From sequence record NC_061443.1: a DNA stretch of 64,000 nucleotides. One strand, 5' to 3'. The notes beneath the pieces are model-generated. The model had not been told where the DNA came from, searched no databases, and saw only the letters and a list, made by a program, of their open reading frames with translations. The translations under genes were made by a program, and so were the position numbers. Within the stretch, counting starts at the first letter, position 1. Every line of letters begins with the position of its first letter. This document shows positions 1-64,000 of the stretch, in pieces.

Positions 1-1506
1 ATGGAAATGTTTTCGCTTGGCCTGGAAGTTCGGGCCATTCGAACTATCACGAACCCAAAGATTAAGGAAGGTTACAGGACGGCCATGATGGGTCGTCTTG
101 CAACAGGCCACTTTAGTTCGGAAGTAACTCGCAAGTCATTCCGCCGCATCACGAAGCTGGTGGAATCACGAAGCGAAATAATTGATTGGGAAGACTTGCT
201 GGAAGACCCGAACTTGACCGAAGAGTTCAGGGATAGTCTGCGGGAAGCAGAAGAAAAGCCAGCAAAGACCATGAAGGGCTTTGACAAGATATTCGACAGT
301 CTGGAGAAGTACCGTCAGCGTCGTGATATCATGAACCTCGGTAAGCAGATTGCTAAAGACTTTAGCGATGCAGACCCAGAGGAGTTCGACGAGCAGACGT
401 ACATGCAAGAGCTGGCGGATAAGCTGGGTCAAGCGCAGCGTGGCACCCGTAAGACTGAGAAGGTTTGGTCATTCGGTGGCAAGAAGTCGAACGCCATGAA
501 GTTAGCGAAGCAGGTAATCACTAACCCGAAAGAGGTGATGTACAAAACTGGCTTCAAGACGTATGACAATAAGAACGGCGGTTGGCCTACGACTGGCGTT
601 GTGTTGTTAGCAGGTTCAACGTCTGGTGGTAAGTCTGTTATCTCAATGAACCTCGCTGATGCAATGGCGAAAGTAAACGGCATTCACTGTCTCAAGGTCA
701 CACTCGAAATGACCGCCGAGCAGGAAATGAAGCGTATGCTCTCGATGATCAGCGGCATCGACTTCTGGAAGATCAAGCAAGGTAAATTGTCGAAACGCGA
801 GCAGACGCAGTTGCTGAAAGCCGCGAAGCAGTACGACAAGATTATGAAGAAGGCGAAGGGGCGTAACTCATTCACGTCTCCTGAACGTGGCATGTCGATT
901 GATGACGTTCTGTGTATGTCGATCCCGTATGGCGTCCACGTAACCTTCATCGACTACGTTGGTCTGTTAGAAGGTATCGACAACGACAACCAGTGGCGCG
1001 AACTGTCTACGATTGTTCGTAAAGCGAAAGTACATGCGAACGCAACAGGCCAGCTTGTTGTTATCCTGTGTCAGCTTGATGACCAGACTGGTCGTATTCG
1101 TTACTCTGGTGGTATGCGCGAACACGCCGACGTTGTGTGGGCATGGAACTACTCTGACCCTGAGATCCGTGAAGGCAAAGTGATTCCTGTTCAGGTAATG
1201 AAAGCGCGTGATGGTGAGTTGTTCGAAATGGCGTTGGAAGATGCGTTCGAGACAATGACCGTGCGTGATGCTGGCGCTGATGCTGAAATACCGAAGTCAG
1301 GTAAAGTTATCTCAACTGACGATATGGAAGGTAAGGGAGATTCCAAGAAGAAATTCGGGAAAGGTAATTTCAAGAAGAAGGATAAAATTGAGATTAAGAA
1401 GTCGCGTCGTGGTGCTGCTGCATTCCTTGATGCGGGTAATAGCGATGACGATGACGGCGACCTACCGAAGAAAAAGAAAAAGCGTAAGTCTTATGACGTA
1501 GCTTAG
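1..1506 (+). CDS. dnaB: DnaB-like replicative helicase (may begin upstream of window)
   Basis: Walker A GSTSGGKS, TLEM motif, FIDYVGLL (Walker B), ILCQL, KARDG arginine finger; Lys/Asp-rich C-terminal tail. Confidence 0.9.
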   Translation: MEMFSLGLEVRAIRTITNPKIKEGYRTAMMGRLATGHFSSEVTRKSFRRITKLVESRSEIIDWEDLLEDPNLTEEFRDSLREAEEKPAKTMKGFDKIFDSLEKYRQRRDIMNLGKQIAKDFSDADPEEFDEQTYMQELADKLGQAQRGTRKTEKVWSFGGKKSNAMKLAKQVITNPKEVMYKTGFKTYDNKNGGWPTTGVVLLAGSTSGGKSVISMNLADAMAKVNGIHCLKVTLEMTAEQEMKRMLSMISGIDFWKIKQGKLSKREQTQLLKAAKQYDKIMKKAKGRNSFTSPERGMSIDDVLCMSIPYGVHVTFIDYVGLLEGIDNDNQWRELSTIVRKAKVHANATGQLVVILCQLDDQTGRIRYSGGMREHADVVWAWNYSDPEIREGKVIPVQVMKARDGELFEMALEDAFETMTVRDAGADAEIPKSGKVISTDDMEGKGDSKKKFGKGNFKKKDKIEIKKSRRGAAAFLDAGNSDDDDGDLPKKKKKRKSYDVA

Positions 1507-1514
1507 GAGTCTCT

Positions 1515-1757
1515 ATGGATGAAATCCAGTGGCTAGTCTTCGATGACGAAGCCAACCTAAACATAGACAAGGATTATGTCTATCACGTTCGCACCAAGGA
1601 GGGTGCAGAGCATTCTGGTATGTACCCTAACGGAGCTGGCTTTCACTGTCAGAACCCAGGACAGCCTGGTCGTGTAGCAATGTCCGACGTAACGCATTAT
1701 GCTGTGCAGATGACATTCGATGACCATGCAGATAAGTTCGTATTCGGCCGTGAGTAA
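1515..1757 (+). CDS. hypothetical protein
   Basis: 80-aa ORF with AGGAG RBS, directly after helicase. Confidence 0.6.
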   Translation: MDEIQWLVFDDEANLNIDKDYVYHVRTKEGAEHSGMYPNGAGFHCQNPGQPGRVAMSDVTHYAVQMTFDDHADKFVFGRE

Positions 1758-2541
1758 CTTCGAAGGGCCGTACGGACTCGTCGAGTCTGACCAGATGATC
1801 CCACGCTGGTCGTACCCTGTTAAGCATGGACAGGTACGTAGAGTCGAAGCGTGGGAACTCGATACCTTGCCGAACGCAACGCAGCAAGTGCGAATGGTAA
1901 ATGACATTCACGCAATTCATAACACACCTGTAGAGGATTATGATGACGCACTCGATCTCGATGAAGAAGCCGCAACGATCTCAAAAACTGAGTCCCGACT
2001 TCTTATCAAGCCTCGACTCGATGAAGTCCGTGCCCGTAAAAACAAAGACCACCTTAGTCCAGAGAACGTCTTCTCCGTCACCGACGAAGTAATTGATGGT
2101 GCTCTGGATAGCATTGATGCTTACTCTGAAACGTTCCGTGATTACCTAATGCACCATGTGTTCAGCCCTATACTCGGGTTTGACATTGCAGCAGGTGAGG
2201 TCGAAGCAATCGCCAAAGACTGTCTCAAGACGGACTTAGAGATTGACAGCGAGCTTGTGCCGTATATCGAGCGCGTAGGGCTTGCTAACGTTCTCGGCGT
2301 AATGCTATCGAAGTCTAACTCTGTGCCTGAATCAGTACGCGCTGACGTGCTGAAAGACTGGCTGATTAAAGCGTTCGATGATGTACGCGCAGAGCATAAG
2401 CTGAAAGGTAACAGCTTGCGTGAACAAATACGCAGACTAATGCACGGTAACAATGATCTCGTAGCTAAAGGACCTGGTATAGGTACGACGCGCGGGTTCT
2501 CTGATTATAGGAAACAGATGACCGAGAATGGCCAAGCCTAA
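1750..2541 (+). CDS. hypothetical protein, possible terminase small subunit by position
   Basis: helical ORF overlapping the start of the large terminase; start (GTG 1750 or ATG 1795) uncertain; function from synteny only. Confidence 0.4.
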   Translation: MSNFEGPYGLVESDQMIPRWSYPVKHGQVRRVEAWELDTLPNATQQVRMVNDIHAIHNTPVEDYDDALDLDEEAATISKTESRLLIKPRLDEVRARKNKDHLSPENVFSVTDEVIDGALDSIDAYSETFRDYLMHHVFSPILGFDIAAGEVEAIAKDCLKTDLEIDSELVPYIERVGLANVLGVMLSKSNSVPESVRADVLKDWLIKAFDDVRAEHKLKGNSLREQIRRLMHGNNDLVAKGPGIGTTRGFSDYRKQMTENGQA

Positions 2542-5362
2542 GAAGGGCCCAGCTTTTACCTTGCGTCCAAAACGCATTGCAGCATTCGATGCGCTGCTTG
2601 GCGATGACGTAAAGGTAGAGGCTTCTTCTGACATGGACTTCTTGTCGGATAATAGTTCGAGTGCGATTAACTTCTTGGAGAAGGGCGAGGTAAACATCGT
2701 TGACTTGGTTGAAGGTGCGTTAGAACAACGTACCATCGTACCACGCGATTTGAAGTTCGATGACAGTTCAATGCCCAAGGCGAAAAACTTCCTTGAGTGG
2801 TGTACGAGTCCCGACTTCTTAAAAGCCGAGCCGTATCTTGAACAGGCCTTGATTGGTCTACGCTTGTTTGGAGAGATCTGCGTTCGCTGCTCTCCTGATT
2901 TGCAATGGCAGTACACTGAAAACCACGAGCCGCAAGAGACTACAGCCGCAATCGAGGAGCATCTGCACTTGTTGCATAACGGTGTGTGTCCTCATTGCGG
3001 CGCTCGTCGTTCTGAGATGATTCGCAAGAAAGAGATGAACTTCTATAACGAGCTGGCAGTGAATGCCGGACAGCGTTGTGTGATTGCTTCAACTCCTGTC
3101 GCCACTTCTCGCGGTATCATGCCTATCGGTCATATGATGATAGGTCACGACACTCCTGGATTCCACAAGCCTCGTCGCAATTTCAATGCGCACAATGGTC
3201 GTGAGATCAAGAAGGTCAGTCAGGTGTACGTGTCGGACGAAAGCCCTACGAAAGTAGTGATGCTCGCAAACGGCATTTGGGTAGAAGCCACTGACGAGCA
3301 CCCGATTCGTACCGAACACGGATTCAAGAAAGCTGCCAAGATTCGTCCTGGTGATAGAATTGAAATTCGTCTTGGTACTAACACGTGGGGCAAGATTCAA
3401 CGTCCTGTCAGTATCTACGATGCAGGTCTGTCTACACGCGAAGATGCGTTGCGCTACATCTCTGATCGCTCTCTGCCTTTTGGCGAGAAGATGCAGCAAT
3501 ACGTGTCTAACGATGACGACGCTCTGCAAATGGTCTGGTCTATTTTGCTTAACGCAGGCTATATGCCTAGTGTGCTGCACGGACCTGGCGATAAGAGCAT
3601 CCTGTTCGACCTGACAAAAGAGCCAGAAGTGCGCTCGGCTCACATTGAAGTAACTGACGTCCGACCAGGTACGCCGCAAGTAACGTATGACCTCCAGATG
3701 GAAGGTCTGCCTCAGTTTGTGGCTAGTGGTATGATACACCACAACAGCGGTAAGTCCGTTGTAGTTGCGATGATATCTACCTATCTGACGCACAGGCTGC
3801 TTATGTCGCAGTCGCCTACTGGCATCCTGAGTATCGACAACACAACCGTACTACACGGCACGTTCGTTGCGCTCACCCAGAAGCAAGCGTCTGATACACT
3901 CTGGACACCTTACTTCAACTACATCATGGGTAGTCCTTGGTTCCAAGCATATCATGATTTGATTCGCAGACACGAGCGCCGCTACGGCATCGAAGTGATG
4001 AAGATTCGTGATACGTTCGTGCTGTATGGGCACAGGAACTTTGTTATCTACCCAGCAGGTCCCGATGGTCGTATTCTTCGTGGACGAACACGCGTACTGG
4101 CGGTGATCGATGAAGTGGCGTATTTCGACAACGACGCCCAATCCAAAAAGATCAAAGTCAGTGCTGGTGCTGTGTACGGAGCGCTCGACCGTTCACTTGC
4201 GACCGTGCGGGCGAAAGAACGAAGGCAGGTGGAGGCCGGCTACGACGAGGCATTCACGGGTTACTTCTGCAACATCAGTAGCCCGGTACACGCTCGTGAT
4301 AAGATTAACGAGCTGTTGCGTATGTCCGTCGGTAGTGAGAAGCTGTTAGGCATTCATGCTCCTACGTGGAAGATGAACCCTGACATGCCACGCGATTCAG
4401 AGTTCCTGTTAGAAGCGTTCAAGCGTGACCCTGTAGGTGCAGCGCGAGATTATGGCGCAGAGGCACCGTTGTCTGCTAACCCATTCATCACGCAGCCTAC
4501 ATTTATCGCAGATGCTATTCGTGAGAAGGGTCGTTCGATGTGTACCTATACGCATCACATCATTCGACACAAAGACGGCGAGCGCCAGCGCTATGGTGCT
4601 TTAGTCAAAGCGGCAACGACAACCAAAGCGTCTATCCTTGCGATTGATGCTGGCTTCTCGAATAACAGTTTTGCACTCGTAACAGGCTCACGAGGCGATG
4701 ACGGTATTATCAGTGTTGACTGTCTGGTGGAGATTGTTCCAAAGCCAGGTATCCCTCTGAACTATACCTTAATCTTCGATGAACTGCTTATCCCGCTATG
4801 TAAGGCCCGTAACGTTCGTGTAATGCTTGCCGACCAGTGGCAATCGCTCAAGTTGCTGCAAGATGCTAAACTGAAAGTGGACTCGATTGAAGAATCAGAT
4901 CAGTACAGCCTGAAATATCAGGATATGTGGACTGTGAAGACGATGTTCGAATCTACTCCAAGCCGCATCACACTGCCTCGCATGACGAACGCGAAGACGA
5001 TTATGGACACGCTGAAATACGACGGCGACGAATATCCTCAGTGCTTCGAGAACAAACCAACAGAGCACTTGATCATGCAGCTCCAGACCGTACAGGACAC
5101 TGGACGTAGCGTCATCAAGAACACAGGCGCAACAGATGACCTGTGGCGAGCAATGGCACTCATGGTCTATGGCTTCGAGTGTGGTGAGTATGACGAGTAT
5201 CTGATTAAAGCGCCAGAAGTATCAATCAACCGTGACCCGAATCGTTTAGGCCGCGTAGCGCATAGACTTAACTCAGGCTCAGCCAGTTCAACAGGCAGAC
5301 CTGCACTTAGTGGTGGCCGTGTTCTTGGTTCAGCACGTACTCGGATGATTGGCCGGAAGTAA
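2528..5362 (+). CDS. terL: terminase large subunit (intein-containing)
   Basis: after splicing Walker A GQR-SGKS; LRGRT and VIDEVAYF Walker B; NISSP; nuclease LAIDAG; N-terminal CxxC...CPHC. Confidence 0.92.
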   Translation: MAKPKKGPAFTLRPKRIAAFDALLGDDVKVEASSDMDFLSDNSSSAINFLEKGEVNIVDLVEGALEQRTIVPRDLKFDDSSMPKAKNFLEWCTSPDFLKAEPYLEQALIGLRLFGEICVRCSPDLQWQYTENHEPQETTAAIEEHLHLLHNGVCPHCGARRSEMIRKKEMNFYNELAVNAGQRCVIASTPVATSRGIMPIGHMMIGHDTPGFHKPRRNFNAHNGREIKKVSQVYVSDESPTKVVMLANGIWVEATDEHPIRTEHGFKKAAKIRPGDRIEIRLGTNTWGKIQRPVSIYDAGLSTREDALRYISDRSLPFGEKMQQYVSNDDDALQMVWSILLNAGYMPSVLHGPGDKSILFDLTKEPEVRSAHIEVTDVRPGTPQVTYDLQMEGLPQFVASGMIHHNSGKSVVVAMISTYLTHRLLMSQSPTGILSIDNTTVLHGTFVALTQKQASDTLWTPYFNYIMGSPWFQAYHDLIRRHERRYGIEVMKIRDTFVLYGHRNFVIYPAGPDGRILRGRTRVLAVIDEVAYFDNDAQSKKIKVSAGAVYGALDRSLATVRAKERRQVEAGYDEAFTGYFCNISSPVHARDKINELLRMSVGSEKLLGIHAPTWKMNPDMPRDSEFLLEAFKRDPVGAARDYGAEAPLSANPFITQPTFIADAIREKGRSMCTYTHHIIRHKDGERQRYGALVKAATTTKASILAIDAGFSNNSFALVTGSRGDDGIISVDCLVEIVPKPGIPLNYTLIFDELLIPLCKARNVRVMLADQWQSLKLLQDAKLKVDSIEESDQYSLKYQDMWTVKTMFESTPSRITLPRMTNAKTIMDTLKYDGDEYPQCFENKPTEHLIMQLQTVQDTGRSVIKNTGATDDLWRAMALMVYGFECGEYDEYLIKAPEVSINRDPNRLGRVAHRLNSGSASSTGRPALSGGRVLGSARTRMIGRK
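3077..3745 (+). mobile_element. intein (223 aa, reduced endonuclease region) in TerL Walker A
   Basis: starts CVIASTPV, block B ATDEHPI, ends YDLQM...IHHN followed by Ser. Confidence 0.9.
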
Positions 5363-5401
5363 GCTAATTTGAATGAGACAGTTCATACAAGGAATACGAT
5401 C

Positions 5402-5614
5402 ATGACCAAGCACTATAACCCACTGCTGGCCTCGAACACTGTAAAGTCAGAGTCGAGTGACACGCAGCAAAGCACAAGTGGCGCTTTCGTAGTTGACAGC
5501 GCTAACGTGTGTCCTAAGTGTAGCTCTGCAACTGTGCCTACACAACTACTCTCTGGCGAGGGTGTTATGTTCTGCACAGGCTGCCGCGTAAGTCTCGCAA
5601 TCCCTTTGAAGTGA
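5402..5614 (+). CDS. small zinc-ribbon protein
   Basis: CPKC...CTGC; AAGGA RBS before ATG 5402. Confidence 0.65.
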   Translation: MTKHYNPLLASNTVKSESSDTQQSTSGAFVVDSANVCPKCSSATVPTQLLSGEGVMFCTGCRVSLAIPLK

Positions 5615-5621
5615 GGTAATT

Positions 5622-7553
5622 ATGGGCGTCCAGGTTGGTCGTCGTCAATTAGGCGGCGCACCCTCGGAGCCTGCAAAGAAGAAAGAAACTTCTCTCGGCG
5701 CAGCCTCCTTACCGCGCGAGATAGGCAAAGCAATCCGCAGTGAGAGTTCGAAGCGTAGCATGAACTTCACCTCTCAATCTGCGGGCGGCGCAGGAATGGC
5801 TGCTGGTAATATGCAAATTGGTTCAGTGCCTCTTGATATCGACTTAGAGCCGATGATGGAAGGTATGGACTATGATGCTGACGACCGGCAGCTATTCAAT
5901 GTCTACCGCGATATGTATCACTTCGATCCAATCTGCGGCTCTTATGTGGACTTGTTCTCAACGCTACCGTTCTCCGATGTGAGTTTCAGTGGTGCGAAGG
6001 ACAGTGTGCTTGAGCCGTACTACGAAGTGAATGAACGTCTGTCACTGACGACCAGTATGCCGAACATCACAACTGATATTCAGGTGACTGGCGCGTTCGT
6101 TGGCTCGATGATCTACAACAAAGACCGTAAAAAGTTTATCGACTTGATGACGCACCGTTACGACAACATCGACGTGACGCCACTGCCGTTCATCAGTCAG
6201 GACCCTATGTTCGAACTGCGCATCCCTCAATACGTGAAGTCTGCCTTTGCTAAAGAAGGTAAACGTATTGACGCGCTGAAAAAAGAGCTGGGCCCTGGGT
6301 TTGTTGATAAGCTCATGAACGACACCACGATGGAGCTTGACCCCATCGGTACAATCTACATCCCGCGTAAAACATTCAGCTTTGGCGAAGGTATCTCGGT
6401 GTTACGCCGTGTGCTGCCTATTTGGCTGATAGAGAAGAACCTCTATCGCGGTACGTTGATTGAATCTGGTCGTCGTCAACGCGGTATCTTACATGCCCAG
6501 TTGGGTGATGGAGATCAGTGGGAACCGTCGCAAGAAGAAATGGACTTTATGACCGACCTTCTTCTGTCTGCGGATAGTGACCCGATTGGATCTATCATCA
6601 CGACCCGACTCGGTGTGAACATCAGTGAGTTCCGTCAAGGCGGTGACTTCTGGAAGATTACGGATATCTGGGACCAGACTGCTCAATTCAAAATGCGAGC
6701 GATGGGTATCAGTGAAGCGTTCCTAAGCGGTGAAGCGAACTATGACTCGGGTGCTGCTGGCCTGACGATTTTCGTTGAAGCGATGCGCGCGTTCCGTGAT
6801 CATCTGACGCGTAAGGTCTACTACGAGAAAGTCTTCCCACTTATCAGTATGATGAACGGCTTAGCTGTTCAGCGTAACGGTAAGATCATCAAAAAGAACA
6901 ACATGATGGAAGGTGGCCTGACCGAAGTAATGTACAAGATGAATGACGGCTCTAAGCTGTTTATTCCGAACGTGCATTGGTCTAAGCAACTCCGTCCTGA
7001 CGTTGATCAGGCGATGATGGAAAACTTACGTGCGATGACTGAACTGGGTGTTCCAGTTCCGTTACGTGCTATCGCTGCTGCGGGCGGGTACAACTTCGAC
7101 CAGATTCTTATGGATCAGGATGAAGACCTCGCAATGCGTCGCAAACTGATGGCCTATCGCAAACGTCAGTCTGAGATTGATGCAGAGTTCGCTCCGCCTG
7201 AGCCTGGTGCAGGTGATGGTGATAGCTTTAGCTCCGTCAGTTCTATGTCTGCTGACCTGCAACGCCGTCGCCGCCACGTAGCGGGTATCGGTCTGTCTTC
7301 TGCTGTGCTTGGTGGTGAGCAACGTAAGCTGCTCAATCGTGACTTCGGTGAACGCTCCGAAATCTTCGAGCTGTCCAAGACAGGTAAGAAGAAGCACGTC
7401 TTCCGTCAGTCTGTCGCTAACTCCAAAGCTAACGACCAGATCTGGAAAGCTGCGAAGAACTATGAAGCCAACAAAACGATGCCACTGGACGATGGTAAAG
7501 TGTCGTTCAAACCAACTCCGGGTGAGCTTCGTGCAATGTCGAGACTCCGTTAA
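5622..7553 (+). CDS. portal protein
   Basis: 643 aa just downstream of terL; YRDMYHFDPICGSYVDL resembles N-terminal helices of large-myovirus portals; GAGG RBS. Confidence 0.7.
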   Translation: MGVQVGRRQLGGAPSEPAKKKETSLGAASLPREIGKAIRSESSKRSMNFTSQSAGGAGMAAGNMQIGSVPLDIDLEPMMEGMDYDADDRQLFNVYRDMYHFDPICGSYVDLFSTLPFSDVSFSGAKDSVLEPYYEVNERLSLTTSMPNITTDIQVTGAFVGSMIYNKDRKKFIDLMTHRYDNIDVTPLPFISQDPMFELRIPQYVKSAFAKEGKRIDALKKELGPGFVDKLMNDTTMELDPIGTIYIPRKTFSFGEGISVLRRVLPIWLIEKNLYRGTLIESGRRQRGILHAQLGDGDQWEPSQEEMDFMTDLLLSADSDPIGSIITTRLGVNISEFRQGGDFWKITDIWDQTAQFKMRAMGISEAFLSGEANYDSGAAGLTIFVEAMRAFRDHLTRKVYYEKVFPLISMMNGLAVQRNGKIIKKNNMMEGGLTEVMYKMNDGSKLFIPNVHWSKQLRPDVDQAMMENLRAMTELGVPVPLRAIAAAGGYNFDQILMDQDEDLAMRRKLMAYRKRQSEIDAEFAPPEPGAGDGDSFSSVSSMSADLQRRRRHVAGIGLSSAVLGGEQRKLLNRDFGERSEIFELSKTGKKKHVFRQSVANSKANDQIWKAAKNYEANKTMPLDDGKVSFKPTPGELRAMSRLR

Positions 7554-7888
7554 TGTACAACGTTGCTACGTGTTCAATTGACGGTACTGAGAAGGTGGTT
7601 GTGTATCGCCACCCTATCTTTACTGACTACGGTCTTGGTCTAAAGATTAACCGTGACGGTGAGATGCCTGTTGTTGAATGTAATATCGTGACAGGCACCA
7701 TTGATGGTCAATCTAAGCTGGAGACCATCAGCGACCATACGGCACCACTCGAAGTTCAAGTGTGGTGTTTTACTGGTATGCTGACTCTGCGGGAATCTGT
7801 AAATATGCAGAGCTTATCACTCGATGCCTTATTCCCAAATAACGGGGGCGTCGTATATTACCGACCAAATCAGGAGAGTACATCGTGA
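7553..7888 (+). CDS. hypothetical protein
   Basis: TAATG coupling to portal stop. Confidence 0.6.
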   Translation: MYNVATCSIDGTEKVVVYRHPIFTDYGLGLKINRDGEMPVVECNIVTGTIDGQSKLETISDHTAPLEVQVWCFTGMLTLRESVNMQSLSLDALFPNNGGVVYYRPNQESTS

Positions 7889-8274
7889 GTGGATTGTTCC
7901 CGCATCGCGTTATCACGCAGAAAGAAGGTTTCGTGTTTATCGTTCAACCTGCGGACGACACTGACCCCGAAGCTGTAGAAGCGGCTCAAGATATTGAAGC
8001 GCTTCTGGTTGAAGCGTGGCCTACTGCACCGTCTGAGCTGTCTGTCAATGACGTGCGTGACCCAGAAGAAGCCGAACTGGTGTTCGCTGATATCATGCAA
8101 CTGCTGGAAGAAGCAGAGCGCGAAGAAGCACATCAGATCGTAATCAGTGGTATCGTTGTTGTCGGCGAACTGGCCGTCGTAACCTGTATGCTGACCGGCG
8201 AAGATCTGGAAAGCGACGATGAAGAAGACGAAGACAATGATTCCGTTGAAGTTGACGAAGAAGAATTCGATTAA
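7885..8274 (+). CDS. acidic hypothetical protein
   Basis: AGGAG RBS, GTG start; D/E-rich C-terminal tail. Confidence 0.7.
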   Translation: MSGLFPHRVITQKEGFVFIVQPADDTDPEAVEAAQDIEALLVEAWPTAPSELSVNDVRDPEEAELVFADIMQLLEEAEREEAHQIVISGIVVVGELAVVTCMLTGEDLESDDEEDEDNDSVEVDEEEFD

Positions 8275-8281
8275 CGTCTGC

Positions 8282-8305
8282 CATGAGGACCTTCGGGTCC
8301 TCATG
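8282..8305 (+). promoter_or_regulatory. perfect 10-bp hairpin with C(UUCG)G loop containing an RBS-like GAGG and the next ATG
   Basis: CATGAGGACC-TTCG-GGTCCTCATG; no U tract follows. Confidence 0.75.
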
Positions 8306-8437
8306 AATCTTACTGATTCGAATCCAGTGTATGCAGCCAAGTTCCTGACGAACAAAACAGAAGACGAAGCACGTTCCCTGTTGGCCGCTCTCAATAATGA
8401 TGAAGTAACATCACTGTACGACTTAATGGTGACGTGA
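8303..8437 (+). CDS. small hypothetical protein (44 aa)
   Basis: MNLTDSNPVYAAKF...; stop overlaps next start. Confidence 0.5.
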   Translation: MNLTDSNPVYAAKFLTNKTEDEARSLLAALNNDEVTSLYDLMVT

Positions 8438-8931
8438 TGGATAATACCGTGGACGAAAGTCCTAATAGCGCAAGGCATCGCATTTTCTTCAAGCAGCCGA
8501 AACGAGTACCTCCCTTCGATACAGCTTTCATTCGTTCTTCTAACAAAGAAGGTTTGAAAGTCCTCCTATCGGCTGCCCCTGAACATTGTCAGATCATTTT
8601 GTTTACGGACGGTCCCGGCATCGCTTATGCCCTGAAACGCCTCTTTAAGCGCAACTTCAAACTCTGTTCGCAAGCTCTACAATTCGACCTTAGGACACTC
8701 ACGTTCACAGGTCAGGTCGTCTATCAGTTCACTCGTGGTGGCGGTGTGTACGAACCTCTAGCGCGTTATTTCTGCGCTGGTGAGAGTTACCTGCATGAGC
8801 TGGCACAGACGACGAAGATTGCCGAGACTGAAACTGACACTATCGACATGTTCTGTTGCGGTCTGGCGTTCCATCGCGTTCTGCTTGAGCGAGGTCGGGG
8901 ACGTTCCATCGTATTTGCGGAGGAACAATGA
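8434..8931 (+). CDS. hypothetical protein
   Basis: overlap-coupled on both sides. Confidence 0.6.
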   Translation: MMDNTVDESPNSARHRIFFKQPKRVPPFDTAFIRSSNKEGLKVLLSAAPEHCQIILFTDGPGIAYALKRLFKRNFKLCSQALQFDLRTLTFTGQVVYQFTRGGGVYEPLARYFCAGESYLHELAQTTKIAETETDTIDMFCCGLAFHRVLLERGRGRSIVFAEEQ

Positions 8932-9956
8932 GTAGATCGTTCGCCTCTATCGGCAAGACGCCTGTAGCTGGTGCAGTACCGAAGATGAAGATCAAGTACG
9001 GCAAGCTGCCTATGCTGCATGTTGTTGACGCATCGAACTGGATGTGCCGTGCTTACTTCGCAACCCAAAAGAACCCGACGTATGCCAAAGACGGAACTCC
9101 GACTTATGGCCTGCGTCAGTTCTTATATATGGCAAAAGACCTGATTGATATTGCGGCGAAAGACCCTAACGGTTCTCACATCGCATTCTGTTTCGATATT
9201 AGCTCTGAGGCTACGTGGCGTTATCGCGCTATGCAGCAATGGGCAGCGGAGCACAAGAAGAAGTACGTTCGTCAGGTGTTTAAAAAGAGTAGCGACTACA
9301 AAGGCAATCGTGATCGTTCTCTGACAAAAGAGCTTGGTGTGCAGATGGCTCTGGCGCGTGACATACTCCAGATGGCTGGCTACTACGTTGGGATTAAAAG
9401 TCCTTACGAGTGCGATGACCTCGTCGGTACGTTGAGCGACCGCTTCAAGCACAAGTACCTGATCAAGCTGTATTCGCGGGATAAAGACTACGTGCAACTT
9501 GTTGACCACAAGAACGTTGAGCTTATCATGCAAGCGCAGTCGAATGCCGCTGAGCGTCGTTTCGATCTTAAATCTGCCAAAGGATTCTTCGGTGTACCTG
9601 CTGACCGCGTTATTGATATGCTCGCTCTTTCTGGAGATAGCGTCGATAACGTTCCTGGGATTCCTGGCATTGGTGATAAGACCGCTGCCGAGTTCATCAA
9701 TCGTTTCGGTGGTGCTATCGAATTACGTGATGCTCTCTTGAGTGGTGAATTGAAATCGAATGCTGGTTGGGCGAAAGCACTGACCATGAAAGCACCTTCA
9801 ATGGATATCGAATTGCAAATGGAGCTTGTAACTATTGACCGTAACGTTCCGGGCTTACCTCGTAAGATCGAAGCGTTCATCCCGGGCCGTCCAGATATAA
9901 AAGCGTTGAAAGCAACTAAGAAACGCCTGGCACTGCCACAACTATTACACGTCTAA
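8928..9956 (+). CDS. 5'-3' exonuclease / flap endonuclease (PolI N-terminal, T4 RNase H-like)
   Basis: VVDAS, YKGNR, ECDDLVG, SRDKDYVQL, LSGDSVDNVPGIPGIGDKTA helix-hairpin-helix. Confidence 0.92.
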   Translation: MSRSFASIGKTPVAGAVPKMKIKYGKLPMLHVVDASNWMCRAYFATQKNPTYAKDGTPTYGLRQFLYMAKDLIDIAAKDPNGSHIAFCFDISSEATWRYRAMQQWAAEHKKKYVRQVFKKSSDYKGNRDRSLTKELGVQMALARDILQMAGYYVGIKSPYECDDLVGTLSDRFKHKYLIKLYSRDKDYVQLVDHKNVELIMQAQSNAAERRFDLKSAKGFFGVPADRVIDMLALSGDSVDNVPGIPGIGDKTAAEFINRFGGAIELRDALLSGELKSNAGWAKALTMKAPSMDIELQMELVTIDRNVPGLPRKIEAFIPGRPDIKALKATKKRLALPQLLHV

Positions 9957-9965
9957 GAGGGTAGT

Positions 9966-10496
9966 ATGACGGACAACATTACCAAGTTGGAGAAGTGGTT
10001 CGACGCAGCAAAGACGGCGTTCCGTATGGGTACTCACAACCCCAACGGAAACATCGCGCTACTGTTGAGCATTTTGGCTCGCCTGAACAAGACAGTTGAC
10101 GAAGCTGCTCCTGGGCCTGTGCGCCAGCAAGCTGAGTTCGAGCGCAATCAGTTCCTTGACGAGCTGGCAGCCGAAGTGAAGATGTACGAACTCATTCGTA
10201 AGCGCTTCAACAACGATCTGTACCCTGGTATTACCGTGGGCGAAGACGTGAAGGTGTACATCGCTCTTATGGCTGACCGCCCGGGTAGTGCTGTAATGGC
10301 AATGACCTTCTTGCACCTTGCGCGATGCTACACGCTCAAGGACATGATCATTAACTTTCTCCCGAATGGCTTCCCTGCTGAGGATGCACTTGGCCTCACT
10401 TGGAGCATACAGAAATCTGATACCGGAAATGCGGTGGACGATATTGATTCTGTAAATAGCCTGTATACTAAGATGTATAACTCTGGAGATAAGTAA
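9966..10496 (+). CDS. hypothetical protein
   Basis: GAGG RBS, 176 aa. Confidence 0.6.
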   Translation: MTDNITKLEKWFDAAKTAFRMGTHNPNGNIALLLSILARLNKTVDEAAPGPVRQQAEFERNQFLDELAAEVKMYELIRKRFNNDLYPGITVGEDVKVYIALMADRPGSAVMAMTFLHLARCYTLKDMIINFLPNGFPAEDALGLTWSIQKSDTGNAVDDIDSVNSLYTKMYNSGDK

Positions 10497-11086
10497 TGGA
10501 TTTATCTGCATTAGGTTACGCGCCGAAGCCGTATCGAGTAATTCCTGTCGAAAAAGAGAATCTCGTTACTGACTTCATTCAAGGTAAGTTCCGCGTTATT
10601 GGCGTTGAGTGTAACGCGCGTGGTGCTTACGGAAATCCGATTCAGAAAAGTATTGCTCGCCGCTTCCCTGAAGTCATGAACCGCGTCAATGCCGTTGACT
10701 ACGAACATGAATTAACTATCGGCAAGACGCATCTGATTCGCGTTCGTACTCAAGCCCGTCGTGATTTGTTCGTCGCTAACATGCACATCACGCGGGGCTT
10801 CGGCCTGGGACTCAATAACACTTCAAGCGAAGGACGTATGGTTAATCGCTTTAGTGAGAAGTTCCTGACGCGGGCGTTTGAACATCTGCTGGAGCAATGT
10901 GACAAAGAGCATATTGCTCTCGACAGGCAGATCGCTATTCAGCGTTTCTATGGTGGACTCGGCGGAGTTTCCTGGGAAGAAGTATGTGTTGTGTTGGATG
11001 ATATTTGTGCCAAGTATCAATTCAACATGTATGCGTATCTACCCAAGAACTACAATACTAACTATGTGCGGGCAGGTGCACAATAA
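10496..11086 (+). CDS. macrodomain protein (Poa1p/DarG-like ADP-ribose hydrolase family)
   Basis: CNARGAYGNPIQKSIARRFP resembles NCxGxMGxGIAxxFxxRFP; C-terminal GGLGGVSWEEV resembles GCGLGGLxWxxV. Confidence 0.65.
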   Translation: MDLSALGYAPKPYRVIPVEKENLVTDFIQGKFRVIGVECNARGAYGNPIQKSIARRFPEVMNRVNAVDYEHELTIGKTHLIRVRTQARRDLFVANMHITRGFGLGLNNTSSEGRMVNRFSEKFLTRAFEHLLEQCDKEHIALDRQIAIQRFYGGLGGVSWEEVCVVLDDICAKYQFNMYAYLPKNYNTNYVRAGAQ

Positions 11087-11098
11087 CTCTGGGGTGTA

Positions 11099-11434
11099 TT
11101 GATGAACACAATACGCGGATTTGATTGGCTCTTTTACGGAGATGGAACCGATAGTGGCCAACACTCAATTGTAAGTCTCGTTGTCGATCAGACAGCAAAA
11201 TCAATACAGGTAGAAGTGAAGCCGGGATGCGCCGTGCCTGTAATTCAAGCGATTCAGGAAAACGAAGTCCTGTACGCTCAGACCGAAGCAGGTCTATATC
11301 GACTTCGCTATAGTTGCTCGTTCCGAACGTTGGATGCTAACGTCTTCCCTCCAAGTAAAACAGAGTTCCGCTTGAAGCTGATCGCCTGTGATTTCTTGGA
11401 CGGTGTTACTACTCACGATAAACTTCTGGACTAG
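11099..11434 (+). CDS. hypothetical protein
   Basis: in-strand ORF in gene-dense run. Confidence 0.55.
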   Translation: MMNTIRGFDWLFYGDGTDSGQHSIVSLVVDQTAKSIQVEVKPGCAVPVIQAIQENEVLYAQTEAGLYRLRYSCSFRTLDANVFPPSKTEFRLKLIACDFLDGVTTHDKLLD

Positions 11435-11439
11435 CCACT

Positions 11440-12192
11440 ATGATCACAGCAAAGAACGTTGAAAGCCGTTTGGCAAAAATAAACTATACTCGCCCTGACC
11501 CTTCACGGGAAGAGCTTGAGGAACTTGTGAGCCACGGCAAGACTCGTATTCTAAAGACGGCAGACATTAACGGCCTGTGTCCGCTATCCGACAAATACTT
11601 TGAGTTCTGCCTAAAGCAAGTTGGTTCTTTCTGTACGGCATCGTACAATGCAGTTGAAATCGCAATGTGTGTAGGCATCCAGCCTATCTACGTTGCTGCT
11701 GCGCTTCATCTTTACGGTAGCGATTGGGCATATCGTTTACTCAAATTGAAACGTTTCGGTCATCTCGATCGTGGCATCCATACTGTGTGGGAATCTGCTG
11801 GTGCGTGGTTCTCTCTGGGAGAGTGTCGTAGACGTATCCTTGGTTCGCAGACCGTTTCGCAAGGACAGGGCAATCTAAAGACTGCTATTCGTCTAGGCGA
11901 TATGGAACAGATTCGCCAGATTGCTGCTGTCTATCCACATCGCGTCATGAGCGTGTTGGCAGCCCGCAACGGACTTCTCTATACTGACCAACGTATCGAG
12001 CGTTCTAAACGACTTCGCGCAGAAGCCAAAGCGAAAGCTGAGGCAGACGGTAAGAAACTCGCAGAGCCTGGAAAGTATAACGACCTTGCTCCTGTATTCA
12101 ACGGTCCAATTGCCAAACCAGATCGCACTCGCGGGATTGATGACTCCTCTCAAACTCGCGGCACTATTAGCGGTCGTCGTTTTCACGTCTGA
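11440..12192 (+). CDS. hypothetical protein
   Basis: 250-aa in-strand ORF. Confidence 0.6.
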   Translation: MITAKNVESRLAKINYTRPDPSREELEELVSHGKTRILKTADINGLCPLSDKYFEFCLKQVGSFCTASYNAVEIAMCVGIQPIYVAAALHLYGSDWAYRLLKLKRFGHLDRGIHTVWESAGAWFSLGECRRRILGSQTVSQGQGNLKTAIRLGDMEQIRQIAAVYPHRVMSVLAARNGLLYTDQRIERSKRLRAEAKAKAEADGKKLAEPGKYNDLAPVFNGPIAKPDRTRGIDDSSQTRGTISGRRFHV

Positions 12193-12244
12193 AAAACAGA
12201 TAACGGTAATTTCGACAGGTCAAAACAAATAACGGAATACTATC

Positions 12245-13015
12245 ATGAGCAACGTTGATAAAACAATGCCACAAGGTCGCTGGGAATTTAACGAACCAGT
12301 TGCTGCTGTCTTCGATAACATGCTGCAAAATTCTATCCCCTCATACGAGCGTATGCGTGACCTGACCTATCGTCTGGGTCGTCAGTTCGTAACTCCAGGC
12401 ACAGCCATTGTTGACTTGGGTGCGTCACTTGGTCGTGCTATCGAACCGTTCTGTGCTGAGTTCGGCGAGTACATGTATCTTCACGCGGCAGATCGTCCTG
12501 AGCCAGATCGTGAAACAGGCAACCACTACTGCTGTTATGAAGTAGCGCCTGCGATGCTTGAGCGTCTGCGTCAAAATGAAGTGCTGGTCAATGCCAAAGC
12601 TAAAATCAGTAGCGAGTCACTGGTTGAAGTGGACACTTTCCGATTCGACGAGCAGGTTGAATGCTCTTTGATTCTGTCTGTGTTGACTCTCCAGTTCACA
12701 CCGATTGAACATCGCCAGCACATCCTTGAGAAGGTCTATGACAGTCTTGAGAAAGGTGGCGCGTTCATCCTCGTTGAGAAAGTGCTTGGCGACGATAACT
12801 TCCTCGACCGCCTGTTGGTTGATACCTACTACGGCATGAAAGGCAGCAACGGCTACTCGCAAGAATCTATTGCGACAAAACGTAAAGCGCTCGAAGGCGT
12901 ACTGGTTCCTGTGAAAGCCGCATGGAACGAAGAACTGTTGCGTAAAGCAGGCTTCAACCGTGTTGAGTGTTTCTATCGCGATCTGAACTTCGCTGGATGG
13001 ATTGCAGTTAAGTAA
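12245..13015 (+). CDS. cmoA: carboxy-S-adenosyl-L-methionine synthase-like SAM-dependent protein
   Basis: WEFNEPVAAVFDNMLQNSIPSY N-terminus, VDLGASLG SAM motif, LTLQF, LVEKV, KRKALEGV with the conserved CmoA Arg, FAGWIAVK C-terminus. Confidence 0.85.
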   Translation: MSNVDKTMPQGRWEFNEPVAAVFDNMLQNSIPSYERMRDLTYRLGRQFVTPGTAIVDLGASLGRAIEPFCAEFGEYMYLHAADRPEPDRETGNHYCCYEVAPAMLERLRQNEVLVNAKAKISSESLVEVDTFRFDEQVECSLILSVLTLQFTPIEHRQHILEKVYDSLEKGGAFILVEKVLGDDNFLDRLLVDTYYGMKGSNGYSQESIATKRKALEGVLVPVKAAWNEELLRKAGFNRVECFYRDLNFAGWIAVK

Positions 13016-13022
13016 CAAATGC

Positions 13023-13047
13023 GGGTGGCTTCGGCCGCCCCTTGTTG
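13023..13047 (+). terminator. hairpin with weak U tract (possible leaky terminator)
   Basis: GGGTGGC-TTCG-GCCGCCC-CTTGTTG between cmoA and next gene. Confidence 0.5.
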
Positions 13048-13062
13048 CACAGGAGATTAGCA

Positions 13063-13926
13063 ATGGCCAACAAACGCCAAGAACGTTGTGCGTCAATGAT
13101 TCGTGAGTCGTTGATTACCGAAATCAAGAAAGCACGTTCTAAACAACCCTACGTCTTCCTCAGTGGCGGCGTAGACTCAAACTGTATTCTGTTTGCTGCG
13201 CTTGAGGCAGGGTGCCGTCCAATTACCCTTTCATTCCACATGGAAGGCGTTAATAGTCGTGACTTCCGAGCGGCTCAGGCGATAGCAAAAGAGTTTGACC
13301 TTGAGCTGATTGAGGTTGTGCTGCCGAACTCTTATGAGAAACTCAAATCGGATGTGCTGCTTATGGCTGAACGTTATAAGTGTGTGCAGAAAAATGAGTT
13401 CGAATGTTCGTGGCCTATGCTCTATAGCTTCTTCCACGTTCGCAACCATGCGCGTGAGAACGGCATCAAGAACCCTGTGACCTTTACTGGCCAAGGCGCT
13501 GACTTGATGTACCTGTCTTCTAAGAAGGCTAGCATTCACTATAAAGATCGTCCTGATGTGTGGCGTAAAGAAGGTCGCGCTAATCCGCATCGTACTCAAG
13601 GACGCATCCTGCCTCTCATGGCTCGTGATGCGGGCATTCGTAATATTAAGCCTTGGGACAGTGAGGAAATTCTTCAAGCGTTTCTCGGCACGTCATGGGA
13701 AGACGTTAACAAGCCACGACAGAAAGAACCTTCTCGTGCCGCATTCGAAGATTACTTCAAACGCGTTCGAGTATTCAACCATCAGAACTTCCAGCTCGGT
13801 GATACAGGTATCGCAGAGCATTTCGAAAAGCTGTTGGCGGATTCTGAAATGAATCCAGACTTCAAATATAAAAGTGTTGTCGGCGTCTACGGAGAGCTGG
13901 CTCGCGCATACCAGGAAAAATCCTGA
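13063..13926 (+). CDS. asparagine-synthetase-like ATP-dependent amide ligase (no glutaminase domain)
   Basis: PP-loop FLSGGVDS, FTGQGAD (cf. AsnB SGEGADE), KEPSRAAF (cf. K..LR.AF); only 287 aa. Confidence 0.8.
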   Translation: MANKRQERCASMIRESLITEIKKARSKQPYVFLSGGVDSNCILFAALEAGCRPITLSFHMEGVNSRDFRAAQAIAKEFDLELIEVVLPNSYEKLKSDVLLMAERYKCVQKNEFECSWPMLYSFFHVRNHARENGIKNPVTFTGQGADLMYLSSKKASIHYKDRPDVWRKEGRANPHRTQGRILPLMARDAGIRNIKPWDSEEILQAFLGTSWEDVNKPRQKEPSRAAFEDYFKRVRVFNHQNFQLGDTGIAEHFEKLLADSEMNPDFKYKSVVGVYGELARAYQEKS

Positions 13927-14549
13927 TGACAATGATTCATATCATAGACGGTGCAGTTGGTGGCGGTTATGTTTATTCAAAGCTGGTGGATGCAGGCTTC
14001 AATGCTCGCGTACATGCGCCACCCAATCCGAGAGTTCGTGCTGCATACGCGACGTACCCATCACTTTCCATGGGTCACTCGGAGAAAGAGATTGAGCACC
14101 ATATCAGTCAGGTCTTAGGTACTTATCGAGGCCTGTTCTTGATTAGCAGTTACGTTGGTTCACTGATTGCAAACAACATGATCGACATGTGTGGTCAGTC
14201 TGAAAACGTGATCACCTGTGACGACCTCAAGTGTGGTTCCATACCGGTTGTCGCTTCCTCTATTTCTGTAAACGTATATCAGAACCAACGTAAGCTGGCG
14301 CGTATTCATCATCGCTTAAAGCACTTCGACTTCGACCACGAGTTCGCTATTGCTGATCAGGCTGTGCGATTCGCGGCAGGCGATGAATTTGCGAAACAGG
14401 GTGCGCAGCAAGAACTGAACAATCACGCTAAGTTCTTGTCCAGCCCGTCTTTGATTGTTGCCGCACACAAACTCGGTGTGAAGGGCAGCATGTATCACAA
14501 CTATGCAGGTCTGGTGCAAGAGTTCATTGAGAAGCGCCAGAAGCAATAA
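13926..14549 (+). CDS. hypothetical protein, weak likeness to Asp/Glu racemase N-terminus
   Basis: IHIIDGAVGGGYVY versus MurI IGIFDSGVGGLTV; catalytic Cys not seen; coupled to the ligase gene. Confidence 0.45.
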   Translation: MTMIHIIDGAVGGGYVYSKLVDAGFNARVHAPPNPRVRAAYATYPSLSMGHSEKEIEHHISQVLGTYRGLFLISSYVGSLIANNMIDMCGQSENVITCDDLKCGSIPVVASSISVNVYQNQRKLARIHHRLKHFDFDHEFAIADQAVRFAAGDEFAKQGAQQELNNHAKFLSSPSLIVAAHKLGVKGSMYHNYAGLVQEFIEKRQKQ

Positions 14550-14561
14550 CGCGAGGGCACG

Positions 14562-14825
14562 ATGATCAATCGCTTTCAAATGAGAAAAGTTCCTACGCTT
14601 GAAGCGTGTCAGTGGAACGGGGAGAACGTTGAGGAGATGGAGAAGTTTCTCAACGGTCATGGTTATGTCAAAGGACGTTACGTTGAGATCGGCGTGTTGG
14701 ATAAATATCAGAAGCCGACTATCGCTAACGTGTCTGTAGGCAACTACGCAGTTAAGCATGAAGACGGTTCGTTCGATGCAATAACTGCGAGTGAACTGAT
14801 GGACAAATACGTTCTGGCGGATTGA
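14562..14825 (+). CDS. hypothetical phage protein
   Basis: EACQWNGEN...GNYAVK motif common in small phage proteins; GAGG RBS. Confidence 0.65.
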   Translation: MINRFQMRKVPTLEACQWNGENVEEMEKFLNGHGYVKGRYVEIGVLDKYQKPTIANVSVGNYAVKHEDGSFDAITASELMDKYVLAD

Positions 14826-14832
14826 GGGCACA

Positions 14833-15288
14833 ATGAATCTGTTTTCTATTTTAAAGCAGCAGGTGAAGAAAGCGCTGTCTACAGAAGCTGCGCATGAGCC
14901 AGAAGTTCGTGCAATGTTTGACTGGCGCTATTCAGTTGATGTTAAAGGTCAGATGTACATCGTAGGTAAGACGGGAGCAAACACCTGCTTCTATGTCGAG
15001 CCTGGTACCGATGAACCTGTAGCGTGTTACCCAGATGCGTTACTGGCAAAGATTGACGAGTGGGGTACAGGCAAGTACGTCTCCTTCGCAATCTACTTCA
15101 AGCGTTTTGAATCTCCTGTGTTTGAAAACATCAAGACGCTTGAGAAAGCGCTGACAGGCAAACCTAAGTCATTCAAGAAAGGTTACTTCTTGTGTGGCCT
15201 GACGCCGAAAGGCAAGCGTGTGAAATTGTACCGACTGCATCAAGGACTGTCTGGTATGCAGTGGGTAGCAGTCGAACCTAAATCTTAA
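14833..15288 (+). CDS. hypothetical protein
   Basis: GAGG RBS, 151 aa. Confidence 0.6.
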   Translation: MNLFSILKQQVKKALSTEAAHEPEVRAMFDWRYSVDVKGQMYIVGKTGANTCFYVEPGTDEPVACYPDALLAKIDEWGTGKYVSFAIYFKRFESPVFENIKTLEKALTGKPKSFKKGYFLCGLTPKGKRVKLYRLHQGLSGMQWVAVEPKS

Positions 15289-15319
15289 CCGCACGGTACT
15301 GTCCGTGTTAGGAGCAAGT

Positions 15320-15610
15320 ATGATTAGCGACATTACAGTCGGTCGTATCTACAAGTCACGTGGCGATAAGCCATTTATTGTTGACTGCATTGCCGCTCAC
15401 GGACAGGATTGCTCTTTGCCTATGGTTATCTATCGTAATCTCGAAGACACGTCGGATAAACCTGCTGGCACTGTTTGGGTAATCACTGAGTCGTTGTTCG
15501 TAATGCAGTTCTCTGAGTACGAATCAGGAGAATATCATGAACACAACGAACATGCACCACCATCTATCATCAAGGGGATTCGATCCTGCATTCTACCATT
15601 GCTGGGTTAG
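15320..15610 (+). CDS. DUF1653-like SH3 protein
   Basis: GRIYKSRG..FIVDCIA.H.......MVIYRNL......VWV; AGGAG RBS. Confidence 0.7.
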   Translation: MISDITVGRIYKSRGDKPFIVDCIAAHGQDCSLPMVIYRNLEDTSDKPAGTVWVITESLFVMQFSEYESGEYHEHNEHAPPSIIKGIRSCILPLLG

Positions 15611-16053
15611 CGAAACTCAAATGACCGTGCCTCTGTTTTCGTTTGATAGAGCAATGCGCGGCCTACAGGTCTACACACCAGATGCACCAAAGCACGACAA
15701 TAACCCGAAGGCCTGCCGTTACTTCACGCGAGCATTCGGCGGCAAGCAGTTGGTGTGGGGATCGGAAATTAAACCTGAACGGGTCGACCGTGTTCTTAAC
15801 TGAGTCTGTCTTCAAGGCGTGTGCTCTGCATCGTCTTGGACTCAATGCTTGGTCCGTTCTTGGTTCAAATGTGAGTGATCATCTGTACCACCAGCTTCGA
15901 CTCTTAGGTCTACGTTTCGTTTGTCTTGGCGATGACGATAAAGCAGGACAGGAGTTTAGTCAGACGTTTGGACTAGGCGCTGTCAGCAATGACCTTGACG
16001 AGATGACTGATGAACAGCTACTCGATTTAACTTTACCGTTGCTGAGGAAATAA
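15537..16053 (+). pseudogene. Toprim primase-like gene split by a +1 frameshift near 15765-15770
   Basis: upstream frame VPLFSFD..MRGLQVY...YFT..LVWGSE; downstream frame LNLNGSTVFLTESVFKA...LGDDDKAG. Confidence 0.75.
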
Positions 16054-16054
16054 A

Positions 16055-16483
16055 ATGTCACGCGAAGTTACTGTCCGTATCATAGGACCTGTGGGTGTCG
16101 GCAAGTCTGCCGTGTACGCTACTCTGGTCAACACCCTGTCTACAATCGGCGTTAGCGTTAAACACGCAGACGAGAAAGCGTGGAAGTCTCTGGAGAACGC
16201 AGGCGAAGCGGCGATCTCTGCTGAAACGCTGAACGAACTCACGCCAGTTGTGACGTTCGAAGAAGTGGGCATTCGCACCGACGCTGCTGCCTCTCCAAAT
16301 CAGATCATGCAGTTCTTCGCGTATGCCCACCTGCCTCTGCATCTGCAAGCTGTCAGCAAACCATTCGCGCTGCTGGCACAAGAGATGGATCTTACGCTGC
16401 CTAACGGACCTGAGAAGTCTGCTGGTCTGCGTAAGTTGCTGGAAGCGAAAGACTGCATGGTACGTCAACTCGTAGCGAAGTAA
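16055..16483 (+). CDS. fusion of P-loop-like N-terminus and small helical phage domain
   Basis: IIGPVGVGKS; C-terminal QFFAYAHLP...PEKSAGLRKLLEAKDC. Confidence 0.6.
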   Translation: MSREVTVRIIGPVGVGKSAVYATLVNTLSTIGVSVKHADEKAWKSLENAGEAAISAETLNELTPVVTFEEVGIRTDAAASPNQIMQFFAYAHLPLHLQAVSKPFALLAQEMDLTLPNGPEKSAGLRKLLEAKDCMVRQLVAK

Positions 16484-16532
16484 TGGAGGCAATCATGAAC
16501 GATTGGTTCTACGGCGGTTAAGTAGTAACACC

Positions 16533-16560
16533 AAAGGGTGGCCATTAGGCTGCCCTTTTC
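16533..16560 (+). terminator. Rho-independent terminator
   Basis: AAAGGGTGGCC-ATTA-GGCTGCCC-TTTT. Confidence 0.8.
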
Positions 16561-16684
16561 TGATCTTAGACAACTAAAACAAGCCCAAAAGGATAGCATA
16601 CAGCCGTGCGTAGACAGTATAAAACCATGTGTAGGCAGCGTAGAAACACCACCTTTTTCTTGAGCAGTGGGAAGCGCTTAAAAA

Positions 16685-16693
16685 CTGTAAATA
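16685..16693 (+). promoter_or_regulatory. CTGTAAATA candidate phage promoter motif
   Basis: intergenic, before AAGGAG RBS of dam; exact copies also at 7797, 10450, 32233, 36191, 41464. Confidence 0.55.
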
Positions 16694-16711
16694 CTGATAA
16701 AGGAGACAACA

Positions 16712-17554
16712 ATGACAGTAATAAGTCCAATCCGTTATCAGGGCAATAAGCGTAGCCTTATTCCTTTTATTCTCGAACATGTGCCTGACGTGAAAGACTG
16801 TCCGCGCATGGTCGATGTGTTTGGTGGTAGCGCTACTGTCTGTGCGAATATGCCGCAGAAGTTTCGCGTCTACAACGAACTAAGTCCTCAGGTGTATGAG
16901 ATCGTTAAGATGCTTGTCGAGCAGGACCCGAAGAAAACATTGGGTCAAGTCAAGCGTCTGGTACGCCACTGGTGTCTGACGAACAGCAACGAAGAAAACT
17001 ACGATGCGTTCCGTACAGTCCTCCAGAAGAAGCGCACTGCAATCTTGCATTACGTTGCACATCGTCACGCACACTCGAACATGTTGCGCTTCAACCAACA
17101 GGGTGTGTACAACGTAGGCTTTGGTGATCGTGGTCTGATTGGTAAGTTCGATGAACTCGAACACGAACTCACCTCATTCCACCAGCACATGCAAGGCGTC
17201 CACCTGACGAACATGAAGTATGGTAAATTGCTTGGTCGTCTCGGCAATCAACTGGACTGCAACACGTTCTGCTACTTCGACCCGCCTTATCTGGCGAGTG
17301 GTGCAATGCAGTACGGCAAGTGGACCGAAGCCAATGAGCGCAATCTGCTGGCGACGCTTGAGCAACTCAATCGCTTGGGCGTACCGTGGATGTTGAGCAA
17401 TGTTATCGAACACCGAGAGTTCTCGAACGATCTGTTGAAGCGCTGGTTAAAGAAACACGCGACGACCGTGCTCTACCCAAACAAAAGCTATGCGATGAAC
17501 AACGGCCAGAGTGGCTCGCATAGTACGATTGAAATTCTGGCGATGAACTATTGA
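16712..17554 (+). CDS. dam: DNA adenine methyltransferase (D12/Dam class)
   Basis: RYQGNK, DVFGGSATV, FDPPY, WMLSN. Confidence 0.92.
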   Translation: MTVISPIRYQGNKRSLIPFILEHVPDVKDCPRMVDVFGGSATVCANMPQKFRVYNELSPQVYEIVKMLVEQDPKKTLGQVKRLVRHWCLTNSNEENYDAFRTVLQKKRTAILHYVAHRHAHSNMLRFNQQGVYNVGFGDRGLIGKFDELEHELTSFHQHMQGVHLTNMKYGKLLGRLGNQLDCNTFCYFDPPYLASGAMQYGKWTEANERNLLATLEQLNRLGVPWMLSNVIEHREFSNDLLKRWLKKHATTVLYPNKSYAMNNGQSGSHSTIEILAMNY

Positions 17555-17562
17555 GGCAAACA

Positions 17563-17874
17563 ATGCAGGGACCTGAAGGTACTAACCAAAAGCTCGTTAC
17601 CATTCTCCGTGCTGTGACGAAGGAGCTGGAGAAAATCAATAGCACTGCCTGGTATCTTTCAGGCGAAAGCAAAGATACTTGTGGTGTCATCGACCCGTTT
17701 GCTATTCCTGATTGGTCTGACGAAGGTCTGATCAAAGAAATCGAAAGACGCGAGCTCCAGATTAATGAGCGCAAGCGTTACATCGCAGGACTCAACGGTG
17801 GTGCCGACGGTCATCGCCGTACAACCGACACTCAGGCCGATGCGATCTACCAACGTTACTGTGGGAAGAACTGA
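17563..17874 (+). CDS. hypothetical protein
   Basis: GAGG RBS; coupled to next gene. Confidence 0.55.
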   Translation: MQGPEGTNQKLVTILRAVTKELEKINSTAWYLSGESKDTCGVIDPFAIPDWSDEGLIKEIERRELQINERKRYIAGLNGGADGHRRTTDTQADAIYQRYCGKN

Positions 17875-18566
17875 TGGAACAAGAAATGAAAGACATGCCA
17901 GTACATATCGTTAACGGTTTCCAGTTCAGCGATAACTCCGCGCACTTACTGTCCTATGCGCTGGACATGGCACGACTCGGCGGTACTATTGGTCCTGAGT
18001 TTTGGGAAGCTCATATCGTTGAGAACGTAGGCAAAGTGTCGTTGACCGAAACGATTATGATCAGCGGCCCGATTATTCGCGCTAAAGATTTTAGCATCTT
18101 CGACAGTATCGAGCAGTGCCGTAAAGACGCGCAAGTTGTTTTCGAATCTCTGCTGTACGGCTTCGACACGCTGATGCAGGAGTTCCGTGAAGTGCTCTTA
18201 GGCGAAGCGCCACATAAGCCGCACACCACGTTCTTGAACGGTAAGAGTTTCAGTAACGAACTGCTGTCTTACCTGTCGCGTCCCGCCGAAGAAAGCGATA
18301 TGGAATTACTGGACGTGTACCGTCGTCAGGCTTGCGGTCTGTGTGACGCCGAACCTATCCTCATGCGTCTTCGTCTGCCTGGAAATACCCAGCATCTCTG
18401 GAACGGTGAGTGGCGTGCCGTGATACGGGCGAGTGAAGAAATTCGTGCCCATCAATTCAACATGTGGTACTACAACCACGCGTTCACCAAGCATCGTATG
18501 CAGGCGCTGTCCAACTGCTACTTGTATACGAAACATGCTGAACACTTCAATCGAGGTCAATCATGA
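17874..18566 (+). CDS. hypothetical protein
   Basis: 230 aa, coupled on both sides. Confidence 0.6.
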   Translation: MEQEMKDMPVHIVNGFQFSDNSAHLLSYALDMARLGGTIGPEFWEAHIVENVGKVSLTETIMISGPIIRAKDFSIFDSIEQCRKDAQVVFESLLYGFDTLMQEFREVLLGEAPHKPHTTFLNGKSFSNELLSYLSRPAEESDMELLDVYRRQACGLCDAEPILMRLRLPGNTQHLWNGEWRAVIRASEEIRAHQFNMWYYNHAFTKHRMQALSNCYLYTKHAEHFNRGQS

Positions 18567-19039
18567 TCGGTATTAATGAACTACGCGGTCGTCTGGCTGC
18601 TGCCCTATGTTTAGAGGTGAAGACGGCACCGAATGCGGATATCGAATACTACGTTGACCCTGACGGTCTCCCCATGGGTCTGGTACAAGAATGGCGCCCT
18701 GATAGTGCTGAGAAAATCCTTCAGGTCATCGAGCAGTACGGTCTGCGTGTCGAGCGTGTTGTAAAGCCAGGACTACCGAAGCCTATCACTGCGGAAAACG
18801 TTGAGTGGGTGTATCACGTTTGGTCACGTAATCCTGTGTATCGCGGTCTGTCTGACCAAAACGTTATGCGACGCGAAGGTCCTCGTGTTGAAGGGCAAAC
18901 TTTGACTATTGCCGTATTGACCTGGGCCGTGCTTCGTGCGGAGCGTATCAAAGAACTCCAGTCATGTCCTGTGCAGTCGAAAGGCTATAACTTCAATCTG
19001 CTGCAGGAGCGTGTGTATGTATCTGCCGTTGGGGGATAA
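18563..19039 (+). CDS. phage ABA-sandwich (DUF2591/NinX)-like protein
   Basis: WRPDS...VIEQYGLRV...EGQTLTIAV pattern. Confidence 0.5.
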   Translation: MIGINELRGRLAAALCLEVKTAPNADIEYYVDPDGLPMGLVQEWRPDSAEKILQVIEQYGLRVERVVKPGLPKPITAENVEWVYHVWSRNPVYRGLSDQNVMRREGPRVEGQTLTIAVLTWAVLRAERIKELQSCPVQSKGYNFNLLQERVYVSAVGG

Positions 19040-19427
19040 AGCATCTGACGCGGAAGCACGGGCGTACTTTCAGAAACAACACGAACGTGCCGAAGCCACT
19101 ATGCGAGAAATTTGGGCGTTGCGTGGCTGGACGATTCGCTGGGAATGGCACAACGGAATCTGCGATGACTGTGAGTTCCTGTTCGATGAAACAGGCAAAC
19201 AGTTGTGCCCTTATCACGATGCCATTCCTCAAGAACGTGATGTATCGTACAACCTTGAGAAGTATCGCCTCAATGTAACGTACACCAAGAAATCTGTAAA
19301 ATTGATTAACAAGCAAGATCCCAATCCAGTTGAAGGTAAAGCCGACACGTTACGTCAGGCATATCTCAATTGGTTACTTGCGATTGAAAAGCAGAAAGCT
19401 GAGGAGAAAACGTGCGCTGCGACCTGA
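19017..19427 (+). CDS. possible second ABA-sandwich-like protein
   Basis: CAGGAG RBS; LEKYRLNV...EGKADTLRQAYL parallels preceding gene. Confidence 0.45.
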   Translation: MYLPLGDKASDAEARAYFQKQHERAEATMREIWALRGWTIRWEWHNGICDDCEFLFDETGKQLCPYHDAIPQERDVSYNLEKYRLNVTYTKKSVKLINKQDPNPVEGKADTLRQAYLNWLLAIEKQKAEEKTCAAT

Positions 19428-19933
19428 AAGACCTTCCACTGGCATTAGATCAAGCTGAACACATCCTGGCGAGCGTGTTCACTCTGGCTGCTTCCTCCAA
19501 GTCTAAGCGTCGTGCGACTGCTGCGATGTTGGTGCATTTCCACAATGGCTTCCCGATGATTCTGAGTAGTGGTGTCAACGGGACAACGCCTGGCGAAAGC
19601 AATGTGATGGAAACTCCTGACTTGACGCTTTCGCTGGACACTGTGATTCATGCAGAAGTGAATTGCTTGGACCGTCTCGAAGACTACTCACTCTGGGCAG
19701 ACTTCCGTGACGTCCTGTTCTGTACAGATTCACCGTGCCCCAACTGTCTGACCGAGCTTACTACTGCTGGCGTGAAGACCGTTGTGTATGCGCGTGAGTA
19801 TCGCCTGACTGATCATCTGGACGCATCTGATATCAAGATGTTCTGTCTGGACATGAAGTCGGTTGAGCATCGTATGCTTCGCGGCATCGAGCGTATGAAC
19901 GAAGTTATCGCAACAACGCCAGCGTCTGAATAA
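19412..19933 (+). CDS. dCMP deaminase
   Basis: SSGVNGTTPG, HAE, SPCPNC zinc motif, VVYAREY. Confidence 0.88.
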   Translation: MRCDLKDLPLALDQAEHILASVFTLAASSKSKRRATAAMLVHFHNGFPMILSSGVNGTTPGESNVMETPDLTLSLDTVIHAEVNCLDRLEDYSLWADFRDVLFCTDSPCPNCLTELTTAGVKTVVYAREYRLTDHLDASDIKMFCLDMKSVEHRMLRGIERMNEVIATTPASE

Positions 19934-19954
19934 GACCAATAAGAGGTACTAACC

Positions 19955-20623
19955 GTGCAAGAGAAAATCTATCATCATGGCCTGAACAACAAAGTGTTGA
20001 CCAGAGCCGAGCAGGACGAGATGTTCCGTGAACTAAATCGTATGCAGCAAGATCGTATGCGACACTTCGCAGAGCTTCTTGCAAATGAACCACGGTTAGT
20101 GTCTCAATATCAGGGTCACAATATGTTCAACCTGTCTGCGTTTGAAGAACGTGTTCACCTTCCACTGCATACGCTGTTCACTGAACGGGGCCGTGACCCT
20201 GAGGAGCAACTCTCTCCTACGTTTCGTCATGGCGGTACTGTTCGTGGTGTTGTGCATCGCTACCCGCGCATGTCTGACAATCTACCTAAAGGTACGATTA
20301 AGTTCGATCGTTCCGAGGTGGACGTGCGTATCACTAATGAAGGGCCTAATGGCGAGGACTGGTTCCGTGCTATGGCATTCGGCCTGACTATGAACCAGAT
20401 GGGCGCCATCACGCTGGATAGCGTACCTCCTGAAGGTTCAACTATTGTTGTCGATTACAAGACAACAGGAGACCCAATCGGTCCGCAGCAAACAGGCCGT
20501 GTCAATCGTGAGCCTGTTTGGCAAAGCACCCAGCGCGACCGTGCTGCTACATCTGCTCCTGTTCGTAAGAAACTTCGTGATAAGACACGCGCACAAAAGA
20601 AAGCGCGCCGTAAACAACGCTAA
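19955..20623 (+). CDS. hypothetical protein with basic C-terminus
   Basis: GAGG RBS, GTG start. Confidence 0.6.
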   Translation: MQEKIYHHGLNNKVLTRAEQDEMFRELNRMQQDRMRHFAELLANEPRLVSQYQGHNMFNLSAFEERVHLPLHTLFTERGRDPEEQLSPTFRHGGTVRGVVHRYPRMSDNLPKGTIKFDRSEVDVRITNEGPNGEDWFRAMAFGLTMNQMGAITLDSVPPEGSTIVVDYKTTGDPIGPQQTGRVNREPVWQSTQRDRAATSAPVRKKLRDKTRAQKKARRKQR

Positions 20624-20632
20624 GGAACTATT

Positions 20633-21115
20633 GTGGATAACTTTCTGATTGACTTGAAGAACAACTTCGCTCGTGCTCTCGGCATTGACCCAAAGCTACT
20701 GGAACAATCGTCTGAACCTCAGGACACTGAGATCTTCGAAGCGATGATTAAAGAAGACCAACGCCGCGTCATTGTCGGCTTGGCCCTGTGTCACCTGCAA
20801 GTGCCTGACGATATTCGTTATGACCTGCTGCACAATCATCTGGACACGACTGAACGCTGTGTACGTGAAGCATTCGAAGAACTCGCAGCCCGCCTGGTAG
20901 TAGTCAGTGGTGCCACTGGCGGTAGTGAGAAACAAGCCGCGTCAGGAGCTGTTCGTCTTGGCCTGTTGATGAACATTCTTGGCTTCGACAACGAAACACT
21001 GAAAGGTGTACTTACCGACCCAAGCCTTTCTCGTCAGGCTGGTCTTATCGCTATGACTGGCCTGAACGATATGGGTCAGAAAATCCAACAACTGTATGAC
21101 GAGAAATCAAAATGA
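20633..21115 (+). CDS. hypothetical protein
   Basis: AAGGA RBS, helical. Confidence 0.6.
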   Translation: MDNFLIDLKNNFARALGIDPKLLEQSSEPQDTEIFEAMIKEDQRRVIVGLALCHLQVPDDIRYDLLHNHLDTTERCVREAFEELAARLVVVSGATGGSEKQAASGAVRLGLLMNILGFDNETLKGVLTDPSLSRQAGLIAMTGLNDMGQKIQQLYDEKSK

Positions 21116-21276
21116 GCAACCCGGACAATCCATTAGCAGATTACTTTAACGCTGACGCAGTTATCCCAGGTGTAGACGACGCAGAAGATCGTGTCGAAGC
21201 TATGCGTGACGGTGGCGGCGAAGTCGTTGACGAAAAAGATGCTGATGGTTGTGAAAGCGGCGCCTGCAAAATCTAA
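21112..21276 (+). CDS. 54-aa acidic peptide ending in an NrdA-type C-terminal redox tail (not in ORF track)
   Basis: MSNPDNPLADYFNADAVIPGVDDAEDRVEAMRDGGGEVVDEKDADGCESGACKI; ATGA overlap with upstream stop; fills the gap exactly. Confidence 0.8.
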   Translation: MSNPDNPLADYFNADAVIPGVDDAEDRVEAMRDGGGEVVDEKDADGCESGACKI

Positions 21277-21305
21277 TTCATGGGGCCTAGTGCCCCATTT
21301 CTGTT

Positions 21306-21857
21306 TTGGGGAAATTTATGCAAACAGCATACCGTTGTAAGCATTGCAAATACGTCCACAACGATAAAGTCAGTAGCTGTGACTGCGGCGGAAGTAAACG
21401 TTTTGAGTATACGTTGGTGCAAATCATCGACGTGCCTGAGAACGAAGAACAAGTCCCTCAGTTTAAAGATCTGCGCCACTCTCGTGACCAGCGTTATGTG
21501 AACGTTAAGAACGGCACGTATGGCAACGGCATCTATGAGCTGCGCGAGATTCGTGGTAATGTTGACGGCGATGAACGCTACTGGTGGACTAATCTGGGTA
21601 ACATGCAGAGCGGTCTGGACCGAAGCGATGTAGGCGCAAAGATTGTTGAAGACAACATGCGGGCGAACTGTGTGTTGGCTGCTGCTGGACCTGTGATGCT
21701 CGAAGCGCTCTATATGTGCTATCAGTATTTCCATCGCAAGCGCTTAGTGCAGGGCGATACGCCTAAGACTGCGCAACGCATTTCTGTCATTGCTGATGCT
21801 ATTCATCAAGGCACTGACCTGTCCGTCTTCAAAGAACCGCAAACACCAAAGGAGTGA
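21306..21857 (+). CDS. hypothetical protein with N-terminal Cys cluster
   Basis: CKHC...CDC. Confidence 0.55.
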   Translation: MGKFMQTAYRCKHCKYVHNDKVSSCDCGGSKRFEYTLVQIIDVPENEEQVPQFKDLRHSRDQRYVNVKNGTYGNGIYELREIRGNVDGDERYWWTNLGNMQSGLDRSDVGAKIVEDNMRANCVLAAAGPVMLEALYMCYQYFHRKRLVQGDTPKTAQRISVIADAIHQGTDLSVFKEPQTPKE

Positions 21858-22448
21858 GTGATGTACTATCAGCAACTGAAAGATAAACTGGCTGCATACG
21901 GTCTGGCTATCCACAACAAGCGCCAGGAAAATCGTAAGCGTCTTGCTGCCCTGCGCGTGATGCAGGACGATGCGATTCGTGGCGGACAAGTGTGGACGTC
22001 GAAAGAAAACAACGTAAACTATCAGGTACTGTTTTTGACTAACTTGTACACTGACGGTTCGATTCAGGTTGTTTTCTCTAAGCACTGGGCGTACATCTCC
22101 TCAATGCCTGCCGAAGACTTCCTCGAACAGTTCACGCATAACGGAGAGATTGATAACTCGCTACCGCCTGCGTCTGACGATCTCATGGCTATGGCAACCA
22201 ACATGTTTGGGCGCAGCACTATACGCAAGCCACAAGAGGGTGAGTATTGGTCGCGTGTTGATCGTATGCCGTCAGGCTTCGATGACGACCGTAAGCCTGT
22301 GTTCCGTGACCATAAAGTCACTATTCAGGTTCGTGGTATCGTTCACCAATCTCCTTCTCAGCCGTTTGTGCTGTACAAAGAGAATGGCGAAGACCTCGTG
22401 TTGAACATGCACCAATTCTTAAATCGCTACAGCCCGGAGCCAGAATAA
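21858..22448 (+). CDS. tandem DUF1653-like domain protein
   Basis: WTSKE..VNYQVLFLTN...VVFS and WSRVD...VLYKE...FLNRY. Confidence 0.5.
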   Translation: MMYYQQLKDKLAAYGLAIHNKRQENRKRLAALRVMQDDAIRGGQVWTSKENNVNYQVLFLTNLYTDGSIQVVFSKHWAYISSMPAEDFLEQFTHNGEIDNSLPPASDDLMAMATNMFGRSTIRKPQEGEYWSRVDRMPSGFDDDRKPVFRDHKVTIQVRGIVHQSPSQPFVLYKENGEDLVLNMHQFLNRYSPEPE

Positions 22449-22449
22449 A

Positions 22450-23097
22450 ATGTTGATTGATTTTCTGAAAGCACTTCCGGCAATCATTTTGTGTTACATC
22501 GTTTGGCGCTGGTTGCTGAACAAGCGGGACCACCATCGTCATCTGGAGCAGGCGCAGTCACAGTACAACTGTGGTCGCCTTGACAGCGGCAATGTCTGGA
22601 TTCATTTGAAGACAGGGCGCCCTTATACCATTCTGTATCTGACCAACACAGGCGTGAATAAATCCAACTGGCGCAATGATTGGGAGATCAACGTTGTATA
22701 CACCAACGATTTCGAGCAAGTTTGGAACAGGCCGTTTAGTGAGTTTTGCCATAAGTTCGCGCACGTCAGTCGCGGAGGCAATGAAGAAGACTTCTCTACG
22801 GTTCTGATGGGCATGCAGATGGTAGTCAATACTCGTCTGGTACTGCCTAAGGAAGGCGAGATGTGGTTCGAAGGTACTGTTCGTGCTACGCCGCCGGAGC
22901 TTGTTGCTCAGGGACATACACCTCAGGTCGTGTCTCAGCGCCGTGCTCGTGTTGATATGGTGCTTGGTGTAGGTGAAGCGCACCCAGTCGTTGTATATAC
23001 TGTAAATGATAAGCAGACAGCAATGCTGCTTTCGCAGTTCATCTTCATCTTCCGCAAAGAGGTTTCTTTCGATGGGACAGTCAGCTCTTGTATTTAA
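22450..23097 (+). CDS. membrane-anchored tandem DUF1653-like protein
   Basis: N-terminal hydrophobic helix; WIHLKTGRPYTILYLTN...VVY...VWNRPFSEF. Confidence 0.55.
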   Translation: MLIDFLKALPAIILCYIVWRWLLNKRDHHRHLEQAQSQYNCGRLDSGNVWIHLKTGRPYTILYLTNTGVNKSNWRNDWEINVVYTNDFEQVWNRPFSEFCHKFAHVSRGGNEEDFSTVLMGMQMVVNTRLVLPKEGEMWFEGTVRATPPELVAQGHTPQVVSQRRARVDMVLGVGEAHPVVVYTVNDKQTAMLLSQFIFIFRKEVSFDGTVSSCI

Positions 23098-23104
23098 GTA
23101 CGTG

Positions 23105-23419
23105 ATGTTCGTCCGTACGCGCAACAAAGAACAGACGGACGGCGTTCACATGCCAGTCATCTTCCCTACGCACATCATGCACTCTGACATGGGCGAAGCG
23201 ATGGTAGGCTACGCAATTCAGAACGGTATGATCGAAAACAAATACTACCAGCGCATGGACCCTGTCAGTGCAGGCTTCATCGATCTGAATGATTTACGTT
23301 GTTTCGGCGAGTCTGAATCTCTGGACCTCAAGTCGCGTGAGCAGGACAGTGAGATCATCCGTGAGTATATGAAGACTCAAGGCAAAGGAGCAGAGACACC
23401 GCCAGGAGACGACGCATGA
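23105..23419 (+). CDS. hypothetical protein
   Basis: VIFP..IMHSDM...PVSAGF; start uncertain. Confidence 0.55.
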   Translation: MFVRTRNKEQTDGVHMPVIFPTHIMHSDMGEAMVGYAIQNGMIENKYYQRMDPVSAGFIDLNDLRCFGESESLDLKSREQDSEIIREYMKTQGKGAETPPGDDA

Positions 23420-23904
23420 GCATTGCAGAAAAAGTCGATAGCGTTAACAGTCAACGCGAGTCTGAACGTAAGGCCAAAGAAGAAACTTTCATTGCAGCCT
23501 GCCAGGCGATCATTCCTAAAGTTTCAGCGGATATGGATGACCTGCTTCGGCAGTTCATTCACGAGAACGTTAATAGTGACCGCATCGTACTTGGAACTCC
23601 TAAGTACAGCATCTGCGATTACAAGTTCAAGCTGACTATCACCGTTGATTTTCATGAAAATCGTGACACGCAGTTCACGGTCGAGCTGGCACCTGATGGA
23701 CCGTTCACACTGATCAAAGATCGTGAGCGCCAACGTGCGTGGTTCCTGCGTGACATTACGTTCATGCCTTACGAAAACGCTCTCTCCGAAATGCTCTACC
23801 ATGCTGTGGAGAAATCATTCTCAGGCAAGGAGTGGCGTGATCGTTATGGTCCTAATCTCGGCTCAAACGATGTGATATTCTCTCACCTGTATCTGAGGTC
23901 TTAA
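23416..23904 (+). CDS. hypothetical protein
   Basis: AGGAG RBS, ATGA overlap. Confidence 0.6.
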   Translation: MSIAEKVDSVNSQRESERKAKEETFIAACQAIIPKVSADMDDLLRQFIHENVNSDRIVLGTPKYSICDYKFKLTITVDFHENRDTQFTVELAPDGPFTLIKDRERQRAWFLRDITFMPYENALSEMLYHAVEKSFSGKEWRDRYGPNLGSNDVIFSHLYLRS

Positions 23905-24284
23905 TGAAAGAGTTCCTGCTATCTATCTGGAACGCTCCATTCTGGGACGAACCGGTTAGCGCATTCGTTGTTCCTGCGATTGTCATCGGGTGGTTTGTGT
24001 GGACAGAGTATCGGGAGCGTCGTGCCTTGAAGCTGTCTCGTGCTGTGTTTGCCACAGGCTGGAACCCTGTGAAAGGCACGATGTATCGACATCGCTACCT
24101 GCCTTGGCGTAAGTGCCGCATGTGCTTTACGTCGAACAGTCCTAACGATAAGTTCATTCCGTCGGTCTTTATTGATATTGAACGTGGAGGCTTTGTAGAA
24201 CTGCCTGCACACATCTTCCGCTCTCGTTACAAAGAGATTGAAAATGCCAACTCCATTGATTCTTCTCAAACAGCAGACTCGTGA
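23904..24284 (+). CDS. membrane-anchored DUF1653-like protein
   Basis: hydrophobic segment then GTMYRHRY...FRSRY. Confidence 0.5.
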   Translation: MKEFLLSIWNAPFWDEPVSAFVVPAIVIGWFVWTEYRERRALKLSRAVFATGWNPVKGTMYRHRYLPWRKCRMCFTSNSPNDKFIPSVFIDIERGGFVELPAHIFRSRYKEIENANSIDSSQTADS

Positions 24285-24588
24285 TCTGCTGGTAAAGATG
24301 TTCGGCCAGAACAAGCCGTTCTTTGTAGTACGTCGGGACGCGATTGTTGAAGAAGGAAAGCGTTTCGGTGATCGTGTCTACTTCTCCAACGGCACTAACA
24401 CTGTTACCGTGCCAAACATTCAGGGGCTCGACCTCGGTGATAAGCTCTACATTGCAGAAGACGGCGATGTGTATGAGTGGCATCCTCACTTCGAGCGCCC
24501 GTACGAAGCAGTATCAAACAACCAGTCAGAAGCTCTGGCGTTTGGTCTGCATCCCATTGTTTTTCATACTGACAGTCGGAACAGCTAA
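24244..24588 (+). CDS. hypothetical protein
   Basis: coupled to thymidylate synthase. Confidence 0.5.
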   Translation: MPTPLILLKQQTRDLLVKMFGQNKPFFVVRRDAIVEEGKRFGDRVYFSNGTNTVTVPNIQGLDLGDKLYIAEDGDVYEWHPHFERPYEAVSNNQSEALAFGLHPIVFHTDSRNS

Positions 24589-25685
24589 TGTCACAACCAC
24601 TTGATCTACGCAATCCAAATCACTACGAACTGTACTCTATTCACAACGTGGACGAACAGTACATCAACCTGTGTGACGCTATTATCGCTACAGGCACGAA
24701 AGAGTCTGACCCTGAGCGCACCACCGACGAGTGGTTGACTATCATCGGTGTCGGCTTCCAGTTGCAGAACACGCACATCGCTTTCCCTGCGCTGCTTGGT
24801 GCACGTAAGAACTGGGTAGCGGCTGTCGATGAAATGTGTTGGATGGCTCGCGGTGAAACGAACATCGAATCCCTGAACTCTAAGATCTGGGATTTGTGGG
24901 CAGACGAATCTGGAGACTGCGGTCCTATCTACGGTGAGCAGTGGCGCCGTTGGCCTGACGTCAAAGCCTTCTTCGACTACACGCAGCCTATGGCATCTTG
25001 CCCTACTGCGGAAGTTATTCGTGCGCGTAATGAAATCCTGCGTATGCGTGAAGACGGCTACATCGAAACTGAACTGACTGATGGTCGCATTCTGTTTGAA
25101 GGTCAGATTGACCAGTTCGTTAATGCTCTGTACCAGATTCAGGCTCGCTCCCGTTCGCGCCGCATCCGTGTTCAGGCGTTCAACCCAAGCTATGTGAACA
25201 TGCAGGGTCTGCCTCCATGCCACACTGAGTTTGAGTTCAACGTAACGAAAGCTACTCGCTACGAACAAGCTCAGGCAGAAGCGCGTGGACAAGCTGTTGC
25301 CGAAGACAGCCTGCACATCACTGTCCAACTCCGTTCCAATGATTGTCTACTCGGACGCCCGTTCAACATCATGGGCTACAGCGCCATGCACCAGATGATC
25401 GCTAAGTGGGCGGGTCTAAACGTCGGCGGCTTCACGCTCAACTCTACCAACACGCATATGTATACGCACCACATCGAAGCGTATCAGACGCAACGTGCCC
25501 AGTGGATGACGCTACGCGAGCGTATGCAGAAAACGGGTGAGCCTGTTAAATACCCTGTGCTCGAAATCAGTGACGACATTCTTGGCCTGACGCCAGAGCA
25601 GTTGCTCGATAACGCGAACGCAGATTGGTTCGAGCTGGTGGACTACAATCCAATGCCAGCAGTAAAAGGACGTGTGACCAAATGA
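24588..25685 (+). CDS. thyA: thymidylate synthase (ThyA type)
   Basis: EMCWMARG, IWDLWAD..GDCGPIYGEQWR, SRRI, LPPCH, QLRSND.LLGRPFN, HMYTHH. Confidence 0.93.
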   Translation: MSQPLDLRNPNHYELYSIHNVDEQYINLCDAIIATGTKESDPERTTDEWLTIIGVGFQLQNTHIAFPALLGARKNWVAAVDEMCWMARGETNIESLNSKIWDLWADESGDCGPIYGEQWRRWPDVKAFFDYTQPMASCPTAEVIRARNEILRMREDGYIETELTDGRILFEGQIDQFVNALYQIQARSRSRRIRVQAFNPSYVNMQGLPPCHTEFEFNVTKATRYEQAQAEARGQAVAEDSLHITVQLRSNDCLLGRPFNIMGYSAMHQMIAKWAGLNVGGFTLNSTNTHMYTHHIEAYQTQRAQWMTLRERMQKTGEPVKYPVLEISDDILGLTPEQLLDNANADWFELVDYNPMPAVKGRVTK

Positions 25686-26335
25686 ACAAGAATAACATCA
25701 TGCTGATCGAACGTGTCAGCTCTTACATGTACGTCGGCTTTGCAGAAAACATCCCAGACATTCCTCGTCGTGGTGTTGAGAAGTTCGAAGTGCTGATTCC
25801 TGACGGCCGTGATGGTGAGAACGACCCGATTCTTCAAATGACGGCGCGCTGCATCTATCACCTGCCACACAACTGCTTCCTAATCAGCATTGCAGAAGGT
25901 ACCGAAGGCCACGAGTACCCTACGTTGATGAAGTCCCACTGCAAGTACAACATGGAACAGTTCCTGCGTTCTGGTCACGGCCGTGAGAAGATTGCTGTTA
26001 AGCAGATTCTGGATGAATTGCATGATGCAGAAGTGCAGCATCCTCAATGGCCAGAAGAAGCGATTCATGCTGCGTCAATCGTCACCGAAGAAGCTGGAGA
26101 GTTGCTGCGCGACTGTGCCACCTTTGAAGAAAACGGTGACCAGCGTCTGATCATTAACATGCTCGGCGAAGCTACGCAGGTCGGCGCAATGGCAGTTCGC
26201 TTTATGAAGAACCTGCCTACGTCCCAGCGTCGTACTATCCCTAACAACGCACTGCGCTCAATCCTGGATTCTGATCTAACTCCAGAGCAACAACTGATTG
26301 AAGTGCGTCGCCTGATGAATGACGGAGTTCAGTAA
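25682..26335 (+). CDS. protein with C-terminal MazG-like nucleotide pyrophosphatase domain
   Basis: IVTEEAGELL...EATQVGAMAVRF. Confidence 0.6.
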   Translation: MNKNNIMLIERVSSYMYVGFAENIPDIPRRGVEKFEVLIPDGRDGENDPILQMTARCIYHLPHNCFLISIAEGTEGHEYPTLMKSHCKYNMEQFLRSGHGREKIAVKQILDELHDAEVQHPQWPEEAIHAASIVTEEAGELLRDCATFEENGDQRLIINMLGEATQVGAMAVRFMKNLPTSQRRTIPNNALRSILDSDLTPEQQLIEVRRLMNDGVQ

Positions 26336-27225
26336 TGCGCTTACTCTCATACGGAGCATGTGGCGGTACACCCTTTCGTCGTCTGGTAGTTAAAGATGAT
26401 GGGCATTTTGAAGTCGGCGTTCATCCTAAGATTGAAGCGTTCGGCTGTGTGTTCACTAATGTTAACGTTGGTCGTATCGCTGACGACGCCGTTGAGTTCG
26501 ACCTGCCTGATTCAAGTGACTGGTCTATCGACATGGCCGACTACTTCCTGTCTCCTGAATACAAGCAGTGGGTAGGTGGTCATACTCCGCGTATCGAAAC
26601 GATGCTGGATGCGCACGTCATCAAAGGCAAGCTGCCTACTTTAGTTCAGGACTATGATGCGTTCTACGCTGACCTACAGCGGAAGATTAATGCACTCAAT
26701 CTGACTGACATTGTGTTTGAGCATAATGCGATCAAGCAGACTAACCTAAGCCAAAAGTTCGACGTGTGGATGCTGTACAAGTACAACCTGATGCTTGACG
26801 GTAAGATCTCTGTTACTCGTTCGAACGTCGGCGAGCTGGTCTTCCAGGAAGACTTCATCTCCGAAAAAGGAACCACGTGGTGGCTGCGCGAGCACAACAA
26901 AGTTCTGATGGAGCTGGCGGCACGACATGACATGCTGGCTGCATTCATTACGTTCGGCGTGTCCCACCGCAATGAGCGTGAGTTCTTCTACTCGTTCATC
27001 ACGAAGGAGGGCGATCAAACGCAGCGTCCTGTTGAGGCCTCAGAGTTCATTCATATGTCCGTTCACGGCCAGTTTCCCGAACTGGTCATCACTGATCGCG
27101 GTAAGGACTACAATCTGGCGGTCAACTATCGACAGTTCTTCCCGGAGTCCTATCACGCGCTGAAAGGTGCCGTCAACATCACAGTCGGCAGTAACTTCGC
27201 ACTGAATCTCTTGCGCTTTATCTGA
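26335..27225 (+). CDS. hypothetical protein
   Basis: 296 aa, TAATG coupling. Confidence 0.65.
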   Translation: MRLLSYGACGGTPFRRLVVKDDGHFEVGVHPKIEAFGCVFTNVNVGRIADDAVEFDLPDSSDWSIDMADYFLSPEYKQWVGGHTPRIETMLDAHVIKGKLPTLVQDYDAFYADLQRKINALNLTDIVFEHNAIKQTNLSQKFDVWMLYKYNLMLDGKISVTRSNVGELVFQEDFISEKGTTWWLREHNKVLMELAARHDMLAAFITFGVSHRNEREFFYSFITKEGDQTQRPVEASEFIHMSVHGQFPELVITDRGKDYNLAVNYRQFFPESYHALKGAVNITVGSNFALNLLRFI

Positions 27226-27231
27226 CGGCCA

Positions 27232-27269
27232 GAGTCTCTCAGTAATTTATGTTTCAACAAGGGAGACTC
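27232..27269 (+). promoter_or_regulatory. hairpin with TAATTT in loop and RBS in 3' arm
   Basis: GAGTCTCTC-agTAATTTatgtttcaacaa-GGGAGACTC, ATG at 27273. Confidence 0.6.
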
Positions 27270-27272
27270 GCC

Positions 27273-27608
27273 ATGCAATATGATAAGACGAAAGACTATC
27301 AGCCGTTCCGTTATCTGGGTACACCTAAACTACCCAGCGTAGGATTCATCGCAAGCACTGTCACACTCGTCGAGAATGAAGTTCTAATCGGCCATGACGA
27401 GTGTGAGTTCGTGTTCACTGTGGAGCAGATGAATACTATGGACAGAGGTACCGTAACGTTCCGTGCGAAAGATATGGGCGGCGGTATCACGATAAAGAAA
27501 TGCTCCGTCTCTGGATTGAAAATGGTAATTAAGCTGGAACGACGTGTTGTGCAGTACGGCAAAGTTCAAGTCGAATGGCACTCCACCAGCCGTAAATATC
27601 TTTATTAA
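27273..27608 (+). CDS. hypothetical beta-rich protein
   Basis: GGGAG RBS. Confidence 0.6.
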   Translation: MQYDKTKDYQPFRYLGTPKLPSVGFIASTVTLVENEVLIGHDECEFVFTVEQMNTMDRGTVTFRAKDMGGGITIKKCSVSGLKMVIKLERRVVQYGKVQVEWHSTSRKYLY

Positions 27609-27650
27609 TCTGTAAAGACAGAGAAAGAGCAACCACAAGAGATACGACTA

Positions 27651-28352
27651 ATGGCAAAAATTGCTAAAACAAAGGAAGGGAAAAAGAGCCACGCGATGAA
27701 GATTGACTTGACGAAATTCAAGACAGCTTCACAACTGAAAGGCGCTGACTATAACCCACGCTTCATTACAGATAGCCGACTTAAAGCACTCGAAAGTTCT
27801 TTGGGTAGCTTCGGCGATTTGTCTGGTATCGTGTTCAACAACAGCGTGAAGTCTGGCGTTCTTGTCTCTGGCCACCAGCGTTTGAAATCCATTGACGGGT
27901 GGAAGACGCGTATTGAAATTCAGAAGACGACTGATAAGTACGGCACTATCGGTCTGGGCTACATCCACGCAACGCATCCGAAGAAGCCTGAGAAGGTTAT
28001 CAGTATCCCGCTTCGTATCGTTAACTGGACGGACAAGAAAACCGAGTATGCTGCGAACATCGCGGCGAACGCTCATGGCGGTGAGTTCGATAACAAGAAA
28101 CTCGCCAAGCTGGTTGAGAAGCTGGACTTGACAACTATCAAGCCACAGTTGCTTGGCCTTGACCCGTTAGAAATTCGTGGGCTGCAACAAAAGCTGAAAG
28201 GTCAGGCTGCCGTTGTCACTCAAGAGCGAGCAGGTAAGACTACAGGCCAGATGAACGGCAGTAGTGGTTCGTTCAAAGAGTACGGCACTGACGAAGTTGG
28301 TGAGAGCCTGAACTGCACCTGCCCGCGTTGTGGATTTAAGTTCGAGGGATAA
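27651..28352 (+). CDS. ParB/sulfiredoxin-like domain protein with C-terminal zinc ribbon
   Basis: DYNPR, FGDLSGIVFN, VSGHQRLK, ANIAANAHGGEFD, CTCPRCGFKF. Confidence 0.8.
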   Translation: MAKIAKTKEGKKSHAMKIDLTKFKTASQLKGADYNPRFITDSRLKALESSLGSFGDLSGIVFNNSVKSGVLVSGHQRLKSIDGWKTRIEIQKTTDKYGTIGLGYIHATHPKKPEKVISIPLRIVNWTDKKTEYAANIAANAHGGEFDNKKLAKLVEKLDLTTIKPQLLGLDPLEIRGLQQKLKGQAAVVTQERAGKTTGQMNGSSGSFKEYGTDEVGESLNCTCPRCGFKFEG

Positions 28353-28353
28353 T

Positions 28354-30483
28354 ATGATCATCAAGCCGCCTACGATGAAGGAAATCAACAAGCTGGATAA
28401 ACCCTGGCGTGGTATGAGTTTCTTCGCAGGTTGCGGTGGGTCTTCTACCGGCCACAAGATGGCCGGTATCAACATCCTGTTGAGTAACGAGTTCGTGGAC
28501 TCTGCCCGCGAATCCTATGAAGCGAATCACCCAACCACAAAAGTGCTGCCGCATGATATTCGTCGTCTGGACCCAAGCAAGCTCATGCGTTATTGCGGGC
28601 TGGCAAAAGGCGAACTGGATTTACTTGACGGCAGTCCTCCATGCTTTACCGAAGACACCATCATTCATACAGCAGACGGCATGAAGTTCATCTCGGACAT
28701 GAATGTCGGCGATCAAGCAATGACCTCAGTCGGTCGTTACTTCCCTGTGTACGATACAATGGTTCGTCCATACGTCGGCACAATGCACAAAGTCGAAACG
28801 CTGTTGGGCGCAAATAACGCAACGCCTGAGCATCCATTCTTCGTAAGACGTAACACTGCTCCTGGTGAGTACGGCGAACCGTTCTGGTGTGATGCGAAAG
28901 ACGTGCAGGAAGGTGATCTGGTCGGTACTCCACGCACGACTCCTGATATGGGTCTTGCTGTGTACGAAGACCAGCTGGCTCAACTGCCTAAGCAGATCGC
29001 CGAGTGGGTAGTGTTCCCTGAGTTCTGGTGGATGATTGGTCACTGGTGCGACCGTGGTTCGATTGAAACTGTTAGCGGCGTTGAAGTCGTTAGCTTTGAA
29101 TCTCATTCCAGCCTTGAGAACGCAATGATTGAGCAGTCGTTTGACGCGCTTAAAATCAGTAGCCTGAATCGTATCGACACAAAGACAGCACAACGCAAAA
29201 CGTTCCGTATCGTTATGGACGCAGAGCTGGTGCAGTTCTTACGTCGCTTCGTGTCTCAAGGTAACAATCGTTTCTCTCGCCGTCTGCCTGCAATGATCTT
29301 TCACTTGTCGCCTGAGTTGAAGCAACAATTCATCTTAGGCTGCGCTGGTCATGACTACGTGACTGCGATGGGCGCTAGTCTGTCTATCACATCAGAGAGC
29401 CGTCGCTTCCTGATTGAGATGAACTACCTGTGCTGTTCAGCGTTCAACAGACCTCTGTTTGACGGACTGATTTGGGGCGACGTTTACTTCGGTAGCTCCA
29501 TGACTCCTCGTGAGCGCAACAGTGCCAAGCCTCTTATTGGCTATTTGTTCCTGCAGGACGAGCCGCATTACTTCTTCGAGTTCTCTGATACTGATCCTCA
29601 CATCTGGGTTGAAGTAATTGAGAACCTCGCGTATCAGGCAACCTGTGACGTGTACAACTTCTCCGTTGAGACGGACGAGACATACGTTGCAAACAGCGTG
29701 GTCGTTCACAACTGCAAAGGTTTCTCTACTGCTGGTGTGAAGGAAGAAGGCTGGGGCAAAGAGGTGAAGTACAGCGACAACAAGTATCAGCAGGTAGATG
29801 ACCTGTTCGATCAGTATTGTCGTATGCTGGGCGGGATGCAGCCGAAAGTGTTCACTGCGGAAAACGTTAGCGGCCTCGTTAAAGGTGCGTCGAAAGGCTA
29901 CTTCCTTGAAATCATGAAGGAGTTCGACAAGCTGGGCTACTACGTCCGGGCGCCAATGCTTAATGCTGCGTGGCTTGGTGTGCCTCAGTCTCGTGAGCGT
30001 ATCATCTTTATGGGTGTACGCAAAGACGTTGCCCATGCGCTTGGATATAAGACGGCTGCTACTGCTGTGCCTGACGTTGTACCGTGTGACAGCATGGCGT
30101 TTCTTGCCGATGCTCTGCCGAACATCCTGCGTTACAAATCAACGAAGAAAGATATCATCACGTATCTTCCTGCGATGAACGGTCCGATGCCTACGATTAC
30201 TGCCGCCGATGCGATTGCATACGAGACTGCGCGTTTCTCGTCTGCTGGCTTCGTCGAAGATAACAAAGGTCATCGACGCAAGCTGACTATTGATGAACTC
30301 AAAGTTATCTCTGGGCTGCCGTCAGACTACAAACTGAAAGGCAAGTTCGAAGAACAGTGGGAACGTCTTGGTCGTATCTGTGTGCCTGCAATGACACACG
30401 CTGCGGCTAAAGCGTTAATCGAACACGTCCTGATTCCTTATGCGAAGAAGCGTAAGAAGAAGCCTGGCGATATCTTTAAGTAA
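28354..30483 (+). CDS. C5-cytosine methyltransferase homologue, predicted DNA carboxymethyltransferase, intein-containing
   Basis: motif I FFAGCGGSS, motif IV GSPP-C, VI ENVSGL, VIII QSRERI, IX RKLTIDE, motif X WERLGRICVP (Arg for canonical Asn). Confidence 0.85.
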   Translation: MIIKPPTMKEINKLDKPWRGMSFFAGCGGSSTGHKMAGINILLSNEFVDSARESYEANHPTTKVLPHDIRRLDPSKLMRYCGLAKGELDLLDGSPPCFTEDTIIHTADGMKFISDMNVGDQAMTSVGRYFPVYDTMVRPYVGTMHKVETLLGANNATPEHPFFVRRNTAPGEYGEPFWCDAKDVQEGDLVGTPRTTPDMGLAVYEDQLAQLPKQIAEWVVFPEFWWMIGHWCDRGSIETVSGVEVVSFESHSSLENAMIEQSFDALKISSLNRIDTKTAQRKTFRIVMDAELVQFLRRFVSQGNNRFSRRLPAMIFHLSPELKQQFILGCAGHDYVTAMGASLSITSESRRFLIEMNYLCCSAFNRPLFDGLIWGDVYFGSSMTPRERNSAKPLIGYLFLQDEPHYFFEFSDTDPHIWVEVIENLAYQATCDVYNFSVETDETYVANSVVVHNCKGFSTAGVKEEGWGKEVKYSDNKYQQVDDLFDQYCRMLGGMQPKVFTAENVSGLVKGASKGYFLEIMKEFDKLGYYVRAPMLNAAWLGVPQSRERIIFMGVRKDVAHALGYKTAATAVPDVVPCDSMAFLADALPNILRYKSTKKDIITYLPAMNGPMPTITAADAIAYETARFSSAGFVEDNKGHRRKLTIDELKVISGLPSDYKLKGKFEEQWERLGRICVPAMTHAAAKALIEHVLIPYAKKRKKKPGDIFK
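28642..29712 (+). mobile_element. intein (357 aa) with degenerate LAGLIDADG endonuclease
   Basis: starts CFTEDT, block B ATPEHPF, ends VYNFSVETDETYVANSVVVHN followed by Cys; endonuclease helices read MIGHWCDRGS and FILGCAGHD. Confidence 0.92.
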
Positions 30484-30622
30484 GGGCATATATGTTCTGG
30501 CTTGGACTTGGCATTGGTGTCGTATTGGGTCTGATTATCGCAGCCCTGATTCTGATTTACTACTTCAAAGACTTTGCGGTCTTTCGTTAATCAATAGGAC
30601 AAGGAAGTCCAGGAGGATTGAA

Positions 30623-31189
30623 ATGTCATACACTATCAAGCGTGACCTGATGATCGCGTTCGTACAAAACGATCAACTGCAATGCGCTTCAATTAAAGTG
30701 AAAGCAAGCGGCAACGAAGATGTGTTTATCTATAGCGCGTTAGGTGGATTGCAGGCATTGCTCAACACGAAGATCTTCACGCAGAAGCCTACGGACGTTG
30801 ACCTGCTGCCGACGCTTGAATATCGTCAAGCTGCGCACTGCCTGTACTCTGACACGGGCATTCTGAAACGTCTGGAGAACATCTTCTCCAAAGACGGCGT
30901 GACAATCAAACTGGTCGATAAGCAGAAAGACAGTGTGCTGTCCGTTGCCTCCCTGTTCTGGATTGATCGCAAAGACATGGTGGCCTGTCAGGTGCTTGAG
31001 ACAGACCTGGAGAAGCATGACAAGAAAACGTTAATCGTCACCGAAGACCTCGATGTTGATTACGTTAACTCACCTGTTGTGATTCCGTACGATGCGGACG
31101 CCCAGTGTGTTCACGATACCTATCTGTGTGAGCGCGTGTATACTCTGCACGGCTGGAACGAAACCGTCACCTGCGCTGTAGGTAAATAA
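30623..31189 (+). CDS. hypothetical protein
   Basis: AGGAGG RBS before ATG 30623. Confidence 0.65.
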   Translation: MSYTIKRDLMIAFVQNDQLQCASIKVKASGNEDVFIYSALGGLQALLNTKIFTQKPTDVDLLPTLEYRQAAHCLYSDTGILKRLENIFSKDGVTIKLVDKQKDSVLSVASLFWIDRKDMVACQVLETDLEKHDKKTLIVTEDLDVDYVNSPVVIPYDADAQCVHDTYLCERVYTLHGWNETVTCAVGK

Positions 31190-31190
31190 C

Positions 31191-31358
31191 ATGGTACGCT
31201 ACCCGATAATCTTCTTCGCTACATGGATTCTGGTAGCGTACTCGTTATCGACAGTGGACGTTTCTGTAGAGTGGTGTGAAAAGATAGGCATGGTGTGCGC
31301 TGCGTTCTTCACCCACTTCGAAATGAAATGGCAACAATTCATCAGGCGACAAAACTGA
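31191..31358 (+). CDS. small putative membrane protein (55 aa, not in ORF track)
   Basis: MVRYPIIFFATWILVAYSL...; starts 2 nt after upstream stop. Confidence 0.4.
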   Translation: MVRYPIIFFATWILVAYSLSTVDVSVEWCEKIGMVCAAFFTHFEMKWQQFIRRQN

Positions 31359-31452
31359 TGGAAGTTGGTCAACTCGACCAGTAGTTAACTGGTAATCTGA
31401 AACGGTGTGCGACACAAAAGTGATCGCGCCCTCTACCTAAAAGGTATGTACT

Positions 31453-32190
31453 ATGACCAAGCAACACACTTCTTATAGCTCTGCGTTTGCAATCGGTGAG
31501 ATGGCTCTGTTGTCTCTCGATAACTTCGGCCAGAACAAAGTACCGTACGGCGTAGTTGATGGCTGCATGGCATACGGCGAACAGCGCATGTATCGTGTCT
31601 CGTTGTTTGTGAACGACGGTCCTGAGTCAAACCCATCTGCGTTCTTGCATCAGGGCCGTCCAGTCGATGGGTTCATTGCGTCTGACCTGAAAGCAGTTGC
31701 TGATCAGTACGTTGACCACATCGGTCATGTGGGTCGTTTCGAACAGCCCCACCATAAACTCGGTGACTCGCTGTTTATATCTGGTCAGTTGGTAGAAGTT
31801 GATATCGATCTCGAACTTGATGGTGAGTATGACAAGTTCAACGTGCCTGTGTTGATCACTGGCGTTACTTACGTCGAAGGTAAAGTGCTGTACGAAGTGA
31901 GCATTCAACGTGCCTACTACAATGACGGACGTGTTAACGGTGGTCGTTTGGTGCGTGACACACTGAGCAACGTCGATAGCATCTACATCAAGCCGCTGAA
32001 TGGTTGGCCGAAGACCTGCCTAGAACAGGAAGGTGATGCAGCGTTGGTCATTAAAAGCGATGGCTCCATCACGATTGATGGTGCTGCGGATGTGGTAATC
32101 ACCGCAAACACTATTGCGCTCGAACCTGTAGTATCAGGCAGAACGTCCGGACTCGTAGAGAACCGGAGCAACGTGCCTCGTTCTAAGTAA
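31453..32190 (+). CDS. hypothetical protein with two similar beta-rich halves
   Basis: AAGG RBS; YRVSL / YEVSI repeats. Confidence 0.6.
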   Translation: MTKQHTSYSSAFAIGEMALLSLDNFGQNKVPYGVVDGCMAYGEQRMYRVSLFVNDGPESNPSAFLHQGRPVDGFIASDLKAVADQYVDHIGHVGRFEQPHHKLGDSLFISGQLVEVDIDLELDGEYDKFNVPVLITGVTYVEGKVLYEVSIQRAYYNDGRVNGGRLVRDTLSNVDSIYIKPLNGWPKTCLEQEGDAALVIKSDGSITIDGAADVVITANTIALEPVVSGRTSGLVENRSNVPRSK

Positions 32191-32196
32191 GACCTG

Positions 32197-32221
32197 TGGG
32201 TGGCTTCGGCTGCCCATTTTT
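32197..32221 (+). terminator. Rho-independent terminator
   Basis: TGGGTGGC-TTCG-GCTGCCCA-TTTTT. Confidence 0.85.
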
Positions 32222-32258
32222 GTATCTGAATACTGTAAATATCTGACAGGAGGATCGT

Positions 32259-32597
32259 ATGGAAAAGAAAGTAGAGGAACTGAGGCAGTATGTGCTCAAG
32301 CGTGTCAATGAGAACGCAAGCCCAGACCTGAACATAAGCGAAGAAGCTATTCAAAGTCATGCGCGTGACATTGTTCAAGGCATAATGAAGTCACTGTCCG
32401 AGGATAAAATACGAGGCTTCAAGGTTGTGTGTGATAGTTCAAACAATCCGCAGTATAACATAGACAACAACATTTTGACTATGGACCTGCTGATTACCGA
32501 CCCGGCTTTAGCCAAAATAATCTTAGAGGGAAACAACAATGCTAAAACGTCTGTTAGCTTTATTCAAACGGAAGCCGTCGTCTCAAAAGACGTTTGA
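32259..32597 (+). CDS. stand-alone tail-sheath C-terminal domain-like protein
   Basis: IRGFKVVCDSSNNPQYNIDNNILTMDLLI matches T4 gp18-type C-terminal motif; AGGAGG RBS. Confidence 0.6.
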   Translation: MEKKVEELRQYVLKRVNENASPDLNISEEAIQSHARDIVQGIMKSLSEDKIRGFKVVCDSSNNPQYNIDNNILTMDLLITDPALAKIILEGNNNAKTSVSFIQTEAVVSKDV

Positions 32598-32997
32598 AGA
32601 AAAGCTGGAGAAACTTAGTGAGCCTGTTCGTCCACTGGACCGAGGCTTCGCTAAGGATGAACCAGCCCTGCGTATGCACCGCTCATTGCATCCAGGTCAT
32701 ATTCAACCCCTTCCTCGTTCTCAACGCAAACCTAAAGTCGAGCCACGTCGGCATCAGTTTGAAGGTCGAGGTATGTCGCGTAGCGCTTCGGTCGAAAGCC
32801 GTATACGAAACGACGATGCGTTCATGCACGGCCTTATGATGCAGTCTGTGATAAACAACACAACGTCGCATCGACTGCCTGATATTGATACGTGCTCGAC
32901 TCCGCAGCACACTCCTTACCATACGCCAAGTGGCGGGTACGACACAACTCCGTCAGACAGTGGCGGTAGCTTCGACGGCGGAGGTTCATGTGATTAA
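32539..32997 (+). CDS. hypothetical protein, low-complexity C-terminus
   Basis: GAGGG RBS; ends SDSGGSFDGGGSCD. Confidence 0.6.
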   Translation: MLKRLLALFKRKPSSQKTFEEKLEKLSEPVRPLDRGFAKDEPALRMHRSLHPGHIQPLPRSQRKPKVEPRRHQFEGRGMSRSASVESRIRNDDAFMHGLMMQSVINNTTSHRLPDIDTCSTPQHTPYHTPSGGYDTTPSDSGGSFDGGGSCD

Positions 32998-33331
32998 ACG
33001 TCTAATGAACTGGATAGGCTTGATGCTTATCTCCAAGTCCAATCAGCGCAAGCTCCGTCAACACGAAGCTATGATGCGGGCCTGCACCGATGTATATGAT
33101 TGGTGCGGCGCAGACTTCCCTCAAGCAGCCGAAGCAGTTGAGTATGTTCGTACACGCGCTCTGGGTTATGAGAATCGTTTGAACATCCACAACGGTCGAA
33201 TCATGTCTCCATACGAAGCGCACACGGGCATTAGTGATTGGCGTGAAGCGATGCGCCGTAAATACAAGAACCTGCCTGAGCTTGACTTCGACGGCAAGGA
33301 CTTCAAAGTCAAAAGTGTCAGTGTTGATTAA
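32990..33331 (+). CDS. hypothetical protein
   Basis: GGAGG RBS, GTG start. Confidence 0.55.
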   Translation: MIKRLMNWIGLMLISKSNQRKLRQHEAMMRACTDVYDWCGADFPQAAEAVEYVRTRALGYENRLNIHNGRIMSPYEAHTGISDWREAMRRKYKNLPELDFDGKDFKVKSVSVD

Positions 33332-33339
33332 GGACCATC

Positions 33340-33525
33340 ATGAGCAAAGACGGTGACCGCGAGAAACTTCAAGAGTTCCGCGACGAGTTAGATCAGGACT
33401 GCGACCCACAAGAGGAAGAAGACTTCGACTTTTACGATGATTGTCCTCTGCAAGATGCTTGCTGCGCTGCGCCTCATTGGGACGAAGATGGAGTGTGTAC
33501 GCACTGCGGTTCTGACCCACGATAA
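33340..33525 (+). CDS. small acidic Cys-rich protein
   Basis: CC...H...CTHC; AAGGA RBS. Confidence 0.55.
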   Translation: MSKDGDREKLQEFRDELDQDCDPQEEEDFDFYDDCPLQDACCAAPHWDEDGVCTHCGSDPR

Positions 33526-33555
33526 CCGAACAAACCATATACCGAGAATAAAACT

Positions 33556-34020
33556 ATGGAAATGAACAAAGATACGAACATTGTGGTCATGGATAAAGAC
33601 ATGTACCGCACGTTATTACAATACGCACATTGCGGTGAACGCGATTGCGGGCCTGCATTCTTCGGGAAAACAGTGGAACAAATTCAAAAGCATGTAAGTC
33701 GCTTCAATCTTGCGCAGCACGATCAACATCTGGCTGCGTTGAAAGTTGAGCGTCTGACCAAAGTGGAACGTCGTCGCTTGGTTAAGGTTGCGCGTCGTAT
33801 GAGTTCGCAGCGTGAGACAGTGCGCTACATGGCTGACCACGACCAGCGTCTGATCTTCCCTGTGATGATCATCGGTAAGACGAGCGACCAACTGCGCTTG
33901 AAATACCGCAGTCTGTGCGACGGTTGGGAATCTGAGGTACGTCTTCCATTCGTGTATGAGACACGCGAAGAACTCCCAGCCGACTACCGTGTTGTCCAAG
34001 AAGGGGAGCGCATCGAATGA
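33556..34020 (+). CDS. hypothetical protein
   Basis: in-strand ORF coupled to next. Confidence 0.55.
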   Translation: MEMNKDTNIVVMDKDMYRTLLQYAHCGERDCGPAFFGKTVEQIQKHVSRFNLAQHDQHLAALKVERLTKVERRRLVKVARRMSSQRETVRYMADHDQRLIFPVMIIGKTSDQLRLKYRSLCDGWESEVRLPFVYETREELPADYRVVQEGERIE

Positions 34021-34214
34021 AACTGCACGAGATTATATTCGTTACCAGCACATTCGCCTGCGTCTTGACGTGGTGTTTGTACCAGAACGATCTGTGGTGT
34101 GAACGCAACATCACGACGCACCAGCGTTCTACTAAGATACGTTGGGCGTTCATCATCTGTGCTGCAATCTTCTTTGTTAGCTTGGGCTACAATTCCTATC
34201 TGGAGTGGCAATGA
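34017..34214 (+). CDS. small two-helix membrane protein
   Basis: two hydrophobic segments; ATGA overlaps both sides. Confidence 0.55.
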   Translation: MKLHEIIFVTSTFACVLTWCLYQNDLWCERNITTHQRSTKIRWAFIICAAIFFVSLGYNSYLEWQ

Positions 34215-34618
34215 TGAAAGCACTGTCTATTCGTCAACCCTGGGCGTGGCTGATTGTTCAGGGCTACAAGAAGATTGAGAACCGTACGTGGGACACGAAG
34301 AAGCGCGGACGTTTTCTCGTTCACGCCTCGTCTAAGCGTCCGTCTGATCACGACATGCAAGCAGCCAAAGAAATCTGCGATAGCCTGAATATTGCTCTGC
34401 CTGAAAAGCAGGAGTTTGTGCTAGGCTCTATCGTGGGTTATGCCACTGTGTGCGGTACAGTCACGCAGTCAGACGACCCGTTCTTCTTCGGTCCTGTAGG
34501 CATTCAGTTGAAAGACTGCCGAGCAGTAGAACCAATTCGCTTCAAGGGCGCCCTCAGTTTCTTCAACACACCGTACTGTGTTATAGGCGGTAAGGTAGTT
34601 CAGTCACCACGATGCTGA
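34211..34618 (+). CDS. ASCH domain protein
   Basis: ALSIRQPWAWLIVQGYKKIENRTW...IHAS-like VHAS, KGALSFF. Confidence 0.9.
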   Translation: MMKALSIRQPWAWLIVQGYKKIENRTWDTKKRGRFLVHASSKRPSDHDMQAAKEICDSLNIALPEKQEFVLGSIVGYATVCGTVTQSDDPFFFGPVGIQLKDCRAVEPIRFKGALSFFNTPYCVIGGKVVQSPRC

Positions 34619-34827
34619 GACCCATACTCGTACCTCATCAAGGCAATCTCGTTCTGGCACATCTTGTCAACGAAGACCGCACGGAAGTTTATTTTGTGCG
34701 TCACTTGACTGTTAGAGGTGTGACTATGTGCCAGCTTGGCCTAGTACCTGTTGAGAACGTTACGTTCCTGTATGGCTACTCGCCTACTGTGGATGATTTC
34801 TCTGTGGTACAACAGATGCGCAAATAA
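34612..34827 (+). CDS. hypothetical protein
   Basis: ends just before terminator. Confidence 0.5.
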   Translation: MLRPILVPHQGNLVLAHLVNEDRTEVYFVRHLTVRGVTMCQLGLVPVENVTFLYGYSPTVDDFSVVQQMRK

Positions 34828-34831
34828 TATT

Positions 34832-34856
34832 AGGGTGGCCTTTGGGCTGCCCTTTT
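34832..34856 (+). terminator. Rho-independent terminator
   Basis: AGGGTGGCC-TTTG-GGCTGCCC-TTTT. Confidence 0.8.
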
Positions 34857-34893
34857 GCGTAATTTCTCCCCAGATCGCCAGAGGAGAAGTATC

Positions 34894-35877
34894 ATGTTAT
34901 TTGCAATAGGGTCCGCCCGGAAACGATTCGATGACCACCAGAACAGCGCCCTTTGTTATGGTGCCGTGTTCGACAGCAATGTAACGAAAGACCAAGCGCT
35001 TTCAGATTGGGCCGGTAACGTTGCTCGTGCTGTAGCTGTCTGCAACACCAAAGCAGGAAACAATCTGACGACAGGACAAGTGCAGGGCCTAAAAGGCAAT
35101 CGCCTGTACGCCGCCACACTGTTTAGTCCAAACGTCAAACGTAGCTATGGTGATGCTAACTATGCTTTGTTTCTGACTGACTTGCGTTTGGTATTAGCAG
35201 CACCGGTCGCGATCAATACGACAGCGCCTGTTGCTATGGGTGAGAATGGTTTCATACTAGCCGAACGCTGTGTAACTTATATGTTTAGAGCTGGAGGTAC
35301 TCCTCAACTCTATAGCACATACAACACGGCTCAGAGCTACAGCAGCCGAGCAGGCGGTGATGTTATCTATACAGTCACCAACGTTAGTTCATTGCACTAC
35401 ACACGTACTGCACGTATGCCTACGACACTGACAGGAGGTGTGACCACATCAGGTTCAGATATAACCGTGACGTCGGCAATCGGTTATGCTTCTGTCGGTA
35501 CTGCTCAATCTACTGGTCAATTTTTCGGTACGATTGATGGAGGTTATCGTTATCAGACTAGCGGCCGTAACGCACAGGGACAGTTCTTCACGAATGACCC
35601 AGTGTTTTACAACGGTAACGGTCTGTACGGCAATGGCGTTCCTCAGAATACAGACCGCAATCTCCGCATATCAATGGCGGTCAGCGGTGCAGATGAAACG
35701 CCCGTCGCTAAGTGGCTTGGTAACGTTATTCAAATAGGCAAAGACTATTTCATGATGCGTTATGAAATAGGCGCAGGCCTTGATGTGGAAAACGTAAACA
35801 CACTTGTGCCTGGAGATAGCGCGAGCTTCACGTACAAAGGAACCAACTTGTCTTATCCTGATCGCGTTCTAATGTAA
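34894..35877 (+). CDS. putative virion protein, displaced paralogue of the 53987-59960 family
   Basis: MLFA...GAVFDS N-terminus like MLFA...LYFDA / LFLFDS; T/G/S/N/Y-rich; GAGGAG RBS. Confidence 0.5.
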   Translation: MLFAIGSARKRFDDHQNSALCYGAVFDSNVTKDQALSDWAGNVARAVAVCNTKAGNNLTTGQVQGLKGNRLYAATLFSPNVKRSYGDANYALFLTDLRLVLAAPVAINTTAPVAMGENGFILAERCVTYMFRAGGTPQLYSTYNTAQSYSSRAGGDVIYTVTNVSSLHYTRTARMPTTLTGGVTTSGSDITVTSAIGYASVGTAQSTGQFFGTIDGGYRYQTSGRNAQGQFFTNDPVFYNGNGLYGNGVPQNTDRNLRISMAVSGADETPVAKWLGNVIQIGKDYFMMRYEIGAGLDVENVNTLVPGDSASFTYKGTNLSYPDRVLM

Positions 35878-35885
35878 GGACGATT

Positions 35886-36287
35886 ATGCTACCGCTTGCA
35901 CCAAAGACCCAAGTAGTCAGTATGCGCAACGGCAATAAGAACTATGATGTTCGTATTGACCGAGAGACCAAGTGGGGCAACAAGTTCTACATGGTAAAAG
36001 AAACAATCGCGGAACGTGACCGTGTATGCGACGAGCATGAAGTTGATTTGTGGGAGAAGATAGAGAATGGCGAGATACTGCTGCGTCATCTTCTCGAACT
36101 CTACGGAAAGAGACTTGGTTGTTGGTGCAGCCCCAAGCGATGCCACGGAGATGCTCTCGCACGAGCTGCCGAATGGGCATATCAGCTAAACTGTAAATAC
36201 GAGCGTATAAAACGTACTTACAGGAAACGCAGACGTGCTAATCAAACCAGAGCAAACAATATCAAGAAGAAAGTTTCTCGGTCGTAG
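35886..36287 (+). CDS. DUF4326 domain protein
   Basis: VRIDRETKWGNKF, LYGKRLGCWCSPKRCHGDAL. Confidence 0.85.
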   Translation: MLPLAPKTQVVSMRNGNKNYDVRIDRETKWGNKFYMVKETIAERDRVCDEHEVDLWEKIENGEILLRHLLELYGKRLGCWCSPKRCHGDALARAAEWAYQLNCKYERIKRTYRKRRRANQTRANNIKKKVSRS

Positions 36288-36294
36288 TCCTTCT

Positions 36295-36792
36295 ATGAAG
36301 GCTATTAGCTGGGAAGTATTCCAGTCCCAACGCGGGGATGGTGTGTATGGTCAGTTTCGCCTTGCATGGGGAGCAGACTGTATCACCATTCACGCCCTCG
36401 ACCAGACACGCAAAAACTATGAGTACGAGTATCTTGAGAAGCTGGACAAGATCATCGACGCACTCAAAGGATATGCGCCTGTTCTCGGCACAAAGAATCA
36501 CGCATCGTATCGTGAGTGGCTTAATCCTATTGAGACTGGCGCCACAGGCAGTCTGGCCTATCACTATGACGTGATCTCTCCTGAAAATCTCGTATTCTTT
36601 GAGCTTGCCTCATGTGACGGTAAGGTCAGAATCTACCCCCACCATTTCGGTCGTCAACCCCTACGTAAAATGCAGAGCTGTTTGGACGCTATCCGTGTGG
36701 AGTTAGTCAACCACAGGGCGTCATTTGTGCTGTTAATGCAAGCCATAGAATCTGTAAAGAATAGCTATACAGAACAAAATAAGGTGGTTTGA
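36295..36792 (+). CDS. hypothetical protein
   Basis: start uncertain. Confidence 0.55.
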   Translation: MKAISWEVFQSQRGDGVYGQFRLAWGADCITIHALDQTRKNYEYEYLEKLDKIIDALKGYAPVLGTKNHASYREWLNPIETGATGSLAYHYDVISPENLVFFELASCDGKVRIYPHHFGRQPLRKMQSCLDAIRVELVNHRASFVLLMQAIESVKNSYTEQNKVV

Positions 36793-36794
36793 CT

Positions 36795-37130
36795 ATGGCA
36801 CTAAATCATTTGCAATATGCCCTTGGTCTATTGGCCAAAGCGAGCGCACAGGTATCTCAGGCAGCACTTGACTGCCAACAGCATGGCTTCGATCATGTGG
36901 ACCCTAAAAGTCTCGTAGCACTGACCTCGCGTGAGCATCTACTCAGCGGTCTGGACGATGTTGCTGCGGCCGTGTTGTTCGTCGAGCGTGAAGCGGGTCC
37001 GCATTTCGAGTTCGTGCCTGATACTCGTCGTGCGCTTAACAAGATGGACCAACTGCGTTCCCAGCTGGGCTTCGCTATTGAATCCGGCAATGCAGAAGGT
37101 TACGAGGACGAGGAGGACGAAGAAGAATGA
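36795..37130 (+). CDS. hypothetical helical protein with acidic tail
   Basis: AAGGTGG RBS. Confidence 0.55.
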   Translation: MALNHLQYALGLLAKASAQVSQAALDCQQHGFDHVDPKSLVALTSREHLLSGLDDVAAAVLFVEREAGPHFEFVPDTRRALNKMDQLRSQLGFAIESGNAEGYEDEEDEEE

Positions 37131-37636
37131 GCTACACGATGATCGTTCAGCACAACATCAAGCTGAAAACCGATACGCCTAAGAAAGTGATCAATAAGAT
37201 TCGTGCTTGGCATCGTGAACCGTGGGCGTTCGACTATCTTAATCGTCATTTCAAAATCGACGTGTATCGTGCTCTAGGCCCAGGCTGCGGCCGCTGCTTC
37301 AATCTTCGTGCGAAGCAGATCTTCAACGTCGGTAGCGGTGTTGTGCCTCATATCCGCACTACTGCGTTGTTCAGTCGCGGTAAAGATGGCGTTGAAGCGC
37401 TTCAACAATTCTTCGACTGTCTGGCCGAGTACATCGCTAACACCGACGAGGTGATTGCAGTCATTCGCGGTGAAGACGGCCTGTTTGACCAAAACGAAGG
37501 CATGACCAATATGTTTGAGGACGTGCCTAAAGCCTATGGCTATTATGCAGTGCGCATCGTTAACGATCACGCCAAAATCGAATGGACGGTTGACGATATC
37601 TATGAACAACTACCTTGGGTAACCTATGCTTACTAA
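37127..37636 (+). CDS. hypothetical protein
   Basis: ATGA overlap. Confidence 0.6.
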   Translation: MSYTMIVQHNIKLKTDTPKKVINKIRAWHREPWAFDYLNRHFKIDVYRALGPGCGRCFNLRAKQIFNVGSGVVPHIRTTALFSRGKDGVEALQQFFDCLAEYIANTDEVIAVIRGEDGLFDQNEGMTNMFEDVPKAYGYYAVRIVNDHAKIEWTVDDIYEQLPWVTYAY

Positions 37637-38300
37637 CATTGCTCGACTTGTCGCTTCACAAGCACACGCTGGTCAGGTACGCAAGTACACTAACGAGCCG
37701 TATGTCAATCACCCTGAACGTGTATCTGCCTGGCTTTCCCAGTTTCACGTAGGCGAAGTGATTGAGGCTGCTGCCCTCTGCCATGATGTGCTGGAAGACT
37801 GCGACGTTAGTTACTCTGCGCTCGAAATGACTGTCGGTACTCAGGTTGCAGATCTGGTGCAGGAAGTCACTAACGGCGTTTATCCTGAAGGTACGCCTCG
37901 CATCGAGAAGTATTGGGGAAACATCCTCAAGTTACTGCAAGCCAGTCATCAGGCGCAAACTCTCAAGTGCGGTGATATCTACGACAACTGCAAAGACGTG
38001 TACGATCTGGACCCGTCTTATGCCGCGCGTTACATCGCAGAGAAGTTCTTCCTCGTGCGTTCGTTCACACGCGCTCAAGGTGACGTGCGCGATGCAACGC
38101 TGAATCTGCTGTCTGAGATCTATAACGGCATGTCTGATGGCCATAAGATTTACTGTCTGGAGTACATTCAGCAGATTGGTCGCGAATGCCCAGACGATAT
38201 GGTCGTTCGATTCCATAACATCATGGTTGAAGCCAACACCTACAATGGCTGCACCCTTCGTATCGGGGATAACTATGGAACTGCGCCTGCCTCCGTTTAA
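37626..38300 (+). CDS. HD-domain hydrolase, RelA/SpoT hydrolase (Mesh1)-like
   Basis: AHAGQVRKYTNEPYVNHP, AALCHDVLED, VQEVT, LKCGDIYDN. Confidence 0.85.
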   Translation: MLTNIARLVASQAHAGQVRKYTNEPYVNHPERVSAWLSQFHVGEVIEAAALCHDVLEDCDVSYSALEMTVGTQVADLVQEVTNGVYPEGTPRIEKYWGNILKLLQASHQAQTLKCGDIYDNCKDVYDLDPSYAARYIAEKFFLVRSFTRAQGDVRDATLNLLSEIYNGMSDGHKIYCLEYIQQIGRECPDDMVVRFHNIMVEANTYNGCTLRIGDNYGTAPASV

Positions 38301-38649
38301 AACTCGGTCTGTGCTGGTTGAGCACATGGACGTCAAGCAAAAGCAAGCTGTAGCTATTCTGTCAGTCAGTGAGACTAGCTGGTGGGGATATAAGAAACGC
38401 CATCTGCGTGTAGCTATGCAGTGCCGTAAGACTACACGCAAAGAACCAGAGTGGTCTGCATTAGTTCGCTGGGATGATGGCTACATGGTCACGCCAATCT
38501 GCAAGGACAGTGACGTCCTGACAGTAGCAACCAATACACTACGCGATATGCGCAACATGAACATGACACATTATGATCAGTTGCTTGCGCACCGCCTATC
38601 CATTCATATGAGAAAGCATCATGGCAAAACTCTCGCTGCATCTGTTTGA
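38275..38649 (+). CDS. hypothetical protein
   Basis: probable start MELRLPP. Confidence 0.5.
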   Translation: MELRLPPFKTRSVLVEHMDVKQKQAVAILSVSETSWWGYKKRHLRVAMQCRKTTRKEPEWSALVRWDDGYMVTPICKDSDVLTVATNTLRDMRNMNMTHYDQLLAHRLSIHMRKHHGKTLAASV

Positions 38650-39004
38650 AAACGTGGTGAACGAACAGGAGTTCGCTGAACGTCGCTTCCACAAAAGCAT
38701 TATGTTTATGCACGGCGTATCGTCCAATAGTCCTTATGCCAAAGACAGTCTGCCTGTGACGTTCGCCGTGTACGAAGTCGGTGATACCCGCACGTATGCT
38801 GCAACTGTTGGACAGAAGTTGTCTGAACAGCTACAGGAAGCGATGAACCTTGAGCCTGTGCGTGTTTGGGAGTTGGTTCGTCGCGGTAATAACGTGTACT
38901 TCGTTGGCGAAAGCTCCGAAGCGATTGTCGCTGATAACGTGGTACCGTTAGAGATTCGTGTGGAGGGAGGGCAAGATGCTGAACGCTGCTGGTCCCGCGC
39001 TTGA
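38621..39004 (+). CDS. hypothetical protein
   Basis: in-strand overlap-coupled ORF. Confidence 0.55.
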   Translation: MAKLSLHLFENVVNEQEFAERRFHKSIMFMHGVSSNSPYAKDSLPVTFAVYEVGDTRTYAATVGQKLSEQLQEAMNLEPVRVWELVRRGNNVYFVGESSEAIVADNVVPLEIRVEGGQDAERCWSRA

Positions 39005-39626
39005 GTTAACAACGAAAGACGTTGAAGCGTACTGGCGTGGTCGTGCGTACATTGAAGCCGCTCGTTTGGCTCATGATGCGCACGATGACAAGACAGCCAA
39101 CACCATGACGTATCAGGCGATTGAGCCTTATCTCGAACAAGGCCGTGCTGCTATTGCTGATGAACGAGCGGCACATACAGGTGATGACTTACCTGACGCC
39201 GTGTTTGAAGAAGGGCAGACGCTCGAAGCGCGTTTCGTTGTACTGCTGGCTTTGATGTTGGACAGTGATCGACAGGAAGTTGGCGGGAAGACGATTCTTT
39301 CCATGGCGCATCTGTCTGCGGCGGCGCGTGATAAGAAGATCGTGTTAGTGCTTAATGGCCACAACACCGATCTCGCTCGCTCTTTGGCCATTGAGTCTGG
39401 CTATGAGGTACGTGACTCAGGCCTGATCGCGGCTATTAGCGAAAAGATGGCCAGATGTTCACAGAGCACAGGTTTCTTTGAACTTGATACGCCTCGTATC
39501 GCCAAAGAGCCTGATGTTAATCTCAAGGCCGTTAGACAGAAGCATAACCGTGTCGGTCGTCACTCAGGCAACCAGCGTTTCAATGCGAAGCCTGCTAGGC
39601 AGAACTTCAAAGGACGCGGCCGATGA
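38976..39626 (+). CDS. hypothetical protein with basic C-terminus
   Basis: GGAGG RBS. Confidence 0.6.
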   Translation: MLNAAGPALELTTKDVEAYWRGRAYIEAARLAHDAHDDKTANTMTYQAIEPYLEQGRAAIADERAAHTGDDLPDAVFEEGQTLEARFVVLLALMLDSDRQEVGGKTILSMAHLSAAARDKKIVLVLNGHNTDLARSLAIESGYEVRDSGLIAAISEKMARCSQSTGFFELDTPRIAKEPDVNLKAVRQKHNRVGRHSGNQRFNAKPARQNFKGRGR

Positions 39627-39964
39627 AAGACTACAGCCTGTATCACGTCGCAGAAGAAGTGGCAGGTAAGCCGATGCGAATCCATAAGTTCCGTGCACCG
39701 AGCAATAGTGGTAATAGCTCCCAGCAGTCTGCATATCTGGCCGTTCGCAATTTCGATAGCAGACAGTTCCGTGACCCGTGCACACCATTCCACGTCTATC
39801 AAATCAATGAGTGGGAAACCCAGTTGAAAGTTGAAGACCGCTGGGAGCGTCGTGGTGTAGCGCGTTTGCATACTGCTCTGCCTGTTGTCGAACACGCTTC
39901 TGTCTGGGACTTCTTCCGCGCAATCAATTGGGATGCCGAGAAGGAACAGTTCAATGCTCCATGA
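39623..39964 (+). CDS. hypothetical protein (paralogue of next gene)
   Basis: C-terminal LPVVEHASVWDFFRAINWD. Confidence 0.6.
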   Translation: MKDYSLYHVAEEVAGKPMRIHKFRAPSNSGNSSQQSAYLAVRNFDSRQFRDPCTPFHVYQINEWETQLKVEDRWERRGVARLHTALPVVEHASVWDFFRAINWDAEKEQFNAP

Positions 39965-40295
39965 AATGTATGCGATTGAGTACGCGAACAATATTCCCAC
40001 GCGTATTCACATATTCAAGCCAGAAGCAGACCCGCAGCAATCCGATTACCGTGCGTTAGTCAGCATGGGCGCTTTCGATAAGCGTATGGGTTTGATCTGT
40101 GCGCGTAACATTACAGCTAAACGTTTCTGGCTGAAACGCAAGTTCGAATGGGAACAACTGGTGGAGAGCGATCGACGTATGATGCGTCTGCGTCATTCTC
40201 CTATTTGGATTAATCTTCCAAAGCAGATACACGAAGATCTCTGGTCGTTCTATCGTGCAGTCGGCTGGAACTACAAGAGCAAGCGATTCATTTGA
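39954..40295 (+). CDS. hypothetical protein (paralogue of previous gene)
   Basis: C-terminal LPKQIHEDLWSFYRAVGWN. Confidence 0.6.
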   Translation: MLHEMYAIEYANNIPTRIHIFKPEADPQQSDYRALVSMGAFDKRMGLICARNITAKRFWLKRKFEWEQLVESDRRMMRLRHSPIWINLPKQIHEDLWSFYRAVGWNYKSKRFI

Positions 40296-40448
40296 CAACC
40301 AAACCATCTCTGCCGTGTGAAGTTCAGAGCTTACTCACGGTATCAACGCGCAGCGGGAAATATCTCGAAGTGCTGAATAATAACATCATACCAGCTGGGC
40401 AAAGTATCAGTCATGTTGTCGATGCCGCCCTTGCTCAGGAGACTGAAC

Positions 40449-40796
40449 ATGGATCTGAAAGACTGGCTGATAACAACGGAGACAGTCATCCATAAGATGG
40501 TTGTTGCTACGAAAGACGGGACTGCTGTTGGTCTTGTTGAGACTGTCTACTATAGTCCAAAGCGTATGGGCGGTAAGCGTCTTCACAGCACCTCGTTGTC
40601 CTGCATCTGCCACGATATCTACCGTCGCCATTTGACGTGGACGGACGTTAACGGCATGGCTGACCTGATGCCCAAAGACAATCGTGCGAAGTCACTATGT
40701 CGTCGGCTGCGCACTGAACTAAATCAACTCGTAGCTGAGGGTAAAATCAATGGCGAGTCCATTATCAGAAATGCAGATCGGCAGCCCACTGCCTGA
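40449..40796 (+). CDS. hypothetical protein
   Basis: CAGGAG RBS before MDLKDW. Confidence 0.55.
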   Translation: MDLKDWLITTETVIHKMVVATKDGTAVGLVETVYYSPKRMGGKRLHSTSLSCICHDIYRRHLTWTDVNGMADLMPKDNRAKSLCRRLRTELNQLVAEGKINGESIIRNADRQPTA

Positions 40797-41469
40797 TCAC
40801 AAAGACCTTATCGCCAAACAATTGCGTGACGGTACGATTGAATTCCTGTCCGGTACAGAAGAACTGGATGCGTTAAGCAGCATCACGTTGCGCTCTGTGT
40901 CTGAACTGGGTCTGGATGTGTTGAACGGTACTTGGTGTTACTCGCCTGAGTACATGTACGAAACACGTATGCCTGTCAGCTATACGTTTGGTCACATGAT
41001 ACCTGTAGAAGTAGGCGGGTACTCTGACTTGCTGCACACTATGATGCAGAAGGCTGCGCAGGAGTTCTACTACGGCCCTATGGGTCTTATTCGCAAGTTC
41101 CTGATTCAACATGAAGCAAGCACGGGCAAGACTGACCTCAAACTACCTCGATCGTGGTCTGTTGTTATTAACGACGATCTAAAGATGCGTGACTTCCTCG
41201 GCGTCATTGAAGGTTATGTGCAGGGTGAAGTGCGTCAGAGCGTTGCGACTGCGGTATATGAGCAATACCACTCAGATATCGAAAACCCAACGCGCCATGT
41301 ACGTCTGGTCTGCAAAGACGATGCCGTGCTGTTACTGCCTATCGACTCCAAAACAGATATCAGTAGCGCGTTTGATATGACGACCATCCTTCGCTTCATT
41401 TCGAACCCTAAAGGTCACGGTCTGAATCAGGAGATTTTCAAAGCGTATCGAGCGCGTGTAAATCTGTAA
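40750..41469 (+). CDS. hypothetical protein
   Basis: GAGG RBS, 239 aa. Confidence 0.6.
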   Translation: MASPLSEMQIGSPLPDHKDLIAKQLRDGTIEFLSGTEELDALSSITLRSVSELGLDVLNGTWCYSPEYMYETRMPVSYTFGHMIPVEVGGYSDLLHTMMQKAAQEFYYGPMGLIRKFLIQHEASTGKTDLKLPRSWSVVINDDLKMRDFLGVIEGYVQGEVRQSVATAVYEQYHSDIENPTRHVRLVCKDDAVLLLPIDSKTDISSAFDMTTILRFISNPKGHGLNQEIFKAYRARVNL

Positions 41470-41527
41470 ATACTGATTGCTAAAGTTATCTGTCTAATCT
41501 AACTATCAACTATGTAAGGAAAGAATC

Positions 41528-42226
41528 ATGCCTGCTGTTAATGAAGCTCGCGCTCGTTCCGGTGCTATAGACAATAGCGCCAAGTCTGCTAAGAGTGCAA
41601 ACAAAGCTGGTCCGATTAAAGGTGGCGAACGTCCTATGGCGGCTGCCGGTACTGCGCCTGCATACCATCAAGTTCAACCAAACGTTCAGCCTGGTAGTGT
41701 TGCTGCCTCTCTGTCCTGTCGTGCATCAAACGTCAGTGTTGCTACTGCTGATCTGGCCAATGTTCTGGCCCGTCTGGGCATGTACGATGTTGAGCCCCGC
41801 ATCGATCAAGCTACCTGTTCTACTGAAAACGTGCTGGCCGTGCTGGACAATCACGTTGATCTCGAAGTGCGTTCTCTCGAAACCTTCCTGACTGCTGTTA
41901 TCTACGGCGGCGCAGACAAAGAAGTGTGCGACGAGTGCGACCAGGAAGAAGTGAAGGGAGGCATTGCTGAAACCAACTACGGCAGCAAGTTCTTCTATCA
42001 CGCGGATATCGTCCAAAGCCGTCTGCGTGATATTGACCGCAAGCTGGAGCGTATTCGTATTTCTCTGCTGGGCGAGCGCCCTACTGCCGAAGCGAAAACT
42101 GCAAGCAACGACAGCACCTCAAGCCTGCACCAGTGCGTGTCTGCCCTGGTCTCCCGTATTGATACTACGGTTGAGCGTGTGTCCGAACTGACTACCGATA
42201 TTCGTAACGGTCTGCTGGGCGAGTAA
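41528..42226 (+). CDS. helical hypothetical protein, strongly biased codons
   Basis: AAGGA RBS; CTGTAAATA upstream; CTG/GCT/CGT-rich. Confidence 0.7.
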   Translation: MPAVNEARARSGAIDNSAKSAKSANKAGPIKGGERPMAAAGTAPAYHQVQPNVQPGSVAASLSCRASNVSVATADLANVLARLGMYDVEPRIDQATCSTENVLAVLDNHVDLEVRSLETFLTAVIYGGADKEVCDECDQEEVKGGIAETNYGSKFFYHADIVQSRLRDIDRKLERIRISLLGERPTAEAKTASNDSTSSLHQCVSALVSRIDTTVERVSELTTDIRNGLLGE

Positions 42227-42231
42227 TCGTC

Positions 42232-43200
42232 GTGCCTCGTCTTACACCTTCTTTTGGAGAGATAATCGTGATCGATTTTGAAAACACTGTTATTCGTTTC
42301 GACGAAGAACGCCGTCCGTACTACACCGCGCGTGGCGCTAAAGGTAAGTTCGAACGTGTCTACCTGAACGATGCAGAACAGCAAGCACACAAAGAGCACG
42401 AAGCTGCCAAACGTGATCGTCTGAACAGCGCTGCGGTAGCGCCTGCTCGCGGCTTCCATCAAAGCACATCTGATGGTGACTTTGGTCAGAGTGGTCCTGG
42501 CCCGTGCCCTGAAGGGACTATTGCCGAGGAAGAGCCTGATGAAGTTGATATGCCTACGCCGCTTGAGCTGATGGAAGTTCCGCAGTCTCCTGCACGTACT
42601 TTGGCTTCCCGTTCTGTTACTCTGATCAACTCTATGTCTGACCTGTCCGGCGCACTGTACGCGTTCGGCGTCATCGACAACAACCACGTCGGCAATCTGA
42701 CGCACTTCATCCACCAGCAGGTGAAAAACGGTGAGTGCGACGAAGATGCAGATAACGGTCTGGTGTCAGCGTATGCTTTCACTAATCGCATCGCTGCAAA
42801 TCTGTACCACACGTATAACGACGAGCGCTCCTACAGCCCTATGTTCGTTGTCGCAGAGCATGTAACGCCGGTTGTTACGCTGCTGCAATATCTGATGGGT
42901 ATTGCGTTCCCTAACGGTGACATGGCTCAACGCGCACAGCAACAGGGTCTGATGTATCGTAAGAACGATGACCTGCGTTCTCTGATCGAAGACCTGCAAA
43001 CAGTGTACAACAACATTCAGGCTGATCTCGGCTACGCTGGTGAAACGTTTGTCGGTGAAGTCCCTGCTGAAATCGGCGGTGATCTGGTTCTGGTAGAAGG
43101 CCTGTCTAAAATCGGTCTGGTACGCGCTGCTGACGAAATGGTGCAGTACCTGATCAATCGCACAGACACTCTGGTCAGTATGCTGAATGCAGAAATGTAA
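42232..43200 (+). CDS. helical hypothetical protein, strongly biased codons
   Basis: last gene of + block; start uncertain. Confidence 0.7.
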   Translation: MPRLTPSFGEIIVIDFENTVIRFDEERRPYYTARGAKGKFERVYLNDAEQQAHKEHEAAKRDRLNSAAVAPARGFHQSTSDGDFGQSGPGPCPEGTIAEEEPDEVDMPTPLELMEVPQSPARTLASRSVTLINSMSDLSGALYAFGVIDNNHVGNLTHFIHQQVKNGECDEDADNGLVSAYAFTNRIAANLYHTYNDERSYSPMFVVAEHVTPVVTLLQYLMGIAFPNGDMAQRAQQQGLMYRKNDDLRSLIEDLQTVYNNIQADLGYAGETFVGEVPAEIGGDLVLVEGLSKIGLVRAADEMVQYLINRTDTLVSMLNAEM

Positions 43201-43215
43201 TTCGCTGTAGAAATG

Positions 43216-43253
43216 AAAAAGGGCGGCCCTCAATCAAGAGAGTCGCCCTTTTT
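43216..43253. terminator. bidirectional terminator at convergence of + and - blocks
   Basis: AAAAA-GGGCGGC..GTCGCCC-TTTTT. Confidence 0.85.
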
Positions 43254-43256
43254 GCG

Positions 43257-43721
43257 TTATAGCGCTAAACCTATACCGATAGCTGCTGCGATACGTGTTA
43301 TCCACAGCTGGAGGTCAGCCGCTTTCTGATCTTCAATGCGAGCCTTACGCTCGGCCACTAAGTCCTCAGACAAACCGTTAGCCCTCACTTCTTCTGCTTG
43401 GGCCAAACGCAGTAGCTTATTGCGTTCATCAATCGTCAGATTAAGAACATCAATCAACTTGTTGCGCTCTTCGGTGCGGTCTTCTCCTGCCTTGTATAGA
43501 TTGATCAAATCAACCATACCCTTCTTATCAAGCACTGCCACCTTCTGTTCGTCAATTACTTTGATCTTGACAGTAGGCTTCGCAGGAACCTTTTCCGGTG
43601 TCCACTCAACACGATTTATCTGCTGAATGTCCTGCATGGTCGTTTTGTGTTGTTCGCTAATGCCTGACAGTGAACTGCACCCAGAAACGAGGAACAACAG
43701 GAGTAACGTGATTATTCTCAT
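43257..43721 (-). CDS. lipoprotein, putative spanin component
   Basis: lipobox LVSG-C followed by SS; coiled-coil; hydrophobic C-terminus. Confidence 0.6.
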   Translation of the reverse strand: MRIITLLLLFLVSGCSSLSGISEQHKTTMQDIQQINRVEWTPEKVPAKPTVKIKVIDEQKVAVLDKKGMVDLINLYKAGEDRTEERNKLIDVLNLTIDERNKLLRLAQAEEVRANGLSEDLVAERKARIEDQKAADLQLWITRIAAAIGIGLAL

Positions 43722-44020
43722 AGCTTATTGTACCTGTCTACCAGCTCTTCCATGCTGTCATCTTCGGACGGTGGCTTAACAGTCTCAGGCTTCCGCTCGT
43801 TCAGGTCTTTCACCGCCTCGTTAACAGTCTTGCTGTCATCAACTTGGTTCTGGATTGCCTGTTCGCGCGTATTCTCAGCGGCTTTCTGCTCACCTGTCGT
43901 AGTCTCAGCCCTAGCGCTAGGGCGACGGAACAACAACGTCGTAACGATAAGCACCGCAACAGATGCGAAAACCTTCCAGTATTTCATAAACACATCAATA
44001 GCCTTAGACATAATCAGCAC
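43718..44020 (-). CDS. putative inner-membrane spanin
   Basis: N-terminal TM (WKVFASVAVLIVTTLLF) then coiled-coil, overlapping lipoprotein gene. Confidence 0.5.
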   Translation of the reverse strand: MLIMSKAIDVFMKYWKVFASVAVLIVTTLLFRRPSARAETTTGEQKAAENTREQAIQNQVDDSKTVNEAVKDLNERKPETVKPPSEDDSMEELVDRYNKL

Positions 44021-44025
44021 TCCCG

Positions 44026-44328
44026 CTATTCTTCTTTTTTGACTGCCTTTGTAGTCTGCGTGTTAATCAGGTTCTCAACGGTGAATGCAAGACTAAAGTA
44101 GGTCAGATGGTCAGTCTGTCCTGCTGTCAGCATACCGATGAACATGCCTGTAGACACGAACACTGCGGCGACGGATGAGATTGGATTTGACGTCCAATAC
44201 TCTTTCCAGTTCAGGCCTTCTCGCTTAGTCTTGACCACATAGTTCATCAAGACCCCGCCAACGTATGAGAGCAAGAAGGCTACAATCTGAATTGGCGGTA
44301 GGTTCGGTACAACATCACCCATTTTCAA
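44026..44328 (-). CDS. putative holin
   Basis: 100 aa, 2-3 hydrophobic segments, charged C-terminus KAVKKEE. Confidence 0.5.
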   Translation of the reverse strand: MKMGDVVPNLPPIQIVAFLLSYVGGVLMNYVVKTKREGLNWKEYWTSNPISSVAAVFVSTGMFIGMLTAGQTDHLTYFSLAFTVENLINTQTTKAVKKEE

Positions 44329-44342
44329 TACTCCGTATCGAC

Positions 44343-44370
44343 AAAAGAAAGGGAGAGCCGAAGCCCTCCC
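44343..44370 (-). terminator. Rho-independent terminator
   Basis: minus strand GGGAGGGC-TTCG-GCTCTCCC-TTTCTTTT. Confidence 0.85.
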
Positions 44371-44376
44371 TATGGT

Positions 44377-44616
44377 TTAAAGCTGATCGGAGGTAATCTG
44401 ACCATCTTTATACAGTTCGCGCTTACGCTCTTTCCATGTTGAGGTAAGCTCGGAGAAGAACTCTTTCATGCGCTCGTCATCAAGCTCGAAAGGTTGATTC
44501 ACTTCGTACTTACCACACAGGGCGTTGAACGTATTCGCGTATTCCTGCTGTAGGAATGATTTGTCTGCACTGACACTGAGATACTGCTGCGCCGACATAG
44601 CTACTGATACTTGCAT
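44377..44616 (-). CDS. small hypothetical protein with own promoter-like element and terminator
   Basis: AGAGG RBS, TAATTT upstream. Confidence 0.7.
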   Translation of the reverse strand: MQVSVAMSAQQYLSVSADKSFLQQEYANTFNALCGKYEVNQPFELDDERMKEFFSELTSTWKERKRELYKDGQITSDQL

Positions 44617-44632
44617 GATACCATCCTCTTTA

Positions 44633-44666
44633 TTTGACTCGCTTAAATTATCAAGCGAATTTCAAA
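44633..44666 (-). promoter_or_regulatory. hairpin with TAATTT in loop
   Basis: minus strand TTTGAaaTTCGCTT-gaTAATTT-AAGCGAGTCAAA. Confidence 0.55.
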
Positions 44667-45250
44667 ACGAGGTCGTTAATGATAACAGCTTTTGACTGGT
44701 CTGTAGGCGTGGTGCTATTCGCATACACTTTGCCTCCCACCAGCTTCAAGTCTGCATTCGAGTTTTCGTTACCCACAGAGCACACAGTAACGAAGGCCGC
44801 AGGAACATCAGTTACGCCTGTCTGAACGTTGATCGAAGCAGTAGCACCGCCGATGACGATACACCAAGTAGGAGTAGCGTCTTTCGTGAAGTAGCTGGCA
44901 CGATAGTCGGAGAACGTAGCATTCAGACGCATGTTAAACGCAGAGGCTAACATGACGGGCACGTTGTTTGCAGCAAGGGTCATGGCGGCTTTGTTGCCTG
45001 TAACGCCACCAACATAATCCGCAGCCCGTGCTGTAGTCAGAAGCCCCGGACGTTGGTAGATTGCATTAGCTGTCGGGATTTGCGTACCGTCCCCAATCAA
45101 TGTCTGCAACTCTGCTTTAGTTGGCATCGTACCGGTATAGAACAGGATAGCATTCGCAACCGCAGTCATGTTTGTAGGAACAGATGAAGATACCAGAGAG
45201 CTATACGCGTTACGCTGCATCGCATTCGCTGTAGCTGGGAGCATTTTCAT
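44651..45250 (-). CDS. putative virion protein, short paralogue
   Basis: ILFYTGTMPT...CSVGNENSNADLKLVGG. Confidence 0.6.
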   Translation of the reverse strand: MKMLPATANAMQRNAYSSLVSSSVPTNMTAVANAILFYTGTMPTKAELQTLIGDGTQIPTANAIYQRPGLLTTARAADYVGGVTGNKAAMTLAANNVPVMLASAFNMRLNATFSDYRASYFTKDATPTWCIVIGGATASINVQTGVTDVPAAFVTVCSVGNENSNADLKLVGGKVYANSTTPTDQSKAVIINDLVLKFA

Positions 45251-46161
45251 TACACGCCCTCCAAGAAGTTATCAGCGATGCGAATCGTCAGGTCAGGAAC
45301 AGCCATTTGGCCATACTGCCCAATCGAAGGCGTACTCACTGTCAAGTCGGTACCGATATCAAGCACAATCCCATAATAGTCCTCTTGCACCTGAGACAGG
45401 TACGCTTGAGTACTGGAGGGATTAGCGAGAGTCAACGGCACCAGAACGATGTGAGTCAATGCCGCAACAACGAACTCACTACCACGCTCAACATACGGAG
45501 TGAAGTACATATCGCTGTTGGTAGCTGTACCATTCGTAATCAAGCGCAGTTTACGCGCAACGATATCGAAGCCGTCGTTCATGCCTGCAACAACTACAAT
45601 ACGAGTCCAGACGAGAGTAGTCGGGTCTTGGTATTCGAAGCGCACGTTGCCTGCGTTGATACCAGCGATAGACGGAACGAAGAACGAACGGAAACGCAGG
45701 GTGCGACCGTAGTCATACTCCACGTAATCATCGCCACTCCATCCACTGCCAATTTCGTTCGCTATCTCAGACGCAGCGCCCACCATAGCCATAATCTGCT
45801 GAGGACTTTTGCTTATACCTGCTGTCAGGTTGAAGCGGCTGTACTCTGGGTAAACAGCATACGTCTGAATATTACGTTTGTTTACCGCGTCGTAGCATGT
45901 GCGGCCTTGGCCATACCCGCCGATGGGCATCATGCTACGCCCACGAGAGAACACACGGCAGTAGGTATTGTTTGGGTCTTGCGTCTGTTGCTGATACTTG
46001 TACTCGACAACACAACGGCTTGTCGCTACCAAATCAAGGAATGACTTGGGCACGTTGTTGCTATTGCCGTTACGGAAGAAAGCCATGAACCCGTGAGTGT
46101 TCGCGGTTGTCCCTGCCGTCTGCAATAGCTGATACAACGCTGATTTTTCAGAGACTAACAT
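45250..46161 (-). CDS. putative virion protein, long paralogue with discoidin-like insert
   Basis: VEYDYG...VWTRI...VARKLRLI. Confidence 0.55.
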   Translation of the reverse strand: MLVSEKSALYQLLQTAGTTANTHGFMAFFRNGNSNNVPKSFLDLVATSRCVVEYKYQQQTQDPNNTYCRVFSRGRSMMPIGGYGQGRTCYDAVNKRNIQTYAVYPEYSRFNLTAGISKSPQQIMAMVGAASEIANEIGSGWSGDDYVEYDYGRTLRFRSFFVPSIAGINAGNVRFEYQDPTTLVWTRIVVVAGMNDGFDIVARKLRLITNGTATNSDMYFTPYVERGSEFVVAALTHIVLVPLTLANPSSTQAYLSQVQEDYYGIVLDIGTDLTVSTPSIGQYGQMAVPDLTIRIADNFLEGV

Positions 46162-46170
46162 AGTGCCCCC

Positions 46171-46701
46171 TTAGTATTTGATACGCATATCAGCTAGGCG
46201 CAGAGGCTGACCAGCAGTAACAGTACCACCAACGATTTTCAGATCAGCTGTGGAGTTTTCATCTCCTACAGTACCGACGATAATAACATAGCCTGTACCG
46301 CCGCCTGCGAAGCCTGCAAAAGTATCTGCTGCTGACGCCGATGAAAGACGCATCATGAACCACGTAGGAGTTCCTGATGTAGCGATAGTCGCTAAGTTCT
46401 GCTGGGCACTGAACGGCAGTTGGATAACGTTGTTGTCGTAATCCATGACGATTGGCATAGCGCCGCACATCAAGTCGCCTAGGAAGTTGGTGGCAGTAGC
46501 GAACGGCGCGATAGTAGCAGAAGACCACGTAACGGCGTTAGCAATAGGCGTAATAAGAGCAGACAATTGCGCGTCAGTTGGCATAGTGCCGTTGAACAGA
46601 CCTATGTGCGTAGTGTTGGCTGCGCTGCTTGACCCTGGACTTAGACGAGTGTTAATCGCAACCATGGCCATGAATGAGTTGTACGCTTTAGATACGCGCA
46701 T
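46171..46701 (-). CDS. putative virion protein, short paralogue
   Basis: IGLFNGTMPT...GTVGDENSTADLKIVGG. Confidence 0.6.
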   Translation of the reverse strand: MRVSKAYNSFMAMVAINTRLSPGSSSAANTTHIGLFNGTMPTDAQLSALITPIANAVTWSSATIAPFATATNFLGDLMCGAMPIVMDYDNNVIQLPFSAQQNLATIATSGTPTWFMMRLSSASAADTFAGFAGGGTGYVIIVGTVGDENSTADLKIVGGTVTAGQPLRLADMRIKY

Positions 46702-46702
46702 A

Positions 46703-47761
46703 TTAGTATACCTCCAATGTAATCGGCGTATATGAAACAGTGAACGAGCCGACAGCCTGTTCCTGCCCTGGGTACGGAGTTGCGTCAGTGATCAACAGGT
46801 CGAAGTTCGCAGACTGTTTGATATCGTCAGTGACGGTCAGACCGTAATGAGGGAAGAAGCGTCCATAAGAGTTTACCGCCATGTTCTGAGACATAGCAGG
46901 GATGCCGTATGCAGTACCGAAGCCATGAGGGAACATAACCGCGTGCTGCACTTTGCCCAAAGTACGAGGAGCAGAACCAGCAGCGTAGTCCCCATAGAAG
47001 TGCAGAGCAAACGTACCGATACCATTCTGGAATGGGTTGGTGACTGCTTTCGTCACGATACGGAATCGACGCGCTTGTACAGTAGCAGGCAGTTGATAGT
47101 AGCGTTCGCTGTTGGCGGCTGTCTGGAACAGATTGGCCGTGATGCTTGTAACATCGACCCAGCTACTGCCCTGCTGCATCTGCAGGAACGTCATGTTCGC
47201 TGCCGTGTTGCTTAGGATGTTATTGCCGCTTGTGGTGAGTGTGATACTCGCCAAAGAGTTGATAACAACGTCAGCACCGAAGTCGTATTCAGCCAACGTC
47301 CACGAACCGTCTGCGTTAACTGTCTTAACACGACACACAGAGGCCGCAGCAGGAGGCGCAGTGCATGGCGCTTGGAGTGCTGTAGTTGTAGACGCTGCGC
47401 GGTGCCACAGGATAGTTGCGAACAGCATGTCCTGCTGGTACATAGAATAGCTTAGGTTCGTGTCAACAACGTCTTGATAGACTTGGCTGTAGCTGTTGAA
47501 CGTAACTTTAGGCAGAACACGCTTGCCCCGGTAGCCCTGAGCGGTTGTCCATGCTGGTGCAGGAGACGACTGGAGTGCTGTAGTGTTAGGCATCAGCGTG
47601 TGTTGACCGCCACCAATCTGAGACTGAATGAACGCACGAGCACTGATCATGTTGTTCAGCACAGTCTGAATGTCATAGTTCACTGGGTTAGGAAGATTCC
47701 CTTCCATGAATGCGCCGTACATTACAGTAGGTGCGTTTTGGTAAATCGGTAGAATTTTCAT
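46703..47761 (-). CDS. putative virion protein, long paralogue with discoidin-like insert
   Basis: AEYDFG...SWVDVT...VQARRFRIV. Confidence 0.6.
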   Translation of the reverse strand: MKILPIYQNAPTVMYGAFMEGNLPNPVNYDIQTVLNNMISARAFIQSQIGGGQHTLMPNTTALQSSPAPAWTTAQGYRGKRVLPKVTFNSYSQVYQDVVDTNLSYSMYQQDMLFATILWHRAASTTTALQAPCTAPPAAASVCRVKTVNADGSWTLAEYDFGADVVINSLASITLTTSGNNILSNTAANMTFLQMQQGSSWVDVTSITANLFQTAANSERYYQLPATVQARRFRIVTKAVTNPFQNGIGTFALHFYGDYAAGSAPRTLGKVQHAVMFPHGFGTAYGIPAMSQNMAVNSYGRFFPHYGLTVTDDIKQSANFDLLITDATPYPGQEQAVGSFTVSYTPITLEVY

Positions 47762-47830
47762 ATCATGCCCTTGGTTTAAAGACAGTTCAAATTAATGAGG
47801 TGACGCCCAATCAAGAACGCCACCTTCAGA

Positions 47831-48358
47831 TTACAGTTGGAAAGTCATATCGAGGAAGCGATATGCTTGGCCTGTCTTAATCGTACCACCGATGAACTGG
47901 AGTTCAGCATCAGAGCCTTGATCGCCTACAGTACCCATCCACGCAGGACCTGCAAGCAACGTGCCTGTAGAAGACGACAGTACGAAGTTAACCCACGACG
48001 CAGAAGCCGCTCCAGCAGCAGCTACGATACGCGCCACATAGTATGTAGGAGTACCATCAGCAACACCTGTCAGCGTAGCAGCATTTCCGGCAAACGGCAG
48101 AGTCACTGTGCGTGGTCCAACGTTAACAACAGGAGTCATTGCAGCGAATGCGATTGAACCTAAGAAGTTAGCTTGTGTCAGACCTAATGCAGTCACTGCC
48201 TTGAGGTTCCAGCCCGAACCTGGTAGTTGCGAGAAGATCTGATTGAAATCAGGCTTGGGCCCTTTGAACAACGCGATGTGAAGCGTGTTCGCCGCAATCG
48301 CTGTGGCAGGGAACCCACCATTGATTGCGGCGAGTGATGCACCTTTGTTGCTAATCAT
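47831..48358 (-). CDS. putative virion protein, short paralogue
   Basis: IALFKGPKPD...GTVGDQGSDAELQFIGG. Confidence 0.6.
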   Translation of the reverse strand: MISNKGASLAAINGGFPATAIAANTLHIALFKGPKPDFNQIFSQLPGSGWNLKAVTALGLTQANFLGSIAFAAMTPVVNVGPRTVTLPFAGNAATLTGVADGTPTYYVARIVAAAGAASASWVNFVLSSSTGTLLAGPAWMGTVGDQGSDAELQFIGGTIKTGQAYRFLDMTFQL

Positions 48359-49434
48359 ACGCCCCTCCCAATAATAGACGCGAGTTGCACACGGAACGAA
48401 GGTACAGGCACTGCACCGAATGACGTATTGTACGTCGTGTCCAGCATGTTGATATCGAAGTTCGCCGCCTGCTTGATATCGTCAGTGATAGTCAAGTGCA
48501 TCATCGCACAGTAACGACTCTGTACGGTAGTGACTGCCGCAGGCCAGTTGAAATACCAAGTCGCTGTTGGAGAGTAAGCAGCAGCGGCCTGCAGGTGCAA
48601 CACTGTCATGTGCTTGTACTTGCCTAACGTGCGGGGCTTCTGATCTGTGTACGTTGCATAGAACTGCAAGCCGAACGGATAGTGCCCGGTAGTAGACCAA
48701 GGCCACGCAACAGTTTTGTTCACCAGTCTAAATTTCTGCGCTTTGACTTTCGTCGGCAGTTCGTAAGTAACAGCCGTGTTGTTGGTGGTGGTACGCAGGT
48801 TGTCATAGGTGTGTATAACATCAGTCCACGCGCCGTTAACGAACGCTTGCACATAGGTCTGTTGAGTACCCATAACCATCTGACCCGCAACGGCCGCACC
48901 CATCGAGTAGCCAACCAGAGCACCCAGCTCAATCTCCGCGCCGAAGTCATACTCCGCACACAGATACCAGCCTTCATCAGTCAAGTTATACTGAGGACTC
49001 AGGTTGTTCGCTACGTTCGACAGGAAGAAGTCTGTGGATGTAGTCATGCGATGCGCAAGCAGACACGCAGCAACCGCTTCCAGATACTGGTTAAGCGTAG
49101 CGACGAATCGAGGTTCGACGGCAGGCAGCTTAATCTTAGGAATGATGCGACGCTTAATAGTGAACGCACTGCCATATCCATTCGCAACACCATCCATTTC
49201 AATCCACGCAGGAAGAAAACGGCTCGTGTTGAACGAACTGATATCATAAGGCTGATACGACCAACGTGCCGGGTTAGTGCTCATAGTAGTTCTTGCGAAC
49301 AGGCGCATTGCGATAGCGTCATTGATTGCGCTATGCAGAGACTTCTCACCATTCGCTGGAGCGTCTGTATCGTACAGAAGGCCCAGACAGATGTTTGCAG
49401 AAGCACTCAGGGACTGCGTAGGATAGAGTTCCAT
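48355..49434 (-). CDS. putative virion protein, long paralogue with discoidin-like insert
   Basis: probable start MELYP; AEYDFG...AWTDVI...VKAQKFRLV. Confidence 0.6.
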   Translation of the reverse strand: MELYPTQSLSASANICLGLLYDTDAPANGEKSLHSAINDAIAMRLFARTTMSTNPARWSYQPYDISSFNTSRFLPAWIEMDGVANGYGSAFTIKRRIIPKIKLPAVEPRFVATLNQYLEAVAACLLAHRMTTSTDFFLSNVANNLSPQYNLTDEGWYLCAEYDFGAEIELGALVGYSMGAAVAGQMVMGTQQTYVQAFVNGAWTDVIHTYDNLRTTTNNTAVTYELPTKVKAQKFRLVNKTVAWPWSTTGHYPFGLQFYATYTDQKPRTLGKYKHMTVLHLQAAAAYSPTATWYFNWPAAVTTVQSRYCAMMHLTITDDIKQAANFDINMLDTTYNTSFGAVPVPSFRVQLASIIGRGV

Positions 49435-49435
49435 A

Positions 49436-50014
49436 TTAGCTCCATGCAATGTTGTTGAGGCTGATGGTTCCGTTGAGAGTAAACGTACCATCACCATTGT
49501 CCGTCAGCGGAGCGCCCATACTGATTAGGTCTTGTGGCGTAAGCTCAATCACAGAAGCAATCGCCACAGTTGCAGCCGCAATAACACCCGTACTGTTACC
49601 CAGCAGGATATACATGCGGTTGAACGGCTTAGCATAGCTGAAACGTCCGAGCAGGTTGAACAGGTCAAGCATACGCTTACCCTGCCCTAAGTTTACGACA
49701 CGCACCGAGCCTGTAGATATAGGAGCAGTGTCCATCACACAACCCGGCAGGTTCGCCGTCAAATAAGTACGAAGTGTGTTAAGACTGAACACGGACAGAG
49801 CTTGGTTGTTCCACACTGTATCGGTAATCGTATCTCCAGTAGAAAACACGATAGCCGCTGTACGCTCTGCGCTGATTGTACTACCACCAGCCTGAATGTT
49901 TCCTGCACCGAAAGATGCCATAACGTTCGGCTGCCACGGCAGATCAATGGAAGGGTTTGCAGTAGACCCAAGCGAATCACCACGCATGTTGAGCATAGCT
50001 TTTGAAATATACAT
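49436..50014 (-). CDS. putative virion protein, divergent short paralogue
   Basis: occupies short-gene slot of the array; IVFSTGD. Confidence 0.5.
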   Translation of the reverse strand: MYISKAMLNMRGDSLGSTANPSIDLPWQPNVMASFGAGNIQAGGSTISAERTAAIVFSTGDTITDTVWNNQALSVFSLNTLRTYLTANLPGCVMDTAPISTGSVRVVNLGQGKRMLDLFNLLGRFSYAKPFNRMYILLGNSTGVIAAATVAIASVIELTPQDLISMGAPLTDNGDGTFTLNGTISLNNIAWS

Positions 50015-50916
50015 CAGTTGCTCCTCTGGGTGAATCGCAGTTTAGGGCAGTACATGACCGTCTTCTGCGTAGGGATGATATCGCCGATGATCTTGTAAGG
50101 ACCCTGATTGCCTACGGCACCCGCAGCATACATAATCTCGTCAGAGTAATCAGTATCGCCGTGTGTGAACGTGTTGCAGTGCGCAAGGACAGCCCACGTA
50201 GGTGCGGTTTGTGCGACTGCCGGTGGAGTATCTACAGTAGACAGCAGAATGCGTTGTGCTGTAGCAGTCGTAGGCTTCGTGTACTTATAGCGATAGCGCT
50301 TGGAGGCAACAGGAGTAGACAGCACCAGACATTGTGCATCACCTGCGATAGCGGTCGCCGTACCGAGTGATGTTTCAGTCTGACCATCGTCCGAAAGCGC
50401 AACGAGAACGAACGCGTCACCGTTGCTGCCTGTGAACTTAACGTGCGTGACAGTCGTTGGAGTGTCGAACTCGAAGTCAACGTCACTGGCGAAACGCGCA
50501 GCAGGAACCAGAGTCGAGCCTGAGCTTAAAATCAGCCCGATGCTACGATCAGTAAAGCCTGAACGAGTGATGCGATGAGGCATAAGCTGATAAGCCACAG
50601 TATTAGCGCTGCCAATGGTCCCATAATACGATACCCCTTTAGGAATATACTGAGACTGTAAGGCAAGAGTAAGAACGTTGCCGCTCTCCACACCGCTAAT
50701 AGGATTGCGAATCATGCCGATAGACGTGTTGTACATATCAGCAAGTGACTTGTTATTGAAGGCTGCATCGAAGCCCTCTTTTGACGTAGGCAATTTTGAA
50801 CTAAACGCGAAGATGTTCCAGCCCGCACCCACATTAGGGTCATTGACCAGAGCAGCCAAGTTCGAGTTGGAGCCCACCATTGCCTGCGCCATGATGCGAG
50901 TATTAATAATCTTCAT
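50014..50916 (-). CDS. putative virion protein, long paralogue with discoidin-like insert
   Basis: DFEFDTPTTVTHV...LSDDG...VASKRYRY. Confidence 0.55.
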   Translation of the reverse strand: MKIINTRIMAQAMVGSNSNLAALVNDPNVGAGWNIFAFSSKLPTSKEGFDAAFNNKSLADMYNTSIGMIRNPISGVESGNVLTLALQSQYIPKGVSYYGTIGSANTVAYQLMPHRITRSGFTDRSIGLILSSGSTLVPAARFASDVDFEFDTPTTVTHVKFTGSNGDAFVLVALSDDGQTETSLGTATAIAGDAQCLVLSTPVASKRYRYKYTKPTTATAQRILLSTVDTPPAVAQTAPTWAVLAHCNTFTHGDTDYSDEIMYAAGAVGNQGPYKIIGDIIPTQKTVMYCPKLRFTQRSN

Positions 50917-51374
50917 TAGCTCACCACCGGTACGGCAGATTTGTTGTTCGCTTTAGTGTCAGACAGGTCAAGCGCACCAACAGTTACACGGAAGACGATG
51001 TTATCGAACAGCGGGTCGATCGTCTGATCAGTAACGAACTGTCCACTGACAAGAGGAATGTCTATGCGAGGAGCTGCCAGATTAGAGGCGAACGTTCTTG
51101 GCACAAACTTACTGACTACTTGACCTACCGCGTTAGCAACAAACAGCACTTGGTCCAATGCTGAAATCTGCTGGCGCTGAATCCAAGACAAGCGACCTTG
51201 AGTATACACTACCTGTGGGACAGTAGCGCTCGTCTGTTGGGCAATTGGTCCTGAAATAGATTCGTTGGTCACACGCTTAGACGGTTGAGAAGCAGAGCTT
51301 ACTTCGACCTGAGACAAAACGAACACGAAGTCCGCGAACATGTCCGGGTCATACGTTACGACTGGTACGAACAT
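50916..51374 (-). CDS. putative virion protein
   Basis: coupled within array; RVTVGALDL C-terminus. Confidence 0.5.
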   Translation of the reverse strand: MFVPVVTYDPDMFADFVFVLSQVEVSSASQPSKRVTNESISGPIAQQTSATVPQVVYTQGRLSWIQRQQISALDQVLFVANAVGQVVSKFVPRTFASNLAAPRIDIPLVSGQFVTDQTIDPLFDNIVFRVTVGALDLSDTKANNKSAVPVVS

Positions 51375-51376
51375 GA

Positions 51377-52468
51377 TTAGGCTCCTTGGCGGATCGCGTA
51401 GTTGTTGATGATAGGAGTATACGCTGCGTTGGCCTGTGCTGCATATCCACCAGTCACTTGCATACCCACTGTTGCAGGCTTGAGAACAGCATACACAAAC
51501 GTATCTACCACAGTACCGTCGATAGAGATTTTATGCGTAGACGTTGGAGCGTCATACTCATATTTGAGGTGAACAGTGCTGCCTCCCCAGAGTGCTGAGT
51601 AAGGAGAGATAGGGCGAACTACTTTAGCCGCAGCGGTACCGCCACCGACGTTATTCCACAGACAGAAGCCTTTCTCGTTCGAACGGTCGAAGGCGATAGT
51701 GAGGCGGTCTGTCAGCGATGCACTTGTACGCAGGAACGTCCACTCTGCATAGTCTGCGTTACCTGACTGGTGGTAGTCACATTCGACTGAGAACGACTTG
51801 CTTGGGTCAAACGTGGACGATGTTGCCAACGTCACGTTACCTGTTGTGCCTAAGTCAACACCAGAGCCGTCAGCAGCAAACTTCAAGTTACCGCTGGTGG
51901 TAGCATTGTTGCCTACGAGATCAGTGAACGCGCCTGTGTTGAAAGTACCGACAGAGAACGCAGCACGTTCTGTACCTGTGAGCCACGTAATGCCAGTATT
52001 CTCGGTCCACATCTGAGTAAGACTGATAGTGAACGCATTAATCGTTACCTGAGTCTTATATCCATTCGGGTCATAACGAACAACAAGGTCAGGATAGAGC
52101 AGCGTGACGTCAGGGCCAACTTGCAAACATACAGGCAGGATGCCACCGAGAATGAGGTGTGTAGGAACACCTTCAGCGGTAGCCGTCAACAGGCAGTCAG
52201 AGATGGACAGCTTATTGCGGTCGATAGTACGAACGCAGTTAGTGCCTTTCGCCAGCACGGTGCAGATGCCGCTAGACGCAGCAAGCGCAGCATCGAACAT
52301 GTAACCCGCACCAGTCTGAGGCTGATAATTAAGGCACTTGTTCAGGTCAGCCTCAACGAATCCGCTATTCAGTTTCACCAGATAGCAGGACTTATCGTCT
52401 GCCGTTGCCTGAGCGAATAGACGCGTCAACTGAGGCACGACAGAGTTTGCAAATAACTTGTAGTTCAT
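51377..52468 (-). CDS. putative virion protein with C-terminal LamG/ConA-like lectin domain
   Basis: probable start MNYKLF; GVDLG...FDPSKSFSVECDY...HLKYEYD...KISIDG. Confidence 0.55.
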   Translation of the reverse strand: MNYKLFANSVVPQLTRLFAQATADDKSCYLVKLNSGFVEADLNKCLNYQPQTGAGYMFDAALAASSGICTVLAKGTNCVRTIDRNKLSISDCLLTATAEGVPTHLILGGILPVCLQVGPDVTLLYPDLVVRYDPNGYKTQVTINAFTISLTQMWTENTGITWLTGTERAAFSVGTFNTGAFTDLVGNNATTSGNLKFAADGSGVDLGTTGNVTLATSSTFDPSKSFSVECDYHQSGNADYAEWTFLRTSASLTDRLTIAFDRSNEKGFCLWNNVGGGTAAAKVVRPISPYSALWGGSTVHLKYEYDAPTSTHKISIDGTVVDTFVYAVLKPATVGMQVTGGYAAQANAAYTPIINNYAIRQGA

Positions 52469-52469
52469 G

Positions 52470-53426
52470 TTATACCTCGGTGGACAGACGAAGCTGGGCG
52501 ACAGAAGAGAACTCACCAGGACCGAGAGCCGTAGCTAACAGTTCGATTGGCTTGCCGCTACCGATAGCTCCTACTTCACATGCGAAGTAAGTTGGAACGT
52601 AGCTGCCGTTAGCAAGAGCACCATAGTTAGTGTCTTGGATGACAACCAGTGCGCTGCGCATAGTTTTATATGCAGCATTCTGACTAACATCGGATGCAGT
52701 TACAGGCAAGACGCGACGAGTACCAGAGGTCTGGATGAAGCGGAAGCGCTTAGACGAAGTGGTAGGCGTAACAAGTACGTTACCCTCTTGGTTGGCCGCT
52801 AACGTCCATGCACGAGCAGTACCGACAACACCTGCGCCGTCGATAGGAGCAACTGTACCCGCCGCAGCAGAGGACATATCACCCACATCAGACAGAACAG
52901 CGTCGATAGTGACTTCATTATCGAAGGTCAGGTCAGTAGTTGAGAGATGAATACCTGGCATGAGCGCATCGTGAGGAATGCCTGCATAGTCCCACGGCCT
53001 GTAGCCAGCAGCACCGATACCCCACAGCGCTTTGTTGCCTGCGTCATTACTGGTGTTATACGCTGTCTGAATCTGAACCGAAGCAGCACCGTTATAACCG
53101 ACAGGAGTTGCCTTAGACGGATAGTGAACAGTCGCGCCGTTCTTAATCTCATACACATGACCAGAACGTGCTTTCCACCCTTCTTGACGATCCATAAGAG
53201 GCAGCAGACCTTCGGTGGTTGGCCACAGAGTCAAACGAGTAACCGCAACAGCATTGTCGAACAGTTTTCGCATGTCCAGCAGATGCTGAGAGAAGTCGCC
53301 TTGATCAGCAATCGCTGTGTCAAAGAAGAACACGTTAACAGTCTGACCGTTTGCTACGTTCGATGCCCAACCAGAGCCTTGGCTGAGTACACTGAACGGT
53401 AGTAAGTTGTGTCCTAAGATACGCAT
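52470..53426 (-). CDS. putative virion protein, long paralogue with discoidin-like insert
   Basis: DLTFDNEVTIDAV...SSKRFRFI; CEVGAIGSGKPIEL. Confidence 0.55.
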   Translation of the reverse strand: MRILGHNLLPFSVLSQGSGWASNVANGQTVNVFFFDTAIADQGDFSQHLLDMRKLFDNAVAVTRLTLWPTTEGLLPLMDRQEGWKARSGHVYEIKNGATVHYPSKATPVGYNGAASVQIQTAYNTSNDAGNKALWGIGAAGYRPWDYAGIPHDALMPGIHLSTTDLTFDNEVTIDAVLSDVGDMSSAAAGTVAPIDGAGVVGTARAWTLAANQEGNVLVTPTTSSKRFRFIQTSGTRRVLPVTASDVSQNAAYKTMRSALVVIQDTNYGALANGSYVPTYFACEVGAIGSGKPIELLATALGPGEFSSVAQLRLSTEV

Positions 53427-53923
53427 TAGAACTCCTTAGAATCTTTGACAACGGTAGCGAGGAACTTACCGTTACGCAGGTTAGCTGAGGTCAGAATCAA
53501 ATCTGCACCAGAGCCTGCAGCGCCGATAGTTAGAATCAGGAAGCCGCCGTACGGAGTGCTTGCGATATCTTTGTTGAAGACAATCACGTTGTACGTGCTC
53601 AACAGAGTTGTTATATCACCTGCAAAAGTACCTTGCAGCGTAGCAGCCAGGCGGAACTTGTACTTGTTATCTTGACCATGAATCCAACGCACAGGGTTTG
53701 TGCTAACTGTGGTCAAGTCGAGGACAGCAGTTGCACCAATAGCAGTCTGAACCGTGGTACCATCAGCAACGACGATGTTTGCAGGGTCAGGTACTTTGGC
53801 TAAACAGATTGTCTTCTGCATGTTAGACAGGCCGTATTTCAATGGCGGGTCAGAAGCAGGACGTTTTCCCGCATCTGGAATCGTAATGCCATTGACGACC
53901 AAAGGGAACGAAACTATTTCCAT
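53426..53923 (-). CDS. putative virion protein, short paralogue
   Basis: LTIGAAGSGADLIL. Confidence 0.55.
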   Translation of the reverse strand: MEIVSFPLVVNGITIPDAGKRPASDPPLKYGLSNMQKTICLAKVPDPANIVVADGTTVQTAIGATAVLDLTTVSTNPVRWIHGQDNKYKFRLAATLQGTFAGDITTLLSTYNVIVFNKDIASTPYGGFLILTIGAAGSGADLILTSANLRNGKFLATVVKDSKEF

Positions 53924-53940
53924 TGTGTTATCTCCAGTTG

Positions 53941-53974
53941 ACTCGCTATAAATTACTGAGAATGAATAGCGAGT
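53941..53974 (-). promoter_or_regulatory. 9-bp hairpin with TAATTT in loop, next to RBS
   Basis: minus strand ACTCGCTAT-tcattctcagTAATTT-ATAGCGAGT caactGGAG. Confidence 0.6.
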
Positions 53975-53986
53975 AGGAAGTGGTTG

Positions 53987-55033
53987 CTATAAAGTGAAAC
54001 GTTTTGGCAACACGACCGGCTCATACGTGTTGAACGTGCCTGTCAATATCTCGGTAGGCAGTACATGACCAGCAACAGCAAAGTCCGTGTTGACCTTAGA
54101 CACTACGGCGTACACAGGAGCTTTAACATCGAACGCAATTGGCATCATACCCCAAGCGATATCAACCGCAGGCGTATCTGCCGTAGTGCCCGTACCGAAG
54201 TAGATATTCTCAGGTACTGTCACTTGAGAAGACCCGTACGCTCCGGCCGAGTTAGTCGTGCTATAGCTCCAACCGCCGCCTGAGAAGTAATACGTTCCGT
54301 AGACACGAGTACGGTAGGCAGAGAATAGTCTCGGCCATGCTGCACCAACAGTGCCAAGATTGTATTGTGTCTTGGCGGATATGCTGCCCATGCTCGCTGA
54401 CGAGTAAGTCAACGTCAACACCTCAGGCGATGCTGTGGTCGTCAGGTAGATGTTCTGGATATACGAACTTATATCTTCTGACCAACGACCTATGCCACTA
54501 CTCGGACCATTGATTGTGCCAGAGGAAGAAGCACTGGTCGTGATGGCGTTGTCGTTCGTCTGATTGAGTGTGCAAGCAAACACGGTACCATCGAATGCAG
54601 GCAGCACCATATCAAAATAGCCGGGCAGAGTCGTTGCACCATTTGAAAGAGTGGGCAACAAACTGCATGAGCCTGTCCAGGCGTTTCCAACATAGTCATC
54701 CCGACCTATGCTGTAATAACGGCAGAACATATCCGTAGCAGACACCTGCTTGGTGTTGGTGCCCTCAATCAAACTGTTGGAGATTAGAGCACTCGGTACA
54801 TAGTTGTAATACAGGCGCCCTGCTCTCCATCCTGCTGTGCGCACACACTTCATGTTCCGGTCAACATCAGCCAGAGCGCAAAAGGAACGTGATTTGTTGA
54901 TCTTATCAATCAGGTCAGTGTACGAGGACTTTCTGTCCGGAGGAACAACATCGGAAGCAAACAAAAACATACGCTTCCGTGCTATCTCTATCTTCTTTTC
55001 GAGCAACTGAGATCCGTTCGAAACGAATAACAT
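53987..55033 (-). CDS. putative virion protein, second paralogue family
   Basis: MLFV...MFLFASD; S/T/G/Y-rich. Confidence 0.55.
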   Translation of the reverse strand: MLFVSNGSQLLEKKIEIARKRMFLFASDVVPPDRKSSYTDLIDKINKSRSFCALADVDRNMKCVRTAGWRAGRLYYNYVPSALISNSLIEGTNTKQVSATDMFCRYYSIGRDDYVGNAWTGSCSLLPTLSNGATTLPGYFDMVLPAFDGTVFACTLNQTNDNAITTSASSSGTINGPSSGIGRWSEDISSYIQNIYLTTTASPEVLTLTYSSASMGSISAKTQYNLGTVGAAWPRLFSAYRTRVYGTYYFSGGGWSYSTTNSAGAYGSSQVTVPENIYFGTGTTADTPAVDIAWGMMPIAFDVKAPVYAVVSKVNTDFAVAGHVLPTEILTGTFNTYEPVVLPKRFTL

Positions 55034-55041
55034 AATCGCCT

Positions 55042-55992
55042 CTATAACTTGATGCTGTCTGTCTTATACAGAACGGGTAATTCAGGTAACGCAACAGAGA
55101 ACGTATTCCCTACGTTTGTGGTACGTTGTGTGAAGTCATCGGGTCCGTATTTTACCACACGAACTCGCGTTCCTTCGTTAATGAATACTGCGAATTTGTC
55201 TAACGTGATCGTACCTTCTGCCAGAGCACTTGAACCATAAACAGCAGAACAAGGAACATTTCGGCCGCTATCAAATGCGTTACGGCGCGTAGGAGTAGTT
55301 GCACGCCAGTAGCCTCCATCCGACACTTGATTGAGGTAAGCACCCATAGAGAATGCCATAGCACCAGCAACGCTTGACTGCCACGATGAATAGCTCGTAC
55401 CTGTAAATGTGTACGACCAAGAGTGCGGTGTTATGCGAGCCTCTTGAGATCCAGTAGCGGTATAAATTCGTCTGCGGTGCGTGTACGAATCTCCTGTCTG
55501 ACGCGATGCCGTAGTTACTGTCACCTGCGTATCAGGGAATGATATCTGGTTCGTGGTAGGCGCCGCATTCTGCCCTATCTGAGTCGGAATCAAACAGAAA
55601 GGCGTAGCCCACCACGTATCAGTGTTCCCAGGAAAGGGAGTGCTATTGGCGAAGTTATCAATCATTGTCATTTGACCGCTCTTGCGACCGGACCCGTCCT
55701 TCAGTCCCGTCACAAGTAATGTTCGAAAGATAGCATCATCGGATGTAAAGTCCGGCTCCTCCGACATTAAGGTCAGTTTTGAATAATACACGCGAGCGCC
55801 GGTACCGTACGCAGCGATGCCCATAACAGGGTGAGCCGTAAAGCTATTACCTGCTTGAGCCGCTACTGAGCAACGACTGTTTCTTATAAGATCTCGTAGT
55901 TCACTCACTGAACTGAAATCTATGGTCTGCCCGGAGTCAAAGAAGAATCCGTACTTACGCACATCATCCTGTTTAGGAAGTACGAGTTGCAT
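55042..55992 (-). CDS. putative virion protein, second paralogue family
   Basis: YGFFFDSG...RNSRC. Confidence 0.55.
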   Translation of the reverse strand: MQLVLPKQDDVRKYGFFFDSGQTIDFSSVSELRDLIRNSRCSVAAQAGNSFTAHPVMGIAAYGTGARVYYSKLTLMSEEPDFTSDDAIFRTLLVTGLKDGSGRKSGQMTMIDNFANSTPFPGNTDTWWATPFCLIPTQIGQNAAPTTNQISFPDTQVTVTTASRQTGDSYTHRRRIYTATGSQEARITPHSWSYTFTGTSYSSWQSSVAGAMAFSMGAYLNQVSDGGYWRATTPTRRNAFDSGRNVPCSAVYGSSALAEGTITLDKFAVFINEGTRVRVVKYGPDDFTQRTTNVGNTFSVALPELPVLYKTDSIKL

Positions 55993-56004
55993 AACCTTTC
56001 CTTA

Positions 56005-57054
56005 TTACATCTGGGTGAGAGACTTATCTGGGAAGAGTTGAGTGTTTGTCAAAGATAAGGCAGCAGTAGACGCCGTTGGAATCGCAGCAGTCTGTACGAG
56101 GTCTTTTCCTTGACCAATTTCACCACGCATAAGATATTTCAAGCCGTTTACTTGGAATGCCATCATACACGAGGTTAAGACAACATCATCCGTGTTTGCC
56201 TTTCCTGTGACTGCTACCCTCATTGGGTACGCAGCTCCATCAGGTCGAGTATATCCAGCATCACCGCTGCCGTTGGCAGGAGTATTCGTCACACTGTTCT
56301 GGTTCACACCGCTGTATGAATATACCATACCGATAGTACGCACAAACGCTATATGATCTAGTAGTGCATACGTGTTGTGTAATGAAGCTACTTGGTTCGG
56401 TGTTGTTGTGGTATTCAGGTAGACGTAGCCTACAGGAGTACTTTCTGCCAACGCATCCAATCCCAATGACGCACAGTTAAAGCCCGCGTCATAACCACTG
56501 TACGTTCCCCAGAAAGAGTCAACGTAGCGAGAGTATTGAGAACCTGCTTTTGAACTATACGTTTGGAGCTGGACGTTCGTGTTCCTAATTCCTGCAGGGA
56601 AGATAAGCATACAGTTCGACGGCCAGTAATACGATTCAGATGTATCAGCAGAACGTCCGAACTGTCCTGTGAACACAGGATTGCCTGAGGCCCACGTGCT
56701 ATAGTTAGAGGTATCGGAGACCGTAAAGTAACGCGCCACAACAGCGTCTGGTGTCTGCTGTGAGGTATATGAAGCATACCCTCCAGTAACTGACGCAGTA
56801 TTAACGAGTCGAGCACTACGCGCAGGATAGAAGAAGTTATCTTTAACGCCACTCATTGGACTGAGTGTAACAGCGTTCTCCGTACCGCCAGGGGAGTTAC
56901 CCCAAGCTCGGGCGCCTTTAATCTTCGACAGATACTTTGTACTGTTTAAATGTGCGTCTGATATGTCCGTGGCCGCGTCGAAGTACAGCGCACGGTGCGC
57001 AGCCAACAATGCAATCTTGTTGGCCTTGATTGGATGTGGTGTTGCGAATAGCAT
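56005..57054 (-). CDS. putative virion protein, second paralogue family
   Basis: MLFA...ALYFDAA. Confidence 0.55.
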   Translation of the reverse strand: MLFATPHPIKANKIALLAAHRALYFDAATDISDAHLNSTKYLSKIKGARAWGNSPGGTENAVTLSPMSGVKDNFFYPARSARLVNTASVTGGYASYTSQQTPDAVVARYFTVSDTSNYSTWASGNPVFTGQFGRSADTSESYYWPSNCMLIFPAGIRNTNVQLQTYSSKAGSQYSRYVDSFWGTYSGYDAGFNCASLGLDALAESTPVGYVYLNTTTTPNQVASLHNTYALLDHIAFVRTIGMVYSYSGVNQNSVTNTPANGSGDAGYTRPDGAAYPMRVAVTGKANTDDVVLTSCMMAFQVNGLKYLMRGEIGQGKDLVQTAAIPTASTAALSLTNTQLFPDKSLTQM

Positions 57055-57065
57055 AGGGTCTCTCC

Positions 57066-58160
57066 CTACAATAAGTATTTAGCAGTAGCGTTGACATAGG
57101 CTACAACATCCGCAGAGAAATTCAAAGATGCCATCTCAGCTATGTTAGTTCCTGTTTGTTTTGCGTCATCTGCCTCACCATCTCCAATAGAAAGAACAAT
57201 CAGTCCTTTGTCTAATGGGTATTCGTATGCAATCGCACCGAATGACAATACACACGGAGGACTGTCATCGGAAGCGACCTTCATAGGTACATATAGAGGC
57301 TCAGCTAGGCCACAGTTGGGAAAATCAGTCAACGTAGGAGAGTACGAGAATCGAACGGTACCTCCGCCTATAGGCCACATCTGAGTTTCTTCCTGAGCAG
57401 CAATGAACATGATGCAAGGCGCATTCGTCGTATACATAGTCGGAAGCACTACTGGCAACGTGTTACCTTGACCGTATTGCTTGGTCGTGTCCGTAGTAGT
57501 CAGGTCAGTTTGCGTCTGCAACGTGTTAGTTTGCGTAAGATAAGCCGCGCTCGACCAATACAGGGTGTACTGATAGTTCCATCCTAGCCATGAGCTTGAC
57601 TCATACTTGGAGATGTTTATCGTCTGTCCATTGAACGTCAAGTTGGCACGAATACCACCAGTGGCCGCAACGCGCATAGAAGCAAGGATAGATTCAGGAA
57701 CAAAGTACATCCTGTTGGTTACTATGCCTGACGTAGGAGAATATGTCTTACCTGCATCAGCACCCAAGAAGTTAGTCTTCAGGTCGCTCATGCCTCCTTT
57801 GGCCGTAGTGGTCGTCACAGTTACATAGCGATAGGCCTGTGTGTCAACAGTCTGACCATCATTCGTTGAGGGATAGTAGTACCAGTCCTTGTTGCCTCCA
57901 TTCTGATTGAACCCAAGCATGTCTGATGTATGTGCAACGTAGTGCTTGTTGTTCTTAATACCCGACAGTGCGGTTGTCTTCCCATTGGAGCCGGAGAATC
58001 CCCATGAAGTGCCACGGCAGTACGGAACATTCTTGAGCAGGTTAGCACGAGATTGCTTCACCACTGTCTTGTCTATCGTTGAATCAAATAGGAAGAGTGC
58101 AGACAGCGCATCCTTGCGTATCTTATTAACCTTAACAGCTCCGACAGAATGAAACTGCAT
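57066..58160 (-). CDS. putative virion protein, second paralogue family
   Basis: MQFH...ALFLFDST; LSIGDG C-terminal motif. Confidence 0.55.
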   Translation of the reverse strand: MQFHSVGAVKVNKIRKDALSALFLFDSTIDKTVVKQSRANLLKNVPYCRGTSWGFSGSNGKTTALSGIKNNKHYVAHTSDMLGFNQNGGNKDWYYYPSTNDGQTVDTQAYRYVTVTTTTAKGGMSDLKTNFLGADAGKTYSPTSGIVTNRMYFVPESILASMRVAATGGIRANLTFNGQTINISKYESSSWLGWNYQYTLYWSSAAYLTQTNTLQTQTDLTTTDTTKQYGQGNTLPVVLPTMYTTNAPCIMFIAAQEETQMWPIGGGTVRFSYSPTLTDFPNCGLAEPLYVPMKVASDDSPPCVLSFGAIAYEYPLDKGLIVLSIGDGEADDAKQTGTNIAEMASLNFSADVVAYVNATAKYLL

Positions 58161-58235
58161 ATGCGCACCTTTTCGAGTAGAAAATTTTGATATAAGGTAA
58201 AACGGCCCGTACCATTAAGATACAGGCCATAGCTG

Positions 58236-58817
58236 TTACACCAGCAGACGTCCAGCGACAGTAATTGCAACGCCGTTCAGAGTAGTGTCAGCCGTGTCTG
58301 GAGCAATGACACGCATCTGGTCACCAGAAACAAGAATGATCTCTTGGTCCTGATACGCGGCCAGAGGTGCAAACACACCAGTCTTCGAGCCAGCACCGAA
58401 TGATACAGTGCCCAGCTGAATAACAGCCTGAGTTGCTGAATCATACGCGCTGATTTTGAAGACAGATGCGGCAGTAGCAGCAACATCAGCCACAGCCATT
58501 GAGCCGCCGAAGTTCTTAACGATTGCCGTAGTACGCACAGACAGGTAACGTGCAATCTCCTGGCCACCAGCATAACGCTTGAGTACAGACAGACCCACGT
58601 CATATGGGTTTACAGACTGTAACTGATTCACCCACTTGTTGCGCACCTGACTGAACACGTACAGGCCAGGCTGATTAGTGCCGGACACAGCGGTCAAGTT
58701 CCATACACGCCCGTTAGTCGGAGATGCTGGGAAAGTTGGGCCAGAGGAGTTCGGGTCACCCGGAGCACGAACGATTTGAGCCTGCTCGCCTGCGAGCTGT
58801 AGACCATAAGTTAACAT
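58236..58817 (-). CDS. putative virion/fibre-associated protein
   Basis: FPASPTNGRVW attachment-type motif; AAGGAG RBS. Confidence 0.55.
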   Translation of the reverse strand: MLTYGLQLAGEQAQIVRAPGDPNSSGPTFPASPTNGRVWNLTAVSGTNQPGLYVFSQVRNKWVNQLQSVNPYDVGLSVLKRYAGGQEIARYLSVRTTAIVKNFGGSMAVADVAATAASVFKISAYDSATQAVIQLGTVSFGAGSKTGVFAPLAAYQDQEIILVSGDQMRVIAPDTADTTLNGVAITVAGRLLV

Positions 58818-58828
58818 TGTTTATCTCC

Positions 58829-59116
58829 TTAGGCGATTCGCACTTCACCCGTAACAGGGTACGGGAAAGTCACTTTGACTGTATTAACATCCACAATGAT
58901 AACGTCGAGCGGCAGGACCTGATGGAGTTTACCATCTGGCTGCATCGTACACGTAGTCACTGCGACCATACGTCCGAAGTTGTGCGTAATCGTCCATTCA
59001 GCAGCAGGCGTTTCTTGCTTGAAGCTACGCCCCATAGAATAGTTGATCATAAGTTCCTCACAATTCATATGTGTATTGTGGTTCTGGCACGTTAAGTCGT
59101 GCAGTACCGTTTCCAT
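58829..59116 (-). CDS. small W-x-I-x-HN(L/F)G repeat virion protein
   Basis: EWTITHNFG...VKVTF; true start may be MGRSFK. Confidence 0.55.
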   Translation of the reverse strand: METVLHDLTCQNHNTHMNCEELMINYSMGRSFKQETPAAEWTITHNFGRMVAVTTCTMQPDGKLHQVLPLDVIIVDVNTVKVTFPYPVTGEVRIA

Positions 59117-59960
59117 TCATCACAGGAGCTACTTGAGCAAGCTCAGACTCGGCAAGCATTGCTATATGCAGAGTCTTTTTCTCGTCAACGATTGCAGCCA
59201 TTCCCCATGTAGGAACAGAGACACCTGGTGTTTTGCCTGATACAGCGTGATATAGATTCGGCACGCCCCAGTACAGAGTGTAGTAGGTGCCGCCTGAGTT
59301 GTTATAGTTCACCACTCGCGCCACAGCAGAATAAGACATAGCCGCAGCCGAGATAGCGTTACCTGTAACTACTTGGTAGCTATTACTGTTCCACGCGAAG
59401 CCATTGCCTGCGACAACCAGATTAGCATCGAGAGTAGCAGGATAGGTGTACAGGGTCATACTCACACCGTACATCGTATTTCCAACCCACCCATTCAGCA
59501 AACTGTCAGACATGATAGGCAGAGTCTTGTTTATGCCGTGTGTAGCTAAAGCCACAGGCCCTGACGAATCGTTGCCTTTAGTCATCATGCCCATATCATC
59601 AGACATATCTAAAGCGAACTGGCGCTCCATGTAACGATAACTTGGAACGGTCGGAGCATTAACAGGAGCGAGCGATCCTGTCACAATTCCTTTGTTGCTT
59701 GTCCACGTATGGAATATAAAGCGTGTATGTAACCACTGCCTTGTTCCATCAGCACTGATACCGGCAGCCGGGTTAAGAGGTATAGTGCCGTCAGCAGCGA
59801 AGTCCTTAGCGCTCGTAACGGACTTCTCGGCACACAATTTCACGAAGTCTGTCCAAGTAAGAATACTCAGGTCCGGTTTTGGAGTAGACGCATCGAACAG
59901 GAACAGACTTCGCTCTATCATATGCTTTTTGACGCTACGGAAATTTTGTGCGAAAAGCAT
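59058..59960 (-). CDS. putative virion protein, second paralogue family
   Basis: MLFA...SLFLFDAS. Confidence 0.55.
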   Translation of the reverse strand: MLFAQNFRSVKKHMIERSLFLFDASTPKPDLSILTWTDFVKLCAEKSVTSAKDFAADGTIPLNPAAGISADGTRQWLHTRFIFHTWTSNKGIVTGSLAPVNAPTVPSYRYMERQFALDMSDDMGMMTKGNDSSGPVALATHGINKTLPIMSDSLLNGWVGNTMYGVSMTLYTYPATLDANLVVAGNGFAWNSNSYQVVTGNAISAAAMSYSAVARVVNYNNSGGTYYTLYWGVPNLYHAVSGKTPGVSVPTWGMAAIVDEKKTLHIAMLAESELAQVAPVMNGNGTARLNVPEPQYTYEL

Positions 59961-59971
59961 ATGACTACCTC

Positions 59972-60568
59972 TTAGTACAGAATGACTGTACCGGTTTCAG
60001 GGTTTTCGAAAGTGATCGTAAGCTGGCTCGTGCTGTTATGCACAATAGACTTCGGCTGCACTTCTTTCGTTCCCTGATAGATACGCACCGCTGGATTGTA
60101 TCCCAGATTGTGAGTCACTACCCACTCTGCTTCATCAGTGAATGATGCAGTGAACGCAACGGTAGGAGTAGGAAGCCCGCTTTCGATACCAGACAGCAGT
60201 ACAGCAGTACCTGCAACAGGTTCAGGGAACAACACGATAGTCGTGTTCGCATCCTGAGAGTGAATGGAGGAAGGCATAACAACGTCGCCGTTACTGTCGT
60301 AGCACTGAACGATAGGCGTACCTGTGTTCATGTTGTGCGCGATTTCCCAGCGGCTGGATGCAGATGGTTGTGAGTAACGGAACATCGTCATCTGTTGTGT
60401 CAGCGGTACCCAGATAGGCAGGTCAGAGAACTCAACACAGAACATCAGACGCTTGTCCATGAAGATTGCCATGCCCGGCTGAGGGTTAGTTGGCCAGTCA
60501 GTCACTTCTGCAAATTTGAAGTTCTTGATTGAGCCGAACTCTAAGTCTAAAGTCCCAACGACTTTCAT
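59972..60568 (-). CDS. virion protein with two W-x-I-x-HNLG repeats
   Basis: WEIAHNMN, WVVTHNLG; AGGAG RBS. Confidence 0.6.
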   Translation of the reverse strand: MKVVGTLDLEFGSIKNFKFAEVTDWPTNPQPGMAIFMDKRLMFCVEFSDLPIWVPLTQQMTMFRYSQPSASSRWEIAHNMNTGTPIVQCYDSNGDVVMPSSIHSQDANTTIVLFPEPVAGTAVLLSGIESGLPTPTVAFTASFTDEAEWVVTHNLGYNPAVRIYQGTKEVQPKSIVHNSTSQLTITFENPETGTVILY

Positions 60569-60587
60569 AAATCATCTCCTGAAAGGT

Positions 60588-60613
60588 AAAAAGGGCAGGC
60601 AGATGCCCACCCC
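60588..60613 (-). terminator. Rho-independent terminator
   Basis: minus strand GGGTGGGC-ATCT-GCCTGCCC-TTTTT. Confidence 0.8.
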
Positions 60614-60641
60614 TTTATTATGTTACGGCTGTCGTTGTCGC

Positions 60642-62264
60642 TTAGGCTTCGGGCTCAACGTAAGTGTTGGTGCCAGTTACGAATGCGATTGCAACTTTCT
60701 TCGCGGTGGTCAGCTCAACACGCAGGCTGTTCGCGTCGATGAACACAACTTCATCAGGGATGATCTGGTAGCCAGTGTCATCAACAACAGTGACGGTACC
60801 GAACTTGTGTCCAGCATTGTGCGTGAAGGTGTGCGCAGTAGCAGCAACGTCACCACTTGCAGTCTTATCGTACTGATAGACTTTAGCAGCAGAACCGCTT
60901 GAGCCAGCAGCGATTGCGTCGTCAACGTACTTCTTGCTAACAGCAGAAGCATCGGTCAGAGCGCCAACACCAGTCAGGTTGATGTGGTCTACGTCACCAC
61001 CAGTAGCGTCGATGAAGCCACCAGCAGTTTTAACAGCAGCAACGTCAACGATGATTTTGCTATTGTCTACATCCTGTTTCAGGCCAGTGCCCAGAACAGC
61101 AGCAGCAATCTGCTCGTAGCCAACACCACCGTCGGTGATTGCGATACCGTCTACAGAGCGAGACAGGGTAGCGCCGTCCAGTTTAACGCGAGTAGAACCA
61201 GCGTTGTCTTCCAGACCGCCGTTAGCATCCAGTTTAGCAGTCACAGCGTTAGCAGTGATCTGAATACCGGCGCCAACAACTACGTTAACGACGTTGCCAG
61301 CTTTTTCCAGACCGGAGCCTGCGTTGAAGTCAGATGCACCACCGAAGGTAGTCCACTGAGTGCCGTCAAAACGACGATACTCTTTAATGTCTTTAACCCA
61401 GGTAACTGCACCGCCAGCTTCGCTGTCAGTCGGGTCGAAGACGATAACGAACGCAGCGCCGTCATAGCGAACAACCATGTTGTCAGTCAGACCAGTAATA
61501 GAACCGAAGTTCGGATTCACTTGGTCAGCCGCCAGGATGATGTACTGCGCGTCTTTTTCCAGAACAGGGTCCAGAGTACCATCGGTCTGAATGCCGTTGG
61601 AGTCTTTCATCCAGTCGATACCCGCCAGCGCGTTGTCGATATCGATCTTACGAGCAGCGTCGTTCGGGTTAGCTGGAGCAGCCAGGTTAGCAACGGTGTT
61701 ACCGTTAGCATCGAGGTCGCCTGTCAGTTGGCCGTTTGCAGCATTCAGCTTACCGCCCAGAGCCAGTTCGTTCGCGTTAGCTTTGTTGCTGACGGTAGTG
61801 ATCTGAGACTGGAGGTTAGAAGTCGCGCCAGACAGATAGCCCAGTTCAGCAGCAGTAACGGTAGAGCTTTCCAGTGCGGAATCAGCGCCGGCGATAACAA
61901 CTGCGTTCTCAGTCAGACCACTGATTTTGTCTTGCTTGGTAGCAACAACAGTCTCAACGTGTTTCTTAGAAACCGCCGCGTTGTCACCACTTGCAGACTG
62001 GTCAGGACCAGACAGTTCGAGGTCAGCAGTCATTGGCACGGTACCGTCTGCGAGGATAGCACCTTCTACAGAACCACCGCTGCCTCCCAGCTCTTTGATC
62101 ACAGTGCCGTTGAAGTATTTGTACTTGTCTTCGGTGCTGTTGTACCAGATACGTGCTGTCTGGGTTGCAACCAGATCACCAACGATAGGGTCGGCAGCAA
62201 GAACCTCAGGACGGAAGTTCTTAATCTGGGCGCCGAGCATTAAATCAAGATTACCAGTACGCAT
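60642..62264 (-). CDS. abundant fibre/whisker-like virion protein
   Basis: DGTVPMTADL, AVSKKHV/AARKID/AVSKKYVD fibre repeats, AGSGL repeat, C-terminal HTFTHNAG; very strong codon bias; AGGAG RBS and own terminator. Confidence 0.65.
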   Translation of the reverse strand: MRTGNLDLMLGAQIKNFRPEVLAADPIVGDLVATQTARIWYNSTEDKYKYFNGTVIKELGGSGGSVEGAILADGTVPMTADLELSGPDQSASGDNAAVSKKHVETVVATKQDKISGLTENAVVIAGADSALESSTVTAAELGYLSGATSNLQSQITTVSNKANANELALGGKLNAANGQLTGDLDANGNTVANLAAPANPNDAARKIDIDNALAGIDWMKDSNGIQTDGTLDPVLEKDAQYIILAADQVNPNFGSITGLTDNMVVRYDGAAFVIVFDPTDSEAGGAVTWVKDIKEYRRFDGTQWTTFGGASDFNAGSGLEKAGNVVNVVVGAGIQITANAVTAKLDANGGLEDNAGSTRVKLDGATLSRSVDGIAITDGGVGYEQIAAAVLGTGLKQDVDNSKIIVDVAAVKTAGGFIDATGGDVDHINLTGVGALTDASAVSKKYVDDAIAAGSSGSAAKVYQYDKTASGDVAATAHTFTHNAGHKFGTVTVVDDTGYQIIPDEVVFIDANSLRVELTTAKKVAIAFVTGTNTYVEPEA

Positions 62265-62287
62265 TGTAAATCTCCTGTTGCGTGGGA

Positions 62288-63031
62288 TTAGAAGAAAGTA
62301 CCTTCGCAGTCGTCTAGGCTACAGCGTAGCTTTTGATAGGCCGCAATTCGTTCTTCTGTCAGATTGATATACTTATCATCAATGTTGTACTTCACTCTGA
62401 TCGGCACGTCGTACCCATCGAGCAGGCCATGTCGCTTATAAGCATTCAGGCGTAGCACAGGTGAACTGACCTGACCGAATTCCATAATAGTCAGGTCAAT
62501 CTTGTCGGCGTATATGAACGGTCGCTCTCTCTTACACAAGATATAGTCTATCTCATGCAAATTAAAGAGTGTGAAATTCATATAGCCAATTATGAACTCC
62601 GCAATCAGCCTGAATGAATCAAACATGTCAGGCCTAAATTGTTGTGTGAGAATCTGGTCAACATAGGGTCTGACCTCGGTACGCATCTCGTACCAACTCT
62701 CACAGAACAATGCAGGGAAGTCTTCAGGGTGATGGGCCATAAGGCCCAACACGTCTTTCTCTGTATCTGCGAAAGAGCTTAGAATGTCAGCCGCATCTTC
62801 GGATGCCTCGACGCCTCTCCCAGTTGAAATAAAACGACGTTCAATGTCTCTCAACCAAGACTCTGATGCAGACAGGTATTGAAGCAGTGTTTCTCTCGCG
62901 GCAGCCGAAAACTCATGTCTGTTTGAGTCAAGAACCTCACCCAGCATAAAGGCTTTCGCTTTGTAGAAATCACTATAGCGCTCGGCAGTAAATCGTCGAA
63001 ACCCTATGTTATTCCTCAAATAGCCCATCAT
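62288..63031 (-). CDS. hypothetical helical protein
   Basis: 247 aa, coupled to upstream gene. Confidence 0.6.
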   Translation of the reverse strand: MMGYLRNNIGFRRFTAERYSDFYKAKAFMLGEVLDSNRHEFSAAARETLLQYLSASESWLRDIERRFISTGRGVEASEDAADILSSFADTEKDVLGLMAHHPEDFPALFCESWYEMRTEVRPYVDQILTQQFRPDMFDSFRLIAEFIIGYMNFTLFNLHEIDYILCKRERPFIYADKIDLTIMEFGQVSSPVLRLNAYKRHGLLDGYDVPIRVKYNIDDKYINLTEERIAAYQKLRCSLDDCEGTFF

Positions 63032-63543
63032 CGCAATGCCCTCAGATCATTCAACTCCGTGTTGCCTTGAGCATTAGGAGTTGTATATAGAGAACTGGAG
63101 ATGCTCTGCAACCGAAGCCCGAGCTTCTCAAGTTCTTGCTGGTTGCCGCCCAACTTCTCAAGGACTTCCTTCATTAGTTCGACGGAGCCTTGATGGTCAC
63201 GGGATTGCTGAGAGATGATTCGTTCGAAACGCTGCATCGCGCGGAGAACAGAGTTCAATCCCTCTTTCATATCTAAATTATCGACTGGTGCAGAATCAGA
63301 GATTGACTGAATCATTCGCATCATATGCGCCATGTCGGCTTGTAGCTCGTCACTGTCTGGATTACTTGTCGTGCCGTTCTCCAGCTCCGCGTTACGCGCC
63401 TTAACTTGCTCCAGTTCTTCAAGCTGAGGCAGTAGTTTCAACCAAACGTAGGCACCACCTGCGATCAGCAGAACTACAGAGAAGACAGTCGCGTAGTTGG
63501 ACGCAAGCAACTTGTCTAAAATTTCCGCCCACATTATATTCAA
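63028..63543 (-). CDS. membrane-anchored coiled-coil protein
   Basis: N-terminal TM then heptads. Confidence 0.6.
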   Translation of the reverse strand: MNIMWAEILDKLLASNYATVFSVVLLIAGGAYVWLKLLPQLEELEQVKARNAELENGTTSNPDSDELQADMAHMMRMIQSISDSAPVDNLDMKEGLNSVLRAMQRFERIISQQSRDHQGSVELMKEVLEKLGGNQQELEKLGLRLQSISSSLYTTPNAQGNTELNDLRALR

Positions 63544-63824
63544 CCCTTACAGGTGTTATCATTGAGATCGACAATGACCCGTTGAGCACCTGGTTCGTTT
63601 ACGTCAGTGGTTTTGTACGTGTGCGCCATCCTAGGCTTGAACTCCAAGCAGCTTTGTCCGTAACGTCCATCGACTACACAAATGGCGGACAGGCAGCTAA
63701 CATCTTCCTTGAGAATCAAGTTTTCAGGAGATTGGTTAACACTCCTAACGGCAGTGATTACGAAACCCACCACAGCGATAGCAATGACAACCACAATGGC
63801 AATCCTAATTCGCTTGGCTTGCAT
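63540..63824 (-). CDS. small membrane-anchored protein
   Basis: basic N-terminus, TM, Cys-containing C-terminal part; GAGGT RBS. Confidence 0.55.
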   Translation of the reverse strand: MQAKRIRIAIVVVIAIAVVGFVITAVRSVNQSPENLILKEDVSCLSAICVVDGRYGQSCLEFKPRMAHTYKTTDVNEPGAQRVIVDLNDNTCKG

Positions 63825-63889
63825 TTCGGGCTCTACCTCATGGTCCTTTTATCTGAGTGAAATTAGCGAACCGTGCGTTCTGTGAGGAC

Positions 63890-64000
63890 TTATTCCTCCA
63901 ATACGCCACTAATCTCCGCAAACATATTCTTGTAGACCAAGCTACCGCCCAGCTTGTCCAATCTGTCAACGAGAACATAGAGTTTCGGTGAGGTGCGCAT
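63890..64000 (-). CDS. 3' end of a gene running in from outside the window
   Basis: open frame ...KLYVLVDRLDKLGGSLVYKNMFAEISGVLEE-stop. Confidence 0.45.
   Translation of the reverse strand: MRTSPKLYVLVDRLDKLGGSLVYKNMFAEISGVLEE

Follow-up and report, generated by a model that had tools for sequence, protein, structure and literature searches.

Most jumbo phages lack an RNA polymerase of their own, and it is believed that they reprogram that of the host via phage sigma factors. The late promoters of phage T4 (TATAAATA) are read by gp55, assisted by gp33 and the gp45 clamp. At e, soc, 49 and I-TevI of the same phage, hairpins around the late promoter sequester the ribosome binding site (RBS). 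Bacillus phage SPO1 uses gp28 as its middle and gp33/34 as its late sigma factors, which read promoters with both -35 and -10 boxes. For bacterial sigma70, the key positions of the -10 element (TATAAT, minimally TAnnnT) are established as T-12, A-11 and T-7. Within the jumbo phage clade considered here, record NC_017972 of phage Lu11 annotates a 'putative middle/late promoter' of sequence aaaaCTGTAAATA. For this clade, which includes Erwinia, Dickeya and Pseudomonas phages, we found no promoter class that had been linked to the function of genes, no description of a TAATTT motif in the literature searched, and no TAATTT-type promoter feature either there or in the examined stretch of the Lu11 record.

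We analyzed a window spanning bases 1-64000 in the 265-kb genome of the Alexandravirus member Erwinia phage pEa_SNUABM_2 (record NC_061443.1), for which a sequence-only reading had proposed that the hexamer TAATTT is the core of a T4-like late promoter, lying 24-35 nt upstream of starts and often within hairpins that cover the RBS. The window holds 12 copies of the hexamer, compared with 21 expected from shuffles. The eight copies on which the proposal was built are real, and all are intergenic and sense-oriented. Their first T lies 30-41 nt before the RefSeq-annotated start codon, and the proposed spacing is correct when counted from the motif's 3' end. On the plus strand, these putative promoter cores precede gp5 (5365..5370; start 5402, followed by the portal gene gp6), gp16 (12207..12212; start 12245), which is indeed the cmoA-like methyltransferase gene that had been singled out, gp43 (27243..27248; start 27273) and gp58 (34860..34865, 3 nt past a terminator-like hairpin; start 34894). 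Those on the minus strand precede gp76 (44645..44650; start 44616), gp80 (47789..47794; start 47761), gp88 (53950..53955; start 53923) and gp100 (63860..63865; start 63824). The remaining four copies in the window are intragenic (1365 on the plus strand; 15766, 62559 and 63275 on the minus strand).

Across the whole genome, about 30 of 52 TAATTT copies are intergenic, though the genome is 95% coding, and nearly all of these are sense-oriented and located 28-53 nt before a start. Upstream of the 336 genes, TAATTT and CTAATTT ranked highest among words, and the positional enrichment implied by the proposal holds genome-wide, with TAATTT at 27 genes versus 1.35 expected. The 14 kb of co-directional intergenic DNA contains 29 sense copies and no antisense copy (shuffles, mean 5.8, maximum 13), and the density there is 2.07 per kb, compared with 0.042 per kb in coding sequences. 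AT-only hexamers are all approximately twofold under-represented in coding sequences, and three TAATTT copies overlap a TAA stop codon, as would suit a mere by-product of AT-rich intergenic composition or stop-codon context. This explanation is refuted by the shuffle, strand and control-word comparisons (reverse-complement and permuted control words gave 0-7 sites, versus 27 for TAATTT) as well as by conservation at orthologous sites across genera, and its probability is negligible. TAATTT is a genuine, clade-conserved signal.

Within genes, depletion of the hexamer depends on the strand. Antisense copies in coding sequences number 4 versus 53.5 expected from synonymous-codon shuffles (ratio 0.07), the lowest ratio among 30 A4T2/A2T4 hexamers, whose median is about 0.5, whereas sense copies number 17 versus 24.8 expected (ratio 0.68). 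Antisense-only depletion is what is expected of a promoter, while a signal acting at the RNA level would be depleted from the sense strand. It is therefore hard to regard TAATTT as an RNA processing site, a translational enhancer or the binding site of an mRNA regulator, even though strand specificity, a rather uniform spacing to start codons and the location of some copies within RNA hairpins would all suit such a role. Moreover, a third of the sites (9/27) lie directly past terminators, 3-25 nt beyond a terminator-like hairpin and T-run, where a new transcription start is needed, and in the hairpin cases a start downstream would leave TAATTT out of the RNA. We consider action in RNA very improbable.

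TAATTT is retained at orthologous upstream sites in 24/25 cases in phage Y3, 20/24 in Yoloswag and 16/21 in JA29, while the flanks of the retained sites diverge. Conservation extends to three other genera and is partial in the Pseudomonas phages Lu11 (4/9) and PaBG (3/11); the PaBG genome has only 25 copies, and 12 of them are followed by a Shine-Dalgarno (SD) sequence, a start codon and an open reading frame. Among the sites in the window, those of gp5 and gp88 are retained in Y3, Yoloswag and JA29, and that of gp80 in Y3. The gp16 site is likewise retained in Y3, and CTGTAAA replaces TAATTT in the Yoloswag and PaBG orthologues; no orthologues of gp58 were found outside Alexandravirus. A TAATTT promoter class is probably common to the whole Lu11/PaBG/Y3/Yoloswag/Alexandra clade of jumbo phages.

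The genes behind TAATTT differ in function from those behind a second motif. Of the two motifs, TAATTT lies nearest upstream of 20 annotated structural and lysis genes and CTGTAAA of 2, compared with 4 and 20, respectively, for DNA/RNA-metabolism genes, a split in which the 'late' label rests on sparse annotation and genes of one operon are not independent. The second motif, CTGTAAATA, lies upstream of replication genes and of the sigma gene gp242, and would mark replication ('middle') genes. It is this motif that the Lu11 annotation covers, likewise a single-block, phage-specific, promoter-like motif before genes of the same clade; TAATTT is separate from it, goes with a different gene class, and the Lu11-type sequence aaaCTGTAAATA is absent from TAATTT sites. 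Non-structural genes behind TAATTT are gp16, gp122 (followed by nudix and thymidylate kinase genes), gp229, gp249 and gp250, and the major head gene lacks its own TAATTT; the closest copy stands two genes upstream. The promoter-core reading is well supported by motif statistics, the bias between strands, intragenic depletion, conservation and gene class, and from these lines of evidence we infer promoter activity and timing: TAATTT is probably the core of a phage-specific promoter that serves the class of morphogenesis and lysis genes.

Logos of the 27 sites and of 100 sites from four phages yield the consensus WCRC-TAATTT, with information at positions -4..+5 and weakly at +12, where 53% of the 100 sites carry a G. 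Neither logo contains a -35 box or a TGn extension beside TAATTT. A loose (A)GTC approximately 6-8 nt downstream of TAATTT is probably the start-site region; transcription would begin there, often at the G of the loose AGTC, leaving leaders of roughly 15-40 nt. The shared AGCGAGTCAA reported after the hairpins is present, but it reflects this loose element. WCRC-TAATTT would act in pEa_SNUABM_2 as a -10-like core element driving morphogenesis and lysis ('late') genes. As in T4 late promoters, virion and lysis genes are preceded by one short -10-like block that is AT-only and has no -35 box beside it, and host core polymerase would work with a phage sigma-family protein. This part of the T4 analogy is well supported, but the extension to the gp55/TATAAATA system is not, with TATAAATA occurring only twice in 265 kb (both strands).

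The hexamer also follows the TAnnnT rule of -10 elements in the sigma70 family, with T at 1, A at 2 and T at 6. Given that the three key positions are kept and that the phage depends on the host polymerase, TAATTT might be a -10 element of host sigma70 itself, possibly with help from an activator or appropriator of the phage, comparable to T4 MotA/AsiA. However, its middle positions differ from the bacterial element, it has neither a -35 partner nor TGn, and position -1 is instead a C in 57% of sites. In addition, evident host-type promoters (AAATAGC...TGTGATAyAAT) look different and are confined to 214-261 kb, TAATTT follows a clade with two conserved sigma-like genes, and the division by gene class speaks for a distinct specificity factor. 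Recognition by host sigma70 is thus improbable.

The phage encodes two sigma-like proteins, in a genome where two Pfam beta/beta' models found no match to a phage-encoded RNA polymerase. The first, gp242 (198228-199265; 345 aa), matches phrog_17569 'RNAP sigma factor'; Pfam Sigma70_r2 matches 5 of 6 gp242 homologues (best E-value 3.6e-7), and the gp242 profile matches RpoD 376-446 and SigA in the PDB. It retains the -10-melting residues (Y..WW..T), including the aromatic ones of region 2.3/2.4, and residues 1-234 of its model align to sigma70 108-447 (regions 1.2-2) with Z 12-15.5 over 223 residues. For region 4 there was no Pfam r4 match, and the model of residues 235-345 has low confidence, with no match spanning them. 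In its 345 aa and its alignment to sigma70 regions 1.2-2, gp242 is unlike T4 gp55, and no gp55 chain appeared among its PDB sequence or fold matches. For the second protein, gp335, sequence profiles gave no match in Pfam or PDB, but the fold of residues 145-247 can be aligned with that of the sigma2 domain in ECF sigmas, namely M. tuberculosis SigH (Z 8.8 and rmsd 2.8 A over 83 aa), ShbA, SigE and AlgU (Z 8.4, 6.6 and 6.2); for a helical domain, this match is middling. The PaBG orthologue of gp335 is gp112, for which a role as a second sigma has been proposed (HHpred 97%; PMC7412058).

Both sigma-like genes occur together in every relative examined, so presence or absence cannot discriminate which of them reads TAATTT. 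Since gp242 has only CTGTAAATA upstream and the gp335 operon lies behind a host-type extended -10 promoter, a sigma cascade is suggested, which would run from host sigma70 (early) through gp335 (middle) to gp242 (late). From this wiring and the -10 logic we infer that gp242, in preference to gp335 or host sigma70 with an accessory factor, reads TAATTT, an assignment to which we give an even chance. With two sigma-like proteins and two single-block motifs, the ECF-like gp335 might instead read TAATTT while gp242 reads CTGTAAATA. Under this reverse assignment, gp242, lying behind CTGTAAATA only, would drive its own class without any earlier source. The gp335 operon has a host-type promoter; in addition, the residues with which sigma70 handles A-11 and the -12 base are retained in gp242, fitting TAnnnT, and CTGT(A/C)AA presumably resembles the ECF sigmaE -10 TGTCAAA. 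We regard the reverse assignment as unlikely, although less so than recognition by host sigma70.

With TAATTT assigned to gp242, the host core RNA polymerase would be redirected by a phage sigma-family protein, most likely gp242, that needs no -35 box. For this large clade we tentatively propose, at somewhat less than even probability for the scheme as a whole, a three-step programme on host core polymerase with two phage sigmas: the ECF-like gp335 family would read CTGTAAATA at the replication genes and the second sigma gene, the sigma70-like gp242 family, seemingly without region 4, would read TAATTT at virion and lysis genes, both promoter classes would be -10-only, and conserved promoter-in-hairpin gates would act at selected genes. 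Such a phage would resemble SPO1 in having no polymerase of its own and in running early, middle and late expression through successive phage sigmas on the host core; unlike in SPO1, both phage promoter classes are single-block, and the cascade is deduced from promoter wiring only. Speculatively, -10-only promoters would suit DNA with possibly modified cytosines. TAATTT and CTGTAAATA together provide a map, open to testing, of about 55 transcription units and a likely sigma cascade, in a clade that includes phages used or proposed for plant-disease biocontrol. The map improves operon and expression-timing annotation for roughly 50 sequenced relatives, and may offer compact orthogonal promoter and sigma parts.

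The hairpins ascribed to the window are all present. At gp43, the structure noted at 27232-27269 belongs to a predicted RBS-occluding hairpin on the plus strand (27227..27272; dG -16.9 kcal/mol, z -2.9, 1/200 shuffles as stable), in which the 5' arm GGC..GAGTCTCTC (27227-27240) faces a 3' arm, GGGAGACTC-GCC (27261-27272), that holds the SD, and the loop contains TAATTT and the predicted start site. The same architecture recurs with other arm sequences in Y3 (GGCCTCTTGT/ACAGGAGGCC, z -2.4) and in Yoloswag, and the cognate arm/SD duplex (-20 kcal/mol) ranks first of 27. At gp76, the fold at 44633-44666 is part of a long interrupted hairpin predicted on the minus strand (44625..44672; dG -18.8 kcal/mol, z -4.0, 0/200 shuffles as stable), with CCUC pairing to the GAGG SD at its base and TAATTT at its apex; the Y3 orthologue forms a like fold from other arm sequences (z -3.3), with the SD paired. 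The gp88 hairpin at 53941-53974 (predicted over 53932..53979, minus strand; dG -13.4 kcal/mol, z -2.6) brackets TAATTT between ACUCGCUAU and AUAGCGAGU, with outer UUCC/GGAG pairing that includes the SD, and was not found in the Y3, Yoloswag or JA29 orthologues. At gp58, the TTCTCC/GGAGAA pairing at 34864-34888 forms a weak predicted hairpin (34857..34897, plus strand; z -1.9, 7/200 shuffles as stable, z -2.8 in longer context), in which UUUCUCC, overlapping the end of TAATTT, pairs with the GGAGAA SD.

Occlusion was said to be frequent, and this holds for the window, where it occurs at 4/8 sites, but not for the class, in which RBS-occluding hairpins are significantly stable at 5/27 genes, four of them in the window, and conserved for gp43, gp76 and gp249, whose counterparts in relatives are built from other arms. 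Mean SD pairing in the read-through RNA of TAATTT genes shows no excess and equals that of control genes. RBS occlusion is not a feature of the whole TAATTT class; only about a fifth of its sites have hairpins, and in T4, too, only some genes have them. As at T4 e, soc, 49 and I-TevI, the promoter at some genes lies within a hairpin whose 3' arm holds the SD. The genes gated in this way would be gp43, gp76 and gp249, with gp58 and gp88 in pEa_SNUABM_2 and gp100 in relatives, the promoter lying in the hairpin loop or 5' arm and the SD in the 3' arm. Read-through mRNA from upstream would be translationally silent, such that only transcripts started at TAATTT are translated, and the promoter-in-hairpin sites would constitute a set of natural translational gates. 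At gp80, the upstream GC hairpin is terminator-like and leaves the RBS unoccluded. At gp100 there is no structure in pEa_SNUABM_2 (z +0.9), whereas strong SD-occluding hairpins precede its orthologues in Yoloswag (z -6.1) and JA29 (z -1.9).

The hexamer TAATTT marks gene starts across the whole genome and the clade, which confirms and extends the observation first made in the window. The window corresponds to bases 1-64000 of Erwinia phage pEa_SNUABM_2 (NC_061443.1, 265,442 bp, Alexandravirus), at 100% identity, and we took gene coordinates from the 336 CDS of the RefSeq record, all of which are intact ORFs (336/336); coding sequence makes up 95.1% of the genome. TAATTT occurs 12 times in the window, against 21 expected from shuffles, and the eight copies that the sequence-only reading had listed ahead of genes are all intergenic and in the sense orientation, with the first T 30-41 nt before an annotated start that carries a Shine-Dalgarno sequence (SD). 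That positional pattern holds genome-wide: when all hexamers in the -60 to -20 region of the 336 genes were scanned, TAATTT ranked first (27 genes vs 1.35 expected), with CTAATT also among the top words (23 vs 1.06). The genome holds 52 copies, some 30 of them intergenic and almost all of these 28-53 nt upstream of a start. Within co-directional intergenic DNA (14 kb) we found 29 sense and 0 antisense copies (shuffles: mean 5.8, maximum 13), a density 50-fold greater than that in CDS. At 9/27 sites a terminator-like hairpin and T-run lie 3-25 nt upstream of the motif, an arrangement that fits a promoter, since transcription must restart there. One of the TAATTT sites has as its first downstream gene gp5 (window 5402-5614 (+), 70 aa), which is flanked by terminase and portal; its annotation as 'DNA ligase' seems implausible given its size.

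When the 27 sites are aligned, the consensus reads W-C-R-C-TAATTT, followed 6-8 nt downstream by a loose (A)GTC; the -35 region is not conserved. An identical logo emerges from 100 sites in four enterobacterial phages; 53% of these have G at +12, and the start codon follows at 25-54 nt (median 37). TAATTT retains T-12, A-11 and T-7 of sigma70-family -10 elements.

A signal acting at the mRNA level and a promoter make opposite predictions for copies inside genes. Shuffling synonymous codons gene by gene, we found that the reverse complement of TAATTT occurs on the coding strand only 4 times vs 53.5 +/- 6.6 expected, whereas sense copies number 17 vs 24.8 expected. The antisense ratio (0.07) is the lowest among 30 hexamers of the same composition, and the sense ratio (0.68) is among the least depleted. 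A simple, strong promoter would be expected to cause just such a selective loss of antisense copies, whereas an mRNA-level signal predicts the reverse. All AT-only hexamers fall about twofold short of the synonymous-codon expectation in CDS, and for TATAAT the shortfall is about fourfold on either strand (6 and 6 observed vs 23 and 29 expected), which suggests that promoter-like AT words are generally avoided in CDS.

We then compared complete genomes of related jumbo phages, mapping orthologues by tblastn. TAATTT was present at the corresponding upstream position in 24/25 cases in Y3, 20/24 in Yoloswag, 16/21 in JA29, 4/9 in Lu11 and 3/11 in PaBG, with intergenic flanks mostly dissimilar between the phages compared. 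The PaBG genome (56% GC) contains only 25 copies, yet 12 of them are followed by an SD, a start codon and a long ORF, vs 0-5 for control hexamers. TAATTT is not enriched upstream of genes in the distant PhiXhv-12 and vB_PpuM-Aura, whose sigma is 25% identical and whose top upstream word is of the GTAAATA type.

Another single-block motif, A(A/T)(T/A)CTGTAAATA, emerged from the hexamer scan of upstream regions. It too lacks a -35 partner, and it stands before 29 genes, most of them replication and nucleotide genes, with the sigma gene gp242 also in the set. Within the window it lies on the (+) strand at 16685-16691, 27610-27616, 32233-32239 and 41464-41470, ahead of gp24, gp44, gp50 and gp71, and within gene ends at 10450, 23000 and 36752 (+), ahead of gp13, gp36 and gp61, in each case 25-72 nt from the start. 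In the stretch of the Lu11 GenBank record examined, the features annotated as 'putative middle/late promoter' are identical to this motif and none is of the TAATTT type. The motif also occurs upstream of the SSB gene adjoining the sigma gene in 37/51 related viral contigs. Grouping the annotated genes by the closest same-strand motif upstream of each, we obtained 20 TAATTT and 2 CTGTAAA assignments for structural and lysis genes (portal, head, tail, sheath, tube, baseplate, fibres, PAAR, connector, endolysin), and 4 and 20, respectively, for DNA/RNA-metabolism genes, a split that is clear although operon genes are non-independent and annotation is sparse. A further nine promoters are host-type and intergenic: each combines an extended -10, TGTGATAyAAT, with AAATAGC some 18 nt before it. 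They fall at genome 214230-260969 (+), only in the 214-261 kb block, and probably form the early class. Given the gene-class split and the existence of the CTGTAAATA and host-like classes, TAATTT appears to behave as the late class of three. Its presence ahead of cmoA, noted in the sequence-only reading, holds for the cmoA-like methyltransferase gene gp16 (window 12207-12245 (+)) here and in Y3; the Yoloswag and PaBG orthologues carry CTGTAAA, and the promoter class of this gene appears to have switched between relatives.

Position, strand bias, antisense depletion, conservation and gene class thus all support TAATTT as a putative promoter core, and the earlier interpretation was right on the promoter and only partly so on the hairpins discussed below. 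TAATTT would belong to the known phage sigma-dependent late promoters. Our literature search found no description of it as a promoter in this clade, and the PaBG paper describes sigma genes but not promoters (PMC7412058). The class is useful for annotating the clade, and unsurprising in principle. According to a 2026 review (PMC13282480), jumbo phages without their own polymerase frequently carry sigma homologues, which 'likely' steer the host enzyme to phage promoters. The present phage belongs to a jumbo-phage group comprising Lu11, PaBG, NCTB, the Dickeya AD1/JA phages and Erwinia Y3, Yoloswag and Alexandra (PMC7412058), and its genome gave no match to the two RNA polymerase beta/beta' Pfam models searched (PF00562, PF00623). 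Transcriptomics of phiR1-37 is inapplicable here, since that phage brings phiKZ-like polymerases of its own (PMC4848604), and a search of public sequencing runs for our phage returned 0 RNA runs and DNA runs sharing <=8% of sampled words.

The one gene annotated as an RNA polymerase sigma factor, gp242 (345 aa, phrog_17569), is the only protein recovered from the phage proteome by a sigma HMM search for paralogues. Pfam Sigma70_r2 matches 5/6 of its homologues, its profile matches RpoD residues 376-446 and SigA, and the Tyr, Trp-Trp and Thr of regions 2.3/2.4 are kept; the single sequence found no match among PDB sequences. In an AlphaFold model built with 24 homologues (mean pLDDT 73.6), residues 1-234 align to sigma70 residues 108-447 (Z 12-15.5), while the C-terminal third is poorly modelled and region 4 is not detectable.

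Shortly before the window begins, on the other side of the circular junction, sits gp335 (380 aa, genome 263903-265045 (+)), annotated 'hypothetical' (phrog_19229) and orthologous to PaBG gp112, itself described as a possible second sigma (PMC7412058). Model residues 145-247 align moderately to the sigma2 domain of ECF sigmas (SigH Z 8.8, SigE 6.6), its profile found no matches in PDB or Pfam, and its conservation reaches from Alexandravirus to Lu11, PaBG, PhiXhv-12 and Aura; it is probably a second sigma of the phage. On visual inspection, the gp335 C-terminus (LASWLQVSVDAVTGGLETLRGSL) resembles region 4.2.

Both sigma families occur in every relative checked, including PhiXhv-12 and vB_PpuM-Aura, so presence or absence in these distant phages does not discriminate which sigma serves which motif. 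Promoter wiring offers another route: gp242 is preceded by CTGTAAATA only, and the gp332-336 operon, which holds gp335, by a host-type extended -10 upstream of gp332 plus CTGTAAATA. On this basis, host sigma70 would express gp335, which would activate the CTGTAAATA genes including gp242, which in turn would activate the TAATTT genes, although the pairing of the two sigmas with their motifs, being read from wiring, has about an equal chance of being right or wrong. The CTGT(A/C)AA block may resemble the ECF sigmaE -10 TGTCAAA, a likeness on which a literature search turned up nothing useful.

The sequence-only reading had further proposed that hairpins around TAATTT often cover the RBS, as in T4 late control. 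This stood for a clear subset of sites but not for the class: in read-through RNA, which enters from upstream of the motif, mean SD pairing was 0.53 for TAATTT genes vs 0.50-0.55 for controls. Tests of cognate vs non-cognate arm/SD duplexes were marginal (p 0.046, 0.16, 0.008, 0.022) and driven by few genes; flank-to-flank inverted repeats around the motif also gave a marginal result. Folds with z <= -2 and the SD paired upstream of the predicted start were found at 5/27 sites, namely gp43 (-2.9), gp58 (-1.9 in a short fold, -2.8 in longer context), gp76 (-4.0), gp88 (-2.6) and gp249, four of which fall in the window. The hairpin logic would be that of T4 e, soc, 49 and I-TevI, here at about one late promoter in five; TAATTT control would resemble T4 late control in operation but does not appear to belong to the gp55/TATAAATA family. 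With other arm sequences, the arrangement recurs in relatives for gp43 (Y3), gp76 (Y3) and gp249 (all three genera), and gp100 has it in Yoloswag and JA29 but not in pEa_SNUABM_2.

For gp43, transcription is predicted to start near 27255, after the 5' arm (27227-27240), and the 3' arm (27261-27272) contains the GGGAG SD, such that read-through RNA from upstream CTGTAAATA promoters would be closed and TAATTT-initiated RNA open. Its orthologues in viral contigs come from three close relatives only, too few for a formal covariation count. The gp249 leader (genome 206379-206431 (+)) is conserved in four genera (fold z-scores -2.5 to -5.4), with TAATTT forming part of a 5' arm paired to the SD and a conserved inner hairpin (GTTGGCAAGTAGTGCTGAC) enclosed; because the gene sits in the early-gene block, the element may represent a small RNA or a leader under regulation.

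Follow-up and report, generated by a model that had tools for sequence, protein, structure and literature searches.

Genes related to carboxy-SAM chemistry in a jumbo phage

What could be the role of a CmoA-like gene, an amide ligase gene and a DNA cytosine C5-methylase homologue in one and the same phage genome? This question is raised by Erwinia phage pEa_SNUABM_2 (Alexandravirus, a jumbo phage of 265 kb), of which bases 1-64000 (NC_061443.1) were analysed; this whole stretch of 64,000 nucleotides is called the window, and its coordinates are those of the record. The genes and segments of the window that are described below lie on the plus strand. The positions of gp016, gp017 and gp045 agree with the RefSeq CDS of NC_061443.1, and none of the genes of the system is broken by a stop or a frameshift.

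A previous, sequence-only reading of the window had proposed a pathway of carboxymethylation and amidation and had named a precedent from a cyanophage. The precedent is real: in Synechococcus phage S-B43, CmoA forms carboxy-SAM (Cx-SAM), CmoX uses it to produce 5-carboxymethylcytosine (5cxmC), and CmoY, together with ATP and glycine, yields 5-glycylcarboxymethylcytosine (5gcxmC) (Yang et al., Nat Commun 2025, PMC12783734). Homology to all three tested S-B43 enzymes supports the proposed pathway, and we consider it likely that the pEa_SNUABM_2 genes encode a CmoA/CmoX/CmoY-type pathway that hypermodifies cytosines after replication. The analysis demonstrates homology and shared diagnostic residues, similarity of fold, linkage of the genes and selection, and the E-values and co-occurrence of the system genes are far beyond chance; when co-occurrence was checked in related phage genomes, as the same reading had suggested, all four parts were present in 51 of 51 clade records. 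The system is a new, unannotated copy of a kind that was published in December 2025 and is thus already known; what the present analysis adds is an intein site shared by 31 protein clusters and a ligase that forms a discrete, replaceable module. In the searchable literature, neither chemical nor sequencing data point to modified DNA in pEa_SNUABM_2 or any relative.

gp016 is a CmoA-like protein

The gp016 gene (12245..13015), named 'tRNA methyltransferase' in RefSeq, encodes a putative CmoA-like carboxy-SAM synthase that matches the TIGR00740 model with an E-value of 7.8e-43. Its score of 146.9 bits is below the NCBIfam equivalog cut-off of 193.3 bits, which counts against the CmoA call. With the same model the verified SpCmoA reaches only 115.6 bits and PaBG CmoA 130.5 bits, both less than gp016, thus the cut-off excludes known active phage enzymes. 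The E. coli CmoA structure 4GEK is matched over the full length of the protein (residues 11-256, E 6e-31), followed by 4IWN and 1IM8, while the first non-CmoA methyltransferase structure appears at E 3.5e-7. These matches bear out the CmoA-like gene that had been noticed at this position. Identity to SpCmoA is 30% (E 2e-29), and across the clade it is 75-100% in 51/51 records. As CmoA has a hydrophobic pocket for an active site, the literature consulted on it offers no residue-level signature for Cx-SAM synthesis.

gp016 could instead be an auxiliary metabolic gene which boosts host tRNA cmo5U34, with gp045 acting as an ordinary 5-methylcytosine methylase and gp017 as an unrelated amidotransferase. 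The RefSeq name, the fact that tRNA modification is the best-known role of CmoA, and the division of the genes between two loci would all fit, and the synthase family is indeed shared with the E. coli CmoA/CmoB tRNA cmo5U34 pathway. However, the phage genome contains neither tRNA genes nor an annotated CmoB-like gene, the acceptor enzyme is here a homologue of DNA C5-methylases, and this homologue carries Arg where SAM-using enzymes have Asn. SpCmoX is unable to use SAM (PMC12783734), and in both PaBG and S-B43 the genes are contiguous. We regard the tRNA explanation as very unlikely, and a supply of carboxy-SAM for DNA modification as the better account of gp016.

gp045 carries the diagnostic residues of CmoX

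The gp045 gene (28354..30483) encodes a 709-aa precursor homologous to the DNA cytosine C5-carboxymethyltransferase CmoX. Its C5 DNA methylase domain (PF00145, E 2.6e-38) is interrupted by Hint/intein domains. The best PDB match is SpCmoX itself (8YF3, E 6.6e-54); the next enzyme, M.HaeIII, follows about 37 orders of magnitude behind (1.4e-16), and M.MpeI (4DKJ) is matched only at E 2e-4. The N-extein (residues 1-96, 28354..28641) is the SAM-binding half, ends with S-P-P and aligns with 8YF3 residues 22-99. The C-extein (residues 454-709, 29713..30483) contains the catalytic Cys, the target-recognition region and motif X with its Arg; it aligns with two parts of 8YF3, residues 105-220 and 308-369.

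As published, CmoX enzymes are recognised by an SPPC motif and by Arg R350, a residue that contacts the Cx-SAM carboxyl and occupies the position of Asn304 in M.HhaI (PMC12783734). In gp045 the SPPC motif consists of S94-P95-P96 and, across the intein, C454, and R674 of the precursor aligns with R350 in the 8YF3 alignment, so that the altered motif X of the C5-methylase homologue, seen already in the sequence-only reading, proved to be an Arg at the M.HhaI Asn304 position. S94-P95-P96, C454 and G673-R674 are invariant in an alignment of six sequences (gp045 of the window, three divergent relatives, PaBG and SpCmoX). Among the 120 closest long homologues, SPPC is present in all 120 and the G-R pair in 114. 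A comparable substitution is found in the engineered M.MpeI N374K, where replacing the Asn of motif X by a basic residue allows the use of carboxy-SAM (PMC12783734), but that enzyme is engineered, CpG-specific and a member of another C5-methylase subfamily. The N-extein is 100% identical to those of Alexandra and SNUABM_35, and identity of the C-extein is 76-100% across the clade, 46% with PaBG and 31% with S-B43. The target-recognition region differs in length from that of SpCmoX, thus GC specificity should not be assumed for gp045.

An intein separates the catalytic cysteine from the SPP residues

The intein (residues 97-453, 357 aa, 28642..29712) is located directly before the catalytic Cys. 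It is recognised by the Hint_2 and Intein_splicing domains and by the C-terminal model TIGR01443 (23.7 bits, cut-off 15.6); the earlier description of an intein-split writer is therefore accurate. In the writers of PaBG and S-B43, which are devoid of an intein, the sequence is continuous through the insertion point. No extra residues are found at this site in 89 of the 120 homologues; 31 protein clusters have an intein there.

The writer would be inactive unless the predicted splicing occurs. One may ask whether the gene is a relic, in which an intein in the catalytic loop no longer splices, leaving no active transferase and making cmoA and the ligase gene mere leftovers. The insertion does part S-P-P from the remainder of the catalytic motif, and no homing endonuclease was recognised in the intein, its central 231 aa having neither a Pfam match (E <= 5) nor a PDB match. 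Nevertheless, the intein is present with an open reading frame in 51/51 clade records, and the splicing blocks (first Cys, Thr-x-x-His, and terminal His-Asn followed by the +1 Cys) have been retained by four divergent copies that are only 36-63% identical. The dN/dS values are 0-0.10 for the exteins, 0.06-0.10 for the intein with its central 224 aa, and 0.05-0.07 for its central 231 aa, which means purifying selection, and the N-extein is 100% identical in three phages despite a synonymous divergence of 0.35-0.43. Loss of function of the writer is very unlikely, the least probable of the explanations considered here, and we continue with gp045 as a predicted splicing-dependent transferase.

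gp017 is related to CmoY-type amide ligases

The gp017 gene (13063..13926, 287 aa) encodes a CmoY-like, putatively adenylating ATP-dependent amide ligase. The glutaminase-less, AsnB-like ligase that had been pointed out here was confirmed: the protein matches Pfam Asn_synthase with an E-value of 5.4e-9, Pfam and NCBIfam matches are confined to the synthetase part, and the glutaminase domain is absent. A single N-terminal nucleotide-binding stretch accounts for the matches to QueC, NAD synthase and LarE. The AF2 model has a pLDDT of 92, and in Foldseek it comes closest to beta-lactam synthetase, AsnB, human ASNS and carbapenam synthetase, with TMq values of 0.62-0.72 and E-values as low as 1.4e-10. 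This confident model superposes on the synthetases and suggests a fold of the carboxylate-adenylating synthetase domain type.

Identity of gp017 to SpCmoY is 34% over 240 residues (E 8e-37), to the PaBG ligase 43-44%, and to the ligases of Alexandra-type siblings only 24-26%. The similarity cluster of SpCmoY, which shares the glycine-carboxylate pocket, was defined with an edge threshold of 1e-56 (PMC12783734). Since the identity is 34% and the pairwise E-value is weaker than this edge, the glycine specificity is not transferable to gp017.

The ligase gene occupies a replaceable module

Comparison of the window with Alexandra, AD1, Y3 and SNUABM_3 by blastn revealed that DNA homology stops at 13015 in 4/4 cases and restarts at 13938-14091. 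The segment devoid of DNA homology to siblings (13016..13937) extends from the cmoA stop codon to the gp018 start, and a GC-rich hairpin is located at about 13021-13041, at its left edge. In the four siblings the equivalent slot holds 1.94, 2.0, 2.07 and 4.27 kb, with unrelated ligase types accompanied by DUF1611, racemase-like or oxygenase genes. A ligase gene may stand in the slot by itself, or it may be joined by DUF1611, by DUF1611 together with an alanine-racemase-like gene and a 420-aa gene, or by a 2OG-Fe(II) oxygenase. The module of pEa_SNUABM_2, which holds the ligase alone, is the minimal one.

It is conceivable, although we would put it somewhat below an even chance, that closely related jumbo phages of Erwinia, Dickeya and Yersinia swap whole ligase modules between the fixed cmoA and gp018 flanks, so that one 5-carboxymethylcytosine handle receives a different amine in each lineage and the amide of pEa_SNUABM_2 is not the glycine adduct. 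If true, nature would have made a combinatorial cassette for hypermodification here, with host defences as the driving force. The phage 5-hmdU and 5-hmdC systems are similar in that a reactive handle at the pyrimidine C5 is subsequently decorated and the appended groups vary among related phages. They differ in the chemistry, as here a carboxyl handle from carboxy-SAM would be placed on finished DNA and the decoration would be an ATP-dependent amide bond (PMC12783734, Discussion).

These properties of the ligase also bear on where the pathway ends. It may stop at 5-carboxymethylcytosine or branch after it, gp017 acting not on DNA but, for example, amidating carboxy-SAM or a small metabolite, and the final base would then be the free acid or carry a preformed group. 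The identity of only 34% to SpCmoY with an E-value beyond the edge threshold of its cluster, the exchange of the ligase module independently of cmoA and cmoX, and the lack of any DNA-binding domain in gp017 detectable by Pfam and NCBIfam searches would be in line with this. On the other hand, SpCmoY, a homologue of equal size and architecture, works on 5cxmC in DNA in vitro, and S-B43 virions retain no 5cxmdC (PMC12783734). Moreover, three unrelated phage lineages have a homologue of the ligase gene next to cmoA and a gene for a C5-transferase. We find such an early end or branch unlikely, and amidation of the DNA carboxyl by gp017 remains the preferred reading.

The system is divided between two loci

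The gp044 gene (27651..28352) encodes a ParB-like protein with a Cys-rich C-terminal tail. It matches phrog_620 (E 2.5e-31) and is 45% identical to the annotated ParB-like protein that adjoins PaBG cmoX, and it is remotely related to ParB-nuclease domains found within phage DNA methylase genes or next to them. The ParB-like partner named by the sequence-only reading thus holds at the level of these families, but not in Pfam, where no match at E <= 5 was obtained and ParBc (PF02195) stayed below threshold, nor in the PDB (no match at E <= 1). gp044 ends one base upstream of cmoX (TAAtATG); the other pair with stop/start coupling is the ligase gene and gp018 (TGATG).

From the ligase stop (13926) to the ParB-like start (27651) there are 13.7 kb, close to the 14 kb between two loci noted before, and cmoA and cmoX are 15.3 kb apart in the same genome. 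Promoter and terminator scans stayed at chance level and so lend no support to co-expression; this and the distance weigh against the proposed pathway. In PaBG, however, the genes for the ParB-like protein, CmoX, CmoA, the gp020 homologue and the ligase directly follow one another, and because ParB-like, cmoX, cmoA and ligase are contiguous there, the two loci of the window can be assigned to one system.

This Pseudomonas jumbo phage (NC_022096.1, 125896-130473) carries the closest system outside the clade, with 45% identity for the ParB-like protein, 46% for the CmoX C-extein, 42% for CmoA, 43-44% for the ligase and 34% for the gp020 homologue. The order of ParB-like gene and cmoX is the same; the differences are the contiguity of all genes, the intein-free writer, and a 203-aa gene after the ligase with no detectable kinship to gp018 (hhalign probability 9%). 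S-B43 shares all three enzyme families, the SPPC motif, the Arg at R350 and a glutaminase-less ligase of similar size (271 aa in SpCmoY). It differs in sequence, with identities of no more than 30-34% (31% over the C-extein) and, for the ligase, an E-value weaker than the SpCmoY similarity threshold; in addition, cmoA, cmoY and cmoX form one three-gene block, and the 357-aa intein at the catalytic Cys is found only in the pEa_SNUABM_2 writer of the two. The arrangement had been considered a distinct variant, which is right only in part. The intein and the split layout are traits of the clade and leave the chemistry as it is; a ParBc-type neighbour as a frequent companion and diverse glutaminase-less ligases had already been described (PMC12783734).

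Proposed pathway and candidate accessory genes

Activities, step order, amine and target motif are all inferred from the comparisons above. gp016 would convert SAM and host prephenate into carboxy-SAM. In the 709-aa gp045 precursor, the 357-aa intein is predicted to excise itself, joining S-P-P to Cys454 in an SPPC loop and giving a transferase of ~352 aa. With carboxy-SAM held by Arg674, this enzyme would place a carboxymethyl group onto cytosine C5 within a short motif of phage double-stranded DNA. gp017 would then use ATP to adenylate the DNA carboxyl and condense it with an amine, by analogy glycine or another small amine or amino acid, to produce an amide-linked hypermodified base. The ParB-like gp044, apparently translationally coupled to the writer, probably aids DNA engagement. 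The likely benefit is that phage DNA would be shielded from host restriction.

Two conserved genes are candidates for additional roles: gp018, apparently coupled to the ligase gene, and gp020. The extra gene suspected previously is best sought in gp018, and also in gp020, rather than in the variable ORF downstream of cmoX. gp018 (13926..14549) is a conserved 207-aa protein whose start codon overlaps the ligase stop. It is 58-75% identical behind each ligase type, and a set of 1.84 billion proteins contains no more than 6 representatives of its family. No Pfam domain was found in it; its low-confidence model (pLDDT 62) bears a weak likeness to Glu racemase or arylmalonate decarboxylase, to which sequence-profile comparison gave no backing. 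gp020 (14833..15288), a conserved 151-aa protein of the function-unknown family phrog_23597, is 34% identical (E 1e-25) to PaBG gp307, which sits between PaBG cmoA and the ligase gene. The distribution of the gp020 family coincides exactly with that of the system: 53 records, i.e., the clade and PaBG.

A published cyanophage pathway and its probable counterpart in an Erwinia jumbo phage

The CmoA/CmoX/CmoY pathway has so far been demonstrated in one cyanophage, Synechococcus phage S-B43. In this phage CmoA is the carboxy-SAM synthase, and CmoX, which is unable to use SAM, places 5-carboxymethylcytosine at GC sites; CmoY, in the presence of ATP, ligates glycine onto the carboxyl group, and the glycine amide is present in S-B43 virion DNA (Yang et al., Nat Commun 2025, PMC12783734). 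The masses given in that study are m/z 286.1 for 5cxmdC and 343.1 for its glycine amide. This is the precedent to which the sequence-only reading had pointed, and the gene coordinates of the S-B43 locus agree with the source data of that paper. In the same study, proteins counted as CmoX candidates if they had the SPPC motif together with Arg350 in place of M.HhaI Asn304; 5,615 of them were reported, and their frequent companions are CmoA, ParBc proteins and several clusters of AMP-forming ligases (PMC12783734).

The system of Erwinia phage pEa_SNUABM_2 (MZ443786.1/NC_061443.1; Alexandravirus; genome of 265,442 bp) is a new, mis-annotated representative of this kind, which was published in December 2025. 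By megablast, the stretch 12000-31500 is 100% identical to this record at unchanged coordinates, so that the window corresponds to its bases 1-64000. The open reading frames of the cmoA, ligase and C5-methyltransferase genes lie at the positions first read from the sequence. The likeliest reading, in which we have considerable confidence, is that gp016 would make carboxy-SAM, that splicing of the gp045 precursor would yield the active transferase (about 352 aa), that the spliced enzyme would carboxymethylate cytosines in the phage DNA, and that gp017 would amidate the carboxyl group. The locus extends the system to at least 51 sequenced records, which come from cultured jumbo phages whose hosts are plant pathogens. 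The relatives comprise records of 46 Erwinia phages, 2 Dickeya phages and 1 Yersinia phage. The clade genes are currently labelled 'tRNA methyltransferase' and 'hypothetical protein'; in RefSeq the former name is given to gp016 and the latter to gp017, gp018 and gp045, while gp044 is called 'ParB-like partition protein'. DNA modified in this way can be refractory to restriction enzymes and can distort sequencing signals. A literature search found no experimental report of DNA modification in this clade. The ParBc partner and the diversity of ligases had already been reported in general terms (PMC12783734). We found no mention of the intein, this phage clade or Pseudomonas jumbo phage PaBG in the main text or text-form supplements of that paper, and module exchange between near-identical phages is not among the analyses it reports; these additions to the precedent are descriptive.

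gp016 is a CmoA-like protein

Profile and structure searches bore out the presence of a CmoA-like gene at 12245-13015. Against TIGR00740, the equivalog model of CmoA, gp016 gives E 7.8e-43. Its residues 11-256 also match 4GEK, the structure of the E. coli enzyme (E 6e-31), and the next unrelated methyltransferase follows at 3.5e-7. The TIGR00740 score of 146.9 bits is under the NCBIfam cut-off; since the verified S-B43 enzyme, SpCmoA, scores lower still (115.6 bits), this cut-off is uninformative for phage enzymes. Identity between gp016 and SpCmoA is 30% (E 2e-29), and CmoA identity over the clade is 75-98%. The RefSeq name of gp016 would imply a role in tRNA modification. Weighing against such a role, there are no tRNA genes anywhere in the phage genome and no CmoB-like gene among the annotations of the record, the latter being a weak, annotation-level negative, as most genes are called 'hypothetical'.

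The CmoX homologue carries an intein at its catalytic cysteine

The C5 DNA methylase domain of gp045 (709 aa, 28354-30483) is broken by Hint/intein domains, as had been proposed from the sequence. In all analyses we used the unedited precursor or its separate pieces, and the exteins were never joined. When the unedited precursor was compared with all PDB sequences, it matched 8YF3, the structure of S-B43 CmoX (SpCmoX), with E 6.6e-54, and the next enzyme, M.HaeIII, with 1.4e-16. In the PDB-search alignment, R674 of gp045 falls on residue 350 of the 8YF3 chain, and G-R is found at motif X in 114 of the 120 closest long homologues. The target-recognition region of gp045 differs from that of SpCmoX.

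To place the insertion, the window precursor and those of three divergent relatives, all unedited, were aligned against the intein-less PaBG and S-B43 proteins. According to this alignment the intein occupies residues 97-453 (window 28642-29712), between S-P-P and the catalytic Cys, and Cys454 has two roles, as catalytic Cys and as +1 splice residue. Intein copies that are just 36-63% identical retain the first Cys, a Thr-x-x-His block and the terminal His-Asn. An insertion of 171-393 residues occurs at the same point in 31 clusters among the 120 closest long homologues, including proteins whose C-extein identity is only 35-53%. A search of the intein for a homing-endonuclease domain gave no match, and none was recognisable. 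Since synonymous sites were saturated, dN/dS against distant relatives was dropped and redone with close relatives (dS 0.35-1.0). The values were 0.06-0.10 for the intein, 0.05-0.07 for its central 224 residues and 0-0.10 for the exteins; the entire precursor is under purifying selection. An intein fixed at the catalytic cysteine would provide a clean natural case of a modification enzyme that needs protein splicing for activity.

Some CmoX homologues, P0065 (506 aa) and P0062 (602 aa), have much shorter insertions of 171 and 259 residues, respectively, at the catalytic-Cys site, which are consistent with mini-inteins devoid of the central domain. CmoX-type proteins with SPPC and G-R are also found on bacterial chromosomes or metagenome-assembled genomes, e.g., P0148 from a 7.6-Mb contig of Azospirillum sp. 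TSA6c.

The ligase is a replaceable module

As the sequence-only reading held, gp017 (13063-13926) has only the synthetase half of asparagine synthetase. It is 34% identical to the S-B43 ligase, SpCmoY (E 8e-37), and its AlphaFold model (pLDDT 92) superposes on beta-lactam synthetase, AsnB, human ASNS and carbapenam synthetase. These enzymes adenylate a carboxylate and then form an amide. The pairwise E of 8e-37 is weaker than the 1e-56 edge threshold of the published SpCmoY cluster (PMC12783734).

The ligase type of the window is found in 11 records at 85-100% identity, while identity to the window's ligase is 53% for that of the Yersinia phage, 43% for PaBG, about 35% for the Y3/Yoloswag type and 24-26% for the Alexandra type. 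Alexandra shares 97% identity with the window in CmoA but 25% in the ligase; for SNUABM_5 the figures are 75% in CmoA but 85% in the ligase. DNA homology to the siblings Alexandra, AD1, Y3 and SNUABM_3 breaks off right at 13015, the stop codon of cmoA, and restarts at 13938-14091, i.e., at the start of gp018, and the slot between cmoA and gp018 measures 0.9 kb in the window versus 1.9-4.3 kb in siblings. The ligase is a replaceable module. Among near-identical phages that infect a single host species, this slot comes with at least four module layouts and three unrelated types of ligase; the phages therefore make up a ready-made comparative panel for the chemistry written by each module.

The sibling modules hold extra enzymes: a DUF1611 protein (P-loop plus Rossmann-like) in three of them (Alexandra, AD1 and SNUABM_3), to which SNUABM_3 adds an alanine-racemase-like protein and an unknown protein of 420 aa, and a 2OG-Fe(II) oxygenase in Y3 (in the coordinates of the individual sibling loci, L004 1858-2913, L005 1516-2571, L007 1534-4759 and L006 3095-3733). 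They may take part in the supply or tailoring of the appended group. A GC-rich hairpin (7-bp stem, 4-base loop) at 13021-13041, right after the cmoA stop codon, coincides with the left breakpoint of the module; it was not called a terminator by the scan because it has no T-run. Promoter and terminator scans for operon structure gave chance-level results only.

Whatever the ligase type, it is followed by the conserved protein gp018 (13926-14549), at 58-75% identity; the start codon of gp018 overlaps with the stop codon of the ligase gene. A gp018 family profile had no match in the PDB, Pfam gave no hit, and an exhaustive profile search returned only 6 representatives and no named relative. As a racemase or decarboxylase gp018 is a weak lead only (model pLDDT 62; Foldseek hits, none better than E 5e-3, to glutamate racemases and arylmalonate decarboxylase), and its equation with PaBG gp305 was rejected (hhalign probability 9%; a BLAST match of 14 residues, E 0.039).

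The two loci form one system

PaBG carries, as consecutive genes, a ParB-like gene, an intein-less cmoX, cmoA, a 150-aa gene, the ligase and a 203-aa gene. The ParB-like protein of the window (gp044, 27651-28352) is 45% identical to that of PaBG. The 151-aa gp020 (14833-15288) is 34% identical to the product of the PaBG 150-aa gene (E 1e-25), and its family is present in exactly the 53 system-bearing records. CmoA, the ligase, the C-extein and the intein were all detected by tblastn in 51/51 clade records, and the split layout is kept as far as Yersinia phage fHe-Yen9-02 and also in metagenomic jumbo-phage contigs. The two window loci are one system. A proposed correspondence of gp042 with PaBG gp311 was discarded, as the two have no similarity.

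Neighbouring and related loci

Between the two loci lie genes for a D12-class N6-adenine DNA methyltransferase (16712-17554) and a dCMP deaminase (19412-19933), both syntenic in distant relatives. Given the former gene, the phage DNA probably also contains N6-methyladenine. A thymidylate-synthase homologue (24588-25685, 365 aa) has internal insertions that make it about 100 aa longer than ThyA. We considered it as a dCMP hydroxymethylase, which would imply a competing cytosine pathway, and rejected this, since both its catalytic Cys and its dUMP-type Asn line up with E. coli ThyA; its product would be either dTMP or a hydroxymethyl-dUMP, alternatives that sequence alone does not separate.

The region 3' of cmoX (30484-31189) is variable, and homology to pEa_SNUABM_30 stops at about 30498. 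A 249-aa ORF at 30440-31189, where RefSeq has two smaller genes, gave no family matches and is unlikely to be part of the system. A nucleoside triphosphate pyrophosphohydrolase and a metal-dependent phosphohydrolase are annotated at 36795-38300, and a beta-1,4-glycosyltransferase outside the window, at 111053-112297 of NC_061443.1.

In Staphylococcus phage vB-SscS-F1 (MW589261.1, 39041-41559), a cmoA-like gene, an AsnB-like ligase gene and a C5 methylase gene are consecutive. The methylase does not belong to the SpCmoX type: M.MpeI and M.HhaI are its best PDB matches, a single Pro precedes the catalytic Cys and, by eye, Gly-Gly stands at the Gly-Arg position of the window protein. It may belong to a second class of transferases that use carboxy-SAM, one that the published SPPC-plus-Arg filter would miss.

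Follow-up and report, generated by a model that had tools for sequence, protein, structure and literature searches.

Genes of a probable carboxymethyl-cytosine pathway

We analyzed positions 1–64000 of the genome of Erwinia phage pEa_SNUABM_2 (NC_061443.1), a jumbo phage. This stretch of 64,000 nt is referred to as the window, and all features given with coordinates below are on its + strand. At positions 13063..13926, the window encodes gp017, a putative CmoY-type ATP-dependent (AMP-forming) amide ligase. It is preceded by gp016 (12245..13015), a CmoA-like carboxy-SAM synthase, and followed by gp018 (13926..14549), a truncated protein with a predicted glutamate racemase fold. An intein-interrupted homologue of the DNA cytosine C5-carboxymethyltransferase CmoX, gp045 (28354..30483), is found approximately 15 kb downstream of the cmoA and ligase genes.

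Hypermodification of cytosine via a carboxymethyl group by CmoA, CmoX, and CmoY was published in December 2025 (PMC12783734). In Synechococcus phage S-B43, this pathway leads to 5-glycylcarboxymethylcytosine in DNA (Yang et al., Nat Commun 2025, PMC12783734). The S-B43 ligase SpCmoY (271 aa, glutaminase-less) couples glycine to 5-carboxymethylcytosine (PMC12783734). The glycine amide is the only ligase product known for the carboxymethyl-cytosine route. Published [M+H]+ values are 286.1 for 5cxmdC and 343.1 for this amide, and the S-B43 system has been reconstituted in E. coli.

The gp016 protein, which would make the carboxymethyl donor, matched the CmoA model TIGR00740 (E 7.8e-43, 146.9 bits against a curated cut-off of 193.3), PHROG 4752 (E 1e-81), and the biochemically characterized SpCmoA (30% identity, E 2e-29). 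Between cmoA and the ligase gene, RNA folding predicted a stem-loop with a UUCG loop (13012..13048; −20.8 kcal/mol), weakly distinguished from shuffled sequences (z −1.79). It is not followed by a T-run, and a terminator scan gave no call there. Downstream of gp018, the 151 aa protein gp020 (14833..15288) may also be part of the module, given that its homologue in Pseudomonas phage PaBG (34%, E 1e-25) is located between cmoA and the ligase gene. Family scans and the Atlas provided no lead for gp020. The paper on the PaBG genome contains no experimental data on DNA modification in its text.

The best PDB match of gp045 was 8yf3 (SpCmoX, E 6.6e-54), and the protein also matched Pfam DNA_methylase (E 2.6e-38). 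Its C-extein is 31% identical to SpCmoX. The gp045 segment ERLGRICVP aligns to ERVGRMVPP, with the Arg equivalent to R350 of SpCmoX, a position occupied by Asn in ordinary C5-methyltransferases; R350 binds the Cx-SAM carboxylate (PMC12783734). The 357 aa intein (28642..29712; Intein_splicing and Hint_2 matches) is situated immediately ahead of the catalytic Cys (GSPP / C...VVHN / CKGFS). The N-extein covers positions 3–70 of the DNA_methylase profile and the C-extein continues from position 71, with the +1 Cys after the intein aligning to C98 of SpCmoX. The (G)SPPC motif would thus be complete only with the intein excised, and splicing is assumed from the intact boundary residues. The intein is kept at full length in relatives, and the CmoX-type protein that bears the Cx-SAM-binding Arg is present and conserved in all of them. 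Directly upstream of gp045 is the ParB-like gp044 (27651..28352; PHROG 620, E 2.5e-31). The same pairing occurs in PaBG, and a ParB-like gene beside CmoX is a frequent arrangement (PMC12783734).

A motif scan of the 265-kb genome detected no C5-methyltransferase besides gp045. The Dam-like D12 methyltransferase gp024 was considered as a user of Cx-SAM, which would give N6-carboxymethyl-adenine, and was set aside once gp045 had been recognized as a CmoX homologue bearing the signature Arg. It is highly improbable that CmoA and the ligase serve the modification of tRNA or some other RNA instead of DNA. In bacteria, CmoA does function in the synthesis of cmo5U in tRNA, and tRNA methyltransferase is the label given in RefSeq and PHROG; however, a CmoX-type DNA methyltransferase homologue whose Arg would bind Cx-SAM is conserved in all relatives, cmoA, the ligase gene, and cmoX are contiguous in PaBG, S-B43, and Staphylococcus phage F1, and the S-B43 trio was shown to modify DNA (PMC12783734).

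We are confident in assigning gp016, gp017, and gp045 to this pathway by homology, with gp017 as the putative ligase. Judging by these homologies, the pathway is of a type already described. Like S-B43, pEa_SNUABM_2 has homologues of CmoA (30%), CmoY (34%), and CmoX, a ligase devoid of glutaminase, the SPPC motif together with the Arg, and a ParB-like neighbor of CmoX. Unlike in S-B43, CmoX is 15 kb away from cmoA and the ligase gene and carries an intein at the catalytic Cys, the ligase is from a different clade, a racemase-fold gene follows it, and the locus can be exchanged as a cassette, sister phages having different accessory enzymes there.

The putative ligase and its amine

The gp017 ORF is 287 aa long, and AGGAG is found 5 nt 5' of its ATG. 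The motifs SGGVDS and TGQGAD occupy residues 34–39 and 142–147, respectively. Pfam matches were to Asn_synthase (E 5.4e-9, residues 31–159), QueC, and NAD_synthase, all of them synthetase-type. No glutaminase domain was matched in Pfam, and 287 aa is too short to accommodate one. A previous sequence-only reading of this DNA had described a 287 aa ligase comprising just the synthetase half, and the ORF, motifs, and Pfam matches agree with that description. The reading was made without knowledge of the published CmoA, CmoX, and CmoY pathway and had overlooked the carboxymethyltransferase homologue some 15 kb further on. The protein is 34% identical to SpCmoY over 240 aa (E 8e-37) and matched PHROG 26038 (E 2e-64). 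It has sequence and context features expected of a CmoY: an SGGxDS PP-loop domain, similarity to SpCmoY, and co-occurrence with homologues of CmoA and CmoX in one phage. On the ligase tree, gp017 and SpCmoY are placed in separate clades, that of gp017 being designated ligA1.

Without a glutaminase, gp017 requires either free ammonia or an external amine. The same two nucleophiles had been named in the sequence-only reading, in line with the missing glutaminase and with the use of glycine by SpCmoY. SpCmoY is likewise glutaminase-less and uses glycine, which makes it plausible that the adduct of gp017 exceeds a plain amide in size, and its amine is likely to be external and larger than ammonia. 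A larger adduct had already been raised as a possibility; the part of that proposal in which gp018 supplies or selects the amine was not supported, as detailed below.

The opposite case, in which gp017 uses free ammonia and the product is the amide 5-carbamoylmethylcytosine, seems improbable to us. Within the Asn-synthetase superfamily, enzymes that have no glutaminase can take ammonia, and clade ligA1 has no amine-making gene alongside. The sole characterized relative, SpCmoY, nevertheless uses glycine, and phage ligases thought to use ammonia have a glutaminase domain (PMC12783734), which gp017 lacks.

The predicted racemase fold of gp018

The gp018 protein is 207 aa long and its N-terminus reads MTMIHIIDGAVGGG. 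The TGA of gp017 (13924–13926) and the ATG of gp018 (13926–13928) overlap by one base, forming the TGATG pointed out in the sequence-only reading, and translation of gp018 is probably coupled to that of gp017. Neither gp018 nor its close homologues matched any family in Pfam, NCBIfam, or PHROG, and the Asp_Glu_race and TIGR00067 models miss gp018. An exhaustive profile search of 1.84 billion representatives yielded only five clusters related to gp018, all from jumbo phages.

The relationship to glutamate racemase (MurI) was traced via a sister family of phage proteins designated A2, an example of which is gp254 of Yersinia phage fHe-Yen9-02; the family of gp018 itself is designated A1. The gp018 family was linked to A2 by hhalign (93.9%, E 1.5e-7), and the A2 profile matched a glutamate racemase in the PDB (2jfn, E 2.7e-7). 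The match of A2 to TIGR00067 (E 1.7e-6) is far below the cut-off. A phmmer search of the PDB with a single A2 protein returned only antibody noise, and the A2 profile was required. An AlphaFold model of gp018 based on 18 close homologues had a pLDDT of 54, and the Foldseek result obtained with it was discarded. After A2 paralogues were added, the pLDDT rose to 92.8. With this model, the top 10 PDB and top 30 Swiss-Prot matches in Foldseek were all MurI, and VIA-align comparison with MurI structures (3isv, 2jfn, 2dwu) gave Z-scores of 11.9–14.8 over 167–189 aligned residues. The resemblance to glutamate racemase suspected from the sequence was thus upheld by both the hhalign chain via A2 and the structure searches; the structure prediction for 13926..14549 that had been proposed alongside it gave a racemase fold (pLDDT 92.8, Z 14.8) and not an unrelated one.

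A feature search of the ESM Atlas had suggested an alpha/beta hydrolase for gp018 (score 0.91, 148 shared features). This candidate was ruled out because no His is conserved in the gp018 family and the confident model matches racemases only.

With MurI, gp018 shares the two-domain fold, the N-terminal Asp of FDSG, and the Ser of ACNTAS. It differs from MurI in length (207 aa vs. ~265 aa, the last ~40 residues being missing) and in having Ser in place of both catalytic Cys, consistent with the earlier remark that no catalytic Cys was obvious. The first catalytic Cys of MurI (ACNT) corresponds to Ser75, which is Ser in 22/22 A1-type sequences, and the Asn-Thr that follows is replaced by Tyr-Val. 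The second catalytic Cys and the His (GCTH) correspond to S173-P174-S175, with Ser at position 173 in 35/35 aligned sequences. The protein further lacks the MurI substrate motifs His, Asn-Thr, and Pro-Tyr-Gly. Racemization by gp018 is unlikely given the loss of both Cys and of these motifs, and it very probably has the racemase fold with no racemase chemistry. It may still bind an amino acid. A cysteine elsewhere, C98, is kept in 21 of the 22 A1-type sequences and may be a relocated catalytic residue. The dN/dS of gp018 (0.06–0.15) is similar to that of CmoA and indicates purifying selection.

The A2 proteins resemble gp018 in having the same shortened length and Ser at the second Cys position, and they are encoded in the same locus, between the ligase gene and the gp018 homologue. 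Unlike gp018, they keep VFDSGAGG, FPFGxKS, CACNT, and GSTH, and with these the first catalytic Cys and the majority of the Glu-binding motifs. On the family tree, A1 and A2 form separate clades, with a bacterial MurI joining on the A2 side. The gp018 protein is an old paralogue of A2. No A2 relatives were detected in IMG/VR, and apart from ordinary bacterial MurI, scans of metagenomes and genomes contributed no more than two short phage-like contigs. Public sequencing runs yielded nothing informative.

Cassette exchange and the role of gp018

Relatives differ in the stretch between CmoA and gp018, where genes are exchanged as cassettes. The cassette table and the ligase tree revealed a one-to-one correspondence between accessory genes and ligase clades, the accessory genes being A2, a DgcN-like gene with or without an Ala-racemase-like gene, or a 2OG oxygenase gene. 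Clade ligA1, to which gp017 belongs, has no amine-making gene with it. A2 occurs only with clade ligA2; the pair recurs in L020, L044, and L045, and also in contig L021, which has a different backbone and no gp018. The gp018 gene, by comparison, is common to all cassette types tabulated and belongs to the phage backbone at their 3' edge. In each tabulated locus that bears its family, the family member directly follows the cassette (28/29 when the partial matches in L044 and L045 are counted).

The co-occurrence of gp018 with cmoA and the ligase gene expected in the sequence-only reading was found in part: gp018 adjoins the cassette in relatives, and it is missing from six other ligase carriers (Yoloswag, PaBG, S-B43, Staphylococcus phage F1, Sen-NF, and contig L021). 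A 203-aa gene after the PaBG ligase gene and a 206-aa gene near the Sen-NF ligase gene were tried as counterparts of gp018, and neither is homologous.

These patterns bear on the proposal that gp018 supplies, binds, or selects the amine for gp017, for instance glutamate or another acidic amino acid, possibly in the D form, resulting in an undescribed gp018-dependent adduct. The racemase fold with its conserved polar pocket (D8, S75, S79, S173), the apparent translational coupling to the ligase gene, the recurrence of D-amino-acid enzymes in sister cassettes (A2 mini-MurI, Ala-racemase-like, DgcN-like), and a weak residual covariation between gp018 and the type of ligase (p 0.002, with no phylogeny correction) all speak for it. 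We nonetheless regard it as a poor prospect. Both Cys, His186, Asn-Thr, and Pro-Tyr-Gly of MurI are lost. Ligase clades beside gp018 homologues are only 24–35% identical, and a gp018 type that is 70–75% identical follows ligases just 24% identical to gp017; the protein stays in place unchanged across ligase swaps. It is absent from ligase-bearing phages, and in ligA2, where a racemase-like supplier seems needed, a Cys-bearing paralogue is present besides the gp018 homologue. A2 would accordingly be a better candidate amine supplier than gp018.

Alternatively, gp018 could be unrelated to DNA modification: a racemase-derived host-takeover protein, acting, for instance, as an inhibitor of host DNA gyrase or as a modulator of host MurI or of the supply of cell-wall precursors, that is at the locus via the A2 duplication. 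Inhibition of gyrase uncoupled from racemization is known for the MurI proteins of E. coli, B. subtilis, and mycobacteria (PMC10886550), which provides an example of a racemase fold with a second function independent of racemase catalysis. Several observations fit this scenario: the purifying selection on gp018 despite its lost catalytic residues, its constancy across ligase clades, the working of S-B43 CmoA, CmoX, and CmoY without it, its absence from PaBG, Yoloswag, and L021, and the presence in pEa_SNUABM_2 of genes for the phage's own type II topoisomerase subunits. Others do not: the gp018 start overlaps the ligase stop codon, the gene consistently comes first after the cassette, and the protein is without the last ~40 residues of MurI, whereas gyrase inhibition was shown for full-length bacterial MurI only (PMC10886550). 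We consider a host-takeover function possible and rather unlikely.

On balance, we favor, with modest confidence, the reading that gp017 and gp018 belong to a CmoA–CmoX–CmoY cytosine hypermodification locus in which gp018 is a non-racemase that does not choose the amine. All steps of the pathway are inferred from homology to the enzymes assayed in phage S-B43. Carboxy-SAM would be made by gp016. After excising its intein and thereby restoring the GSPPC active site, gp045 would add the carboxymethyl group to the C5 of cytosine in phage DNA. Finally, gp017 would adenylate the carboxylate and couple a free amine, most likely a small alpha-amino acid from the host rather than ammonia. In the favored reading, gp018 would be either a ligand-binding or regulatory accessory for something common to all cassettes or a relic re-used otherwise. 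It may do more than that, considering its coupling to gp017, the invariance of Ser across lineages ~25% identical, and the weak covariation; we lean slightly against its having a direct role in DNA modification.

This phage group forms a natural, near-isogenic series differing mainly in the ligase cassette, an ideal basis for pairing genes with DNA adducts through mass spectrometry. Accessory genes resembling D-amino-acid enzymes and an oxygenase point to adducts not seen on DNA before. Since the fold of gp018 was kept under selection after the loss of catalytic residues, it also offers an accessible question on phage pseudoenzymes. Phages of this kind are used in fire-blight biocontrol cocktails, and DNA modification bears on host range and restriction resistance.

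A broader interpretation, which we hold to be unlikely, is that the jumbo phages of this clade, from Erwinia, Dickeya, and Yersinia, decorate a cytosine carboxyl handle with peptidoglycan-like D-amino-acid chemistry, creating several undescribed bases, among them that of pEa_SNUABM_2. In this scenario, gp018 would serve as a racemase-derived subunit without the catalytic Cys, either binding or presenting the amino acid or acting on the adduct already attached to DNA. The logic of peptidoglycan synthesis, with MurI and MurD, resembles that of gp018 and gp017: a racemase-family protein beside an ATP-dependent ligase that joins a carboxylate to an amino acid through an amide. The parallel has its limits, as MurD has the Mur-ligase fold and is ADP-forming, whereas gp017 is a PP-loop, AMP-forming enzyme and gp018 is without the catalytic Cys.

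Gene pair gp017/gp018 and a probable modification pathway

Over its whole 64 kb, the window matches positions 1-64000 of Erwinia phage pEa_SNUABM_2 (NC_061443.1) exactly; this Alexandravirus is a jumbo phage with a 265-kb genome. Both gp017 and gp018 are labelled "hypothetical protein" in RefSeq. The ligase gene gp017 (13063-13926, AGGAG preceding the ATG) encodes 287 aa, with SGGVDS at residues 34-39 and TGQGAD at residues 142-147. Its family matches were limited to synthetase-type PP-loop families (Asn_synthase, E 5.4e-9; QueC; NAD_synthase); no glutaminase domain was matched in the family scan, and the protein has no space for one. The racemase-fold gene gp018 (13926-14549) encodes 207 aa beginning MTMIHIIDGAVGGG, and its ATG has one base in common with the TGA of gp017 (13924-13926) in a TGATG junction. 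The sequence-only reading had described all these elements correctly, from ligase size, motifs and absent glutaminase to the TGATG coupling and the length and start of gp018. Between cmoA and the ligase gene, the sequence at 13012-13048 can fold into a GC-rich hairpin with a UUCG tetraloop (-20.8 kcal/mol); this hairpin showed no significant gain over shuffled sequence (z -1.8) and no T-run follows it.

In Synechococcus phage S-B43, carboxy-SAM is produced by a phage-encoded CmoA; its carboxymethyl group is passed to C5 of cytosine by the C5-methyltransferase homologue CmoX (hallmarks: SPPC motif and Arg350); CmoY, a glutaminase-less asparagine-synthetase homologue, then couples glycine to the resulting carboxylate in a reaction that depends on ATP; and these systems often have a ParB-domain gene as a neighbour (Yang et al., Nat Commun 2025, PMC12783734). 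Judged by sequence similarity, all three enzymes have homologues in the window. The CmoA-like gp016 matched TIGR00740 (E 7.8e-43, yet under the curated cut-off) and is 30% identical to the S-B43 enzyme (E 2e-29), while gp017 is 34% identical to S-B43 CmoY (E 8e-37). A motif scan of the entire genome yielded a single C5-methyltransferase candidate, gp045 (28354-30483), which has GSPPC and an Arg equivalent to R350; its top PDB match was the S-B43 CmoX structure 8yf3 (E 6.6e-54). The ParB-like neighbour is also in common with S-B43, lying directly ahead of gp045. From these likenesses we infer every chemical step of the pathway in this phage. As S-B43 CmoY also lacks a glutaminase, its absence is normal in the ligase family of gp017, and the earlier suggestion of an external amine agrees with this. 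That the core pathway is already published (PMC12783734) lowers the interest of the locus; the series of swapped cassettes and the racemase-fold family without catalytic Cys, both described below, raise it.

The gp045 gene contains a 357-aa intein (28642-29712; boundaries GSPP / C...VVHN / CKGFS) exactly ahead of the catalytic Cys, which is the +1 residue. Intein-bearing gp045 is full-length in all Erwinia and Dickeya relatives (75-100% identity). Given this position and conservation, gp045 activity should depend on protein splicing, which the intein is predicted to perform. Also in the window, gp040 (24588-25685) belongs to the thymidylate-synthase family and passes the TIGR03284 cut-off, its 365 aa exceeding the usual length by about 100 aa; no sign was seen of a hydroxymethylase competing for cytosine C5.

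Ligase cassettes in related phages

The comparison covered 29 related loci, drawn from GenBank phages, IMG/VR and assemblies. The gene order was constant: gp015, CmoA, a variable cassette, the gp018 homologue, gp019, gp020, and Dam. The last, gp024 in the window (16712-17554), encodes a D12 N6-adenine methyltransferase of the Dam-like type; it is conserved in all relatives, separated by a few genes from the 3' edge of the cassette. The family scan placed gp020 (14833-15288, 151 aa) in no known family; its homologue in Pseudomonas phage PaBG (34% identity, L016:4512-4964) has cmoA on one side and the ligase gene on the other, and gp020 may be a further component of the modification module.

Ligase clades were resolved with full support on a maximum-likelihood tree, with one accessory set per clade. 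Clade ligA1, which includes gp017, has no accessory genes (window phage, SNUABM_35/36/39/30, phB78 and several metagenomic contigs; in SNUABM_5 it is paired with a distant gp018-family member). Clade ligA2 (~53% identical to gp017) is accompanied by a Cys-bearing mini-racemase, A2, in fHe-Yen9-02, L017, L044, L045 and L020, the last being closely related to the window phage. Clade ligB (24% identical) occurs with a DgcN-like (DUF1611) protein in AD1, Alexandra and others, and in SNUABM_1, 3 and 17 with a 420-aa protein matching no family, a DgcN-like protein and an alanine-racemase-like protein; the DgcN-like genes lie between cmoA and the very different ligase (accessory genes at L013:2202-5436 in pEa_SNUABM_1 and L003:7004-8059 in Dickeya phage AD1). 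Clade ligC (35% identical) is always accompanied by a 2OG-Fe(II) oxygenase, in Y3 (L011:3768-4406), in Yoloswag (L014:5053-5694), which is without any gp018 homologue, and in Sen-NF (L047:4745-5392), an unrelated Salmonella phage record.

Ligase-accessory modules move between phage backbones: the ligC-oxygenase pair is present in Sen-NF, and a 218-kb JGI contig (Ga0485749_000005, L021:5145-6588) carries ligA2 and A2 together on a different backbone, with other neighbours and without gp018. On this contig, no cmoA was found within 6 kb of the pair, and a 1.1-kb ORF-free stretch follows it. Two short contigs in a bacterial MAG, one of them L045:812-1983 (Raoultibacter MAG bin), are Alexandravirus-like phage fragments showing ligase, A2, gp018, gp019 and gp020; in one, the A2 and gp018 matches each fall in two pieces, reflecting frameshifts or assembly errors.

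Where an accessory gene changes together with the ligase clade, it is an obvious candidate for producing or tailoring the amine; the S-B43 authors considered that other ligase clusters probably take other amines (PMC12783734). Several of these genes resemble enzymes of D-amino-acid metabolism, and DgcN has been described as the key gene in a D-glutamate pathway (PMC12363236), which together suggests amino acids, possibly D-amino acids, as the DNA adducts of the sister phages. The oxygenase pairing suggests an oxidised (hydroxylated) adduct. No supplier gene of its own accompanies ligA1, so the amine it uses most probably comes from the common metabolites of the host, glycine or another amino acid for example. 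For gp017, ammonia is a possible but less probable substrate, because the phage ligases proposed to use it carry a glutaminase domain (PMC12783734).

Fold and possible role of gp018

Direct family searches (Pfam, NCBIfam, PHROG) gave no match for gp018, and homology searches retrieved only 18 close relatives and three distant clusters, every one of them belonging to related jumbo phages. The key link came from Yersinia phage fHe-Yen9-02, in which the ligase gene and the gp018 homologue flank a 190-aa gene that belongs to A2. VFDSGAGG, FPFGxKS, CACNTMSL and LGSTH are invariant in A2 (13 sequences), and its profile matched TIGR00067 and the PDB glutamate racemase 2jfn (E 2.7e-7). The profile of the gp018 family, A1, aligned in turn with that of A2 (hhalign, 93.9% probability, E 1.5e-7, 180 columns). 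On a tree, A1 and A2 formed separate clades, and a bacterial MurI grouped with the A2 side.

The AlphaFold model of gp018 was confident when built from the combined A1 and A2 alignment (pLDDT 92.8, pTM 0.89), compared with a pLDDT of only 54 from a shallow alignment. Glutamate racemases made up the top ten PDB and top thirty Swiss-Prot matches in Foldseek, and VIA-align gave Z 11.9-14.8 over 167-189 residues against them, compared with about Z 8 for unrelated matches. In MurI numbering, the model covers residues 2 to ~223; the last ~40 residues of MurI have no counterpart in it. The first catalytic Cys (ACNT) is replaced by Ser75 (Ser in 22/22 A1-type sequences in the alignments), the second by Ser173 (Ser in 35/35 A1 and A2 sequences) and the adjacent His by Ser175; the Asn-Thr and Pro-Tyr-Gly motifs are also lost. 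A2, in contrast, retains the CACNT Cys and LGSTH. The dN/dS of gp018 (0.06-0.15) is similar to that of CmoA, indicating that the gene is not decaying.

Profile and structure thus bear out the earlier description of gp018 as racemase-like without catalytic Cys, and an external amine also remains likely, but the proposal that gp018 supplies or selects that amine is not supported. The gene is fixed to the backbone at the 3' edge of the cassette, and its sequence tracks backbone divergence (r 0.92), with only a small residual, phylogeny-uncorrected association with ligase type. At least one relative does without it, and no gp018 relative was found in S-B43, Staphylococcus phage F1 or PaBG, which have CmoA, ligase and CmoX. 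Backbone anchoring, dispensability and the lost catalytic and substrate-binding residues argue against gp018 making or choosing the amine of gp017. Translational coupling to gp017, and the two Ser residues that hold the former Cys positions without exception in lineages only ~25% identical, would still allow gp018 to be a putative ligand-binding or regulatory part of the pathway. An alternative by analogy would be inhibition of gyrase, documented for the racemase fold independently of catalysis (PMC10886550).
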